Part shown: piece by piece, positions 1 through 64,000 of the stretch | How positions within the stretch are numbered: the stretch's first letter is position 1 | How the letters are laid out: every line of letters begins with the position of its first letter | Assembly: GCA_951406725.2 (NCBI GenBank) | Contig: OX597820.1 | Location: forward strand, 105,028,001 to 105,092,000 | DNA: 64,000 nt | Direction of reading: 5' to 3' | Origin: Octopus vulgaris | Taxonomy: Eukaryota | Translations under genes and position numbers: made by a program | Notes under the pieces: generated by a model | What the model was told of the DNA's origin: nothing | The model's input: the letters and a program-made list of their open reading frames with translations, nothing else | Database searches by the model: none

Positions 1-3000
1 CTGTAGGTTGAGATGTTAAAGTGAATTAATAGTGATGCCATAGCAATCTAGGTCACTTGTCTCTTCATCATAATGGCTAATGTGAATACTGTCTATAAAA
101 CTGAATGAGACAGTGTCTGGTAAAGCAACTGACTAGTCTGATTAAGGAGTGGTTTGATATTCTTACTACATCAAGGAACCAACATTTATACAATAATGAA
201 TGAACCAAACACCTGGATTCAATTCAATTTCAGTAATTATTTTTAACTGAAAGAAAATTGGATAAAAATAAACAGAGATAAACATCTGTCTTATGCAAGT
301 AGTTACCTATTTAGCCACTAAGCGGCCAAGACAATGTCTAATTTTTGAGATCAAATGAGAAACTCTGTATTGAATGAGAGAGGCTTAGAAGCAGAAAACT
401 AATTCTGTGGCTGCATACTGGCAGGATAGTGAGATAAGGATTCTGCCTTTGTGAAGCTGTGACCCAGCCTTTATGAGTCCCTGCCTTTGCAAATTTGTGA
501 ATTTCTCTTGGTAAGCTTGTGACTCAAGTCAGTGGCAAATTTTAAGGCCATTTATGCTGTAAAAAGTATGAATATTACAACTCCCATTTTTTTCTGTTTT
601 CTTTTAATACACAGTAAATCAATAATACTAATCATCCATTGATTGCTACTAATCACAGATATGTGGTTAATTATTGTGATGGATAATTTCTGGATGAAAA
701 AAGATCAGTTATAGTTTACATCAGAATCAATTCAGTAAGGGAAAAAATAAAGTCTGTTGGTGTCCATCATCAAGGAGTTCTACTTTAAAGCATATCTTTT
801 TCTCTTCATAGCACATGGCACCTCAAATGACTCATATTTCAAATTATTCATTAACCACAGAGTGCATCTAAGTTCTGTTTTTAGTCAGTGTGGTACACAA
901 ATCTAGAGTAAGATATCCTTGGGAACTTCTCTATAAGCGACTGAAGAGATTAAAAGAAAAAAAAAAAGTTCCAACAGAAATTCCTGTTGTAAAAACAAAA
1001 ATTGAGATTCAGAAAGATTATACATAAATATAAAGAGCAAAGATGTAATTAGTAGTTTGAACAAGCTACTGGAAACAGGAAAGCAGCTTGTTAATGTATG
1101 TTTTGAAAAGGAGTGGCAGGAGTTCAATAACATGTAAACATTAAGTACACAAGTTGTTTTAATGATATTGTAGCTGGCCTGACAAGTTAATTCTTGTCTC
1201 AATACCTTGAGAACTGGCTCCAGTAAACTGAGCTAAGAGAAATAGAATTTCTGAGAAGACAAAGATAGGCATAGCAGTACTGAGATAAGGGAATAGGAAT
1301 TTAATGTCGCATAAATATATTGTAAATAATGGGGGAAATGTGCAGAAGACTTAATAGATAACTGACAATTGATTTGGGAGTTTTTCTGATCAACACACGC
1401 ACAGAGAAAACAATTATTTCTAATGGCACAAAACCAAAGACACTTTGGCATGGTGAATTACATTGACCTAGTTGTTCACTGGTACTTAGTTTATCAATGC
1501 CAGAAGGGAGAAGAGATTGAAGACAAATGTAAAGGGACATAAATGAGCATAACTACAGATGTGTGCCCCATCCCTGACTGCTTTCCCATAATTTCTTTAA
1601 AATGCATATTTTTCTATTAAATTTTCCAGAGATATGTTTTAAATGGTGTACAATCTAATTATGTCATAGAGGGGAGAAGGATTAAGGTAAAAATATTATT
1701 TTTCTCAGAGGACTGTTCCAAATCTCATACTGCATATTTTAAGGAAATTTTCCAGAGATACATTTCAAGGATATAGAATATGATTATCATGATGGAATTT
1801 GAAAAGAATTTTTTATCTTCATTCTACCTATCAAAAAATTAATGTCTGGAAATTTTCATTACAAATTATGCATTTAACAATGAGTGAAAGGGAATGATCC
1901 TACTAAAAAATGTTTTCAATCTCCACCACCACCACCACATAATTGTAATTTACACCATCTAAAATGTACCTCTGAGGAATTTCATCTAAATACCTGCATT
2001 TTTAATGAAATTATGGAGAAACAAATTCTGAGTGGGATGGTACATTTCCATAGTTATGTTCATAAAAACAGCAAGATATTCATCAGGCATCAATACTATT
2101 TTTTCCCCTGCACTGAAGATTCTGATTTCTCTCCTCTTACTTTTTTTTTATCTTCTATCAGGCATTTTGTGAACAAAAGCATCAAACACTATAAAGTTTT
2201 CTTCCATTGACTTAGTCATTGGTTCACTATATTTCCAATAATGAGAGTGACAGTGTTCTGTGTAACTTAGATGGAATAAATGCTAAGAATCTTTGTTCAA
2301 GTACACCAGCTGTAGTTGTATTGGTTTTCCTGTCATTGACCAGTTTTCACGGTCTCAAATTTTACTCATAAAGCATTGGACAATTAGAGGATGTGGAAAG
2401 CCTAAGCATTACACAATGAGATCAAAAGTGGAACCACTTTCTTGTAAACAGGTTTGTTGACCACATAGCCATACTTGGGGCCAAAAATTTGTCACGAAGT
2501 ATTAGTAGTGTCAGATAATGTAAGCTCATTCTGCTACACGGGTTTAATTTCTGATTCCGTTTGTTACTCTTTACTAACTCATTCTGTCTACAATTTCTAG
2601 CCAGATATCAGCTTAGAGAATGTTCCATCAGTCGGATTTTCCTTAAACAATCCTCCTCCTTGGTGGCAGGGGTGATGTCATAACAACATCCAGTTTTCTA
2701 GGCTTGCATCATGGGTCAGACTGAATTTCGCTGAGGCAAACTTTCTACAGTCAGATACCCTCACCTGTTTCCTAGCAAAGTAATATTTTCCCATGGTCAA
2801 CCTGTCTTTTATGGAAGAATAAATATGACAACACATGATTGGTAATGATGTTCACTTACAAACATCATACAATGTCAAGACACACATATGATGGGCTTCT
2901 TTCAGTTTCCATCTACAAAATCTATGTATAAGGCTTTGGTCAGCTCAGGGCTAAAGGAAAAAGCAGTTGCCCATGATGTCATACAATGGGAATGAACCCA

Positions 3001-3594
3001 AAGCCCCAAGACTTGGAAGCAAATATTTTAACCACACGGCCATATCCTATAACCATGCATGCACCTTTTTTTGCAACATAGACTTACTCAAGCTTTATCA
3101 ACAATACCTGAGGCCCCTTTTAAATTGTTTGGGACAATCAGTATACTTTCATTTTCATACAGCTGTTGTTGCTCTTTAACCTCAGAATATCCTATGTTGA
3201 GCAGACCTTCCCATTTTTTCATGAAGAGCATGATTAGTATCTAAAACTACATTGTCCATTGTACCCTGCTTTTTCTCATTCTACAAAGGGAAAGTGTGCT
3301 TTGAGAGAAATGTAGTTACTATTTCTAGCAGGTTAATAAGCTATATAGAGGCCCCTTCCTACTGCTTTCACTCTTCATATTGGTTTCACATTTTGGCATT
3401 TCGGGGAGTGGAATTAAGTCGATTACATTGACCCCAAAAGGATGAAAGGCTAAGTCAACCTCAGCAGAATTTGAACTCAGAACTTAAGGACAGAGGAAAT
3501 GCCACTAAGTATTTAGTCCGAGATGCTAATGATTCTGCCAGCTCATCACTTTCCCCCACTCTTAACACTAAGTTAAAAAGAAATGAAGAGAAAA

Positions 3595-3741
<147 letters not shown>

Positions 3742-4199
3742 AAGGAAACCTTGAATGCCATGTGCATTTTAATTATCATTAAATATCTGAGATGACCAAA
3801 TAGCTGTTGCATATCATTGAGATTTAAAACATAAAATTTATCAAAAATAGCCGTTAGATTTTACAGCAGAACAGCAGACATGATATTAGACTAAAGAAGA
3901 GAGAGAGAGATTGGATACATGAAGAAATAAAACCAAAGTTACAACAATAGCAATAGCAACAAGTGATATGATTCAGTCTCTGAGAAATCAATAAAGTAAT
4001 TCATAATTAGAGATAGATTATTTGGGGATTAGATTTCTATAAGAACTTTTATCATAGAAATTCAGCTCTACACATTTGTTATCAGTGTCTCCACATTACA
4101 GCCACCAACTGTATACACTGTTGCTAATGACAATGAATAGAGAGAGCAAACAGGATTATCTGAAAAGCATGTTGATACAAGCTCTGTCTCTGTTTCTGT

Positions 4200-4249
<50 letters not shown>

Positions 4250-4399
4250 ACGTGTGTATGTGTGTGTGCATGCACATCAAGGAGTTAAAGCTACCAGGAT
4301 CCTTTGCAAGATAGCTAATGATGGCTAAATTTTCTTTCTTTTTCTTTTGTTTGTTTGTTCCGTCTGCTACATATTTTTATTGTTTATACCCATTCCTTA

Positions 4400-4610
4400 C
4401 AAGGGGATGCTGAAAAGTTCCTGGCTTTGGGTAAAAGAAAATAAAGGAGGATCAGTTAATTAGAATTGTATTCAATATATTCCCCTCTCAGACCCTCATT
4501 GCAGCAGTTCTTCAGTTTTTCTAAACCCTGTAAAAGAACTGAGAACTTTGGGCCTCCAACCGGGCCTTTCATGATACCCTTAAAACTGGGAACTTTTCAG
4601 CAACCCCTCG
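4400..4610. mobile_element. Mariner-family MITE (~211 bp)
   Basis: Imperfect ~25-bp TIRs: TA|CAAGGGGATGCTGAAAAGTTCCTGG ... CTGGGAACTTTTCAGCAACCCCTCG. CGAGGGG-type ends after TA are typical of mariner elements. No ORF. Confidence 0.8.
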
Positions 4611-5127
4611 GATATCATCATTATTTTATGACTGCTTCCATGCTGGCATAGACAGGATGCTTGAACAATATCTAGCTGGTTGAACGACAATGTTTTCTTC
4701 CAATGCCCCTTTTTTTGTCCTAGTCTCAATGGCAAGATACCTTTCCTAACACCAGCCACTTGACAGAGTGCACTTTTCTTTCCAGCACAATATATGATGT
4801 CATGCCATCAGCAAGACTAAAGAGTTCTCTCAGGCCCTGTGTTGTCACAGTTCGGATTACTTAGAATGTACTGAGTGCTTTCTGTGGTACCAGCACTGTT
4901 GGAGACACCTTAGCCTGTAAAGCTAAAGAGAGTAGCCTATGACCGATTTTGAGAGGAGTGGAAGTGACAAAGGTGAAGAATGGGAAAGGATAATGTCAGG
5001 GATTAGTGTTTTGAATTTTTTATAAACATATTTTTGCAATTATCTGATAATGAAAGCATAAACTTGCCCAAATGCATCAATAAATTAACATTGATACTTT
5101 TTTTTACTGCTGTTACAACCATCTGAG

Positions 5128-6078
5128 ATGGGACCATCAAAGCGCGATATTTGAGCAATTTTACTATTCAACTCCAAGAAAAGGACGTAAAGCAGCTGAA
5201 ACTGCTCACAACATCAACGAAACATTTGATGAGCAAATAACCTGTGAGTGGTCAGCTCGAAAATGGTTTAAACGATTTCCCAGTGGAGACCTGAACCTTA
5301 AAGATCTTGAGCGTAGTAGATACCCATTTCTCACCAATGACAGTCAATTAAAGCCTGCCATTGAGAAAGATGCATGTAAAACCACTTGAGAACTGGCAAA
5401 AGAACTTCAAATTAGCCAGAAAACTGTCTGCAATTATTTGCATGCAATCGGAAAATCAAAAAAGCTCGATAAATGAGTACCACACGATTTGAATGAAAAT
5501 CAGAAAATGCGCAGACATGAAATTTGCTTGTTGTTTCTTCTCCATAACTAAACTGATCCATTTCTCAACCGTATTGTAACTTGTGATGAAAAGTGGATCC
5601 TGTACAATAATAGAAAACGTTCTTCACAGTGGTTGGACCAAAATGAAGCACTGAAAACCTTCCCTAAACCTTCAAAAAGGTTATGGTGACTGTTTGGTGG
5701 TGTACTGCTGGAATCATTCACTATAACTTCTTAAAACCCAGAAAAACCATTACTGCAGAAACATATTGCCATGAAATTGCCAAAATGAACAAAAATCTGC
5801 TACTCCTTCATGACAATGCTCAACGACACGTTTCACTAAGGATGCTCCAGAAACTGAGGGAACTTGGCTATGATGTTCTTCCCCACTCAGCTTATTCCCC
5901 AAACCTTTCTCCTACTGACTACCACAGTTACAAGCTCTATGATGGTTTCCATCAACAGAAAGAGTTCAAAAATCAAACCGATGCTGAAAGTGCATTCAAA
6001 GAGTTCATCAGCTCCAGAACTCCAGATTTTTGTCACCAAAATAAACAAAATTGTAACTCATTAGCAAAAATGTACTGA
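5128..6078 (+). pseudogene. Decayed mariner (Hsmar1/Mos1-like) transposase
   Basis: Reads ATG 5128 ...KAAETAHNINETF... (HTH), *VPHDL (WVPHEL motif), IVTCDEKWILYNN, MVTVWW, LLHDNA, HSAYSPNLSPTDYH (YSPDLAP motif). Several stops, frameshifts and small deletions. Confidence 0.93.
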
Positions 6079-6160
6079 TTATAATGGTACTTACTTTGAT
6101 GAATAAAATTTTCACATTGTTGAAATATATTGTGATGAATTTCATGCTTCAAAACTTAGC

Positions 6161-6606
6161 TTACTTTTTATTCAAACAGCCCACATACAGTTGTCCGTGC
6201 GAAAAGCAGGGAGTGCTGAGGTCCAACCCCATGATTTTCAATGGCTGCCCCTGTGCTTTGTTGATGGTCATCGCGAAGCTCGGGCGAATAGGGAATTGAA
6301 CGCGTTTCATCAGATAAACACAGTCTGACGGAATCAATGGCATGCGGGAAATAAAAACAACATCCCCTGCTCCTTAACTTTTTTGTGCAAACTGCACATG
6401 CATTTTTCTCGTGTACACGTAGTATCAATCGCAACAGCTGATGTACTTGCACGTACAAATGCACGTTCCCACGGCTTTATCGATCGCATTCTCACCTGGA
6501 ATCGATTTTTGTAATTTTTTCAAGACTTATACACGCTCTGATACCGTCAGTACCTACATATCAAATTTGAACACAATCGGATGGAGGATGCCCAAGATCC
6601 TAAAAG

Positions 6607-6652
<46 letters not shown>

Positions 6653-6659
6653 CGGATTT

Positions 6660-6680
<21 letters not shown>
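6161..6680 (-). mobile_element. Non-autonomous Helitron fragment carrying the PIF1-helicase C-terminus
   Basis: ORF 6161..6343 has [18 protein letters not shown]...[12 protein letters not shown] (RepHel helicase motifs V/VI). The minus-strand 5' end reads (TA)nTAAAA-TCCGTTC-(TG)n...CCGATTGTGTTCAAATTTG, a layout typical of small Helitrons. The 3' CTRR end is not seen. Confidence 0.85.
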
Positions 6681-6695
<15 letters not shown>

Positions 6696-6714
6696 AGATA
6701 CCAGTGCTTCCTGA

Positions 6715-6930
6715 CTAGCTCCTGTGCTAGTGGCACATAAAAAGCAATATTTAAATGAAAATCAGAAAATGTGCAGGGTGGCTGGTGTGGTTGGTATTAG
6801 TAAGGGCATCCAGCTGTAGAAACCTTGCCAGATAAGATTGGAGCCTGGTGCAGCTTCCCAGGTAGCCAGTCCTTAGTCAAACCATCCAACCCATGCCAGC
6901 ATGGAAAGCAGACGTTTAACAATGATAATG
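6715..6930 (+). mobile_element. RTE-associated 3'-end repeat with (GAT)n tail; related copies at ~7110-7215(-), 19215-19430(-), 28210-28460(-), 30460-30720(+), 35250-35592(+), 46640-46840(+), 48125-48340(-)
   Basis: Shared GGTTGGYRTTAGGAAGGGCATCCAGCYGTAGAAAC...CCAACCCATGCCAGCATGGAAA-GATGATGAT. The copy at 30460 directly follows the RTE RT remnant. Confidence 0.75.
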
Positions 6931-7642
6931 AAGATACATATATACATATATGTATATGTACATACATGCACATATATATCGTAATTCATACTATGATCAT
7001 AAAGCAAATTACTGAAAAGAAATTAAAATTCCATATTCATATTTTGCATTAAGTACTACATATAAAAGTAATCAACTTTGACTGAACCAATCTCAGACAT
7101 TATACACATATATCATCATCTAACATCCGTTTTCTATGCTGGCATGAGCTGGATAATTTGACAGAATCTGGTAAGCTGCAGGGCTGCATTGACCTCTTGT
7201 GTCAGCTTTGGTATGCAAGTGTGTGTGTGCGTGTATGCGTATATGTACATGTGAGTGTGTTATGTGTGCATACATTTATATTTAACTCTGATTATATGTT
7301 TTTGTATATTTGTTGAGAGAATGATTTATTAATTGTTAAATGCCTTGATAGTACTTCTATCTAATTAATACGCATAACAGCGGTTCCGTATAGTCCACAT
7401 GCTTTACTATATACTCTTGTACATATCATTATATCTCTCAATTTTCATATTTATCCTTGTCTATGTTTACAACATATGGTCATAATTAATATATTTAGTA
7501 TACAGCATTTTACCATTTTTGGTATCATAAGGACTGTTGTGTCTTTGATTTTTACCATTATTCTGTGTATGTTTTTGCATACATAGAGATGTCTATGCAT
7601 AGACACACACACACACACACGCACGTGTGTATGTATGTATAT

Positions 7643-8013
7643 GTGGTAAGTAGCTTGCTAACCAACCACATGGTTCTGGGTTCAATCCCACTGCGTGGCA
7701 TCTTGGGCAAGTGTCTTCTGCTATAGCCCCGGGCCGACCAATGCCTTATGAGTGGATTTGGTAGACGGAAACTGAAAGAAGCCTGTCGTATATATGTATA
7801 TATATATATGTATGTGTGTCTGTGTTTGTCCCCCTAGCATTGCTTGACAACCGATGCTGGTGTGTGTTTACGTCCCCGTCACTTAGCGGTTCGGCAAAAG
7901 AAACCGATAGAATAAGTACTGGGCTTACAAAGAATAAGTCCCGGGGTCGATTTGCTCGACTAAAGGCGGTGCTCCAGCATGGCCGCAGTCAAATGACTGA
8001 AACAAGTAAAAGA
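7643..8013 (+). mobile_element. tRNA-derived SINE, family A (abundant octopus-type SINE), near full length
   Basis: tRNA-like head (TGTGGTAAG...GGTTCAATCCC), internal (TA)/(TG) tract, tail ...CCAGCATGGCCGCAGTCAAATGACTGAAACAAGTAAAAG. Nearly identical to the copies at 16722, 43283 and 52707. Confidence 0.9.
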
Positions 8014-8904
8014 GATATTCACACACACACAAATTATATTTTGTACACTTGTTAATGTGGGTATGTATCTCTCTATATATGTGTGCATGTGTGTGTGTTT
8101 AATAGCTTACTACACACACATACACAAATGTATACACATATATTTAGAGGCAAATCATTGAAGAGGTCACTGACAAAAGGACATTGACTGGCAAGCAGCA
8201 TATTAAACCAACTGACTAACAATAAAAAAGTGATATTGAACCAGTGCGTGTGTTTCTGGTCTTTGTGTAAGACAAGATATATTTTTATCATTTTACATTT
8301 TTATTATTTATAACAATTTTAAACCAACCTCTTTCTCTTTTTTTAGTTTTATTTCTTCCTGCATAAAATCTTTCCTGACTTCCATAATATTATTTCTAAT
8401 TTATAATTCCCCCTATCATTATAATTCCAAATATATTCCATTATTCAACTCTCATGTTTTTACCATGAGCCATTACCACATAACAGAGTGATTCTTGAAT
8501 CACAGTAAGAATAGGTGGTGCCAAGCTTCTTCTGAAAGTTAATCATAACACACAAAACTCCTATCCAAGAGTAGGATCCAAATCTTGACTCAATGCATGT
8601 GCAAATACATGTGCAAAAAGAAAGCAATTTGTTTAATATACAGGACAAGTTAAAAGTCATGAAGGGGTCTGAAAGTTGCATAAATATATCCATTATTATT
8701 TTATTTATGTATTTTTATTTATCTTTTCTTTTTCTTATTTCAGTCATTAGTTGCAGCCATGCAGAGGAAACCATCTTGAAGAACTTTAGCTGAATGAATC
8801 TTATTTTTCTTTTGTAAAGCAAAGCACTTACTGTTAGTCTCTTTTGTCAAACAGTAAGCACACTAACAATAGTTGTCAAGCAGAGGTGGTGGACAAACAC
8901 ATAC

Positions 8905-8948
<44 letters not shown>

Positions 8949-10519
8949 CAAATAAGAAAATGGAGAAGCACATTAGTTGGTTCATCAACTTTAGGACATT
9001 AAAATGTTGACTTATTTATTTATCATAACAACAAAAACACTTGTGTATTAATAATTGGGTATTATACCAACAGTATATTGGATAAATATTATCCCTTAGT
9101 GGGTTGGATCCACAACCCCTAACTTTCTTGGTATATATATATATATGATAAGCTACTTTTAGTTTCCATCTATCACATCTACTGACATGGCTTTGGTCAA
9201 CTCAAGGCTATAGTAGAAGACACTTGACCAAGGTGTCACACAGTGGGACTGAACCCAGAATCATGTGATTGGGAAGCAAACTTCTTACCATACAGCCATG
9301 CTTGTACCTATTATTTATTGCATTTATTCATTTATCTATAGTATTTACAATTTGTCATCGTTCACACCTTGCATACATTTATTTATTATATATACTGTAT
9401 GATATGCTACAATATTGTAAGTTTAAAACAACAAAAGCAAAAAATAAGATAAAGGAGTTATTAAATATTGAAGTTCTTTCCTGACTTTTGGCCCACTCTA
9501 TACAGAAATAGAAGACATCAATTTGCCAAAAAATAGTGAAGAAACACTCATATTCTTCATTTATTGCTATCAGAAGTTATGCCTGGAATGTTGCATATAA
9601 CAGTAGGTGATACTGTAATGTCTGGGTGGATGGTCAGACAGCTTCTTGCTGGTAATCTAAAAACCATCCTATATAATTGATGGTTATTCTCTAACAGTGT
9701 ACAGTATCATGAATAACTTTGAAACTAGTTATTATTGCAAAAGTTGTACACTTTTAGCAAGTTCCCTAATTTCAGCACAAAAACTGGGCTCCCAGTTTTT
9801 ATCAATTGTCCTGGTGAGTTTAACTTCATAGAAATACTTTAACTTTTTTGTTACCATATTTCTATTGAAACACACTGCTTTTTGCTTTGGTTAATTTTTC
9901 TCAGTTTTAACATCCACTTTTTCATGTTCACATTGATCAGATAGAATTTATTGCAGCAGATTTTCTACAGCCATATGCCCTTCTTGTCATTTGTTTCCAT
10001 GTAAGGTAATATTTCCCAACAACCAGACATGTTTTCATAAAAGATTGAAAAGACAGTATTTGCCTAAGGGTGACACTTATTTATAGCTGTCTCATGATGT
10101 CAAAGCAAGGAGACAGTAAAATACACACACATATATATATATATGTTGAAATTAAAGTTTCAATTAAAATTTATGTGTTGGGTTTGTCCCTAATAGTATA
10201 CCAAAATTCATTGTATAGTTTCCCACCTGCAAGGGGGCAATACAAAATGTGTTGAAACAATCATTGTGATAAATAAAGTTTCCAGTATATTCTATCTTTA
10301 GTGTCCATTGCTTCTATTATATATATATATATTAATAATATACGGTAAAAACTAATTAATTAATTATTATTTTAATAATAATATAATTTACTCCATGATC
10401 AAAACTGAAGTTTTGCTGTGGGATAGGTTGTAACACACACATGGGTATAAAAGATAAATATGTATCACATTTAGCTGTATATTTATTGGGAAGCACCAGC
10501 AGTGTACATAAAAAAATAA

Positions 10520-12440
10520 TAATAAGCTAAGAGTGTGCGCAGACATCTCAACTGGGTTAAACAACTGTTAAACACAGAATTACCCACTTCCAAGCCTGGA
10601 AGAAGTTTTTGCTAAACTAAACAGAGGAAAAATTTTTTCAGAGTTAGACCTCTCAGAGGTATACCTTCAAATTCAGTTAGAGGAAGATTGAACATATCTA
10701 CTAACAGTCAACACACACCATGGATAGTACAAGTTCAAACAACTGCCATTTGGAGTAAAAGTGGCACTTGCCATATTCCAACAAATAGTAGATGTGATGT
10801 TAAGTGATTGCGACTTCACCATCACATACCTTGATGACATTCTGATAAAGAGCAAGTCTTGGGTACATGCCAAACACATAAAGAAAGCATTTAAGAGAAT
10901 AAGTGAGTACGGTCTAAAACTGACAGAAGAAAAATGCAAATTTTTTATGAAAAAATAAAATACCTTGGTCAAGTAACCAGCGAAAGTGGATGCAGACCAG
11001 ACCCATCAAGGGTGATGGCAATACAAAATATGATTCCCCCAACAAACGTGACGAAACTACAAGCATTCCTAGGCTTTGTAAATTATTACCAAGTGTATAT
11101 GCCAAATATACATAAGGTAAGGGTACCTCTTAATGAAGCATTTCTTTAAAATGCCAAATGGAAAGAAATGCACGAAATGACAAATTTATTAATGAGACAA
11201 AAACAAAAACTGTGGTCAACAAAAAAAATAAAAGTCTGATGCAAAGAACTGCTAAGATGTGAGTGTGTACTCTCTATGTGATGGTGTACTAATGTACACT
11301 CAGAGGGTAGTCATACCAGAGACATTACAGAAGAGAATGATGAAAGAGTTCTATGTGGGACACCTAGGCTTCTCTAGAATGAAAGCGCTAATATGAAGTG
11401 GTAGTAGTCAGTCATGGACAAGGAAGTTAAAAACCTGGTAAAAGGCTGCAGAGGATGTGCACTGGCAGCAAAACTACCTACTACTAAATGTGAACCTGAG
11501 CCATAAGTGAAAACACCATGGTCCTGATTGAATATCGATTTTGCAGGCCCAATGAATGGATATTATTACTTAATAGTAGTGGCTAGCTACACAAAATGGC
11601 CTGAGGTCATGAGGTGTAAACAACCAACCTCATAAATGGTAATAAACTTCGTACATGAACTGTTCACAAGATTTGGTGTACCAGATACAATTGTCTCTGA
11701 TAACAGAACACAGTTTGTATCCAGTGAGTTTAAAAGATTCTGCATGATGTTCACATTAGAACATAAAACTAAAGCACCATATCAGCCTAAATCAAATGGA
11801 AGGGCCAAACGGTCAGTGGATTCTTTTAAGAGAACTTTAAAGAAAGCTAATAAAGAAGCCACAGACAAGGTCACAATCCAACAATTCTTAAGGGTATACA
11901 GGGTATCTCCAACCTAAATGCACCAAAAGGAAGTTCACCAGCGGAATTAATGTTTGCCAAAAAAGTGAAGTCAATATTCAATAAATTATTACCAGTGAAG
12001 AAAAAATACATGCTAGTAAAGACATGCCAAAATTCCTTAAAATTAGCGATAAGGTATATATAAGAATGTACAAAAATGGTAAGCAATACTGGAAAGAAGG
12101 AGAAATTGTAACATACATAGGAAGAATGATGTATGGTGTAAGAAGCAGAATTGGAATGGAAAAGAGACATAGAAATCAGCTTAACCCTTTAGCATTTAAA
12201 CCGGCCATATCCGGCCAAAAGTATTCTGCTTGTTTTATGTTCAAACTGGCCAGATCTGGTCTCTCACACCAACCCTACAATATCGCTTTAAAAGTTAACA
12301 GCTACCTCATCAGAATCTCATAGCTACAAGATAATGCATGATTAGTTCAAAACAATGTGGATAAAAAAGGATTAATTTTGGCAGAATAATGCAAACACTA
12401 AAGGGTTAAGGAAAGAGTCATAGAAAAGGAACCAACAAGA
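10520..12440 (+). mobile_element. Decayed Ty3/Gypsy LTR-retrotransposon pol (RT + integrase)
   Basis: RT motifs LDLSEVYLQI, LPFGV, YLDDILI, KCKF and LQAFLGFVNYY. Integrase motifs GHLG..CRGC, IDFAGP, RFGVPDTIVSDN, PYQPKSNGRA and RHRNQLR. Multiple stops and frameshifts. The RNase H region appears deleted. Confidence 0.93.
12185..12405. mobile_element. TTAA-specific (piggyBac-like) MITE inserted in the Gypsy integrase; related copies at ~16530-17160 (split by a SINE), 37403-37630 and 40367-40590
   Basis: TTAA|CCCTTTAG ... CTAAAGGG|TTAA with duplicated TTAA (12181-12184, 12406-12409). Removing it restores the frame RHRNQL-RKRVIEKEP. Confidence 0.88.
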
Positions 12441-12479
12441 GTAGAAATATTGATGGATTGGCTATATGACACTTTTCAC

Positions 12480-12640
12480 GATAGTGATGTGTTTATGTCC
12501 TTGTAACTTAGCAGTTTGGAAAAAGAGACCAATAGAATAAGTACTAGGCTTACAAAAATAAGTCCTGGGGTCGATTTGATCGACTAAAGGCGGTGCTCCA
12601 GCATGGCCGCAGTCAAATGACTGAAACAAGTAAAGAGAGA
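12480..12640 (+). mobile_element. SINE family A, 3' half
   Basis: Matches the 3' part of the 7643 copy. Confidence 0.85.
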
Positions 12641-13446
12641 GTGTAAGGGAGATGTTATATAGTGAAACTGTACACCCTTCCCCAGGTAAAAAGTGGTAGT
12701 AGCCAGCCATTATAAATAAACCAGTAGCCGGTCGACAGGAGAAGATCAGGAAAGTCGAGAGTACATGTAGACTGTGTTGATAGTCATGTCTGTGCCGATA
12801 TAGTAATTATATTGTGGTACTGAGTGGGCGTTATAACGATCCAACCTTTTGAGGATAATAACACTGTATGACTGGGGGGGGGGGCGTACAGTGCCAGAGA
12901 GAAACATTCTATCACTGACTTTGGATGATAACAATATCTATCAGAGTCACAACTGTCATCAAAAGACAGATACAACAGTGACAAAAGCCCACTTTACAAC
13001 ACTAAATAACATGTATCTAATCAGACAGAATGAAAAGAATGAGCAACTCTGAGAAGTTTGCACCAAATACTATTATACCTTCCAAAATAGAGCAAAAAAA
13101 TTCCTGAAAAATGTCAGCCAAAAAGTACAGAAGCCTCCTTTAATAGACAAGAGAGGGGAATAGGGAGAGAGACAGGGGAGGGCAGGTATGTAATATTCAC
13201 ACTTGTTCACTGATAAGAAGGGCTCTGTTATAATAAGTATGTAAGCAATAGAACAGTAATGGGTCAGTTACCAAAGCCCACCCTTTCTATCTTTTTTTAA
13301 AGGAATAACATAGACATTGGAGGGAGATGATGGGTAGTTACTTCAGCTTCCCTTTTCAACAAGAGATTGGTGACAAGAAACAGCTGGATAGAGAATCAAT
13401 CTCTCTTTCACACACATGCACTCACACTCTCTCTTTCTCTCTCTGT

Positions 13447-13477
<31 letters not shown>

Positions 13478-14396
13478 AATACATGCACTGACACACCTGC
13501 ACTCTATTCCTCACCATCTCTCTCTTTCACATACACTCATTCTGTCTCTCTATTTAGCTCCTGTTGGCAATAAGACTATTGCCTGTAATCTCTAATATTT
13601 TAAGTAGAAGGATAACTTGCTGAAGAGAGATGGGAAGGGGTGCAAAGAGGAATCCTTTCCTTACAGCTGGGGCAAGAGAGCAAGGGATTATTGTAAGGCA
13701 GTGTGAGGGATGTTCATATAATCAGCCTCTCTCTTACTGTGAAGGAGTGTGGGAGGGGCAGAGAAGGCTAGGAAGAAATTCCTTTAAATGTCAGATAACA
13801 ACAGGGAAGGTGTTCATACTTACAGTTGGTAAAGATACTAATAACTAATAAAAGAATAGGAAAATAAGGGTTCTCAGATAATTTGGTAAGGGGTTCAAAT
13901 TGCTCCCAATTGGAGGGAAGGAGGGAGTTAAAAAATAGGATGCTGTCTTTTTCTTTCAGTGTTAAGAGACTAAGGCTGGTAGTAGACACCTACCCACACA
14001 TACAGAAAAAGAAATTTAAAAACTCACGCCCACCCATGCCCAACTGAACAAAAGAACAGAACAAGCACCACCTTAACTCCTCCAATGCCCTCCCTACCAC
14101 CTTTGAAAGTCATCATCCACACTGACATGACAACACCTCCTACACTTCCTTGTAACTAGGTTATCTCAGTGAGCTACCCCATCTTTCTATCATTATCATC
14201 TCTCCACAGGATGTGTAGTGGCTGAGCCTGAAATATTACTATGGGTTTGATATGTTTTCCACCAAAGTTACAGCAAAGGAGGGAAAAAAAAAGAAAAGAA
14301 CTAAAACACACACACATCTAAAATGTTACATCTTTTCAAACTAACCCACAAACACAGAGAAAATTAAATTTGAACAAAATTCCACATTAAATGAAT

Positions 14397-15060
14397 AGGT
14401 GCAGGAGTGGCTGTGTGGTAAGTAGCTTGCTTACCAACCACGTTAGATGGAAACTGAAAGAAGCCCATCGTATATATGTATATATGTGTGTATATGTTTG
14501 TGTGTCTGTGTTTGTCCCCCCAACATTGCTTGACAACCGATGCTGGTGTGTTTACGTCCCTGTAACTTAGCAGTTCAGCAATAGAGACCGATAGAATAAG
14601 TACTAGGCTTACAAAGAATAAGTCCTGGGGTCGATTTGGTCAACTAAAGGCGATGCTCCAGCATGGCAGCAGTCAAATGAAACAATTAAAAAAAGTAAAA
14701 GAGTAAATGATAAAAAAACCCACAATGACATTTTTCTCCCTTTTTTTTAAGGAGTGGCTGTGTGGTAAGGAGCTTGCTTCCAAGTCCCACTGCATGGCAC
14801 CTTGGGCAGGTGTCTCCTACTATAGCCTGGAGCTGACCAAAGCCTTGTGAGTGGATGGGGAAGATGGAAATTGTCCCCACTCTCACCGCTTGACAATCAG
14901 TGTTGGTGTGTGTGTATGTCTCTATAACCTAATGGTTCAGCAAAAGAACCGATAGAATAAGTGCCAGGCTTAAAGGAAAAATAAAAACATTTGACTAAAA
15001 ATTCTTCAAGGCAGTGCCCCAGCATGGCCACAGTCTAATGACTGAAACAAGTAAAAGAAA
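14397..15060 (+). mobile_element. Two tandem SINE family A copies (~14397-14703 with internal deletion; ~14750-15060)
   Basis: Both start GGAGTGGCTGTGTGGTAAG and end ...CAGCATGGC..CAGTC.AATGA. Confidence 0.88.
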
Positions 15061-16721
15061 AAAAAAAGAAAAGATATATATATGCTTATGTGTGTATATG
15101 CATGTCTACTTGTGTTTACACACATCTGTATGCACATGTTTATGTGTTTACACAAGTTTTATGTAAGTATATTTGTGCATGTGTATGTTTGTGTGTGTTA
15201 TTTAGAAATGTAAGATAAACTTACAGAGTATGTATTTTTTTTTATTTTATACATCCTCTTATACTTGCTTCAAAGTCCTTCCCTCCACTCTTTTCTCATG
15301 TCTATGTTCTCCTACACTGAATTCCTCTCCATCTCCATCAATACTCTTTATCACCTAACTTTCCCTACCTCAATGACACAGAATACACACACTTTTCTGT
15401 TTTATTCTGTTTACATTTGTAGAGCCTTAGAAATAGGAAAATCTCTACTGAAAAAGATAAAATTTCCTTCTACTATTATTTATATTGATTCATGAAATTA
15501 AATTATTAGATGATTACTCTGTGTTTTACTTCAACTGTCGATATAAAAAAAAAAAAAAAAGGAACGTGCTTATATTTCTCACTGATAAAGAATGGAATGA
15601 ATATTCATGAAGATGATAGATTCAAAGAATTGTCAGGCCATTCAGAATAAAGAGCTCAAAGCAAGAAGTCTGAGAATAAAAATACCTAATCAATAACCAT
15701 GAGTCAGAAAAAATATATTTTGTTTCACCCAAGGGTGTGGTTTAAACAGGGAAGTAGGAATATTTGACACTTTTCCATAACACACAGAACATTTTGCACG
15801 GGTTGAAAGTAGTTTTGGGGTAACTTAACAAACCAACAAAACTAAGGAAAATAACATTGAATGAGAAGTAAAATGGTCTTTTTAAACAGAAAACAGATTT
15901 TTGTCAAGTTAATTAAAATAGATTGTTTCAAAATGTAATTATGACCAGTAACACCTGATGAAAGGAGGAAAAAGAAACACCAAATTCCAAATATTGTTGG
16001 AAATGAGTCATGAATAAAGATTGTGTACTTGCCAGGCAAGTAATTTGATCTGAGACCATGTATTGAAACTAAGATATGCAGTGAAATCCTGTTAGTACCT
16101 AGGTTGCAGTTAGTGTGACAAAAATTTTGACATAAATGTTGAAGTGAAGTTTAACAGTCTTTGTGTGTTTTTGAATGACTAATAATGTGTCTTCCACACT
16201 ATGATCATTTTAACTATGAATAAAGTTTACTTTGTATTAGTTAGCGATATCAAATGTTTACAAGTTTATGAAGATATATGACTTTCTAAAATTATAGACT
16301 AGCGTTGAATGTTTCTTATATTTAACCTGTTTAGATCATATAAATTATGAAATATCTTTAGTCTATAATTAAAAGCTATTTTGATTGCCAATTCCACTTT
16401 CAATGGAAGAGTAAATTATAAAATGTAGTGAAAATTAATTTAGTAAATACAAAGAAATACTTGATTTGAACTCAAATTGTAAAGACCTGGAAGAGCAAAA
16501 TACCTTGACAAAATACTTTTTGTAAGACACCCCTTAGCATTCAGATTACTCTGTGAAAGTAACACTTATTTATTCTTACTGTTTTGAATTAATCATGCAA
16601 TATCTTGTAACTGAGATTTTGATGATGTGACTGTTTATTTTCAGAATGATCTTGTAGAGTAGATGTGAGAGACTAGATTTGGCCAGTTTGAACTGAAACA
16701 GGCAGAACATTTTGGCTGGAT

Positions 16722-17131
16722 ATCTTTTATCTTTATCTTTTATCTGTTTCAGTCATTTGACTGCAGCCATGCTGGAGCACCGCCTTTAGTCGAGCAAATC
16801 GACCCCGGGACTTATTCTTTGTAAGCCCAGTACTTATTCTATCGGTCTCTTTTGCCGAACCGCTAAGTGACGGGGACGTAAACACACCAGCATCGGTTGT
16901 CAAGCAATGCTAGGGGGACAAACACACAAACACATACACTCACACATATATATATATATACATATATACGACAGGCTTCTTTCAGTTTCCGTCTACCAAA
17001 TCCACTCACAAGGCATTGGTCGGCCCGGGGCTATAGCAGAAGACACTTGCCCAAGATGCCACGCAGTGGGACTGAACCCGGAGCCATGTGGTTGGTTAGC
17101 AAGCTACTTACCACACAGCCACTCCTGCGCC
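16722..17131 (-). mobile_element. Full-length SINE family A inserted into a TTAA-MITE
   Basis: Reverse complement of the 7643 copy. The MITE sequence ...GGCTGGATA resumes as TATGGCCAGTTTAAATGCTAAAGGG after it. Confidence 0.9.
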
Positions 17132-17174
17132 TATATGGCCAGTTTAAATGCTAAAGGGCTAATGATTTTAATAA

Positions 17175-17420
17175 TACAGTGTAAGCTCATTGATTTAACA
17201 ATACCATATGATAGTAGAATGGATATCAAAGAAATTGAGAAATGTCAGGACCTAGATGAAGAGATTGTGGAAGATGGAGGTAATAATTATTTCTGTGGTA
17301 ATTGGTGTACTAAGCACAACACCCAAACTGCTACCTAAGAGTCTGAAGGATACTACAATTGAAATGGATTGTTGACATGCAAGAATCCTAAGAAAGATTC
17401 TTGAGATTTGAGGAGACTTG
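17175..17420 (+). mobile_element. Decayed 3' fragment of an RLE-clade LINE (R4/Dong/NeSL-like restriction-like endonuclease)
   Basis: CKLIDLTIPYDSRMDIKEIEKCQDL, then frameshifted VVIGVLSTTPK, resembles the IDxxxP..KExEK..YQDL..PVVIGALG pattern. Confidence 0.6.
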
Positions 17421-17749
17421 TCACCAAACACTAGGATAATTAAATTAGTTAGCGAAGATGAAAAATGAGTAATGGGTGTATATGGCATATATGCCCATTA
17501 CCCACTTTTCATCTTTGGTCTCATTGCTTGTTTACATCAGGTGGCTTGGATACGAAATGCCATAATGACAATCAGTGCTGGCTGTAATTTCTATAGAAAA
17601 TCTGTGGAGATAACATTAACAGGTGATGTAAAGAGAACTGTGAACACAGTATTGACTTATAAAAACGTTTCATACACTTTATAGTATATTATAGTTGCAC
17701 AACAAAATACTGTGTCCCAACAAGTCATAAATAATTAAATTAGCATTCA

Positions 17750-18460
17750 GTAGCTGGCAGAGTCATTAACACTCCGGCAAAATGCTTAGTGGCATTTTGT
17801 CTGTCTTTACCTTCTGAGTTCAACTTCCACCAAGATTGACTTTGCCTTTCATCCACTAAAATTTTGTCTGGTGTGTAAACAACTCTGCCAGAATGCTGGC
17901 ATATTGATGATAATAATAATTTTTATTTACTATAGGCACAAGGCCTGAAATTTAATGGGGAGGGACTAGTCAATTACATTGACCCTAGTATTCCACTGGT
18001 ACTTATTTTTTTCAATCCTGAAAGGATGAAAGGTAGAATTTGAAATCAGACTTAAAGATGGGACAAAATGCTGTTAAGTATTTTGCCTGGCATGCAGACA
18101 ATTCTTCCAGCTCACCACCTTATTGATGATGATGATGAGGATAATAATAATAATATTGATGATTCTCATTTTTGCTCAAGACCAGCAGCTTTTGAGGGGA
18201 GGGGGAAATCAATTACCTCAATGACACCCCTACCTCTGTGCTCAACAGGTACTTATTTTTCAGCCCTAAATGGATGAAAAGCAAAATTGATCTCAACAGT
18301 ATCTGAACTCAAAACTGCCATGGTTGACTTTGCTCTTCCCCTGTTTGGGGTTGACAAAATAAAATGCCAGTTAAGTACTGGGGTCATTGTAATCAACTTG
18401 CCCACTTCCTTCTAAATTGCTGGCCTTAAGCCAAAATTAGAAAGAATTATTATATAGTAT
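17750..18460. mobile_element. Cluster of SINE family B fragments in both orientations
   Basis: GAGCTGGCAGAATC head, TTCTGAGTTCAAATTCC B-box-like region, GACTTTGCCTTTCATCC core and (TTA)n tails. Confidence 0.8.
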
Positions 18461-18627
18461 AAAAGTTCTGAGATGGGCAGAATCATTAGAGTGTTGAATA
18501 AAAAGAAGTTTTTATTTGCCACAAGGGCAACTGATAAGGGTAGAGTACAAAAACAAAATACAAAATAGTGCAAAGTTCACACAGAATTGGTTATGAAAAA
18601 AGAAATGGAATAAAGAGAAAAACCTAC

Positions 18628-18799
18628 CTCGTGATCCTTCAATGAGCTTCTTCCTAGCAGGGGCTGAAAAAGGGTCTCCCCGCAGCATATCCGAAGCCTG
18701 GAGGAGCAGAATAGAAGCATCTTCGACACGGCTGAGCGCTGGTGGCATATCTTGTTTGAGAATCTGGTCTTCACTGTTGTTAATGGTATCATAACCAAC
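18628..18799 (-). CDS. VCL: Vinculin, next coding exon (probably exon 3), 172 bp, phase 0/1: VGYDTINNSEDQILKQDMPPALSRVEDASILLLQASDMLRGDPFSAPARKKLIEGSR(G)
   Basis: ORF 18512..18748 contains MPPALSRVEDASILLLQASDMLRGDPFSAPARKKLIEGSRG, a vinculin head D1 sequence. Acceptor ctgcag at 18800-18805, donor gtaggt at 18627 and down. Length is 57 codons plus 1 nt. Confidence 0.96.
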
Positions 18800-19679
18800 C
18801 TGCAGACAATTGCAACATCCACTTTAATTATGTTTAATGTGGTTCAGAAGCATGATAAAACATGATTGAATCACACACACACATACTCATATACAGAGAC
18901 ACATACATACAGAAAAATGTGGACACAAATACACACAAAAATGTTTATCCTCTCTTCTATAATGCTTGTTATGCCTGTCTTTGTTAAATCATTGCTAAAA
19001 CATTATCTTCATGTAATTTAAAGAAGTGGTTGCAGTGTGATGGTATATCAACAGAGTTTAAAAGCTATGAAGAGAAGTTCAAATTCGGTAACTCTCCTAT
19101 TCTTTTCCATTCATTGAAAATTACTTCTGATTCTCATTGAAATATAATTATGAATGTCTACAAGGCAACAAATGTCGTACTTATACAGTGGTAGGATGTC
19201 ATGACATTCATATCCCCATCATCATCACTTAGCATCCATATTCTTTGCTGGCATGGATTGGATGATTTAACAGGATCCGACAGGTCGGAGGACCATGTCA
19301 AGTTCCAATGTCTGTTTTGGCCAAGTTCCCACAGTTGGATGCCCTTCCTAATGATAATACTTAATAGAGTGTACTCAGTGCTTTTTTGTATCACCAGCAT
19401 TAGTGAGGTTGCCAAACAGCTTGCAAGACAAAATGCCTTACCTGAGAGAGAGGATGAGGTGACTTTATACCAGGTATTGGAAGGCAAGAGTATGATAGTG
19501 AAATAGGAACTGGTGTGTTGCTCTAGAGAAGATGCATATCTACCCCAGTTAGAAAAGGAAAGATGGTGGTGATGAGGTGGCAGGACATACCCCCAAGGTA
19601 GAAGAGAATGAATGTGAGGGGGATGGGGACAAAAGATACCTTCTCCAAAAAGCTTTGATAGTTTAAGCAGAACAACAGT

Positions 19680-19897
19680 TTAATACCAATCCTCCTGAGT
19701 CTGCCTCGGGTTCTATGATACAAACTTGCTATTATAAAGGATCTAAATTAAAGACTTTCATCAAAATTTCATGCTAATCTATGCTCTAAATGTCAGCTTA
19801 ATAATGGCAGCTGTTTTACTAAATTTTTCCTTATTTTCAAAACTAATAAAATCAAAGACAGTGTATTTCAACACAAATATGTTAACAGAAGGGTTAA
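19680..19897. mobile_element. Second TTAA-type MITE family; copies at ~32118-32335, 39449-39668, 39940-40150(-), 51050-51230, 61765-61975(-)
   Basis: Shared body ATACCAA.CC..CTGAG..T.CC.CTGGTTCTATGATACAAACTT...AAATATGGTAACAGAAGGG|TTAA. The 39449 copy starts TTAA|CCCTTTT. Confidence 0.72.
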
Positions 19898-21884
19898 ACA
19901 AGAAAGAACAGAATGGATAACTTGCTCGCTCTACCAACAACCTATTACCACATCAGGTTCTCCATCACAACAATTCAACAACAAAGCTGATTTATAAAAC
20001 CATTGATATAAATTCAAAATTTGCCATCAATTATATGCCACTGCTGCCATCATTTTATATACCATCATGTCTTTTCTATTTCCAATATATAATTTCTTCA
20101 ACCAGAATGTAAGTTCAAAATCCTTGTTATTTTGTTGTCATTATTTTAGCAGTATACTTACTTTTCCAATTCAAATTTCAACTATGTCATTTGTAAATGT
20201 TATTTACCATATAAACTTGTACTAAACATCCTTCTTTCTATTACAGTAGTTACATTGTTGCATGCTAATATAGAGGAAAATGTCTACAAACTCTTCTTTT
20301 TACCCAAAAAATTGTACAGGCACATTGTCAATAGTAAATAAAAAGAAATTGGTTTCTCCTTGCCAAATCGTTTCTCTGATTAACACAAATACAGCTTTTA
20401 TATAAACCAACCTAATTTTGATATTTTACTTTTAAGGTTTTAAAGTGAAATACTTTACATTTAAATAGATAGAGTCATATCAACAACAACAAAAACCTAG
20501 ACATCGTAACTTTGCAGTTAAAATATTTTCATTTCATTTATATATTAAGTACATACATGGTTGTGTGGTTAAGAAGTTTGTTTTATGTGGCACTTTTATA
20601 ACGTCAGAATGACCAATGTCTTGAGGGTGAAATTTAATAGATGGAGACTATACAGAAGCCTAGTTAGTGTGTGAGTGTGACTGTGTCTTATAGTGTTTAT
20701 GTATTCATGTGTTTTATTCATATGTCTTTCCATTGAAGATACTTAGACAGCAATGTTGTCTGTGTCATGCGTAAGCAAAAGCTCTACTAGCTCAGTGGTT
20801 CAACAAATGAAGATGAGGAGTAAAGTACCTTACGTGCAAACAAGAGTTGGCAACAGGAATGGTATCCAAACACTGAACACTGATCAACATGTCTCAACCA
20901 ACCCATACCGTATCAAAATAGCAGATGTAAAAACAATGATGATGATGAATCAATTCCAGCAGATATTACAGAATCTTTTTTTTACCATATCTTTAGAGGT
21001 ATTGTCCCCACTTAATTTTGAAAGAAGAATTATCTTTTATGCTATTAAAGAGAATCCAACTGCAACAGCAGTCAGCTCACACTAAAAGCCAAATTACTCA
21101 GAAACTAATAAAACAGTTTAATCTACAAATAAATATGAAACTTTAGTGAGTTAAAAAGCATCACTGTCAACTAAATACATAAATATGTTAAGTAGATAAA
21201 GCTGGCTGTTTATTCATGTTACCCTTATATTGTTGATTTGTTGTTGTTGTTTTTGTTTTTTTTAAGACTCAGAAATATTCACATTAAAAGAAAGATTTAG
21301 CCCAATATTATTTTGTGAAGTTCTGTGTAAAAGAATTTCCAGTGCTATTCACTAACAGAAAGGAGCTAGTTGTCATATTCTGAGATATTTGATATGCCAT
21401 TATTAATGAATGAATAAAAGCAATGTGTAAAAGAAACAGCTGTTTATTACAAAAATAAAAAAAAAAAAAGAAAAATGTAACAATGCTAGACCAAGTTGCA
21501 TTTTTGGCAAGTAATAACTGAACCACACTCAATAAATATTTTGATATTTCTATACAGAATTACAAATAAAGGATAGTAAAGTAAGTTATAATTTTGACAT
21601 TAGTTTTCAATTCTGTCCCCATGCTCATAAATCCTCTTTACATTTTCCCCTTCCATGATCATTACTGATAAGTGACCCCTTCATTTTAATAAATAAATAA
21701 CTAAAATAAATAATGCTCCAAATTTATTACAGAGTCATTTAATGCTCTTAAATCTATTGATAATACAAATAGATGTTAGCTTTATCAGCAGATTGCATGT
21801 TTTTTTGTTATAATATCAAACTATATATAATTTTTTTTTCTTTTCAGATAACAATATTACATGACCATGTAGATAAGCTATAAC

Positions 21885-21928
<44 letters not shown>

Positions 21929-23454
21929 TCATACATCATTACAACAATCACTGCATAAAGTTCTATAGTGAGAAGCTTAGTTACAAATGAGAGGTAAGTG
22001 TGCTGAGTGGGTTGAGGCCAGAATGGCATAGTTTAAACAAATAAGAAGCAAAAGCCAGCCATAGAAATTCCTCAGGGTAGGGTGGAGGAAGACAGAGTTT
22101 GACAATGGGCCAGTGTTAGAAAAATATTGCATGTGGCCTTGCTTATCAAGTCGTTTTCCACCCTTACCTACCCTATATTATCTGCAGAGTTCATACTGAA
22201 AAGATGGCTTTTATGTTATGCTTGTCATCAAAATATTTGATTTCACTTTCTGCCTCTAATCCATTGCCAGTATGGAAAACAGCCATTAAATGATGATAAT
22301 AATCACACAGCAACCATCACACACAAATTTACTGACATTCCACAACAACTGACCCACTGCTAAAATATATACCTTCTTCCAACTGCACATCAACAGTATT
22401 TGTTCATATGAACTTTGTTGACTATCAATCCAGCTTCATCAAAACCTACTTTCTACATGCCTCTGACATTCCTCCCTAAAAGTGTTTGAAAGGCAATCAT
22501 ATAACCCTCACCTAGGCATCCCAACTTCTCTAAGAAAACCACTTCTCGAATCCATGATAAGTAGATAAATAAATCAATCAATAGATAAATATTCAATGAT
22601 ATCAAAGAGAAGGCTAGTGGAAATAGCAAAAACGTTAAACACAAAACTTAGAAGTTTGCCTCTACAGAATATAGTAGACTAACAAATTCTGCTGTCAGTG
22701 TAACTGTCTAATGTTATTTAGAATTCAATGACAATATTGGCAATAAACTTTGATTACCTAATTAATTATTTGCAGTCCCATCAGATAACTTTAGAAACTC
22801 GTCAATGAATAAGCCAACATTTTCAGAACTAGTCTTTCTCATTTGCAAAATGAACCCCACTTAATTTTGCTCTGATTCCTTTCAATTTTGGTGTATCAAT
22901 GCAACTCTGAATTTTGATTACCACCAAATGAATTACTTTATCTTGCAAATTAAAGAATTTGATGTTATTTGGAATTAAAGCTGGGTAATTTTAGCCAATC
23001 AACTGACAGTGTGGCATTAGCAGCTTGTTACCATGGTAACTGCATAGTGTGTTCACATTTCAACAGCCTAACTGAAATTTAGCACACATAACAGGAACTG
23101 AGAGGGATATCGTGCAACAGAGAAACTGGGGGTGATACAGATAATTTGACATTTTTTAATTCTGTATGCAAAAACATATAAGATACAGGTATTCTTTTCC
23201 TTGGGACAAATTCTTTGTTGACCAGTGTTATCCTTATCATAGTTTACAAATCCAAGCATGAAAACATTACTCAACTTTGGAATTTCAGAGACAGATGTCC
23301 CATTTTCACACACACACACTTGCACACACGCATGCATGGACGGACACACACACATACATGCACTTATATATTAATGATGTACATAAACACATGGCAGGTA
23401 TACATAATACTGAAGTACGCATAAAGTAAACACATGCAGACAAATATCTCCTTT

Positions 23455-23650
23455 TCTGCTCTAGCCACAAGGCCCAAAATTTTAGGGGAGGTGGCCAGTC
23501 GATTAGATCGACCCCAGTATGCAACTGCCACTTAATTTATTGACCCCAAAAGGCTGAAAGGCAAAGTCAACCTCGGAGGAATTTGAACTCAGAACATATA
23601 CCGCTAAGCATTTCGCCCGGTGTGCTTACGTTTCTGCCAGCTCACTGCCA
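23455..23650 (-). mobile_element. SINE family B copy; similar solo copies at ~3380-3550(-), 41170-41340(-), 53113-53330(-)
   Basis: Reverse complement of the family B consensus (AAAGGCAAAGTCAACCTC..GGAATTTGAACTCAGAAC..CTGCCAGCTC). Confidence 0.82.
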
Positions 23651-24689
23651 TGCAGACAAATATATTAACATAACAAATTTTTAAAAATAAAAAAATACAA
23701 TCAATGAAGAGACAGTGATTTTATTAGGTATTTCTGTTTATTTAGAAAACTACAATGAACAGGTAAGACACTAAACTATAAATTTCACAGGGTACAACCT
23801 TAAAGTTGACATCGCTCTGCTCAACGCAGAAAATTTCTGTCTCACTATTGGCTAAAAGGGCCCAGTTTTTTCAATTTTTAAACCTCTGTAACTTTTTTCT
23901 CCACAGCATCATACCTTCAAAGCAATGAGACTGGAAGGCTACCTTATTATAACCAATTTTCAGTTTTTTTTACTTCCTTTTAAAAAATGCATATTTTGCA
24001 AATGAAAAAAACTGGATCCACATACATACATATACAGCTCTGTTCCTTACACCACACCCACAAATAAAATGTAAACAATGTACTCCACTCCAAAGAAACA
24101 ATAAAAGAAAATTAAGTACACATCCAACTGATGTCAAATCACTTAGACTAATTAATCACTTTAATTGATTAACTTGGATCTGTTTGCTTTATTTCATTGT
24201 TTTAGAGGGTAGGAGAAGGAGGACAAGCAGTAATGGTTATCAAATTAAGCTGCTGGACTTAATTTTGTCTAAGCAATTCTGCTCTCCTACATCAGCAAAT
24301 GTACAATCTTGCACATTGACTTAGTGATTCATTGATCTCCATATGGCAAAAGTACAGCTTGCTTTGCACCACTGAGGAGGTCAGAATTAGACTGAAAGAA
24401 GTTCAGAGCTGTCTCCCATACTTAATAGCTTTGTCATGACCAACATTGATTTTCTCCACTTACCACATATTTATAGTTAGTTAACACTAACATTTTAACT
24501 ATTTTAACTACATATATGGTCACTTACAGTGAATAGTTGCTGTGCAACACTGCTAATTCCATTCTCCTTAAATGTTAAAATGCCATGACCTTTCTTTACA
24601 AGGTCAACTTTATCTGTCATCACACAACGGTTGATAGCATAAACAAATACAAACTCCTTCCTCCACAAAACTGCAGGCCATGTGCCAAA

Positions 24690-25705
24690 ATCTGAAACAG
24701 TTACTAAGTTGGCAATTTGGCAGAATTGTTACGGCATTGAAAAAAATGCCTTGGGACATTTGTTCAAGCACTTTACATTCTGAGTTCAAATCCCACTGAG
24801 CTTAACTTTACCTTTCATCTCTCCAGGGTTGATAATGCACCATTTAATCCTTGTATCAAACAATTCCCTACCCTCAAAATTGTTGGCCTGATCCCAAAAT
24901 TTGAAACTACTATTATTATTATTATGAAAAGTGATGAGCTGGCAGAATTGTTAACGTGTTGGATACAATGCTTAACAGCATTCCTTTCTTCTGGTTCTTT
25001 ATGTTCCAAGTCAAAATTCTGCCAAGGTCAACTTTGTCATTCATCCTTACACAGTTTATAAAATAAAGTACCTGTCAAATACCAATAAAATTGACTTGCC
25101 CCTCCCTCAAAATTGCTGGCTGTGTGCCAAAATAAGAAAAATGATATTATTATTATTATTGAATGACAGAGCAGGGCATGCCATCAAAGTGACATTAGGG
25201 AACAAATACACAAAGCCCAGTATACCCATCATGACCACCATCTGATAAGGGTACACCAGACACATGCATCAAAACCATATGTGTGTTACATGGTGATCTC
25301 ATATCAAGATAAACAGGGCATGACCTTGCAGGTGGGGCCCAGTTAGAATTTTATTCAGGTCGAGTAGCCCATCCCACTAAAAAGGTCCTTGAATAAGGTT
25401 TGTTTAAGGATTTTGAGCAAAACACCCATGCTTCCAGGGGGCAATTATTCAAACCCTAAAGAATTCCTTTCAACACATGGCTATGATGCTCCCCCACTAT
25501 TCTTGCTCAGAGAAGTACATATCAGCCACAAAGAGAAATGCTCAACTGGTTATAGTCTAGCAATGGACAAGCAAATCTGTGGTATTGAGTGGAATATTTA
25601 CTGTAGCCCATCTTTTATACTAAGACAAAACATATACATGATAACACTTCCAATTAGTTAAGATCAAAAGCCATGAGAGTCACTGCCAGGTATTGCACCA
25701 AGGCA

Positions 25706-25752
<47 letters not shown>

Positions 25753-27232
25753 TGTGGTGAACTGGCAGAATCATTAGCACTCCAAGCAAAATGCTCAGTG
25801 GTATTTCGTCTGCTGTAAAATTCTGAGTCCAAATTCCGCTGAGGTCAACTTTGCCTTTCATCCTTTTGAGATTGATTAAATAAGTACCAGTTACACACTG
25901 AGGTAGATGTAATTGACTTAATCCCTTCACCCAAATTTGAGGCCTTGTGCTTCCAGTAGAAAGGATTGTTGTTGTTATTTATTATTATTATTATTACTAT
26001 TAAGGTGGTAAGCTAGCAAATCTATTAGCACACTTGGCAAAATGTTTAATGGCATTTTATCCATCTTTATGTTGAGTTCAAATTCCACCATCTTCTTTCA
26101 TTCTTTTGGGTGTTGATAAAACAAGAACCAGTGGAGCATTAGAGTTGATATAAACAACTAGACCATGTCCCCTAAAAATTTCAGGTCTTGTGCCTATAGC
26201 AGAAAGGGTTATTATTATTATTATCAAGGTAACAAGCTAGCAGAATTGTTAAGCACATTGGACAAGATGCTTAGCAGCATTTCATCTATCTTCATGTTCT
26301 GACTTCAAATTCTGCTGAGGCCAATTTTGCCTTTCATCCTTTTGGGGTTAATACAATACCAGTGAGCACTGGGGTCAATGACACTGACATGTCCTCAGCC
26401 CCAAAATTTCAGGCTTTTACCGATAGAAGAAAAGAATATTCTTATCATTATCATCAACATTATTATTATTAATGGTTTCAGATACTGGCACAAGCCCAAC
26501 AATTTCAGGAGTAGGTCTAAGTTGGTTACACCAATCCTAGTATTCAGCTGGTAATAATAATAAGGTCCGAAATTTTGGGGGAGGAGGCCAGATGATTAAA
26601 TTGACTCCAGTATGCAACTGGTACTTAGTTTATTGACCCCAAAAGGATGAAAGGCAAAGTCAACCTTCGTGGAATTTGAACTCAGAATGTAAAGGTTGAT
26701 GAAATGCTGCTAAGCATTTCGTCCAGCATGCTAACGATTCTGCCAGCTCGCTACCTCAATAACAATAATAAATTATTATTATAGTAATAATAATAATAAT
26801 CCTGGGATTTTGGAGACGAGATAATTGATTACATCGATCCCAGTACTTGACTAGTACTTAATTTATCAACCTCGAAAGGATGAAAGTTGACATCAGTAGA
26901 ATTTGAACTCAGAACATAGCAATGAGCAGAATACCACTAAACATTTCGTCCAGCTGGCTACCTTAATGATAATGATGATGATAATGATAATAATAATAAT
27001 AATAATAACAATGATTTCAAATTTTGACACAATGCTAGCAAGTTAAAGGGAGTGGGGGGTAAGTCAATTACATTGATCCCACTGCTCAACTGGTACTTAT
27101 TTTACCAACCCTGAAAGGATGAAAGACAAAGTTGACCTCAGCAGCATTTGAACTCAGAACATAATGACGGACAAAATGCCACTAAGTACTTTGCCCAACA
27201 TGCTAACAATTCTGCTGGTTTGCCACCTTAAT
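24690..27232. mobile_element. Dense array of about 9-10 SINE family B copies: plus-strand copies to ~26460, then minus-strand copies
   Basis: Plus heads near 24710, 24935, 25755, 26003 and 26228. Minus copies at ~26470-26555, 26565-26760, 26800-26965 and 27010-27230. Copies are separated by (TTA)n/(TAA)n. Confidence 0.88.
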
Positions 27233-28514
27233 ACTACTACTACTACTACTCCTACTGCTACTACTACTACTACTAATAATAATAACAATCATAATAATAA
27301 TAATAATAATAACAATAATAATAATGATAAAAGCAACTAAAGGATAAAAATAACAGAAAAACAGTAATTACTCTTATTTCTTTGTTTTTTTTTATACAAC
27401 AAAAAAAAAGTAAAACCAAGTTGATAGAAAGTGTAGAGTATTGCATTAATCTTGATATTTCTCCACTGGGAAAATGTTGGCTCATTTATTGACACATTTC
27501 TCAAATTATCCAATGAAACTGTTAACAATTAATTAGGTAATTAAGTTTAGTGCTCTAGCTTATTGCCATCACTTTCCATTCCTCTGTGATCAGAAAAGTA
27601 AATATCAATAAAAACTTACAAATTACACAGTTTTAGAGGAAGAGATTTAATTTGTTGAATAAGCAAAAGATATTCAGAATTAGAAGCTCAATATACTTTC
27701 AGATGAGACATTAGCTTACTTACACTTGGCTAATTTCTGTGAATTTCTGTTTGACTGAGTCAAGTATTGAATTTGTAATGGTTTTTATGAAGAGTTAGAG
27801 AATATATGTAGTTAAGCGAAATAGAAGAAAGGGGCTTGCCAGAAGCCAACAGTGGAATATTAATGTTTTAGTGTTCTGATGTATTAATGAGATGCTAGAT
27901 AAGTGTTTCCCCTGAAGTTTTATAGCTAATCTCCAACTCAGTCAAATAACTGTTTTTCAAAAACCCAGCCTAATTCCCTAAACAGTGAATGATTTCCAAA
28001 CCTAAGAGACAACAAATATGAAAATGTACATATATCACCAACAGAAAGCTTTTAAGAACTAATGCTCGGCTTCAGTTCCTTGGCATTAGAAGACAAGAAA
28101 GTAAACTCTCCAGGAGTAGAACTGGTATATTTCAGATAACATTCCCTGACGATCTAATACCTAGTCTCAACAGCAAGGTAAGCTGGGATATACACAACTG
28201 TGTTATCATTATCATCACCATCATCATTCAACATCCATGGGTTGGATGGTTTAATGGCTGACAGGAACTGGCCAGCTGGAGATCTGTCTAGGCTCCAATT
28301 GTCTGTTTTGACCTGGTTTCTATGGTTGGATGCCTGCTCTTCCTAATGCCAACCACTTTACAAAGTATGTTGGGTGCTTTTTTACATGGCACCAGCACAA
28401 GTGCATTGTATGTGACACTAGCATGAGTGCATTTGACATGGCACTAGCACCTGCAAGACAAAGATCTCTCAGCTGGGAGATGGAGTAAGAGTATGGCCAT
28501 AAAGGACATATCTG

Positions 28515-30460
28515 TCAGGCACTGAATAACATCTCTCCTCCCCAAGCCTTACCCCACATTCCTTTCCCAGTTTTCAGAGTTGGCACTGTCAATGTAGGCA
28601 CACTGAAAAGTATGTCTAGTGAGATTGTAGAGATGCTTGAAAAGAGACGGGTTGATGTATGCTGCATACAAGAGGTAAGATGGAGAGGAGCTTCAGCTAG
28701 GGTCCTCACAGGCAAGGCACATAGGTATAAAGTCTTCTTGCAAGGTAACATGGCTGGAGTAGGGTGTGTAGGCATACTCCTTGCAGAGAAAAAGGTGGAT
28801 AAGGTCATAGAGGTTGTCAGGGTATGTAATAGAGAGCTTATGCTCAGGCTAGTCCTGCAGAACAGCACAGCTACAATTATCTCTTCCTACGGCCCACAAG
28901 TGGGGCTACCAAATGATCAGAAGGACCATTTTTATGATACCCTTCTACAGGCTACCTCAAAGATGAGTAGCAATGACCTCACATTTGTGGCTGCAGATTT
29001 TAATGAGCATGTTGGGTGGAAATCCAGTACCTTCACTGGTGTACACAGGGGCCATGGTATTGGTTCCTGGAACGATGAGAGAACTAGGCTACTGAAGTTC
29101 TGTGATGCATATAACCTTTCAATCTGCAACACTAACTTCAGGGAGCCAGACAGCCACCTTATAACCTATCAATTGGGGGACTCCGCTAGCCAGATTGATT
29201 TCATCCTCACCAACAGTGGGACACAGGGTTGCTCTTAAATACAAAGACCTTCCCAGGTGAGGAATGCACTCCTCAGCATAGACTAGTCATTAGTGAATTT
29301 TGACTAGAGATCAGGAGGATGCCAAGAAGCAGACCAATCCAGAAGAGAAGGATTTGGAAGCTAAAGAACCCTTCACATGGTCAGAGATTTAGGGACATCC
29401 TCATCAAGAAATTTGATGAGAGGAAGGAGGAACTACAATCCTCGGACATAGAAGGTAGCTGGAAATTTTTACGGGACAGCTTACTGAGTGCCATACACCA
29501 AGTCTGCCGATGGAGCAAGGTCCCTTCCAGACCTAGAGCAATATGGTGGTGGAATAATACAGTAGACAAAGCCATCAGAGCAAAGAAACAGGCCTAGAAA
29601 GCAACGTGAGGACCAAAGAACTGAGGTATTCCAGATTGCAAGACAGTGTGTGAGAGAAAATTGTGATGTCACAGGAGAGAAAGGTGTCCACATGGATGAT
29701 GGTGCACTTGCTTTTAATGATTTGGAAAAGAAAGCGGCTGGGAGGAGTCATTATGAGAAACTGCTGAATGTGGAGAATGAATGGGAGGAGGAGAGCCTGC
29801 CAAATGTTGACCCAGTAGAGAGACCAGCTATCCAAATAGGCAGTACCCTGGTAGATAAAGCAATTAAGGATATGAAGCCAGAAAAAGCTCCCGGCCCATC
29901 AGGAATCACTGCTGAGATGCTTGAAACATCTGGTGGTGTGGGCTATGGCCTAGTCACCCATATAATAAACCAGGTAGTTCATGATCGAGTTATACTCAAT
30001 GACTGATGTAGCAGCACCATAGTCAACTGTTATAAAGGTTAAGGTGATACTTTAGATAGAACTAACCATAGAGGTATCAAACTGCTGGACCAGGTGATCA
30101 AGGTCACGGAGAGGGTCATATCTCAACTAATTAGGGATAGAGTCTGCTTAGATGAGATGCAGTTCGGTTTTGTGTCCAGTAAAAGTACCACTGATGCTAT
30201 ATACCTGGTACAGCAACTGCAGGAGAAATACCTAGCCAAAGATAAACCCCTATATTTGGCTTTTGTAGACTTGGAGAAAGCCTTTGACAGGGTCCCCCGA
30301 TCCCTTATCTGGTGGGCGATGCAGAAACTGGGGATTGACGAATGGTTAATAAAGGTTGTACAGGCCCTATACAGAGATGCTGTTAGTAGGGTTAGGACTG
30401 GAAGTGAGTATAGTGAAGAATTCCGGGTAGAATAGGAGGTCCACAAGGATCAGCCTTCAG
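28515..30460 (+). mobile_element. Decayed RTE-clade LINE: AP-endonuclease plus N-terminal half of RT
   Basis: APE motifs VGTVNVGTL, VCCIQEVRW, ADFNEHVG and SQIDFIL. RT motifs KAPGPSGITAEML, HRGIKLL, QFGF, AFVDLEKAFDRVPR and GGPQGSA. Stops and frameshifts; the RT breaks off before YADD. Confidence 0.95.
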
Positions 30461-30926
30461 TCTGTGCCGGTGGCACATAAAAAGCACCATCCGATCATGG
30501 TCATTGCCATCTCCTCTGGCCCCTGTGCTGCTGGCATGTAAAAAGCATCCACTACATTCACAGAGTGGTTGGTGTTTGGAAGGGCATCAAGCTGTAGAAA
30601 CACTGCCAGATCAGATTGGGGCCTGGTGCATCCTCCTGGCTTCCCAGACCCCAGTCGAACTGCCCAATCCATGCCAGCATGGAAAATAGACGTTAAACGA
30701 TGATGCTGGTGATGATGATCTGTATGTATGGATGACCACAATTTTACTTAGCTTGACATGTCGTATATTACTGTATAAGCACATAATAAAGCACCCTTAC
30801 TTAAACACTTTGAGCTGGAAATCGAAAACCAAAACCTGCCAACCATTTTGTTCTAGACACAAATAGTATTATTACACCATTTTATCACTATATATTAGCT
30901 AGCTAGACATAAAAATTTGAAATTAC

Positions 30927-31034
30927 CTTAACCAAATTGTCGACGGCCATTTTGACAGCTTGTACTGGCCGAGCCAAATCAGGCATGGCGTTTCCATCTT
31001 CAGCTTCTTCATGTAGAATCACAAGTTTGGAAAC
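30927..31034 (-). CDS. VCL: Vinculin, internal coding exon (probably coding exon 2), 108 bp, phase 0/0: [36 protein letters not shown]
   Basis: Translated by hand from the minus strand. Closely matches the invertebrate vinculin N-terminus that follows MPVFHTKTIESIL(D/E)PVAQQ. Polypyrimidine acceptor ttcttattttttcag at 31035 and up, donor gtaatt at 30926 and down. Joins in frame to the 18799 exon. Confidence 0.96.
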
Positions 31035-31361
31035 CTGAAAAAATAAGAAAAATGTTTATTAAATAAGCAAAGACAAGAAAAGAACATTGAGAAAACATTC
31101 TTTAATATACACAAAAAAAGTCATTGCATCAGGCCCGAGACAGATGTTCTAAAGCTTGTCATGGATATAAAAACATCATATTTCCATTAAGTTCTTCAGT
31201 TCAAAATGCTACTAACACATACACATACATACATACAAACTTAGAAGACTCTGTCAATGTAAAAGCATTGAGTATACCTTCAGTTTAATTTTAAATTGTT
31301 TTCATAAATAAGCATAAAAAACACTAATGTGTGTGTGTACACAAGCATACATATATGTGTA

Positions 31362-31397
<36 letters not shown>

Positions 31398-31630
31398 GCA
31401 GAGTAAGCACATAAATGTGAAACAAAGTGGAAAAAAGAGTACTCAAATACCAGAGGTAGAGTAATATGCTTTATATAAAAGCAGCAGAAATATAACAAAA
31501 GCTGTTACTCAGAGTTCCATGTTCCTGTTCGTCGGACAGTTTTGTTAAAATAGACAAAAACTGTCCGACGAACGGGAATGTGAAACTCTGAGTAACAGCT
31601 TTTGTTATATTTCTGCTGCTTTAAATAAAG

Positions 31631-31635
<5 letters not shown>
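31398..31635. mobile_element. Fold-back element in (TA)n with hammerhead motifs on both strands (putative Penelope-like pLTR remnant)
   Basis: Arms ~31464-31545 and ~31554-31635. Same ~65-bp unique leader as the 58462 copy. Confidence 0.8.
31561..31598 (+). ncRNA. Type I minimal hammerhead motif, variant core CCGACGA
   Basis: CTGT-CCGACGA-ACG GGAA TGT-GAAA-CTC T GAG-TA-ACAG. Helix I extends as ACAAAAACTGT/ACAGCTTTTGT. Confidence 0.65.
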
Positions 31636-31711
<76 letters not shown>

Positions 31712-31781
31712 TTTAATCAATATAGGGTAGCAAAAAATTCAGCAGAAATTATTTGCCACCAGCGGTCGTTCCTTAATTTTG

Positions 31782-31821
<40 letters not shown>

Positions 31822-34014
31822 CAGATGCCTTTCAAATATTTTTCTCCAAGAAAATCTTGTTTCTCAAATTTCTTTCAGAAGACTTGTATTAATTTACTGA
31901 ATATGCATTCAGAACTTTCGTACCATTAATAAACCAGGTTAATCACCAAGCCCCATATTCTATTGGTATTCTGAAGAACCCCCAACCCACAAAATAGCAC
32001 AGTAAAACTACCGACATATATTTAGTTTATAATTAGTGAACTACAGAACAGAAGTGCTTCTTTTGCTTTTATAAACATTTAACAGCTGTATAATTCTTAT
32101 TTATCTTGGGAAGCTTCTTTAACATTTTTAATACCAATCCCACCTGAGACTACCTCTGGTTCTATGATATAAATTTCCTATTTCAAAGTGATCTAATTAA
32201 AAACCTCCCATCAAAACTTCATGTAAATTTATGTTCCAAAACTCCATCTTGATAATGACAAAATTATTTTACTAAATTTCTCATTATTTTCAAAATTCAT
32301 TGAAATAAAGATATATGGCAACAAAAACAGTTAAAACAAGACATGCAATCTTTGTTACAATATGGTGCACTTTCACTGTTAGAGATAACAATATAAGGCA
32401 AACTGAAGCAAAATCAAATACATTTATTGTATAACCTGAGAACAACAGATTTTAATAAAAGAATTCCACTTTATTAAATTTTTGGTTGTAAGCTTATTAC
32501 AAATTATTTTTATAGTGGTTTTTGATCAGTTCCAGCCTATCTATTCTGTTTCAAGTTATATCATTGTTGATTTTAGGATATTTAATCCCAATAACTTAAA
32601 TGGTACTATGAAATGATATGTGTATGATTAGATAAAGAAACATTTGAATGTTTCATATAAAAAATCGTTTTAAGGTTTATGGAACACACGCACGCACACA
32701 CACAAGTGTGTGTATATGTGTGTAATAAGAGCTTATTCCATAAGTAAAGCAACATTTAAATATATTTTATATTAAAAATCTTGACATTGATGATCCTAAC
32801 AGTGTGTGTTTGTGAGAGAAAGAGAGAGAGAGGGGGGGACTAACAGCAAAAACGCATCCAAATTTTGTAATTTTCTAATATGCCCAGTCTGGTAAATATA
32901 GTCCCAGTGGTGAAGATATATTTCAAGAAAGATTGAGAAAATGCTGCTGTGTTCCTTCAAGCATGGAAGGTTGTTATAAATACACATCAGCAAACAAGAA
33001 AATGTATATTTGTAGATAGCAAAAATAAATTTTACTATGGCAAAAAGAAAAAAAGAGAAAACGAAATAAAAATTCATATACTTTAAATTAGGGAATGTGG
33101 AAATTATATGAGAAAATGAAAAAAAATATATAAAATCAAAATAAACAAATGCAAAAGTATGTGAAATGTAAGCGTGATATGGGATATATAGTAATTTGAA
33201 CTGTTGAGTCTGCTAATAATAAATACAAAAATGCCCACAAGACACGATTTGAGTATAAAGCAAAATGGGTATTCTATAATATACACAACACAGATACAGC
33301 AGATAAATAAGAATTGAACTATAGAATATACACAAGAAAGAAATGTTCAACAGAAGTGAGTGTATATATGAAAGAGAGATAGATTGAAAGAACAAGCTAA
33401 CTGAAACAAGCAGAAAGACTGAAGTGGGGGAGAGACAACACATGTCTATGTATGTATATGTATGAGAGAGAGAGAGAGAGAGAGAAAGCAAGCTAACCAA
33501 ACAAATAAGAAGACTAAAGAGAGAGAGAGAGATAAAGAGAGAAAATAGGCCAGGCAGAGAGACAAACAGAGAGAAGAAAACCAAGTTAGAGATTCATTAC
33601 ACACCAGATAGGTGGCAGGAAAGTATACCATTACACTCAAGAAAACAGTGGCAAATTTCAAAGAACTGTCATGTTCCAGAAGTAAATATGACCAAATCTC
33701 TCTAAAGACATTACACCTTGAGCTGGGGATAAAGTCAGAAAATCTTCCTTTTGTAGGTTCCTTACGTATGTGCAGTATCACGAATTCATAGTGGTGGTGA
33801 GGTAAATGGTATCATATAACATTTTTGCTTTCCCCACCCACAGGTTAAAACAGCTTCAATCAATTTTTAAGATCAGACTCTTGAATGTATGTTTGTGTAC
33901 ATGTGTATGTACCAAGACTTCTTGACAGTGGTCATGTGGCAATATGAATCTAGTTGACCATATCAAAATGCATGAGTGCGTGATGTGTGAATATATATGA
34001 TAGGTGTGAGTGAA

Positions 34015-34220
34015 GATGCGTGGCTGAATGGTGAGGGTACCTGGCTCGTTATCATAAGGTCATGAGTTCTTTCACATTGCTCTAATCCAGTCAACTGGGA
34101 AAACTGAGTAGCACCTGTAATTCAAAGAGCCAGTGTTGTCACATCCTGTTTCACATTAAATTTATCTGTGGAGTACTCAGCACAATAATTTTATGAACAG
34201 GCTCAACATCTGAGTATCAG
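34015..34220 (+). mobile_element. tRNA-derived SINE family C; second copy ~59450-59770(-)
   Basis: tRNA-like head plus shared TTGCTC.A.TC.A.TCA.CTGG.AAAACTGAG..CACCTGTA.TTCAA..GCCAG..TTGTCACAT. Confidence 0.6.
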
Positions 34221-34463
34221 TTAATATGATGGGTGTATGGCTAAGTTTGATTCAGAACCACATGGTTCTGGATTCAGTCTCACTGAATGACACCTCAGGC
34301 AAAAGTTTTCTACAACAACCTCAGACTAAACTAGAAGATATGTCTAATACAAGATATGTATACAAATACATATATCTATGAATTATATTTTTGTGTGTGC
34401 ATATACACATACACATATATATGAGAGTATATACAATATATGTGTATGTATGTATGTATACAT

Positions 34464-34498
<35 letters not shown>

Positions 34499-34616
34499 AT
34501 TTCTTGTAAACTGTTTTTAACATTTTCTTATTATTATCAAAGAATGTATATATGTATTTTAATACTTTTGTGACAACCAGTACTTAACACAACAAAGCTC
34601 ATACAAAGCTTTACAT

Positions 34617-34664
34617 TTTACTTTTGACAATCTTTTTCTAAAAAAGTGAAACCGGTCAAGTGAA
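34617..34664 (+). ncRNA. Type I hammerhead motif with U3-A8 core
   Basis: TTTACTT-TTGACAA-T CTTTTT CTA AAAAAG T-GAAA-CCG-GTC-AAGTGAA. 7-bp helix I, palindromic helix III ACCGGT, GUC triplet. Lies in a ~200-bp insert between (TA)n runs. Confidence 0.68.
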
Positions 34665-34724
34665 TAAATATCTTTAAAATTGCATTTTGAAACCTTCTTT
34701 CATATTATATATATATATATATAT

Positions 34725-35035
34725 AATTTCAACAATTGAGGGTAAAATTAATTAATTAATTAATTTCACCAAGTATTCAGTATGCAAAGGGACCATTTAA
34801 GGCGAATTCAAATTATTACATTATATAAAAGGGCTTAGTAAAATAAATTACTTTGCCGCATACTGAACTCATTAGAAATAGCAGCTAAAAAAAACTTTTT
34901 TAAAACTATTTCCAATACTTAAAGAAAATCTCTCTCATATAGTGTTTGCTCAACTCAACTCACGAAAGTATGGGGGTAGAGACATTAAAAAATCAAATGC
35001 AAAGTAATTTATTTTACTAAGCCCTTTTATATAAT
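34725..35035. mobile_element. (TA)n-embedded element with ~37-bp perfect inverted repeat (probable Penelope-like remnant)
   Basis: ATTATATAAAAGGGCTTAGTAAAATAAATTACTTTGC at ~34820-34857 and its reverse complement at ~34999-35035. Confidence 0.6.
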
Positions 35036-35073
35036 ATATATATATATATATATATAAATAGCACAAGTGCCAG

Positions 35074-35119
35074 AGTGACTCAAGGGCCAAGAGTTTCAAG
35101 CATTAGCACTTATCAAACT
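35074..35119 (-). ncRNA. Type I hammerhead motif with U3-A8 core (left arm of a decayed palindrome)
   Basis: Minus strand: AGT-TTGATAA-GTGC TAAT GCTT-GAAA-CTC ttggccctt GA-GTC-ACT. A degenerate mirror copy lies on + at 35125-35172. Confidence 0.6.
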
Positions 35120-35202
35120 TATCAAAGCTTGATAATTGCTAACACACAAAACCCTCAACCCTTGAGTTACTTTGTTGCTTCTGCTAAATGTCAATAAAAA
35201 AG

Positions 35203-35251
<49 letters not shown>

Positions 35252-38200
35252 TCTGATCGTGGCCATTGCCAGACTCGCTTGGCCCCCATGCCGGTGGCAC
35301 ATAAAAAGCACCATCCGACCGTGGCCGTTGCCAGTGCCGCCCTGACTGGCACCCATGCCGGTGGCACGTAAAAAGCACCATCCGATCGTGGCCGTTGCCA
35401 GCCCCGTCTGGCACGTAAAAAGCACCCACTACACTCACGGAGTGGTTGGCGTTAGGAAGGGCATCCAGCCGTAGAAACATTGCCAGATCAGGCTGGGCCT
35501 GGTGCAGCCTTCTGGCTTCCCAGACCCCAGTTGAACCGTCCAACCCATGCTAGCATGGAAAGCGGATGCTAAATGATGATGATGATGATGATGATATAGT
35601 ATAGTCAAATGGTTATGAAATCCACTCCATAATTCTGAGGTCAAGGTTCTATACCACTATATAACATCATGGGTATATATCTTCTCCCCTACCATACCCT
35701 ACCCTAGCTGCAAATCAACCCAAGTGTTGTGAGTAAAATTGTGTAAACAGAAACTGTATAGAGGCCAGTTGAATGGATTGTACTTGAAAGGTAACCTTGT
35801 CATGCACTGTGAAACATCTTGGTTGAGTATTAGTTCAACAGACCTGTGTACCTAAGAGTAGACATGTCTGTAGAATACTCAGCCACTTACATATTCAACT
35901 GAATCCTCATCTTCTTAACATCACATGACAGTTATAAACAAGCATCATCATCATACAAGCAGTGCCCTGTGTTTCTTATTTGGCCAAGAGGAAATATTAA
36001 TGTGCCTGGAAACAGATTTGAGTTGTCAGCAGGAAGGGCATCCAGTTATATAAAATCTACAGCAATGAATTCTGTCTGATTCATGTGAACATGAAAAGTA
36101 GATGTTAAAATTAAGAGAAGGAAGATGATGATGATGGTTTATATATACACATATATTTATTATTTCAATATTATATAACTGAAGAACTTAATGACACCAA
36201 CTTGTCTGCACCACAGTTAAACAAAACAGAATTGAGAGATGGGGAGTTGGTTAAATAACATTGTTTTCTGAACGAAGGACAATTACAGATTAAATTGCTA
36301 GATTATACGACTGCTACAAAGTCAACTCAAGCTACAAAGCTAGAGAGACTTAATAGATGAAATGGGTTGGGTTGTCATCCTTGAAAGCTGAGCAGTCCCA
36401 AGTAGTAAGACGATACAAATGTCACCTAACAGAGAGAGAAAGAGAGACAAGGATAGATAGAGACAAAGATATGTGGCTGGCAACTGAATGCTAAATAGTC
36501 ATAAGCACCAGTATATAAAATACATGAAACAAAAGGTTGGGGTTAGAAGTCAACAGAACATAAAAGTTAAAGAGAAAATTTACCAAGAAGAATTTACCAA
36601 TTCTGTGTTTGTATACACAAGTGTGTGAGAGAGAGAGAGAGAAAGAGAGAGAGAGAAAGAGAGAGAGAGAGCATGTGCACATGTCTGAAGAGTAATGGTT
36701 TGATAAAATTACATAATATGTGATATACGTGTAATCAACATCAACACTCGCACAAAAAAATACCTTTGATGGTATGTTTGGCTAAATTCAACTTAGGATA
36801 ATTCTTTCCCACTCTTAATAAGATAAGGAAATCATAGAACACACATACATGCACACACAGTTGTCTATATACGTGTGAGTAAAAGCCATTTTAATTTGTT
36901 AACATTATTATACAACATGTGGTAATAATTGCTGTTGTAACAAATTGTCAAGCTAACTTCAGTTTTTGTACATTTGCATAAATTCCATCTTTAGCTTTGA
37001 TCAGATCAATACATCTCAAGCAATGAATTTATAATAATTCTAAATGCACACACAATCAATCATCATCATTAATTTAATGCCCGTTCTTCATTTCTCACTA
37101 TTGATTGGATATCTCTGCTGAAAAGCATATTACCATCTTGTAATTTCTTTTGCAAGGCTCTTCCTCTGGTGGTTTGACAAATGCATGTACACATACATAT
37201 GTACATGCATATATTAACATATCCATTGCTTACTAATTAGTCACAAAGTGAAGATAACTTTTTAGCCCAGCAGCTTTTCCCACAACTATTACAGAAATGT
37301 CTGCTCTCAAGTAAATGCAATGTGGAATCATGATATTTGGTATTGTGTACAAACATATGTCCAATTTTACAGCCAAACAACAATACAGATAAAATGTAGG
37401 TTTAACTCTTTAGCATTCAGATTACACTGTCAAATGAAATGTCTATTTATTCACATTGTTTTGAATTAATCAATCATTGTTTTATAGATAAAGGATTTTT
37501 ATGATGTAATTGTTTATTTTTAGAATGATGTTACAGAGTAGAAATGAAAAGCTGGATCTGACAAATATGAACTTAAAACAGATAGCTATCTGGGCTGGAA
37601 ATGGATGGTTTAAATGCTAAAGGATTAAGAATTAGATTCTTAAGTGACATTTTGAATATGCTAGGACCATAATGATGATTGTTATTTTCCAAAAGATATC
37701 ATTAATTTCTGGATTTTATTTGCAATTTTGTCATCCCTATTCAATAGGATTTACAACCCTATTCAATATGCTGCCAGCATATATGAAAGAAGGAAAGCAC
37801 ATTTTTTTAAAGTTTTACCATATACTGATGTTTTAGGAATCACAGAAGGTTTTCCAAGACAAGGCTGATAAAGAACAGCTTTTATCAAGATTTATCATTA
37901 CGCTTAACATGTCACATGCCAATGAAATATCTACAAGAATCTGAAGATCTTTTTCATAGCATACAGCAATATCACAGTCACCAGTGTGCAAGAGATTTCT
38001 TATCAGAGATATATAACTGTATCATTTAGAATTGTGTTGTTTCAGATTGAGTAACAAACCAGTTGTGTAATAGCATGTATAAATAACCTCAGAGCAAACA
38101 CTGAAAGCAATGGAAAAAATTATTGTAAAAGGCAAAAGGAGATAGGAACATGTCTGTAACTTGCTGCAGAATAAATATAACAAAGGATTCTGCCTGTAAA

Positions 38201-40199
38201 GTACACTGTTCAGTTGTTTTTTTGAGGAGTGTGATTGGGAGGGGGTCTGTCTATGTTTATATCATTTACTAATATATAAGAGATACACACACATATAAGT
38301 CCATACGATTTTTGTCTACCCAATTTCCGCAATGTACTGGTCAACTTCAGCCATTGTAGAGAGCTATGTGGTTCTGAATTTGATCCAAATGTGTGGTCAA
38401 GGTACCACAAAACATAGCTACAAACTTCTTAACCATATAGCCATGCCAACCTATCCATGCCCACCACATCTAGTTTTCCTTACCCTTCAGTTTAATTAAA
38501 TAAAACACTATGTCATTAGTAAGGATATAAATATAATTTCTTCACTTTGGTTAACCTTAAAATGGTTGTCTAAACAATAAAAGACTATCTTTGGCATATA
38601 GTTGAGCTGACAAAGGAGGTTCATCTATCTAGTCACATGTTCTGCTTAACACATAAAGCACGATGGGCCACAATCATGTCCCAGATAGATGCATTTAATT
38701 TATGGGCGATTGTTGAGGTCTAATGTCACTCAAATGCTCCAATACCCCCCGGAATGCAAGAGAACTAATAGTTCAACAAATAATTTTTCAGACGATGTAA
38801 AACTTGCCACCATTGTATACTAAGAAGATATTTTAACTATATTTTGTTTTTTTATGTGCGCATGGTAGTCCCATTTTCATAAAATGCACTCAGCAATCCA
38901 TGCTATGTAAGTGCAAATCCCAGCACTTTATGGGCTAACAAGGTTACCAAATCTCCTATATCAAAAGTATTTTTTAAACATTGAAATAGAGACTAAAACA
39001 TTGTTACAGAAATGAAAGCTAGGGGAAGAGATCAGAGTTTTCTTCCTTACATTAGAGAGATACTTGCTTCCTTGAAAATGAATGTAAATAAGGTTGGTAA
39101 AATTTTTAATCAATGTAGTCCTGCATGGTATTGTATCTTACAAGAAGTTAAGAGTTCAAGACAATATTATCAGGAAGATATGATCACTATTATATAAGAA
39201 ATGATTCCAGTACTAAAAAGTATCAATCCAAACATAAAAATATATCAATCTTTAAATTATTAACCCTTTTGAGGCCATATATCTCATAAAAAGAAAACAC
39301 TGGTTGCTTGATTCATTCAAGTTAGCAAATAGTCAAGAATTTGGAGGTATTTAATAAAATAAATTTTCACTATTAAGCTCATGTTTGGAACAAATAGTTC
39401 ATACCTAAAATTATGAAGGAAAATTTTATTTAATTTAAATGTGATTACTTTAACCCTTTTAATACCAACCAACTTAAGATTGCTCTTGATTCTGTGATAC
39501 AAACTCCATGTTTTAAAGTGATCTCAAAAACTTTCAACAGAATTTTATGTTAATTTATGCTTGAGAAACCAGTTTAATAATGACAAAATTATTAAGTTCT
39601 TCATTGTTTTCAAATTAATTGAAACAAAGTCAGTGTAGTTTAAATGAAATATGGTAACAGAGGAGTTAAAACAAGAGGGGTTTTTTTTATATAATAAAAG
39701 CTGAATTCTTATCAAAAATGTTGAAACAATTTTAGTATGGAGCTGATTTTTGAGGTTCATGACAGACATTAATTCAATTAAAAAACAAACCAGAGAATAA
39801 ACAGAATGGAACATTCATTAAAAAGAACAGGCGTCTAATTATTCAAATAAATGCTGGAAAAGTATGAAGAGATATGAAACTTGAAAAGTTTTCTTGGTCA
39901 CTGCTTGCTATATATTGCTATTTCTTGTTGAAATAACAATGCCATATTTCTGTTGAGATACATTGCCTTTGTTTCAATTATTTATTAAAGTAATCAAGAA
40001 TTTAGTAAAATAACTTTTGTTATTATTAAGCTGGGCTTCAGAACATAACATGAAATTTTGATTGAAAGCTTTAATTAAGATGGCTTTAAAACAAAGTTTG
40101 TATCATAGTACCAGAGGCCATCTCAGGTGAGTTGGTATCAAAGGGGATAAAGAAATATGTATCAAGAAACAAACTGTTTATTTGAGATATACATTGTAT

Positions 40200-40680
40200 C
40201 ATGTTGCTGTTTAGCTGTATGTCATCCCTTAACAAGCAGACCTATAATAGTCAGACATTCTAACTGCAACCATCTCAACCATTTGCTTTTTTTGTGTTTT
40301 TGTAGTTTTTTTTTTGTTTTTTTTTGGTAATGAGTATAGGTCTATATTAACTAATCCATCTTTTTCTTAATCCTTTAGCATTCAGATTATTGTCAAATGC
40401 AATACCTATTTATTTGAATTGTTTTCTATTAATTATGCCTTATCTCATAGCTTCGACACTTTGATGATGAGATTATCTATTTTAGAGCGATATTATAGGG
40501 TAGGTGTGAGAGGCCAAATCTAGTCAGTCTCAACACAAAATGGGTAGAATATTTTGGTTGGATATAGCCAGTTTAAATATTAAAGGATTAAGGCTGGTTG
40601 GGTGTGATTTAAAAAAAAAAATTAGCTGATATTTCTAGCAGTTTGAATGACCACATAAACCTCTCTTTGGCGGCATATTA
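40200..40680 (-). mobile_element. Old SINE-like family D, split by the TTAA-MITE at 40367-40590; other copies ~3180-3360(-), 42520-42680, 45370-45480, 56050-56220, 63710-63920(-)
   Basis: Shared AGAAATAGCAGCCAAATCTCC.TCAAATCACA...GCTGGAATG.CTTTGATCATA.GTCTGCT motif. Confidence 0.6.
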
Positions 40681-41368
40681 GATGGTAGTTTGGAAATGTA
40701 GAAAAGAGGTGGTAGCTAGTAAGACAAGCGGGGCTGCCAGCTGGTGACAAGAAGAGTTTCAGTGGATGGCAAACAGATGAGAAATTACATGTACTTTAAA
40801 AAAAAGGCTCCCCACTTCTCTGTGTGTGTGTGTGTGTGTGCACGCACGTGCATGCTGTATGTGTGTGTTTTATATTATGTAGTGTTGTAGAGAAAAATAA
40901 GTACTTAAAATGCACCTACTTATTTTTATGTATGTGTGTGCATGTGCACACTCATGTGTATACATGTTTTGGTTTGTTTTTTTTATTCTTTAAGCCACGA
41001 GAGAGGGCAGTAATCATGACCCATTATAGAACCCCAAGACTGGTGGGAGGGAGGAAGGAAGATACCTTCAAACCAGCAACCTGGCTTGAATGTTTGAAAA
41101 GAATGGACTCTACTAAAGCATTCAAGGAACCAGGTGGTGGTATTAAATGGAGCCACAGGTTAAATCTACCCCCAAGTAAGTCATGAGGAAATATGAACTC
41201 AGAACAAATACCATTCTGACATTCCTACAGTTCTACCAATCCAGCACTTTGGACTGGTACATTTTTATTGACTCTAAAAGGATGAAAAATAAAGCTGACC
41301 ATGGCAGGATTTGAACTCAGAGCACAGTAAGTCAGAACAAATACTGACACTAACAACCATACCAATTC

Positions 41369-41411
<43 letters not shown>

Positions 41412-42674
41412 AAATTAACTAAGATAGCTATCTCAAGAACTTTGGACTCAAGAGAGAAGTCATTAAACAAATTTGGTAATATTTAAATAACCAATATGAT
41501 CTCAAATGGAGACAGCTAGATAGATTTTGTCAAAGAAAGAACATGCAGACTAAAAAACTGGTTACTCAGTCATAAGAAAGTACTCAACAAACTAGTTTTA
41601 AATAATGGTTTCTCATTCAGGCAGAGGCTCAGCAATTTTGAAGGAAGGCTTTTAGGCAGTACCATCAGTCTTTCTACTGATTGATACATTGTTCTATCAA
41701 CCCCCAAAGGATATAAATTATTTGATGTAAATTTAATTTGTTTGTATTTTTAATTATTTTTTACTTTTATAAAGCAAAAAACTGGCAGAATCATCAAAGC
41801 ATCAGGAAAAGTTCTTTTTGGCATTTCTTTGGGTTCTCTACATTCTGAGTTTAAATTTCACCAAGGCCAACTCAGATTGTAAAATGCCAAAAAATATGCC
41901 ACAGAGCTTATTTTTTTTTGATGCTCTAATGATTCTGCCAGCTCACTGCTTGATAAAAGTAAAAAAATTATAAAAAGCAAACAAATTAAATTTACAATAA
42001 ATAATTTCCTCATAAGTTACAGATTGTATAAATCTACACTTAAAGGCATTAACATATGTTCTTAACCATCCACACATGTCACTTTTACATCTTTCTGGTG
42101 TCAAACATCATGATATTATATATACTTGTACATATAAGTCACAGCAGCTGTAAATTTACACTTGTAATATTTTATTATTACACTTGTAATATTTTAGATT
42201 GAGGCCTTTGATCTATAAATCACATGTTACTTTCTGTAAATATTGTGTGCAATTTCTTTCACAACCGAGCAGAAATAAAATATGAACTTGGTAATACTAT
42301 TTAACAAAGTCACAGAACAATAGATATCATAGCAATGAGTTTCTGTAGTCTTTGTCCAGATCAAAGACACTAATCATTGGTTTTGAATCATCTATCTTGA
42401 TTGGCTGATGATATGCAGCATCTAATGGGAATTAGGATCAGAGCCAGCTAATAGAGAACTGCATATAGATATTTTGCACATGAGCAAGGTGTGTGTGTAT
42501 ACATAAAAAGCCATTTATAGTTACTCGAACTGCAAACAATAGCAGCCAAATCTTCCTCAAATCACATCCTACTGACTTATAAAAGAACAAGGGTCATTGT
42601 CCCATGGAATATAATCCTAAATATGCAAAAGACAGAATGTCACAGCTGGAATGTCTTTGAGTACAGGTTTACTC

Positions 42675-43862
42675 AATTGTGCAAAAGCTAACCAAGGTTA
42701 GATTTGAATTAAATTAGCATGTGCACTTGAAACAGCATGAGATTATAATACATCGTTTCACACTTGTATATACATTAATATCACATTGGTATTTTCTTCA
42801 AATGTTAGCTAAACAGTGTCTTGAAGATGAACGGATTCTACCCAGTTGAATTACAACATAGAGACAAAGTTTGTAAGAGGTATACACCCTTATGACTCCA
42901 ACACATTATAAATAAAAACTGGTCTATAAAGCATACTTAAGTGATTAATAAAGTTTCTTTGAAGAACTTGATTTGACAGAATTATATAATTTAATTAACT
43001 TTACATTAATTTCCAGGAGCTTGCGCTAATGAAATCAAATCTAGTTTATCAAATTATAAGTTTAAAAAAGAAACATATCAAATTTCTTCTAACCAAAAAT
43101 GTTCTGCTGCAATCTTAAGTGAAGTTTAGTTCTTTGAACTAAAATGGCTGACTTGAAATATAAAAAGGGACGTAAAAACCCCAATAACTGGGGAATAATT
43201 TTCCTTGCATCACCACCCTGCCAGCATATGCCAACTGTACATTATCCAACACAAAGAAATGGTAGATATATAAACTATATACTCGTACTCTTTTACTTGT
43301 TTCAGTCATTTGACTGCGGCCATGCTGGAGCACCACCATTAATCGAGCAACTCGACCCCGGGACTTATTCTTTTTGTAAGCCCAGTACTTATTCTATCGG
43401 TCTCTTTTGCCGAACCGCTAAGTAACTGGGACATAAACACACCAGCATCGGTTGTCAAGCAATGTTAGGATGACAAACACAGACACACAAACAAACACAC
43501 ATACATATATATATATATACACATATACGACAGGCTTCTTTCAGTTTCCATCTACCAAATCCACTCACAAGGCATTGGTCGGCCCAGGGCTATAGCAGAA
43601 GATACTTGCCCAAGATGCCACGCAGTGGGACTAAACCTGGAACAATGTGGTTGGTTAGCAAGCTACTTACCACACAGCCACTCCCGCTACATGAAATTAA
43701 TATCTGCACTTAAAACATTTTAATTAAATACCAATCTGTATAATAATGTATATACAAGTGTGAAATGATGTTATATACATTGGTATTTTAATCCCATGCT
43801 GTTTCAAGTGATTACATTAATTTAATTTAAATATAGCCTTGGCTAGATTTTGCATAAATTGT
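42675..43862. mobile_element. Old fold-back/MITE-like element with ~140-bp imperfect TIRs, containing a younger SINE
   Basis: Left arm ~42675-42810 (CACTTGAAACAGCATG..TTTCACACTTGTATATACATTA) mirrors ~43710-43862. Confidence 0.72.
43283..43687 (-). mobile_element. Full-length SINE family A
   Basis: Reverse complement of the 7643/52707 copies. Confidence 0.9.
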
Positions 43863-44499
43863 AAATACTTTGTTCAACAATTTCTATACCAGAAAGAATA
43901 TCTATCTTTTCAGCTTAGCTCAAAATGTTGAGGGAAGGGGTCACTGAAGAGACCAAATTAGATTGAAACAGTCTCAGACAATCTGTCAACATTCTAAGCA
44001 AGCCCTGTGTTTTTTAACACACAAGTCTCTTTGAGAAGTTTCTCTAAAACAAAATATTACAGCTAGTACTCTTTCACGTCTGTACAGACATTACAAAATT
44101 ATGAGTCATAACACTAGCATTAATTTCATACAAACACACGCCCTAACTCAACAATAAAGTAACAGGTTGTGTGAAATATAGAGCAAATTATAACCCAAAA
44201 ATTAAAAAAAACCTCTACTTCATCTAAAACAACTAGAGGAATAGTTATCTGAAGAAATCAAGTAAAAAAAACTGCCAGAAATTGTAAGAGGATTAGGTTA
44301 TTAAAATCAAACTCATTAAAGGCAACACACAAAACCAATGAAAGCATTTTTAGTTTGAGCTGACAGAGAAAGAAAACACTGTATCTAGTTTCTGTGGTTG
44401 GATACAGAAGAAACAAACATTGTATGTACATCCCACAAGTGTAATTTTTTTTCAGCTAATTACCGTACCTTCCTCAAATCAACAAGCATCTGAAAAGCT

Positions 44500-44850
44500 T
44501 ATAACATCTATCCAGCTGTTATCAAGAATTGTCTTATCTAAACTTCTCTATGGCTGTGAGTCATGGACTAAGGTACTAGAGAGGAAAATGAACATTTTCC
44601 AGCAAAGATACTTGCATAAGATACACCACACTTCATACAGAGACTGTCACTTACCTGAGAATACTAAGAAGATCAGGGCCCTGGAGCATACTAAAGTCAA
44701 TTGGTGGTGAGCAGAAGGGTAGAGTGACCTTGGGCAATGTGATCAGGATGGATCTCCCCCAACTTTCCACCAGTGTTTCCAATGGTCTCTGTAGGCCCTC
44801 AGAAAGAAAGGGTTTCCAAAGAAGAAATGGCTGACAATATTTAGACACTT
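44500..44850 (+). mobile_element. Highly decayed LINE (RTE-like) RT C-terminal fragment
   Basis: IVLSKLLYGCESWT...MNIFQQRYLHKI followed by a W.G.VIRM-like segment. Confidence 0.6.
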
Positions 44851-44994
44851 GGATCAGTTTTCAACATTGGTCACAGATGTATTAAATAACAACTTCAATA
44901 CCATTTCAAATATATCGGCTCTAAATTATCATACATTAACAAAGTATTGCATTAATTAAGAGCAATGATTTTGTTTTTTGTTGCTTTTGTTACC

Positions 44995-45350
44995 TGGCTG
45001 TATAGCTAAGACCATCTGGCATCCATGAGGTTTCAGGTTCAGTCCCAATACATAGCACCTTGGGCAAGTGTCTATTATAGCCGTAGGTTGACCAATGTCT
45101 TGTAAGTGAACTTGGTAGATGGAAATTGTATGGACACCTACCATATGTGTGTCCTTGTGTTTGTCCACACCCATTGCTTGACAAATAGTGTTTGTTTATA
45201 TCTGCGTAACTTAGTAGTTTGGCAAAAGAGACCAACTGAATAAGTAGAAGACTTTAAAATATAAGCACTGGGCTTGGTTCATTTGACTAAAACCTTTCAA
45301 AGCAGTGCCCCAGCATGGCTGCACTCCAATGACTGAAACAAGTGAAAGAT
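44995..45350 (+). mobile_element. Older, diverged SINE family A copy
   Basis: GGTTCAGTCCC..CACCTTGGGCAAGTGTC ... CCCAGCATGGCTGCA..AATGACTGAAACAAG. Confidence 0.8.
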
Positions 45351-48300
45351 ACACCTACAAGCTAACAAAGTGGCCTCCACATGGTCACTGAAGATGCTAG
45401 AAATACCAGTCAATTCACTCCTAAATTTTATATTACTATTTTAAAGAAAGGATATGTTGGACAATGTGATCCTGTATTTCTTGCTAAATAACAACTCTTG
45501 CCACTATTTACTTGCAGCCACTTCTTAAATAAAAAGTGGTAAGAAACTGTGTTATTGTCTTATGATTTATTAATTTATTTTTTATTTATTTAGTGGGAAA
45601 TAAATATCAGAATAACTAAAATTACATTTACAGATCTAAAAATTAATAATGTAACACAAAGATGCCTTTGTGACATTTTCACTCTTATATTAAACATACC
45701 AACTACCACTAGCTGAAACAATAAAAACTGCACCCATTTTTCTTGCTAACTAAAATGTCAAACTCTCAAAAATAGCTTATCTTGACACCAACTCTCTGTA
45801 ACTACTAACAAGAAAAGAAACCAAACAAATAAAAACACTGTACAGCTACATCTGGTGAATAAACAGAGAATAATCTATCATTTTTAGAATGATAGCCAAA
45901 ACGTAAAGCTTCTGGATTCAAGACTAAAGGAAAACATCTTCAGTTCTGGCTTACAGTCAGATGGTGGTTCAGTGAAAAAGCAAGTAGTAACTAAATGAGT
46001 CATCACTTCTCTTTAATAACTACTGTCTGTGCTTATTCCCTTTTGGTATGCTTCAGCATAGATATTTCTAATATAAAAGTTAAGCACTAGATTAATGCAA
46101 CACACTAGTTTTGGTCTGTTTTTCTACCCAACAAGAACTTTTGCATCTTTGGACATAAAACTTTCCACTGAAGAATTATTTTACAAAGAAAAAACAAAAG
46201 AAAAAAGTAGTAGGGTAATTATGTCCACCACAATGTGTGCATACACATGTATATGCATGCACAACAAAAATGCAGCTGAAGCTTGCTTCATAACCATGTA
46301 GATCTAGGCTCAGTCCCACTACACAAGAAGTGTCTTCTATAGACCTGAGCTGACCAAAGGCTTGTCAGTAGAAATGGCAGACAAAAACTGGAAGAGCCTG
46401 TCATGTGTGTGTGCGTGTGTGTGTATACCCTCATTTCAACATCATGTAGGACAGCTGTAGGACACCACGAGGACAGCTGCATAAAGAAGTGCCAATCTCT
46501 AACTTTGGAGGGAAGCTGTGGGACAAGGTGGCAAAGTCTGACCTTTGGATGCTGAGTCTCACAGAGGTGATGACAAGTGACTGAGACCTTTAGTGATTTG
46601 CTGGGCTTGAGAAGAAGACCCATCAAGCTAAATGAAATCATAGCCAGTGCCAGTGGCATGTAAAAGGTACCCATGCCAGTGATACATAAAAAGCACTTGT
46701 GCCAATGACACATGAAAGACACCCAGTACACTCTGTGGAGTGGTTGGCATTAGGAAGGGCATCCAGCCATTGAAACCAAGCCAAAACAGACTAGAGCCTG
46801 GTACAGCTCTCTGGCTCACTAGCCCCAGTCAAACTGTCTCCATTAGCCATTCATCTTTTGGTCAGTAGTTGAATATTTTAAGCATATTGTGTAGGGTAGG
46901 TGACATTTCAGTATTTCTTTAATAATATGCCATCTTAACTGATAAGAAAGACTGAACTCAAATGTGACACAAAGGTGAATTAATATTAATGAAAACTTTC
47001 AACAAATATCTGTAAGAAAAAAATCCTATTAACATACTGTCTTGTTAATATGTATATTAATTACTGTTGAAAACACACATCATTAGAAACAGGTTAAACT
47101 AAACATAGCTGCCAAAATATTGGTTTAGTCATTTAATCATCTGTCTCATTTGGTGAGAAATAATTTCGTGGGTGGTTACCCAACTTGTTATATATTATTA
47201 TCACTATTATTATAACTACTACTACGACTACTACTATGGAATTGTGCCAAAGTTAGAAATCATCACTGGTAGATTCAGTAAAGCAATGGACAAAATGCTT
47301 TTTCACATTTTGCATCTGTCTAAGTTCTCAGTTTGAATCCCATTAAAGTCATCTTTCCTCTCATCTATCCTGGGTGGATTAAATAAAGTAAACTGCTAAC
47401 TAATGAGGTCATGATAATCAATAGTACTTCTGTATGTTTCCCACACATATTGAATGCCAATATATGCATTTGTGCATGTACATTCACATTAATATTATAG
47501 TCTGCATGTGAATGTATGTATGTCAGGATATAGGAAAGGCTGAGTGATTCAGAAGTTCACTTCATAATCATAACGTTTGAGGTTCAATTCCTGGAATTGA
47601 ATCTCAAGTAAATTTCTTTTACCACAATGAGCCAAGCCTTGTTAATGACACTGAGTAGACAGAAACTATATGGACACTCATCATATAGATTCCAAATCTA
47701 ATTTAAAAGGATAACATTATCAAAAATATTACAGTGACAGTATAAACACTATTACAGCAATATAAACACTATCACAGTAACAATTACAAAAAAAAAAGGA
47801 TTTTTTTTTTGCGTTTTTTACAACTTATACAACATGAATAATATTCATTTAAGTCTTGTAATATTACTGGGGCTGCCAAATAGTTCCCTTACATCATGTG
47901 TATCTAGCCTTAAATAGATGCATTCTACTATGAAGTATTTAGCTATAATTAATGCCACAGAAAAATAAGTTATTTGTTCCAGCATTTCTTTTCAAAAATG
48001 TCAAACACTCTGCCAATCCTGTTTACAAATTTCATAAACATTTCCATTTATGCAACCACCACACAACATAACCTTTTTTTTTTTCATTTTCTCAAGTTTG
48101 ACAGAGTGTAATGTTTTAGTTGTTCACCATCATTTAATGTCAGTCTTCCATGTTGGCATGGGTTGGATGCTTTGACAGGGTTGAACAAGTCACGGAACTG
48201 CATGGAGTTTCAGTGCCTGCTTTGGCATGGCTTCTACAGGTGAACACCCTAACACCAACTACTTTACGGAATGTATTGGATTTTTTTTGTTTTTGTAACA

Positions 48301-48944
48301 CTTGCATTATTAAGGATGCCAACTAACTAGCAAAACAAAGAAAATGACCTCTCAACTGAATAGAGTCGTATTAGTGAAAGAGGTGGCTTTGTACCAGGTG
48401 TTGAGAGGCTAAAATATGATAGAGGGACAGGTACAAGTGTTTTTGTATAGAGGAGATACATGGTTACCCCACATTACAAGGGTGGGGAGAGTAGATGGAA
48501 AGAAAACAAAAACATTATACTCCCCTCCAAACTAATGTATTAATAATAAATAAAATCCCTGGTTGATAAAGAAAGCATTGTTCATCATCTCCATCATTGG
48601 TTTAAGTTCCATTTTACCAAGCTAGCATGGGTCAGACATTTTATCAAGGCAGATGCTCTTCCCATTACTAACCCTTACCTGTTTCCAAGTAAGCTAATAT
48701 TTTCCTTTGGCCAGACATGTTTTACAACTATCATGCATTGTCAGGGATACATTCACACAAACATATACAAAGGACTTCTTTTCCTGTAACAAATCCACAT
48801 ACACAGTTTTAGTCAGCCTAGGTCTATAGTAGAAAACATTTACCCAAGGTACTATGCAGTGAGACTGAACCTAAAACTATGTGATTGTGAGACAAACGTC
48901 TGAACCATACAGCCAAGCCTAACACATAGTCCAAGAGAATTAAT

Positions 48945-49990
48945 GCAGCAACTTAAATGCAATTCTGAATTTAAATTCCAACAAGATTTGACTTTACTTT
49001 CATCACTTCGGAGTATCAACTAATAAACAGAGTCGATTCAATTAACTATACTTTCCTGCCTGCAAATCTATGGCTTTCTGCCAGTGTAACAAATCAACCC
49101 CATTATTTAAAAGAAGCCATCATCATCATCATTATTATTATTAATCTGAATGTGGCAAGCTAGCAGAATTGTTAGCAAACAGGACAAAATGCTTAATGGC
49201 ATTTCATTATTTTTACATTTTGAGTTCAAATTCAACCTAGGCTAACTTTGCCTTTTATCTTTGCGAGGTAGATAAAATAACTAGTAGTTAAACACTGGAG
49301 TCGATGTAATTGACTTTCTCTCTCCCCTGAACTCACTGGCCTTGTGCCAAAATTTGAAGCTATTATTATTAATCTTAATCTGTGTTTATTATTACATATT
49401 GTGCTCCTCTAATTGATGATTATTATTATTATTATTTAGGATGGTGAGCTAGCAGAATCATTAGCACACTGGGCAGAATGCTTAGTGGCATTTCATCAAA
49501 TTCCACCGAGGCTGACTTTGCCTTTCAATCTTTCAATCTTGAGCACTGGGGTTGATGTAATTGACTTACACTTTCCCTGAAATTGCTAACCTTGTGCCAA
49601 AATTTGAAATCAATATTATTATTATTATTATAGTAGGGAGCAGGCAGAATCATGAGCACACTTTGTGGCATTTCATCTATCTTTACATTCTGAGTTCAAA
49701 TTCCACTGAGGTTGACTTTGCCTTTCATCTTGTCACAGTTGATGAAATAAATACCAGCTGAATACTGAGGTCAATGTAATTGACTACCACCTCCACACAA
49801 AATTTCAAGCCTTATGCCTGAAGTAGAATTTTTTTTTTTATATAAAAGCAGCAAACCGGCAGAATCATTAGTGGCATTTCTTCCAGTTGAGTTCAGGGTC
49901 CCTAAAATAAAGTACAAGTATTGATGTAATCAACTAACCTCTTCCCCTAAAGTATTGGCATTGTACCAAAATCTGAAACAATTACTACTA
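48945..49990 (+). mobile_element. Head-to-tail array of about 5 SINE family B copies
   Basis: Heads near 49153, 49442, 49636 and 49848, plus a headless copy at ~48960. Separated by (TTA)n. Confidence 0.82.
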
Positions 49991-50540
49991 TTATGTCTTC
50001 CTTATATCCAGATCTACTTCTACATGACTCATGTATTGTCTTGTTATTGTTTGGTTACTTGCTACTGATCTGTTGAGTTGAAGCTGTTTATAATGTTCCT
50101 TCTGCTGCCTTTATTTTGGTTGTTCCTTTGTTGGTTCATACTAGGACAGTAGTTATTTTCTTTTATTTTTTACTACATGTGTTAAATGTGTTATCCATTC
50201 TTTTATTGAAATCGCCCTATAAGACTTAGAAACATAACTAGGAGTGATATATTTCAGACAATGTATGCATGAGTAATTGCTGTTTTAACTATTATTAAAT
50301 TTTTCCTCAAGTATTTTTAATTCTCAGAATCACAATGTATTCACTGGCATAGAAAGCTAAGTCAGTTTCCAGGGTTATATATGCAAAAGTTTTACAGTAT
50401 CATCAACTATGACAAAATTCACTGAAAGCAGAAGGCTGTTTTCATTGATATGTGTAACAGAGACTCACAAATATATGATTATATTCTGACAAATACAAAC
50501 CTGCGCACATACAAAGACATATGTATGTATATATGCAAAT

Positions 50541-50575
<35 letters not shown>

Positions 50576-51477
50576 GAGATGAAGCAAGAGTTGTTTTACA
50601 GGAATTTCTTGTAAGCAAGCAAAATCTGAATGATTTCTCTGCCCTCTAATTCCACTCTACCACAACCTCCAACAAAACAGAGAAAACAAATCACAATTCA
50701 AATAACACCTATTGCCTGCTCAGCAAAAAATTCTATACCTAAATAAATCTTGTGTCATCAGAAATTATTTCATAGCTTTTATGAAGAGAGAGAGAGGGAG
50801 GAAGGGAGAGAGAGAGAGAAAGAAAGAGAGAGATTAATTTCTTTTGACCAAGCATGAAACCCAAATAACTAGACAATTACAGCAGACCAAATCTACTGAA
50901 TTACACTCCTCTTTTTTTTATGAGCTATACCTACAGGCATTGGCAATCATGGACCTCCAGCTCCTTCATGTCCTATACACAACATCAGCCTTTCTGTAGC
51001 TAGCTGGAAAACTATTGAAATATCTTCCCAGTTTGTCTTTGTCAGCTTTTACTTTCTGTAACCCAAGTTCTGAAACACAAACTTTGTTTTAATAGTAATT
51101 TAAATTAAAACCCTCAATCAAAGTAACTATGATAATTTATGTTACAAACCTCAGCTTAATAATGACCAAATTATTCTAAATTCTTCATTATTTCAAACTT
51201 AATGGAAACAAAGGCAGTGTATCGCATTAAAAGAGCTAAGGGCTACATTTGTTAGTCTATCTGTATAGGATGTCTTCAGCAGTCACCTAAGGAATCACAC
51301 TTCTGTGTAACAATGGTAACCTTTAGCTTTTGTTTATTGATTTCCCAGGTCCTACAGCCATATGTAGGAAGAGGTTCTACATAGGTGTGGTTGTGTGATA
51401 ACTACATGGCTCCAGGTTCAGTCCCACTGCATGGCAGCTTGGGCAAGTATCTTCTTCAATCAAAGCCTTGTGAGTAA

Positions 51478-51558
51478 AATATGTAAAATTTGAATGAAAT
51501 TGGTTGTGTAGTTCTCAAGTTTTAGGGAAACAGACAGACAGACACACATTCTCAGTTT

Positions 51559-51575
<17 letters not shown>
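51478..51575 (-). mobile_element. Helitron-like 5' terminal fragment abutting a truncated SINE A head (51385-51478)
   Basis: Minus strand TATATAAAACTGAGAATGTGTGTCTGTCTGTTT...AACCAATTTCATTCAAATTTT, same layout as the 6161-6680 element. Confidence 0.55.
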
Positions 51576-51622
<47 letters not shown>

Positions 51623-51696
51623 TAAATACATATACATGCATATAAGCATACATATATACTTACATACATATGTACATATCTATACACACACACACT

Positions 51697-51748
<52 letters not shown>

Positions 51749-52008
51749 CACATACATATAGAGAGAGATAGAGAGGGGGTGATTATGCAAATAACCAAAT
51801 TAGATTGTATTGAATATAACAGTTTGGATATGAAATACAAAATATCTATATATGTAGACATGCTAAACAAGAGAAAGCAAAAGAGTGAAGACTTCTAGAT
51901 GATGAATACTTAAGTATAAATATAGAGATATTTATATTAATAGATCCAACTTACACAAAGTACAAGCAACAGAGAAAATTAAAGGAGAGGAAGAAAGGGG
52001 TTATAAGT

Positions 52009-52128
52009 CCAACAGCTGTTTCTAGGGGCTCAGAGATACATCATAATGTTGGTAGATGTAGTTCATCACAACATGCAGCCATAATGGAAGCAATCAACAT
52101 TGGATAAATCAAGCCTCCATCATCAGGG
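52009..52128 (-). ncRNA. Hammerhead-like motif with ~100-nt extended stem II
   Basis: Minus strand CC-CTGATGA-TGGAGGCTT...GAGCCCCTA-GAAA-CAGCT-GTT-GG. Palindromic helix III ACAGCTGT, inner AATGTTG/CAACATT helix; helix I is only 2 bp. Confidence 0.55.
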
Positions 52129-52706
52129 TAGAAAAAAATCTTACATTTCAGATCCTAATGCAGAGAAGCTCAAAGGTAGAATGATTAAATGTGGAGAGTT
52201 AGCAGTATATTTGACAGAATAATCTGAATGTTAAAGGGTTTTAGTATCCAAACCTTTCCCATGTGTGTTCAAAGGAGTAACTGAAAAGCTACAACCTGAA
52301 ATCTAACCTGGATCACATATTTAGTGTACCAGGTGTTTACCATTTACATTATGATGGGGTACTCATGTATCTTCTCTATAGCAAGATACCTGTTCCTGTC
52401 GTTCTATCATACTTTAGGCTCTCTACTGCTGCCACAAAGTCATTTCCTTCAATACTGCATTCCCACTCTATCAAAGACTCTTGCAATCACTTGGTGATCT
52501 CACAAGTACCGATGCCACAAATAAAGAGCCAAGTACACTCTGCAGCGTAGCTGACATTACAAAGGACACCCCGCCATATAAACTTTGCCAAAGCAGATAT
52601 TAGAGTCCAATGCAACCTTCCAGCTCATCAGATCCTTTTGAACCAGCCATGGTAACACAGAAGACAAGCATTATTACTTTATACATTATTTAAAAGATAA
52701 TAGCAG

Positions 52707-53100
52707 ATAGTGGCTGTGTGGTAAGTAGCTTGCCTACCAACCACATGGTTCTGGGTTCAGTCCCACTGTGTGGCATCTTGGGCAAGTGTCTTCTGCTATA
52801 GCCTCGGGCCGACCAAAGCCTTGTGAGTGGATTTGGTAGACGGAAACTGAAAGAAGCCTGTCGTATATATGTATATATATATGTATGTATGTGTGTGTCT
52901 GTGTTTGTCCCTCTAGCATTGCTTGACAACCGATGCTGGTGTGTTTACGTCCCCGTCACTTAGCGGTTTGGCAAAAGAGACCGATAGAATAAGTACTGGG
53001 CTTACAAAGAATAAGTCCTGGGGTCGATTTGCTCGACTAAAGGCAGTGCTCCAGCATGGCCGCAGTCAAATGACTGAAACAACTAAAAGAGTAAAAGAGT
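52707..53100 (+). mobile_element. Full-length SINE family A
   Basis: Nearly identical to the 7643 copy. Confidence 0.9.
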
Positions 53101-54537
53101 ATAAAATTAATAATGATTTCAAATTTTGGCACAAAGCCAGCAATTCTGGGGGAGAGTGTAAGCTGATTATATCAACCCCAGTGTTCAACTGGTACTTATT
53201 TTATTAACCCTGAAAAGATGAAAGGCAAAGTCAACTTCTACAGAATTTGAACTCAGAACGTGAAGACAGGCAAAATGCCACTAAACATTTTGCCCAGTGG
53301 TCTAATAATCCTGCCAGCTTGCTGCCTTAGATAAAGCTAATAATAGTAACATTCTTGAAATATAAATCACTATAGTATTACATACAAGATCTCATGGAAA
53401 TTAAAAACAAAAACAACAAAAATAAGCTAAGTCATGGGGGAGGAGTCAGTATTTCTGTATCAACTTACCCCTTCAAATACCACAACAGACAAAAATAACA
53501 GAAAATGAATTCATATTCTATCATGTATGCCTTTCAACCATGCCACAAAATTCTATATAGCATTCAATAACAATCAGAATAAGAGAACTTATTAACATAA
53601 CAATCACAACATCCACATTCTGTGGAAGTACATCATAATGATAGCCATCACCTGACCTTGAGATATCCCCCCTCTCGTCTCCCACTGCAAGGAAAGTGGT
53701 CAGTGAAGAGTGGGGTGGACTTATATTCAAGCTCAATTCAAAACAGCAACTCAGAAAGGAAATATGAAAAATTAAAAATAAAATATTTAAACAGAACTAA
53801 ATCACATTTTGAAAGACATGCAGGCCAAGAGAGAGAGAGAGAAAGAGACAGACAGAAATAATACACAGCACTACACATATTCAATATATATATATAGTAT
53901 GTGTGTGTGTGTGGTTTTGGACTAAACCACTCATATATGCATATTTTTGTACACCAGTGTTAAAATATAATTATTTCTTACTAACCTAAGACATTTTTGC
54001 TTCAAATTTAAATTAAATTTTTATTGATGGATTACCATGATGTTAAGTGAAGTAATGAAAGAGCAATGAAAGAGCAATGAAAGAGCCAGTCAGAGTCTAT
54101 AAATGTATGTATACGCATACATGCACACACATGCATGCACACACACACACACACACACAAACTTGTCTATTCTTTCCCAAAATAGAAAATACATCCAATA
54201 AACATGTTTTTGTCAGATCAAAAAGAGGGAAAAAAACATCCCTTTAGATAAAGTCAATTAATTCATAGCCGGGCAGTGGGACTGAGAATCTAATGAAAAT
54301 AGAGAGTGGATAAGTACATGAAGAGAACAGTGAGAATAGGTTGGTAAGTGGGAGACAGACAGACAGACAGATAGATAGAGAACAGACAGACTGACAGAGA
54401 AAGAGAAATGTACACAGACAGAGATTAACAGAGAACAAGAGAAATAAAATAATAAGAGATAGTCTGATAAGAAGGTGGTGAAAATGAAATCTATGACTTT
54501 TCATTGTCAAAATATAGCAAAATTAAGTGCATCCAAT

Positions 54538-54586
<49 letters not shown>

Positions 54587-55440
54587 CACTTTCAAAAGCA
54601 TAAAAAGAACCTTGTTTGCTGAGGCATTATAATATCTCTTAGACTATTTCTATATTTAAATCTTAAATATTTTCTGGGCAAACAGAAAGAAAAGAAAGAA
54701 AAATGAAGAAAAGAGTAACAGCAAGAAATGAAGGGGAAAAAGATAAAACAATCATAATTTTAGGATTCATTCCCGTTTTATTGTCTTTCATTTGCTTCAG
54801 ACACAAATAGAAATAGAACATCCATTATTCCAATAAAATAACACTGCTATTTACATGTCATTATGCCAGACATCATGGCTGTTCTCTCACGCTACAGGTA
54901 ATTGTTTTAAAGAAGTATTGATTCTTAATTAAGCATGGAGACTTAAGAATCCAGAGTATTAGCACTTTACAGTAAAGTGGTTCCAAACAGGAATCAAAAC
55001 TGGACTTTATGCAAAAAGCATTTACCACATTTGACATGGAAAGCAAGGAAAACAGCAGCAGGCATGGATATGGATATGATGAAAGCTTTAAAATGGCTCA
55101 TTATCATACCTGTCTCACTTATCTAATCAGATTCTAAAGGATGATGATGTGATTTCTGATCACTAGTGTACCAACAATAGAAAAAGAAATGGGGTGTATT
55201 AAAGCAGAACATAACTTTTCAGTGTGCTGCAGGTTTGATTGTGTGGCTAAGAAGTTTGCTTCCCAACTTGGTGGCTTCAAATTTAAACCCATTGTGCAAC
55301 ACTTTGAACAAGCGTCTTCTATGAAAGACTCAGACCAACCAAAGTGTTAGGAATGAAATTTGGCAGTTAAAAGCTGTGGAAACCATTTGCAGGACCATTC
55401 TTGTTTTTGAGTAGAAAGCTTAATCTGTGGCTTGGTTTAA

Positions 55441-55658
55441 TACCACTGCCTGGTCTTTGTGAACGTTTAGTAAAATGCTCTGTTTTAAACATTTAGGTGG
55501 GGCCTCTGGTATGTTAACTTACTCTCACTAGTCACAGAGGCCCTGAAAATACCACTGCCTGGTCTTTGTGAACGTTTAGTAAAATGCTCTGTTTTAAACA
55601 TTTAGGTGGGGCCTCTGGTATGTTAACTTACTCTCACTAGTCACAGAGGCCCTGAAAA
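55441..55658. repeat. Perfect 2 x 109-bp tandem duplication
   Basis: Unit TACCACTGCCTGG...CAGAGGCCCTGAAAA starts at 55441 and again at 55550. Confidence 0.95.
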
Positions 55659-56218
55659 GAGTTGTAAATGATGTTCTTCCTCCCCCAAGTCATAAAAAAA
55701 AAAAAAAATACAAAATAATTTATCCAATGTTTAGAAATAACAAAGATAATGCATAAAGATCAAACAGGATAAAGTTCAGATGAGCAAGACAGAATAGTTT
55801 AAGGTTATAACTTAGTATGGAACTTACAGCTGTAACATTTTTGTGATAAAGCAACAGTAAAAGAAAATCCATTGACAATAAACAAACAACTTGATCTGGT
55901 TCTAAATAAACTATGAAAGTTTGAAATTTTTGAAAAAGTCAGTTTAAAGAATTAACTCTGAGCAGGAACTAAGGCCATGCCTGCAACTGTGGAGACATAA
56001 TCAGAGATGATCCTAGGTACCTACTAACACAAGGCAGTGAAGGAGCCTCCCCACTACCACTTGACTTACTAGAAATATCAGTCAAATCTCCTTCAAATTA
56101 CACTTTGCCAGTAGTTTTAAGAAAAGAACACATTCAATAATACAGACCTACATAATCCTAAAAAGATGTCATGGAGGAAATGCTCTTGATCATATATCTG
56201 CTCAATCAGAGTTGACCT

Positions 56219-56261
<43 letters not shown>

Positions 56262-57876
56262 CGTGCGTGTGTTTAGAGCTTTGTCACTTTAGAAATAAGA
56301 GATCTTTTAAATGTTTCTTGTGACAAATATTTGTGTGATTATGTAACGTGACATTCACTAAATCGCAATTTTATTTTGACATCATCCATTATGAAGACTA
56401 CAAGAAGGCAGATAGCTGACAATACTTTGATATAAACTTCCACAATATATGCTGTTTCACAAGAAACCCATATAACACAAATATATATATATTTAGACTT
56501 TTATATACGTGCAAACATTACACACACAGATACACACATACACATACTATTGTTACATAATATGCATACACTCAGAAAGACACATATAAACATACATATT
56601 TGCAAATATATGTATACACATGTTCATGCACACACATGCACATAAATATACATATACATGAATTCATTAATAAACACCCACACAAACACACATATACACA
56701 CATCCTCAATTAGCCATTGCCTTTTTAGGGTGTCCAATATAACAGCTGCTAGAGTGATTAGTCACATCACTTCTGCAGTGAACCATTTCTGATATTTCAT
56801 CCTTAATAAAAAATAAAAAAACATACATTAAAAAGCAAGTACTAAAATAGAAAAATCATTTAAAAAAAGAAAAAAAAAATACTATGAATATATAGAATTA
56901 TGCATGAACTCAAGTCATAAAACTTATATACATAGAGTTACTGATAGTCTAGCTTAGATATAGAAGACAATTTTCTCTTTAAAAAAAACAACACATACAC
57001 ATATATGTTTATGTGTGTGTTATTTTATACATATATATAGTTTGTACTTTATTCTACTTGTAACTCCTACGTACCTGTAATATCACTTAAAAACAGTGCA
57101 CTGTTCAAAGCTAACTTTAAAGTAGTGTTTCATTTTACTCACACACATCTATATCGCTTAATGCATACAGTATAAAGATACAAGCCCTAATAATTTCATG
57201 CATTGGAGAGATACGGGTCTAGGCAGACTTTTATAACATGCCTTGTGTCTCCAGGCTATTTTCATGATCTGAGAACATAGAATATTCAATTTACAAATCA
57301 GGATACTGGAACAAGAGACTTCATGAGGAAAAATGTGAAGGTAGATGCAAAAAGTAGAAGGGTGAAAAAACAGAAGAAAAGAAAAGGAAAAAAGAAAATT
57401 AGAATTATGTTGCCTTTGACCATAAAACCATAATATGCTGTGGAATTCAGTCAAGTGGTGGATCAAGAATGTTCAGCTAATATAGTCATATGGACAGATT
57501 TCTTTTGATGAACTGGAGGACATCACCCTCTCTAGATTAAGCAGCTGTCTCACAGACTTTGGGCCCCCCTCCATTGAATTATTCCACAACATCTAGCTTT
57601 ATTATGGTTTTACACATGAAGGAGACATATCTCTGACTTTCCTCTTTTTTTCTTTTTCTTTTTGCCCTTCCACGTTTTGCACCTCTTGCTTCAGCATCCT
57701 GATTTGTAAATTGAATAAGACATGTGCCCAGAGCTTGAAAATTGCTTGGAGACACAGTCATGTTATAAAAACCTGCCTAGACTCATGTCTCCAGTGCATG
57801 AGACTCAGTAATTCGTATGATTTTTATCTGTCACTGGATGGAGTTATTTCATTGATCTTACCATAAAGGAATAGTA

Positions 57877-57931
<55 letters not shown>

Positions 57932-58392
57932 TGGTGTACCAGCATGACCTCAGCCCTGGGCTGAAACAAGTAAAAGATATATATATGCAAAACTTTGATC
58001 TGAAACTGTATGTTCAAAGCAATACACTTATAGTTGGGAAGGAACAGATTTTCTACAGCTTGATGCACTTCCTGCCACACACCCTTCATGTTTCCAAAGC
58101 AAGGTAATATTCAATATTTACCTATGACTGGAAAGGTTTTCGTAGAAGACTGGAAACAAAGGACATCCTTTGTACATCAGTGACATTTATTTACAATCAT
58201 CACAAGTTGTCAAAACAAGGAATATGTGCACATAAACATGTGTTGTTCTTAAAGATTATTTTAGCTGATTATGTATATGCATGCAGGTCAGATGCACTTG
58301 AATTTCCTGCAATGTATTGTAGTATAACAACCTGTTATGAATTGGGCTCTAAATTACTGAGAGCTTATTTTTTGATGTTTATACATCAGTTT

Positions 58393-58463
<71 letters not shown>

Positions 58464-58568
58464 GGAGTAAACACATAAATGTGAAACAAGGTGGAAAAAA
58501 AAAGAGTACTCAAATACCAGTGGTAGAGTAATATGCTTTATTTTAAGCAGCAGAAAATTAAACAAAAT

Positions 58569-58606
58569 CTGTTACTCTGAGTTTCTCGTTGCCGTTCATC
58601 AGACAG
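58569..58606 (-). ncRNA. Identical hammerhead motif on the minus (vinculin-sense) strand
   Basis: Exact reverse complement of 58623-58660. Confidence 0.75.
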
Positions 58607-58622
58607 TTTTTGCTAGCAAAAA

Positions 58623-58660
58623 CTGTCTGATGAACGGCAACGAGAAACTCAGAGTAACAG
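58623..58660 (+). ncRNA. Type I minimal hammerhead motif with canonical CUGAUGA/GAAA core
   Basis: CTGT-CTGATGA-ACG GCAA CGA-GAAA-CTC A GAG-TA-ACAG. GNRA-capped stem II with A.A at 10.1/11.1. Confidence 0.75.
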
Positions 58661-58692
58661 ATTTTGTTGAATTTTCTGCTGCTTAAAATAAA

Positions 58693-58726
<34 letters not shown>

Positions 58727-59790
58727 GTATCTGAGAGACACCACCATGCCGAAATAGTAGTCAAATCCCTGACTCTAAAAACCACCTAAAATGTTCATAT
58801 TGCACCACGAGATAAGACAGAAAGATAAGACAGAAAGATAAGACTTGATAATATCGATATTTAAATATCGATATTATCCTTATTTATAAATTTATATATA
58901 TGTATATATCCACACATGATGAACTTCTTTCAGTTTCTGCATACCAGATCCATGCACAAAGCTTTGGTTCACCTGGATCTACAGAAGACTTGCCTACGAT
59001 GCCAAAACCATGTGTTTCAAAAAGAAACTTCTTAACCATGCAGTCATTCATGTACCTAAAAGTAAACGTTGCAATACCAGGAATCAAACCCAGGCTGCCT
59101 GGATTAAAGTCAGGAAGTATAACTACTGGCATGTAGTAACAAATTTAGTACATTACTTTTATTTGCTGAAGAATTTACTGTTCCATTCCAGTGATCAAAA
59201 TTTAGGAGTTTTCAGATCAAACCTAATTCCAAACCAATCAATGATAATATATCAAATTACTATATATGAAATAATATCTTTATTTAATTAGTATGCAATA
59301 AAAGGGCAAAGCTAATAGACAGTAATTTACAAATGCTATAAGCACTGGCATGCCAGAATACATTCGCAGAAGTTTTCCCACACATATACATAGCTATGTG
59401 TACACATGAATATAATCATGCATTCACTGAAATCATATATACACACACAACTGGCTCTCTATCAGTCACAGTGATGAGTGTTCTAGTTGATCCAAACAAA
59501 GGAACTGCTGGCTTGTGAAATTAAAGTGCAAGTGGCTGAGAATTCCAGACATGTGCACCCTCAATGCAGTTCTCAGAGAAACTCAGCATAACACAAAATA
59601 TGACAAGGCTGGCCCATTGAAATACAGGTGTTCCTCAGTTTTTCCACCTGAGTGAACTGGAGCAACATGAAATAAAGTGTCTTGCTCAAGGAGATAATGC
59701 ACCACCAGGAATCCACCTTAACAGCTTTACAATCAAAAGCCAAATACCCTAACCCCTAAGCCATGTGCCTTCACATATACACATACATAA

Positions 59791-59867
<77 letters not shown>

Positions 59868-60419
59868 CACACACACATCAAGTAGACATAAGTGCTCATT
59901 TAGACTTTCACATACATAGATACTGACATACATGTATTTAATAATATGTACAATTACAAATACATAAAATACATATATAATTAAATTCATATAAGACTAA
60001 TTACATAAAAATTCAATTATATCCATAATTACAAGCATACATACAATCTTCTCCAAGACTATAATATGAAAAAATTCTCAAACAAAACCAGTTCCACAGG
60101 CCAATACTATTTTATCACAACATAACAGGAAAGTCTATTAGTGAATATGTAAGGGAGATAAGGGGAGAAAGACTCTTTTTTTTAATGCTTCAGTAAACTA
60201 AAAGCAAAACGAAAATATATGATTTAAAAAACTACAAAGGGCAATTACATTTTGTAGAAGGGAAAATAATGATTTCTTTGGGTTAGGAACAAAGCCAATA
60301 TACATTACATTTTGTTTTGTTTTAGAGCAGAAGAATATAGTCAATATAAGATAAGACTAGAATCAAAGGAAACTGATGGTGGTCTACATTGGCATGAATT
60401 AATCCATTTAAATTTGTAG

Positions 60420-60650
60420 ATCATCATCATTGTGTTTCAATGTCTATTTTTGCATGAGTCAGACAAGATTCATTCAAGCAGATTTTCTATGGCCTGATAT
60501 CTTTCCTGCCCTGTTGCCAACTCTCAACCATTTCTGAGCAAGGTAATATTTTCCCCATGGTCTGCTACATTTCCATGGGGAATTGGAAATGAAGGACACC
60601 ACTTGTGTGAAGGTGATGCTCATTTTATATCGCTTGCATGATGAGACACA
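60420..60650. repeat. Interspersed repeat family E; copies ~2680-2890, 9905-10110, 35940-36110 (opposite strand), 48590-48740, 58050-58220
   Basis: Shared GCAGATTTTCTA..GCC.GATGCCCTTCC...TGTTTCCAAG.AAGGTAATATTT.CCC..GGCCAGACATGTTTT. Confidence 0.7.
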
Positions 60651-60751
60651 GTATAAAGATTCTTTGGAAAACTTTCTGTATTGTTAGAAGTTTTATTACC
60701 CTTTTTATTTTCTACTTCTGTACTACAATGCTTCAAGCAAACTACAATGTT

Positions 60752-60792
<41 letters not shown>

Positions 60793-60838
60793 TAAGAAAC
60801 AATTATGAACTTTTTTATTACATTTAACTTTTTAAAAT

Positions 60839-60887
60839 ATTTTTGATAAGGTTCGTTTTTTTCAAGAAGAACCGAAACATGTAAAAT
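60839..60887 (+). ncRNA. Type I hammerhead motif with U3-A8 core
   Basis: ATTT-TTGATAA-GGTTC...GAACC-GAAA-CAT-GTA-AAAT. Perfect 5-bp stem II with G10.1-C11.1, palindromic helix III ACATGT, GUA triplet. Lies in a ~160-bp insert between (TA)n runs. Confidence 0.72.
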
Positions 60888-62709
60888 TTCTATGAAAATT
60901 AAAATTTATCTTATATAGTGGCGTTTTCAAACTTCTTTTTTATAAATATATATATATATATATAAAGAGGTGATACATAAAACATCAAAATATATATATA
61001 TCCTGAGCAATTAAGAGCTCGGTTAATATATCATTAAACTTCAATAAATTTGCAGTAAATGCATTGGAAGACACATGTATACACATAAACAATTAAAACA
61101 GTTCTTAAAAGCAATGCCTATTTAGAATGTGCTTTTCTGCATTATACACACACACACATTCACATATCAACGGGTTTATATTTTGAAATGTTTTAACTAA
61201 GGAATGCACAATGAATGCATTTCCAATTATGTAATTTGCAAACCTGAAACATACATATTAAATGATTTGGTTTGATTTCCCTATTACAACCTACGTACAC
61301 ATGCATGCATGCATGCATACATGCATACATACATACATGCATGCATACATACATACATACACACACATACACACACACATACATACACACACACACATAA
61401 TTGGGATTGTTTGAGTTTCTATCTACCAAATCCATTCACAAGAAATTGATTTACCCTGGATTATAGTGGAAGACTCTTACTGAACTCAAAATCTCATGGC
61501 CAAAAAGTGAACTTCTTAACCACAAGACCATGAATGTACTATAAACATAGATTAAAAGAGGGAAATTCACTTTGAGTAATTTAAAATTCAGTACGTTAGA
61601 TAATGTCAGAATTGCAAAAAAGCAACATTATGAGGAATTTTATTTCTCGTCCAAAAGGTTAGATTTTTACTCAGCATAGACTTACATTTTTTTTTTTTTT
61701 TTGTACCTACAAACTTTTATAGTCAATATAACTGACATCAGTCTCTTACACAATGACTGTAACCCATCTGTTAATATATTTCTGTTAAAATACACTGCCT
61801 TTATTTCAATATTTTTTTTTCTTTTAAATAAAGAATTCAGTGAAATAACTGTCATTATTCTAGTGTTTGAAACATCAACTAATATGAAATTTGATATGAA
61901 GTTCTAATTTAGATCATTTCAAAACAAGAAATTTGTTTCATAGAGCCAGAGGGCCTTGACAATTCCACAAAGGAAGAGCTTATTCAATACTGAGTTATGA
62001 TGCAGATAAAGTACTGAACATAGCCCTGATTCTACCAAGCTGAAAAACACAATGATAGAGACAGAGAGCAACCAAGTTAGTGATGTAGTGTTTAACTGAC
62101 AGGAAACTGGTATGATGTGAGATTGATCTACCAAAAGTACATAGCAGACATCTACATCGGAGAGAGAGAATTATTGATAAATCATAAAACAAAGAATAAA
62201 AGTGAGCAACCAATCAGGGAAAAAAAAACTGAGACCCACCATGTGTCTCATAAATCTCTCAGGTTTTCCTTGCATTCAGATGGAAGTATGAATGTACATT
62301 AATATCAGCACCAGTAATACTAATCAAATACATGTTCAGTGATCCATGTACAAGGCTTTCATTTTCTTCAAGCCAAAGAAAATGTGAGATAAATTAACCA
62401 GTTTCCTCTATTCACACACACACACACACGCATACTCATATGCCAACAAAACAGCAACATTTACACATTGAATCAAATGTACCTGGAAAGATAAAGAAAA
62501 GTGGCTGAGAGATAATTTTTTAAAGAATTAAAAAAATCTCGATAAAATAAGAGCAGTGTTGATGGAAGAAAGAAAGGTGTGAAAGAAAAACTACATACGA
62601 ATTGTAGTCATGAAGTCAAGAGAGCACATAAAATGGAGAGCAGAATAATTAATGGCTATCTACCCATCATAACCAGATGAAAAGTTAACTGAACTTCCTT
62701 ATAAACAAT

Positions 62710-62747
<38 letters not shown>

Positions 62748-64000
62748 GCATGGCTTATAGGTGCAAGCATTTTACGTTTGAGGCTCCGATGAGGTGTTAC
62801 TCAGGCACTAAACTAAGAGCTCAACTGCATCTTAGAGTGAAACAGCTGTTCACAAGATAATCCTTCGTTGCTTTGTCATCTGTTTTCGTATTACTGTTGC
62901 TCCATGCTCAACTAAAGCTTCATCCAGAAGCATACATATATCAAGTTCTACACCGGATTATAAGCACCACAATGCCTAAGCGAAATATGTATATAGTCTT
63001 TATAACTGATATAACTGAATAGAGTTGTATGTGTGAGTAACTCACAGCAGCAAGGAAAACTGGATGGATGTGATGGATGTATAATGATGAAACTAAGTAC
63101 ACACATACACACATATATATATATATATATATATTGTCTTCATAATTGAATGGGGCCTCTATGCTTGCACATTTGTATACATTTGCATGTGAATATGTAC
63201 ATAGTTGAACATGTACGTTTGAACTGCATCAGATATATCTCGGCTTTCTAATTAAATTAGTAGCATTTCTCCCACTCTCTCTCTCTCTCTCTCACTCTTC
63301 TTTGCCTCTCCATCACTTCCTCTGTCACTCACTCTTTCTCTTGTCGAACTACATTTCTCTCATCTCTTCTCTCTCTCTTTCCCCTATCTCTCTCTCTCTC
63401 TCTACTGAGCTTCACTGTTGCCTTTTCAGTCATTACATGTCACCCATCTCTTCCCCACTCTCTCCATTAATACTTACATTCCCTCTCCATCCACCTCTTA
63501 CTCTCAGCATTCCCTCATACAAGCATTATGTAGATATTTTAGTCTCAGATTTCAGGAAGTCAGAACTTGTTTTAGCAATAGGATGATTGAGTAGAAGAAA
63601 AAAAGGAAGAAAAAAGAGAATGTAAAATTGAGAGAGAGAGAGAGAGAGAGAATGACAAAACAACTATAAAACAAACACAAATAAATCAATATAATAGTAA
63701 TTTATGTTTGTTGATGTTGTTTTTAGTCCCAAGTCATCCCTCACACAGAAGACTTATGATCAAAGCCATTCCAGCCATAACTATTCTGCCTTTTTAGAAA
63801 TATCCATGACTATGCATTATCCGATGTACCTTTCTTTGTTTACAGTTGAAGTCTGATTTGAAGGATACTTGGCTGTTATTTCTGACTGGTCAAGAGACCA
63901 TATAGAGAAGCCTTTGTTGAAATGATTTTAAAATTTTGATTAGGCACCGGATGTCAGTGTGTTACTGAAGCAAATTTGAAAGCCAGTGATGCACACATAT

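What the first reader, a model, noticed from the sequence alone, without database searches (positions are those of the whole stretch)
34617..60887. Three unrelated hammerhead motifs share the compensatory U3-A8 core (UUGAyAA instead of CUGAnGA)
Seen: 34617-34664(+) TTGACAA, 35074-35119(-) TTGATAA and 60839-60887(+) TTGATAA each sit in the exact core position between helix I and stem II, followed by GAAAC..GUH and a complementary helix I. Their stems are entirely different from one another. Established: C3 and G8 form a tertiary Watson-Crick pair in the active hammerhead, and a U3-A8 swap preserves it. Inference: both changes together at three independent loci look like covariation rather than decay. 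This suggests a U3-A8 hammerhead class that is common in this lineage and would be missed by CUGANGA-based searches. AT-biased mutation is the alternative explanation.
Basis: partly seen in the sequence, partly recalled or inferred. Interest (0 to 1): 0.85.

Follow-up and report, generated by a model that had tools for sequence, protein, structure and literature searches.

The report
Variant-core hammerheads of Penelope-like retroelements
The three motifs are real hammerhead-ribozyme-shaped sequences at the ends of three high-copy repeat families (two shown to be Penelope-like jumping genes, the third likely one); their U-A core pair is fixed in each family rather than decayed, but this variant is already in print and self-cleavage here is only predicted.

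Summary
Observation confirmed; the novelty claim is not. All three motifs are present. Each belongs to a separate high-copy repeat family of a 2.8-Gb animal genome. With positions 3 and 8 left free, 279 of 300 listed genome copies are U-A and 0 are C-G, so copy-by-copy AT decay is rejected. Families 1 and 3 are the 3' repeats (pLTRs) of Penelope-like elements with RT, Zn-finger linker and GIY-YIG; family 2 has the same anatomy but no ORF link was found. U3-A8 hammerheads are published, in Penelope-like elements too (Cervera and de la Pena 2014; Perreault 2011), and this scan noted the same on two other genomes. The three loci are not shown to be independent switches: families 1 and 3 may share one. 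The window's copy at locus 2 has a decayed stem II. More interesting than the finding itself: this genome holds families fixed for all four Watson-Crick pairs at 3-8, including A3-U8 (175 exact matches), and a U3-A8 family with fixed A13C (1,801 matches). I found neither in print, but could not read the key 2017 paper. Cleavage is untested.

The parts
34500..34705 (+). Family 1: 5'-truncated 3' end (pLTR) of a Penelope-like element, between (TA)n runs
   Evidence: 40 of 1,994 candidates scored, 96-98% identical over 201 nt; linked through a CA-rich 3' UTR to RT and GIY-YIG in sense in L228
34617..34664 (+). Type I hammerhead motif, U3 (34624) - A8 (34629), U.U at 10.1/11.1, palindromic helix III; predicted cut after 34657
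   Evidence: 94 of the first 100 of 418 genome matches are U-A, 0 C-G
35056..35195 (.). Family 2: head-to-head fold-back pair of 3' ends of an old repeat, between (TA)n runs; likely a Penelope-like pLTR
   Evidence: 40 of 865 candidates scored, best 80% identity; palindromic arrangement in relatives; no ORF link found
35074..35119 (-). Type I hammerhead motif, U3 (35116) - A8 (35111); stem II decayed in this copy; predicted cut after 35077
   Evidence: 89 of the first 100 of 107 genome matches are U-A, 0 C-G
35125..35171 (+). Second, more decayed arm of the same fold-back (core 35129-35135, G12 changed to A)
60791..60952 (+). Family 3: 5'-truncated 3' end (pLTR) of a Penelope-like element, between (TA)n runs
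   Evidence: 40 of 1,387 candidates scored, 93-98% identical; lies 3' of the GIY-YIG frame in sense in L011 and L091, twice in tandem in L091
60839..60887 (+). Type I hammerhead motif, U3 (60843) - A8 (60848), G10.1-C11.1, palindromic helix III; predicted cut after 60883
   Evidence: 96 of the first 100 of 489 genome matches are U-A, 0 C-G; no variant at 5% or more at either position in 4 of 4 runs laid

Best explanation
The three motifs are type I hammerhead sequences at the 3' ends of three repeat families, two of them shown and the third likely to be Penelope-like retrotransposons, and their U3-A8 pair was already present in the master elements that were copied; they are predicted to cut the element's RNA weakly, likely as dimers. 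Shown: the anatomy, the family membership, the fixed U-A state, and for families 1 and 3 the position downstream of an RT - Zn finger - GIY-YIG frame, with one hammerhead in each of two tandem pLTRs 4,128 nt apart in L091. Inferred from the literature on these elements: a transcript through tandem pLTRs carries two hammerheads whose 6-nt palindromes pair into a shared helix III, each cutting after N17 to trim the precursor RNA; most genomic copies are 5'-truncated, single and dead on arrival. Inferred: selection in the master lineage keeps a Watson-Crick pair at 3-8 but not its identity; C-G probably became U-A by two transitions early in one subclade, with AT pressure a plausible source.
For: Fixed state: 279 of 300 listed copies U-A, 0 C-G. 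PLE context: GIY-YIG over the Pfam cut-off and a sub-threshold RVT_1 match in the family-3 frame; L091 tandem structure; L228 for family 1. The sister subfamily with many 781-aa open frames keeps the core and stem II while loop II, the cleavage triplet and the flanks change. Even 1-Mb sample: 17 of 20 hits Watson-Crick at 3-8 (U-A 7, C-G 6, G-C 4), mismatches 3, against 3.6 hits per Mb in 20 shuffles of which about 1 Watson-Crick; 14 of 17 after collapsing families, permutation p 2.5e-5. Fixed A3-U8 family, 99 of the first 100 of 175. Co-folding pairs the helix III palindromes between two copies of loci 1 and 3. Published precedent.
Against: No cleavage data. The hammerhead fold is not the predicted minimum: about 4 kcal/mol above it as monomer and 6-9 kcal/mol as double hammerhead for loci 1 and 3; locus 1 has a competing hairpin that buries U3-U4. 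Family 1 lacks G10.1-C11.1. In PMC9901934 only the G-C swap rescued a type III hammerhead. Within family 2 the stems are 90% paired in 15 copies but show no covariation beyond shuffles (183 of 500 as high). A related family with fixed A13C reached 1,801 exact matches, which hints that efficient cleavage may not be needed. No ORF link for family 2.
Confidence: 0.85

Rival explanations
1. The motifs descend from hammerheads and keep the 3-8 pair and helix III palindrome for a structural role (RNA dimerisation or recognition by the element's RT), with cleavage negligible or dispensable in these families.
For: Fixed A13C in the largest family found, U.U at 10.1/11.1 in family 1, weak predicted folds; Cervera 2014 measured only low activity and left other functions open; Craig 2021 note that PLE clades without canonical hammerheads proliferate.
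Against: Core letters outside 3, 7, 8 and the UH site are kept across families with unrelated stems, which is what selection on catalysis predicts; a pairing rule at 3-8 belongs to the active fold.
Confidence: 0.25
2. The three loci are canonical C3-G8 hammerheads that decayed copy by copy under AT-biased or CpG mutation.
For: Both changes are GC-to-AT transitions in a window of 29-45% GC; the window copy of locus 2 is visibly decayed elsewhere.
Against: 0 of 300 listed copies are C-G and single-step states are 14 of 300; families 1 and 3 are only 2-7% diverged; G3-C8 and C3-G8 families coexist in the same genome.
Confidence: 0.02
3. The U3-A8 core arose three times independently.
For: Stems are unrelated; the family-1 and family-3 proteins are only about 43% identical; a further U-A family with canonical 6-bp/4-bp anatomy looks like a different kind of element.
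Against: In a 21-row GIY-YIG tree all 8 rows labelled U-A, plus the L320 (U-A) and L324 (A-U) rows read in the same call, fall in one 14-row group (90/91, not starred), with the only C-G-linked row outside. Family 2 could not be placed.
Confidence: 0.2

Closest known systems
U3-A8 minimal hammerheads of Cercyon Penelope-like elements, Schistosoma mansoni (Cervera and de la Pena 2014, PMC4209133)
   Same: Type I topology, U3-A8 core, place in pLTRs, short palindromic helix III, mostly single truncated copies, pairs on opposite strands 100-700 bp apart.
   Different: Here the elements carry a Neptune/Nematis-type Zn-finger linker; families 2 and 3 lack the extra base between A9 and 10.1; family 1 has U.U at 10.1/11.1; family 2 has a 4-bp helix III; U-A appears at least as common as C-G in the sample.
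Natural C3-G8 to U3-A8 covariants (Perreault et al. 2011, PMC3088659)
   Same: Same compensatory change, reported there as natural.
   Different: Rare variants there; here fixed in several high-copy families.
Small dimer-cleaving hammerheads of Penelope-like retrotransposons (Lunse, Weinberg and Breaker, RNA Biol 14:1499)
   Same: Short palindromic stem III and dimer model, as summarised in the review PMC6765202.
   Different: Could not be read; whether it lists G3-C8, A3-U8 or A13C variants is unknown to me.
Neptune/Nematis endonuclease-bearing Penelope-like elements (as described in Craig et al. 2021, PMC8557442)
   Same: RT followed by CX4CX2C linker and C-terminal GIY-YIG, tandem and inverted pLTRs, tail on some ends, insertion in (TA)n.
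   Different: Clade not fixed against reference sequences; the youngest family shows an extra overlapping upstream frame.

Membership tests
U3-A8 minimal hammerheads of Penelope-like elements | Core N3-UGA-N7-N8-A9 ... GAAA ... UH with U3-A8 | tested here: met
   All three loci; fixed in the families
U3-A8 minimal hammerheads of Penelope-like elements | Type I topology with helices I and II closing on the core | tested here: met
   Loci 1 and 3; family 2 stems 90% paired in 15 copies, though the window copy has a damaged stem II
U3-A8 minimal hammerheads of Penelope-like elements | Short palindromic helix III allowing dimers | tested here: met
   ACCGGU and ACAUGU pair between copies in co-folding; family 2 has a 4-bp stem instead
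U3-A8 minimal hammerheads of Penelope-like elements | Located in the pLTR of a Penelope-like element (families 1 and 3) | tested here: met
U3-A8 minimal hammerheads of Penelope-like elements | Located in the pLTR of a Penelope-like element (family 2) | tested here: inconclusive
   Same end anatomy, but no RT/GIY-YIG contiguous with it in 12 stretches of 10 kb or in the 3-kb loci
U3-A8 minimal hammerheads of Penelope-like elements | G10.1-C11.1 closing pair (typical, not strict) | tested here: inconclusive
   Present in families 2 and 3, U.U in family 1
U3-A8 minimal hammerheads of Penelope-like elements | Site-specific self-cleavage after N17 | not testable with these tools
   No assay; runs available were contigs only
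Canonical (CUGANGA) hammerheads / Rfam hammerhead models | C3 and G8; match to an Rfam hammerhead model | tested here: not met
   U3-A8; no hammerhead match. Not filed here.
Neptune/Nematis-type Penelope-like elements | RT - CX2-5CX2C linker - C-terminal GIY-YIG | tested here: met
   507-aa frame in L092: GIY-YIG 28.2 bits over cut-off, RVT_1 25.3 bits under cut-off, linker motif read directly
Neptune/Nematis-type Penelope-like elements | Placement in the clade by RT phylogeny with reference elements | not tested
   Only an internal tree without references was built

The most novel reading that the evidence does not exclude
One animal genome runs a natural saturation experiment on the hammerhead core: separate high-copy retroelement families are fixed for C3-G8, U3-A8, G3-C8 and A3-U8, and the most numerous family found adds A13C at a supposedly invariant position. 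If A3-U8 and A13C are undescribed, then either the natural core consensus is looser than published, or Penelope-like elements spread well with a crippled ribozyme, and these families are the test set that decides what the hammerhead does for them.
Probability: 0.4. Interest if true: 0.55.

Novelty: new member of a known kind. Interest (0 to 1): 0.3.

Why it matters
For the finding as stated, modestly: it adds probably thousands of U3-A8 hammerheads that CUGANGA descriptors and Rfam miss, in a kind already described. The by-products matter more: four fixed Watson-Crick states at 3-8 are unusually clean comparative support for the C3-G8 tertiary pair, and the A13C family offers a direct handle on the open question of whether Penelope-like elements need their hammerheads to cleave.

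Tried and rejected
Rfam scans of the window and two sub-regions: no hammerhead, only miRNA look-alikes from hairpins and microsatellites. Folding z-scores uninformative. An early idea that family 2 has a native hairpin hiding its core was dropped: that upstream stretch comes from fold-back copies; the native upstream gives a bipartite helix I of 3 + 5 bp. The apparent clustering of family-2 5' ends at helix I was an effect of the query and was not used. No ORF link for family 2. Sequencing runs: no RNA holder on record, contigs only, so nothing on expression or cut sites. First pair count used wrong columns and was repeated; first dimer energy evaluation was invalid and was repeated. Literature searches with no hit: hammerhead + C3U + G8A, hammerhead + A13C, hammerhead + A3-U8/A3U8/G3C8/U3A8/AUGAnUA; hammerhead + U3-A8/G3-C8 gave 2 papers; hammerhead ribozyme + octopus gave nothing on such motifs in the listing. 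Lunse 2017 and Przybilski and Hammann 2007 are not held. Fewer PLE families than planned could be followed to their hammerheads, so the tree labels are sparse.
Full report
Setting. The window is G000:C7:105028001-105092000 of a 2.80-Gb assembly in 227 contigs, 29-45% GC and rich in (TA)n and (CA)n runs. Its short repeats recall octopus SINEs; that label is from memory and was not tested.

Observation. A descriptor with positions 3 and 8 free found loci 1 and 3 among 4 window hits, against 2.1 hits (0.25 U-A) per shuffle in 40 shuffles; locus 2 was not called because its stem II is damaged in this copy. Rfam gave no hammerhead and folding z-scores of six stretches lay between -0.91 and +0.77. 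So the window alone is thin evidence.

Families. Each motif belongs to its own repeat family bounded by (TA)n: 1,994, 865 and 1,387 first-look candidates, 40 scored in each case, at 96-98%, up to 80% and 93-98% identity. Because best hits are biased toward the query, I counted exact patterns with 3 and 8 left as N. Family 1: 418 matches, first 100 listed 94 U-A, 3 C-A, 2 U-G, 1 G-A. Family 2: 107 matches, first 100 listed 89 U-A, 3 U-G, 3 G-A, 2 C-A, 2 U-U, 1 G-G. Family 3: 489 matches, first 100 listed 96 U-A, 3 U-G, 1 C-A. C-G: 0 of 300; reversed controls 0. Limit: exact flanks cannot see C-G sisters with other stems. Contigs of 4 runs under four organism codes laid on family 3 showed no variant at 5% or more at 60843 or 60848, while flanks and loop II varied (contigs only).

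What carries them. In L011 and L091 family 3 lies in sense just 3' of a frame with RT thumb, CX4CX2C linker and GIY-YIG. L092 holds 507 aa of it: GIY-YIG above the Pfam cut-off, RVT_1 below it at E 1.5e-5. L091 has the textbook arrangement: inverted tail, truncated upstream copy with hammerhead, full element, second hammerhead 4,128 nt on, then (TA)n. A GIY-YIG search gave 148 matches of 150 scored, many in 781-aa open frames; that young sister subfamily (88% protein identity) keeps the U3-A8 core and stem II while loop II, the cleavage triplet and flanks differ. Family 1 joins through a CA-rich 3' UTR to a second RT/GIY-YIG element, about 43% identical, in L228, with the same GIY-YIG inverted in L229. 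Family 2 has a native upstream region of several hundred bases, a tail, fold-back and tandem forms and a bipartite helix I; stems are 90% paired in 15 copies without covariation beyond shuffles; no coding frame was found contiguous with it in 12 stretches of 10 kb.

Genome-level covariation. In 100 evenly placed 10-kb stretches (999,700 bases) a strict descriptor gave 20 hits: U-A 7, C-G 6, G-C 4, U-G 1, A-A 1, A-G 1; the reversed control gave 2. Twenty shuffles gave 3.6 per Mb, with U-A 0.55, C-G 0.05, G-C 0. Collapsed to 17 family units, 14 are Watson-Crick, permutation p 2.5e-5; three of the U-A hits look weak and may be chance. Following other GIY-YIG families to their 3' ends gave a family with A3-U8 (175 exact matches, 99 of the first 100 A-U) and a U3-A8 family with C at position 13 (1,801 matches; first 100: 96 C, 4 U, 0 A at 13, and 97 U-A at 3-8). 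A G3-C8 family was G-C in 8 of 8 copies held; its coding partner was not identified. Both new families escape the strict descriptor.

Independence. In a tree of 21 GIY-YIG peptides chosen from those held (133 columns, midpoint root, no references) the 8 rows labelled U-A, and the L320 (U-A) and L324 (A-U) rows, fall in one 14-row group at 90/91, below the tool's star threshold; the only C-G-linked row sits in a separate 100/99 group; 10 rows have no assigned hammerhead. One ancestral switch for families 1 and 3 is thus not excluded, nor shown.

Mechanism. By the published model for these elements two hammerheads on one tandem transcript pair their palindromes into a shared helix III and cut after N17. 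Co-folding does pair ACCGGU and ACAUGU between copies, but the full double-hammerhead lies 6.2 and 9.4 kcal/mol above the co-fold minimum, and locus 1 has a competing hairpin. Activity is therefore predicted to be low, as measured for Schistosoma minimal hammerheads. Against a simple rescue: in PMC9901934 only the G-C swap restored a type III hammerhead.

Literature seen. PMC4209133: parts 1-2 of 4 of the text, part 1 of 3 of supplementary file 2 and a word search of the supplements; file 1 could not be searched; it reports U3-A8 in Cercyon elements with about 1,300 hits. PMC3088659: passages; natural U3-A8, stated to be active in vitro by an earlier paper. PMC8557442, PMC3884650, PMC6765202, PMC9901934, PMC6155905: passages. 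bioRxiv 10.64898/2026.07.22.740005: part 1 of 5. Lunse 2017 and Przybilski and Hammann 2007: nothing seen; they and unseen supplements may already list A3-U8, G3-C8 or A13C. Searches for those variants found no paper (one search gave only an engineered G3-C8 and the U3-A8 paper). Two earlier notes of this scan reached the same reading on other genomes; none exist for this genome.

Verdict. Real, well supported as inherited covariation, and a new member of a known kind. Interest 0.3; the A3-U8 and A13C families are the part worth following.

Noticed in passing
L319, L325, L338 (e.g. L338 + 1498); 1,801 genome matches: Largest hammerhead family found: U3-A8 core with fixed A13C (GCAA for GAAA), 4-bp stem II, palindromic helix III, 725-898 nt 3' of a GIY-YIG frame. 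Not found in print in one search.
   Followed up: partly
L324 + 2050, L337 + 3062, L008 + 2146; 175 genome matches: Family with A3-U8 core, 2-bp stem II and palindromic helix III, 291 nt 3' of a GIY-YIG frame; completes the four Watson-Crick states.
   Followed up: partly
L040 + 2112, L054, L092 + 9487, L121, L167, L202: Abundant G3-C8 family with 7-bp helix I and the extra base after A9, often as head-to-head pairs; no coding partner identified.
   Followed up: partly
L124 + 3310, L301, L322: U3-A8 family with canonical 6-bp helix I and 4-bp helix II, consistent stem changes among three copies, and a long conserved stretch 3' of the ribozyme; may be a retrozyme- or SINE-like element.
   Followed up: no
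window 31398-31630 and 58460-58700: A fourth family in the window, as fold-back pairs, with C3-G8 cores (31565-31571 with U4C; 58627-58633); source of the miRNA-like Rfam hits.
   Followed up: partly
L334 1244-2242 and 2164-4506; L335 likewise: The youngest element has an upstream open frame overlapping the 781-aa RT/GIY-YIG frame by about 78 nt in both copies seen: a second ORF or a frameshift, unusual for single-ORF Penelope-like elements.
   Followed up: no
L101 4820-5545: Tandem and inverted array of family-2 units of 130-170 nt, with junctions at the cleavage-site triplet of one unit and helix I of the next; retrozyme-like.
   Followed up: no
window 35252 onward; 7642-8013, 14444-14712, 16721-17128, 43373-43687, 52709-53090: Dispersed SINE-like repeats, recalled as octopus-type.
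   Followed up: no

Follow-up and report, generated by a model that had tools for sequence, protein, structure and literature searches.

Head-to-head Penelope-like terminal repeats in a vinculin intron of Octopus vulgaris: a palindrome probably laid down by two primings, one per strand

Intron 1 of the Octopus vulgaris vinculin gene contains a long palindrome that spells out a hammerhead motif on each strand, which raises the question of what this insert is and how its two halves came to face each other. Within the window (the whole 64,000-nt stretch of DNA that was analysed), the palindrome consists of two 84-nt arms, 58531-58614 and 58615-58698, which are 98% complementary, have no spacer and mismatch at two pairs (58535/58694 and 58560/58669). 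The outermost 5 bp of each side set element CATAT opposite target TATAT, a TA microhomology, leaving an element-derived palindrome of 158 bp (58536-58693, 79+79); the 74 nt to its left, 58462-58535, have no mirror on the other side. The hairpin fold reached -140.5 kcal/mol (z -24.8; 0 of 200 shuffles equally good), and the runner-up among non-simple perfect palindromes in the window had arms of only 16 bp.

The insert sits in a (TA)n target, with the left part at 58398-58461 and the right part at 58694-58723. Counting positions from the hammerhead cut site, as is done throughout for the pseudo-LTR (pLTR) of the parent Penelope-like element (PLE), the unmirrored 58462-58535 is the PLE tail on the - strand (+37..+107), in which a T-run exceeds that of most copies by 3 nt; in autonomous copies this tail stands ahead of the ORF leader. 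Arm 1 (58536-58616, - strand) is pLTR -44..+36, sense on the vinculin strand, with one private substitution at 58560. Arm 2 (58613-58693, + strand) is the same pLTR segment with no tail. The ends at 58462 and 58693 are the putative reverse transcription start sites 1 and 2, respectively. Both arms share the CTAG at 58613-58616, a microhomology that forms the head-to-head junction and lies 3 nt inside a 5' wall at -47. The two hammerhead motifs point outward. Copy 1 (58569-58606, - strand) has its core at 58602-58596 and a predicted cut after 58573, between 58573 and 58572. Copy 2 (58623-58660, + strand) comprises helix I at 58623-58626/58657-58660, the core at 58627-58633, helix II at 58634-58643 (A.A at the base, 2 bp and a GCAA loop), GAAA at 58644-58647, palindromic helix III at 58647-58655 and H17 at 58656, after which the cut is predicted.

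Vinculin is encoded on the - strand, with an exon at 18512-18823 (PDB vinculin match, E 4.6e-17) and a second near 31000 (motif scan). The insert lies in intron 1, because the first coding exon sits beyond the window, about 74 kb away (L207:8273). A first-pass annotation made from the letters had already proposed the spacerless palindrome, the outward hammerheads on both strands, the (TA)n flanks, an inverted pLTR of PLE origin, a type I hammerhead with a palindromic helix III and a vinculin intron, and these readings held. Other features in the window include broken LINE-like endonuclease and reverse transcriptase frames within the vinculin gene (28489-30435, + strand; labelled by reading the translations), and broken frames of a mariner-like transposase at 5084-6078 (+ strand). 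About 120 bp from the insert, three 13-bp direct repeats are followed by a separate perfect 32-bp palindrome (58810-58878, with the palindrome at 58847-58878).

Longer copies of the insert sequence lead into an autonomous element, so that the genome search for copies linked to an RT/GIY-YIG ORF, which the first-pass annotation had proposed, recovered a parent. It is organized as pLTR, 71-nt tail, leader, 727-codon ORF (711 aa from the first Met), a 3' UTR of about 1 kb and a second pLTR, with a unit period of 3,335-3,371 in 21 of 22 tandem arms (3,365, or 3.36 kb, for the parent). The single ORF encodes a reverse transcriptase (RT) followed by a C-terminal GIY-YIG-type endonuclease, domains that were assigned from motifs (YRDD at 360, GVVY at 596-599 and YTG at 614 of the parent protein, P0001); a Pfam search of P0001 returned 0 families. 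A representative search gave 20,590 unnamed relatives, the best at 58% identity. In the open literature, as distinct from subscription papers and Repbase, no paper describing this Octopus vulgaris PLE family was found.

The parent protein bears Hydra-clade motifs, a clade assignment made by motifs against Hydra proteins as given in the text of Craig et al. 2021 (PMC8557442). P0001 carries RWK at 53, DKT at 129 (DKG changed to DKT), CxCx5C at 578 in place of CX2-5CxxC, which is absent, and CxxC at 683 and CxH at 711 around the conserved E and N; it lacks CCHH and any cysteine between GVVY and YTG. For GxKF/Y, a motif that Hydra-clade PLEs do not conserve, there was a loose match, GNKY at 67. 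The same RWK, DKT, CxCx5C and CxxC/CxH, the lack of CCHH, the C-terminal endonuclease and the (TA)n target are described for Hydra-clade PLEs in that text, and the octopus insertions likewise lie in (TA)n and carry a hammerhead in the pLTR. The octopus unit of 3.36 kb differs from Hydra-clade units, which are said there to be "generally <3 kb". Hydra-1_Obim is not the octopus family, given its different hammerhead and a protein visibly different in a by-eye comparison with the published material. A Neptune label was dropped; the protein motifs matched Hydra.

The hammerhead has the type I features CUGANGA, GAAA, NUH (GUA) and helix I, together with a palindromic helix III that is predicted to form an 8-bp self-duplex with a central mismatch (-7.4 kcal/mol) and whose central base varies among A, T, C and G in relatives. 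Minimal PLE hammerheads as described by Cervera and de la Peña 2014 (PMC4209133) share the type I motif in the pLTR and the dimer-type palindromic helix III; the octopus motif differs from them in lacking G10.1-C11.1 and in its short helix II and long helix I. Its helix II is 2 bp above an A.A mismatch that occupies the place of the consensus G10.1-C11.1 pair, and among 604 matches with a different base at 11.1 most belong to older subfamilies, in which the pair is A-U. The first-pass annotation had treated this mismatch as damage in need of repair, which it need not be: U.U occupies 10.1/11.1 in 14 of 25 Hydra-clade hammerheads in the supplement of PMC8557442. In the coral hammerhead Hydra-2_aMil from the same source, helix I, the core, the helix III stem and the cut site are identical to the octopus motif, whereas helix II is a paired 4-bp stem of wholly different sequence. 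We therefore file the motif as Hydra-type rather than as a consensus minimal hammerhead.

Across 23 copies, 82.5% of stem cells were paired, versus 29-50% when the stems were slid. Set against shuffles, the covariation score gave 18/500 and the other measures 92-228/500, not above shuffles; the search pattern had itself imposed the core and helix III. Folding predictions have the monomer misfolded (-13.0 versus -7.4 kcal/mol). Rfam returned no hammerhead family among 62 matches at E<=10, and its best-ranked matches were to microRNA hairpin models and fell short of the gathering cut-offs. Hammerheads of other PLEs cleave poorly by themselves and require a dimer or protein, as reported in the accessible parts of PMC4209133 and Frangieh et al. 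2024 (PMC11167929). Judged from sequence, the octopus hammerhead belongs to a motif conserved in the clade, has a weak helix II and is a putative ribozyme.

The arm sequence has 4,585 exact matches in the genome, the exact CTAG centre occurs at 144 loci, and 2,196 matches carry other sequence upstream. The vinculin locus is itself ordinary; the value lies in the family, whose thousands of young copies allow models of formation to be separated. Ends were mapped in the first 100 of the 4,585 matches, all within 0-63 Mb of C1, one stretch of one contig. Outer ends fell at two start points in 97 of 100 arms, 51 at +34..+41 (the class of 58693) and 46 at +108..+112 (the class of 58462), with 1-5 nt of TA microhomology included; three ORF-leader letters were retained at 7 of the 46 tail-side ends. 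Inner (5') ends were more spread, with 35 at -43..-49, 26 at -6..-41, 3 at -50..-100, 36 beyond -188 and none at -5..+3, and on this last count cut RNA as a linear template was rejected. Just upstream of the cut site 180 matches differ, many by small deletions, with no pile-up. An assembly artefact was likewise rejected, since the ends are consistent, the junction types are numerous, and contigs of two other runs also contain joints between opposite strands.

The 100 arms represent 65 loci. Both arms were visible in 51 (a hand count, with one partner taken from end mapping), and in the other 14 the flanking DNA examined contained a single arm or just part of its partner. In 48 of the 51 two-arm insertions one arm started at about +37 and the other at about +107, and not one paired two starts of the same kind; the remaining 3 had an odd start (+27, +58 and +67). 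Arm lengths were also matched, with 36 short/short, 13 long/long, 2 intermediate and 0 short/long pairs, the last expected about 20 times if lengths were independent. At +28 the allele agreed between arms in 43 of 43 cases (29 A/A, 14 T/T), which points to a single RNA, or a single source locus, behind both arms. The tail-less arm extended 5' of its partner by more than 5 nt in 19 insertions and the tail arm did so in 13, the other 19 being within 5 nt or indistinct; arms failed to overlap in 4 pairs, and each arm held sequence absent from the other in 19 of the 51. Neither arm can thus be a general copy of the other.

Short arms stop at the -47 wall and long arms continue past it. Of the first 100 of 790 matches, 63 ended at -47 (hand count); in a control set drawn from 1,878 arms that extend to -51, none of the first 100 ended there and about 6 did so within the next 11 nt. 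The wall falls at the A of what we take to be an initiator-like YYANWYY word, kept in two subfamilies. It also coincides with the outer edge of helix I and could therefore be structural rather than a transcript start. A G at -48 was present in 28 of the 63 truncated arms, and only about 4 of these were unexplained by the partner arm, so that a cap-derived G is suggestive at most. In older subfamilies, 2 of 20 loci were joined at TTAA in this position. Separately, older subfamilies at L030:1720-1800 and L156-L175 have the same two outer ends and an A-U at the helix II base, and many are also stubs. At L226, an inverted tail-only piece is joined to a tail running into the ORF, with no hammerhead between.

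The insert represents two 5'-truncated PLE terminal repeats placed head to head in (TA)n, and we consider it likely that they arose in one event with two separate primings, one on each strand. The RT/GIY-YIG protein would nick both strands of the (TA)n target, and reverse transcription would begin at two internal sites of the RNA, one at each edge of the tail. Given an uncut transcript with its 5' end at -47, the cDNAs would run off after about 85 and 155 nt and their 3' ends would join through microhomology, yielding a spacerless palindrome where the join falls on CTAG, which would be favoured because it is self-complementary. The two nicks, the two internal starts, the run-off and the joining are read from the pattern of genomic copies, using exact matches only, and from in vitro work on an anole PLE. 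One RNA copied twice and two RNAs of one source locus would leave indistinguishable copies.

In L1 twin priming, each of the two target strands supplies a primer, and the product contains an inverted 5' piece attached through microhomology; the second L1 site varies in position and the pieces share no sequence, whereas both octopus sites are fixed and the arms usually overlap. The closer precedent is the anole element Poseidon PAc, in which, according to the available text of PMC11167929, both strands were cut and extended in vitro, two internal RT starts bound the tail, and uncut RNA served as template with no need for hammerhead cutting. Poseidon PAc belongs to another clade, and its start sites were the same on both strands, as opposed to one of each per octopus insertion; that text leaves inverted insertions unexplained. 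Opposite-strand hammerhead pairs, like inverted pLTRs, tails and junction palindromes, have been published before, and the contribution of the octopus copies is a genomic test of how they form. Typical insertions of endonuclease-bearing (EN+) PLEs share the head-to-head inverted copy, the tail at one end only and the junction palindromes (Arkhipova et al. 2013, PMC3846280; Craig et al. 2021, Fig. 2 legend), and differ in having tails of 30-40 nt versus 71 nt and in that the extreme ORF-less form is the commonest product of the octopus family. Cervera and de la Peña noted "dual min-HHRs 100-700 bp apart on opposite strands"; the octopus pair is about 25 nt apart. The accessible parts of PMC3846280, PMC8557442 and PMC11167929 state the origin of inverted and tandem PLE insertions and the role of the hammerhead as open, and the open literature, again as distinct from subscription papers and Repbase, yielded no paper that explains PLE insertions by twin priming.

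Such junctions have been interpreted in print as the result of self-priming (PMC3846280, as far as its accessible text goes), in which one cDNA, or an antisense RNA as proposed there, folds back and is copied into the inverted arm. Perfect palindromes with alleles common to both arms fit this reading, as does the single private change present on both arms at L090. A copied arm must, however, fall within its template arm, and the tail-less arm reached further 5', and without the tail, in the 19 insertions noted above; the 4 pairs without overlap are equally awkward for it. Fold-back is thus unlikely as the source of these inserts; the arm geometry fits two primings, and two fixed starts, one per strand, favour twin priming over fold-back as the usual way in which the inserts are made. 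Some exact palindromes, among them the vinculin insert, may even so have arisen by fold-back.

The long copies bear on which RNA is used. The genome contains 70 tail-to-leader junctions, of which 30 were examined; 25 had a hammerhead upstream, none of these (0/25) stopped at -43..-49, and 6 extended at least 1,377 nt further. Among the junctions listed, no locus had two in the same direction. In the 22 tandem arms, the upstream repeat differed from its own downstream unit by 42 substitutions in 16,282 nt (0.26%), compared with per-arm medians of 0.4-1.6% against other loci, although some other locus was closer in 9 of 22. One tentative explanation, which we hold to be possible but the less probable outcome, is that there are two RNA templates and that the hammerhead chooses between them, with the uncut capped transcript giving palindromic stubs only, because RT would start 85-155 nt from its 5' end, and cut, re-ligated circles giving long or more-than-unit copies. 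Such a scheme would account for short arms pairing with short ones and long with long, for the wall missing from tandem copies, for the ORF-leader letters found at 3' ends and for upstream repeats being closer to their own unit than to other loci. If true, the PLE hammerhead would gain a job, and ribozyme activity could be read from the genome as the ratio of stubs to long copies. Template jumping from one pLTR to another, or multimeric RNA made by read-through, offers an alternative, and young parents with matching repeats would look similar to the products of a circular or multimeric template. Such templates were proposed for PLEs earlier, in the part of PMC4209133 available.

We then considered whether the palindrome moves as a unit, since the first-pass annotation had called it a tiny non-coding PLE derivative. 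A short palindromic element that is non-autonomous, with a master copy as the source of its RNA and the PLE enzyme to mobilize it, would account for the identical centre at 144 loci and for the best 30 genome matches being near-identical 234-bp units in (TA)n, and non-autonomous PLEs such as MRC1 are known (PMC8557442, main text). This reading is nonetheless very improbable. The exact centre appeared in only 6 of the 51 two-arm insertions, the junctions otherwise forming a continuum in which CTAG is commonest, and it occurred with +28A, +28T and a third allele set, i.e., in three source subfamilies with alleles matching on both arms; the same three sets are found in copies reaching upstream of the wall. 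In 49 exact-centre copies (30 of them chosen for closeness to the window copy), variants common to several loci sat on both arms, and one-arm variants within the arms were singletons, none recurring between loci. ORF-leader letters end 2 of the 49, and a stub in (TA)n could template these only if they were inherited; multi-kb insertions, moreover, are bounded by the same two outer ends. No fixed structure inherited as a unit, of the MITE, fold-back or MRC1 kind, was found. Judged from these copies, the insert is not an independent mini-element and instead consists of two 5'-truncated pLTRs of a young 3.36-kb PLE, with the stub probably dead on arrival. Non-LTR retrozymes (PMC7229834; bioRxiv 10.64898/2026.07.22.740005; parts accessible to us) are likewise short, non-coding and PLE-related with a type I hammerhead, but they are same-orientation tandem repeats and the octopus insert is an inverted pair. 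A second exact-centre palindrome of another subfamily lies about 730 bp from the first (L081/L140:690-924). Several stubs occur in a row with the same junction at L105:1426-1972 and L158, possibly through local duplication or repeated priming. The flanks of L006 and L008 show another repeat's ends in the same (TA)n runs, presumably a second hammerhead-bearing PLE family.

The first-pass annotation also described a self-masked ribozyme. The masking itself is borne out by prediction, the vinculin-sense hairpin folding at -133.9 kcal/mol versus -7.4 for the catalytic monomer fold, a margin of more than 120 kcal/mol. The purpose implied for it is unsupported, and masking is a geometric by-product; both hammerheads are passengers that the hairpin is predicted to lock away once the intron is transcribed. 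That the hairpin was retained for a host role, as an ADAR/Dicer substrate or a switchable ribozyme regulating vinculin, is the least credible reading considered, and hardly to be entertained: the pre-mRNA would form the hairpin (predicted fold), palindromic repeats are heavily edited in frog and Penelope massively so in lizard, and octopus dsRNA and editing are unusually abundant (accessible parts of PMC5625713), yet the copy is young (one substitution and a longer T-run relative to the family), the intron is roughly 100 kb, the insert is one among about 1,500 similar stubs (extrapolated from the arm census) and the locus shows no sign of selection.

Incidental use of the hairpin by ADAR or Dicer is plausible. 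The family seeds introns with ready-made 80-bp hairpins and would be a likely dsRNA source if the host edits RNA heavily. A-to-I traces in genomic copies were sought and rejected, A>G changes in 225 arms lying mostly at two subfamily sites. Contigs of four putative RNA runs cover the pLTR, tail and ORF start, with no visible starts or ends. At L067:4678, hammerhead position 11.1, G made up 14-27% of contig depth in the four runs and 6 of 218 sampled genomic arms; editing is not callable there because A>G is also a genomic allele. Position 11.1 is the family's most variable core-adjacent site.
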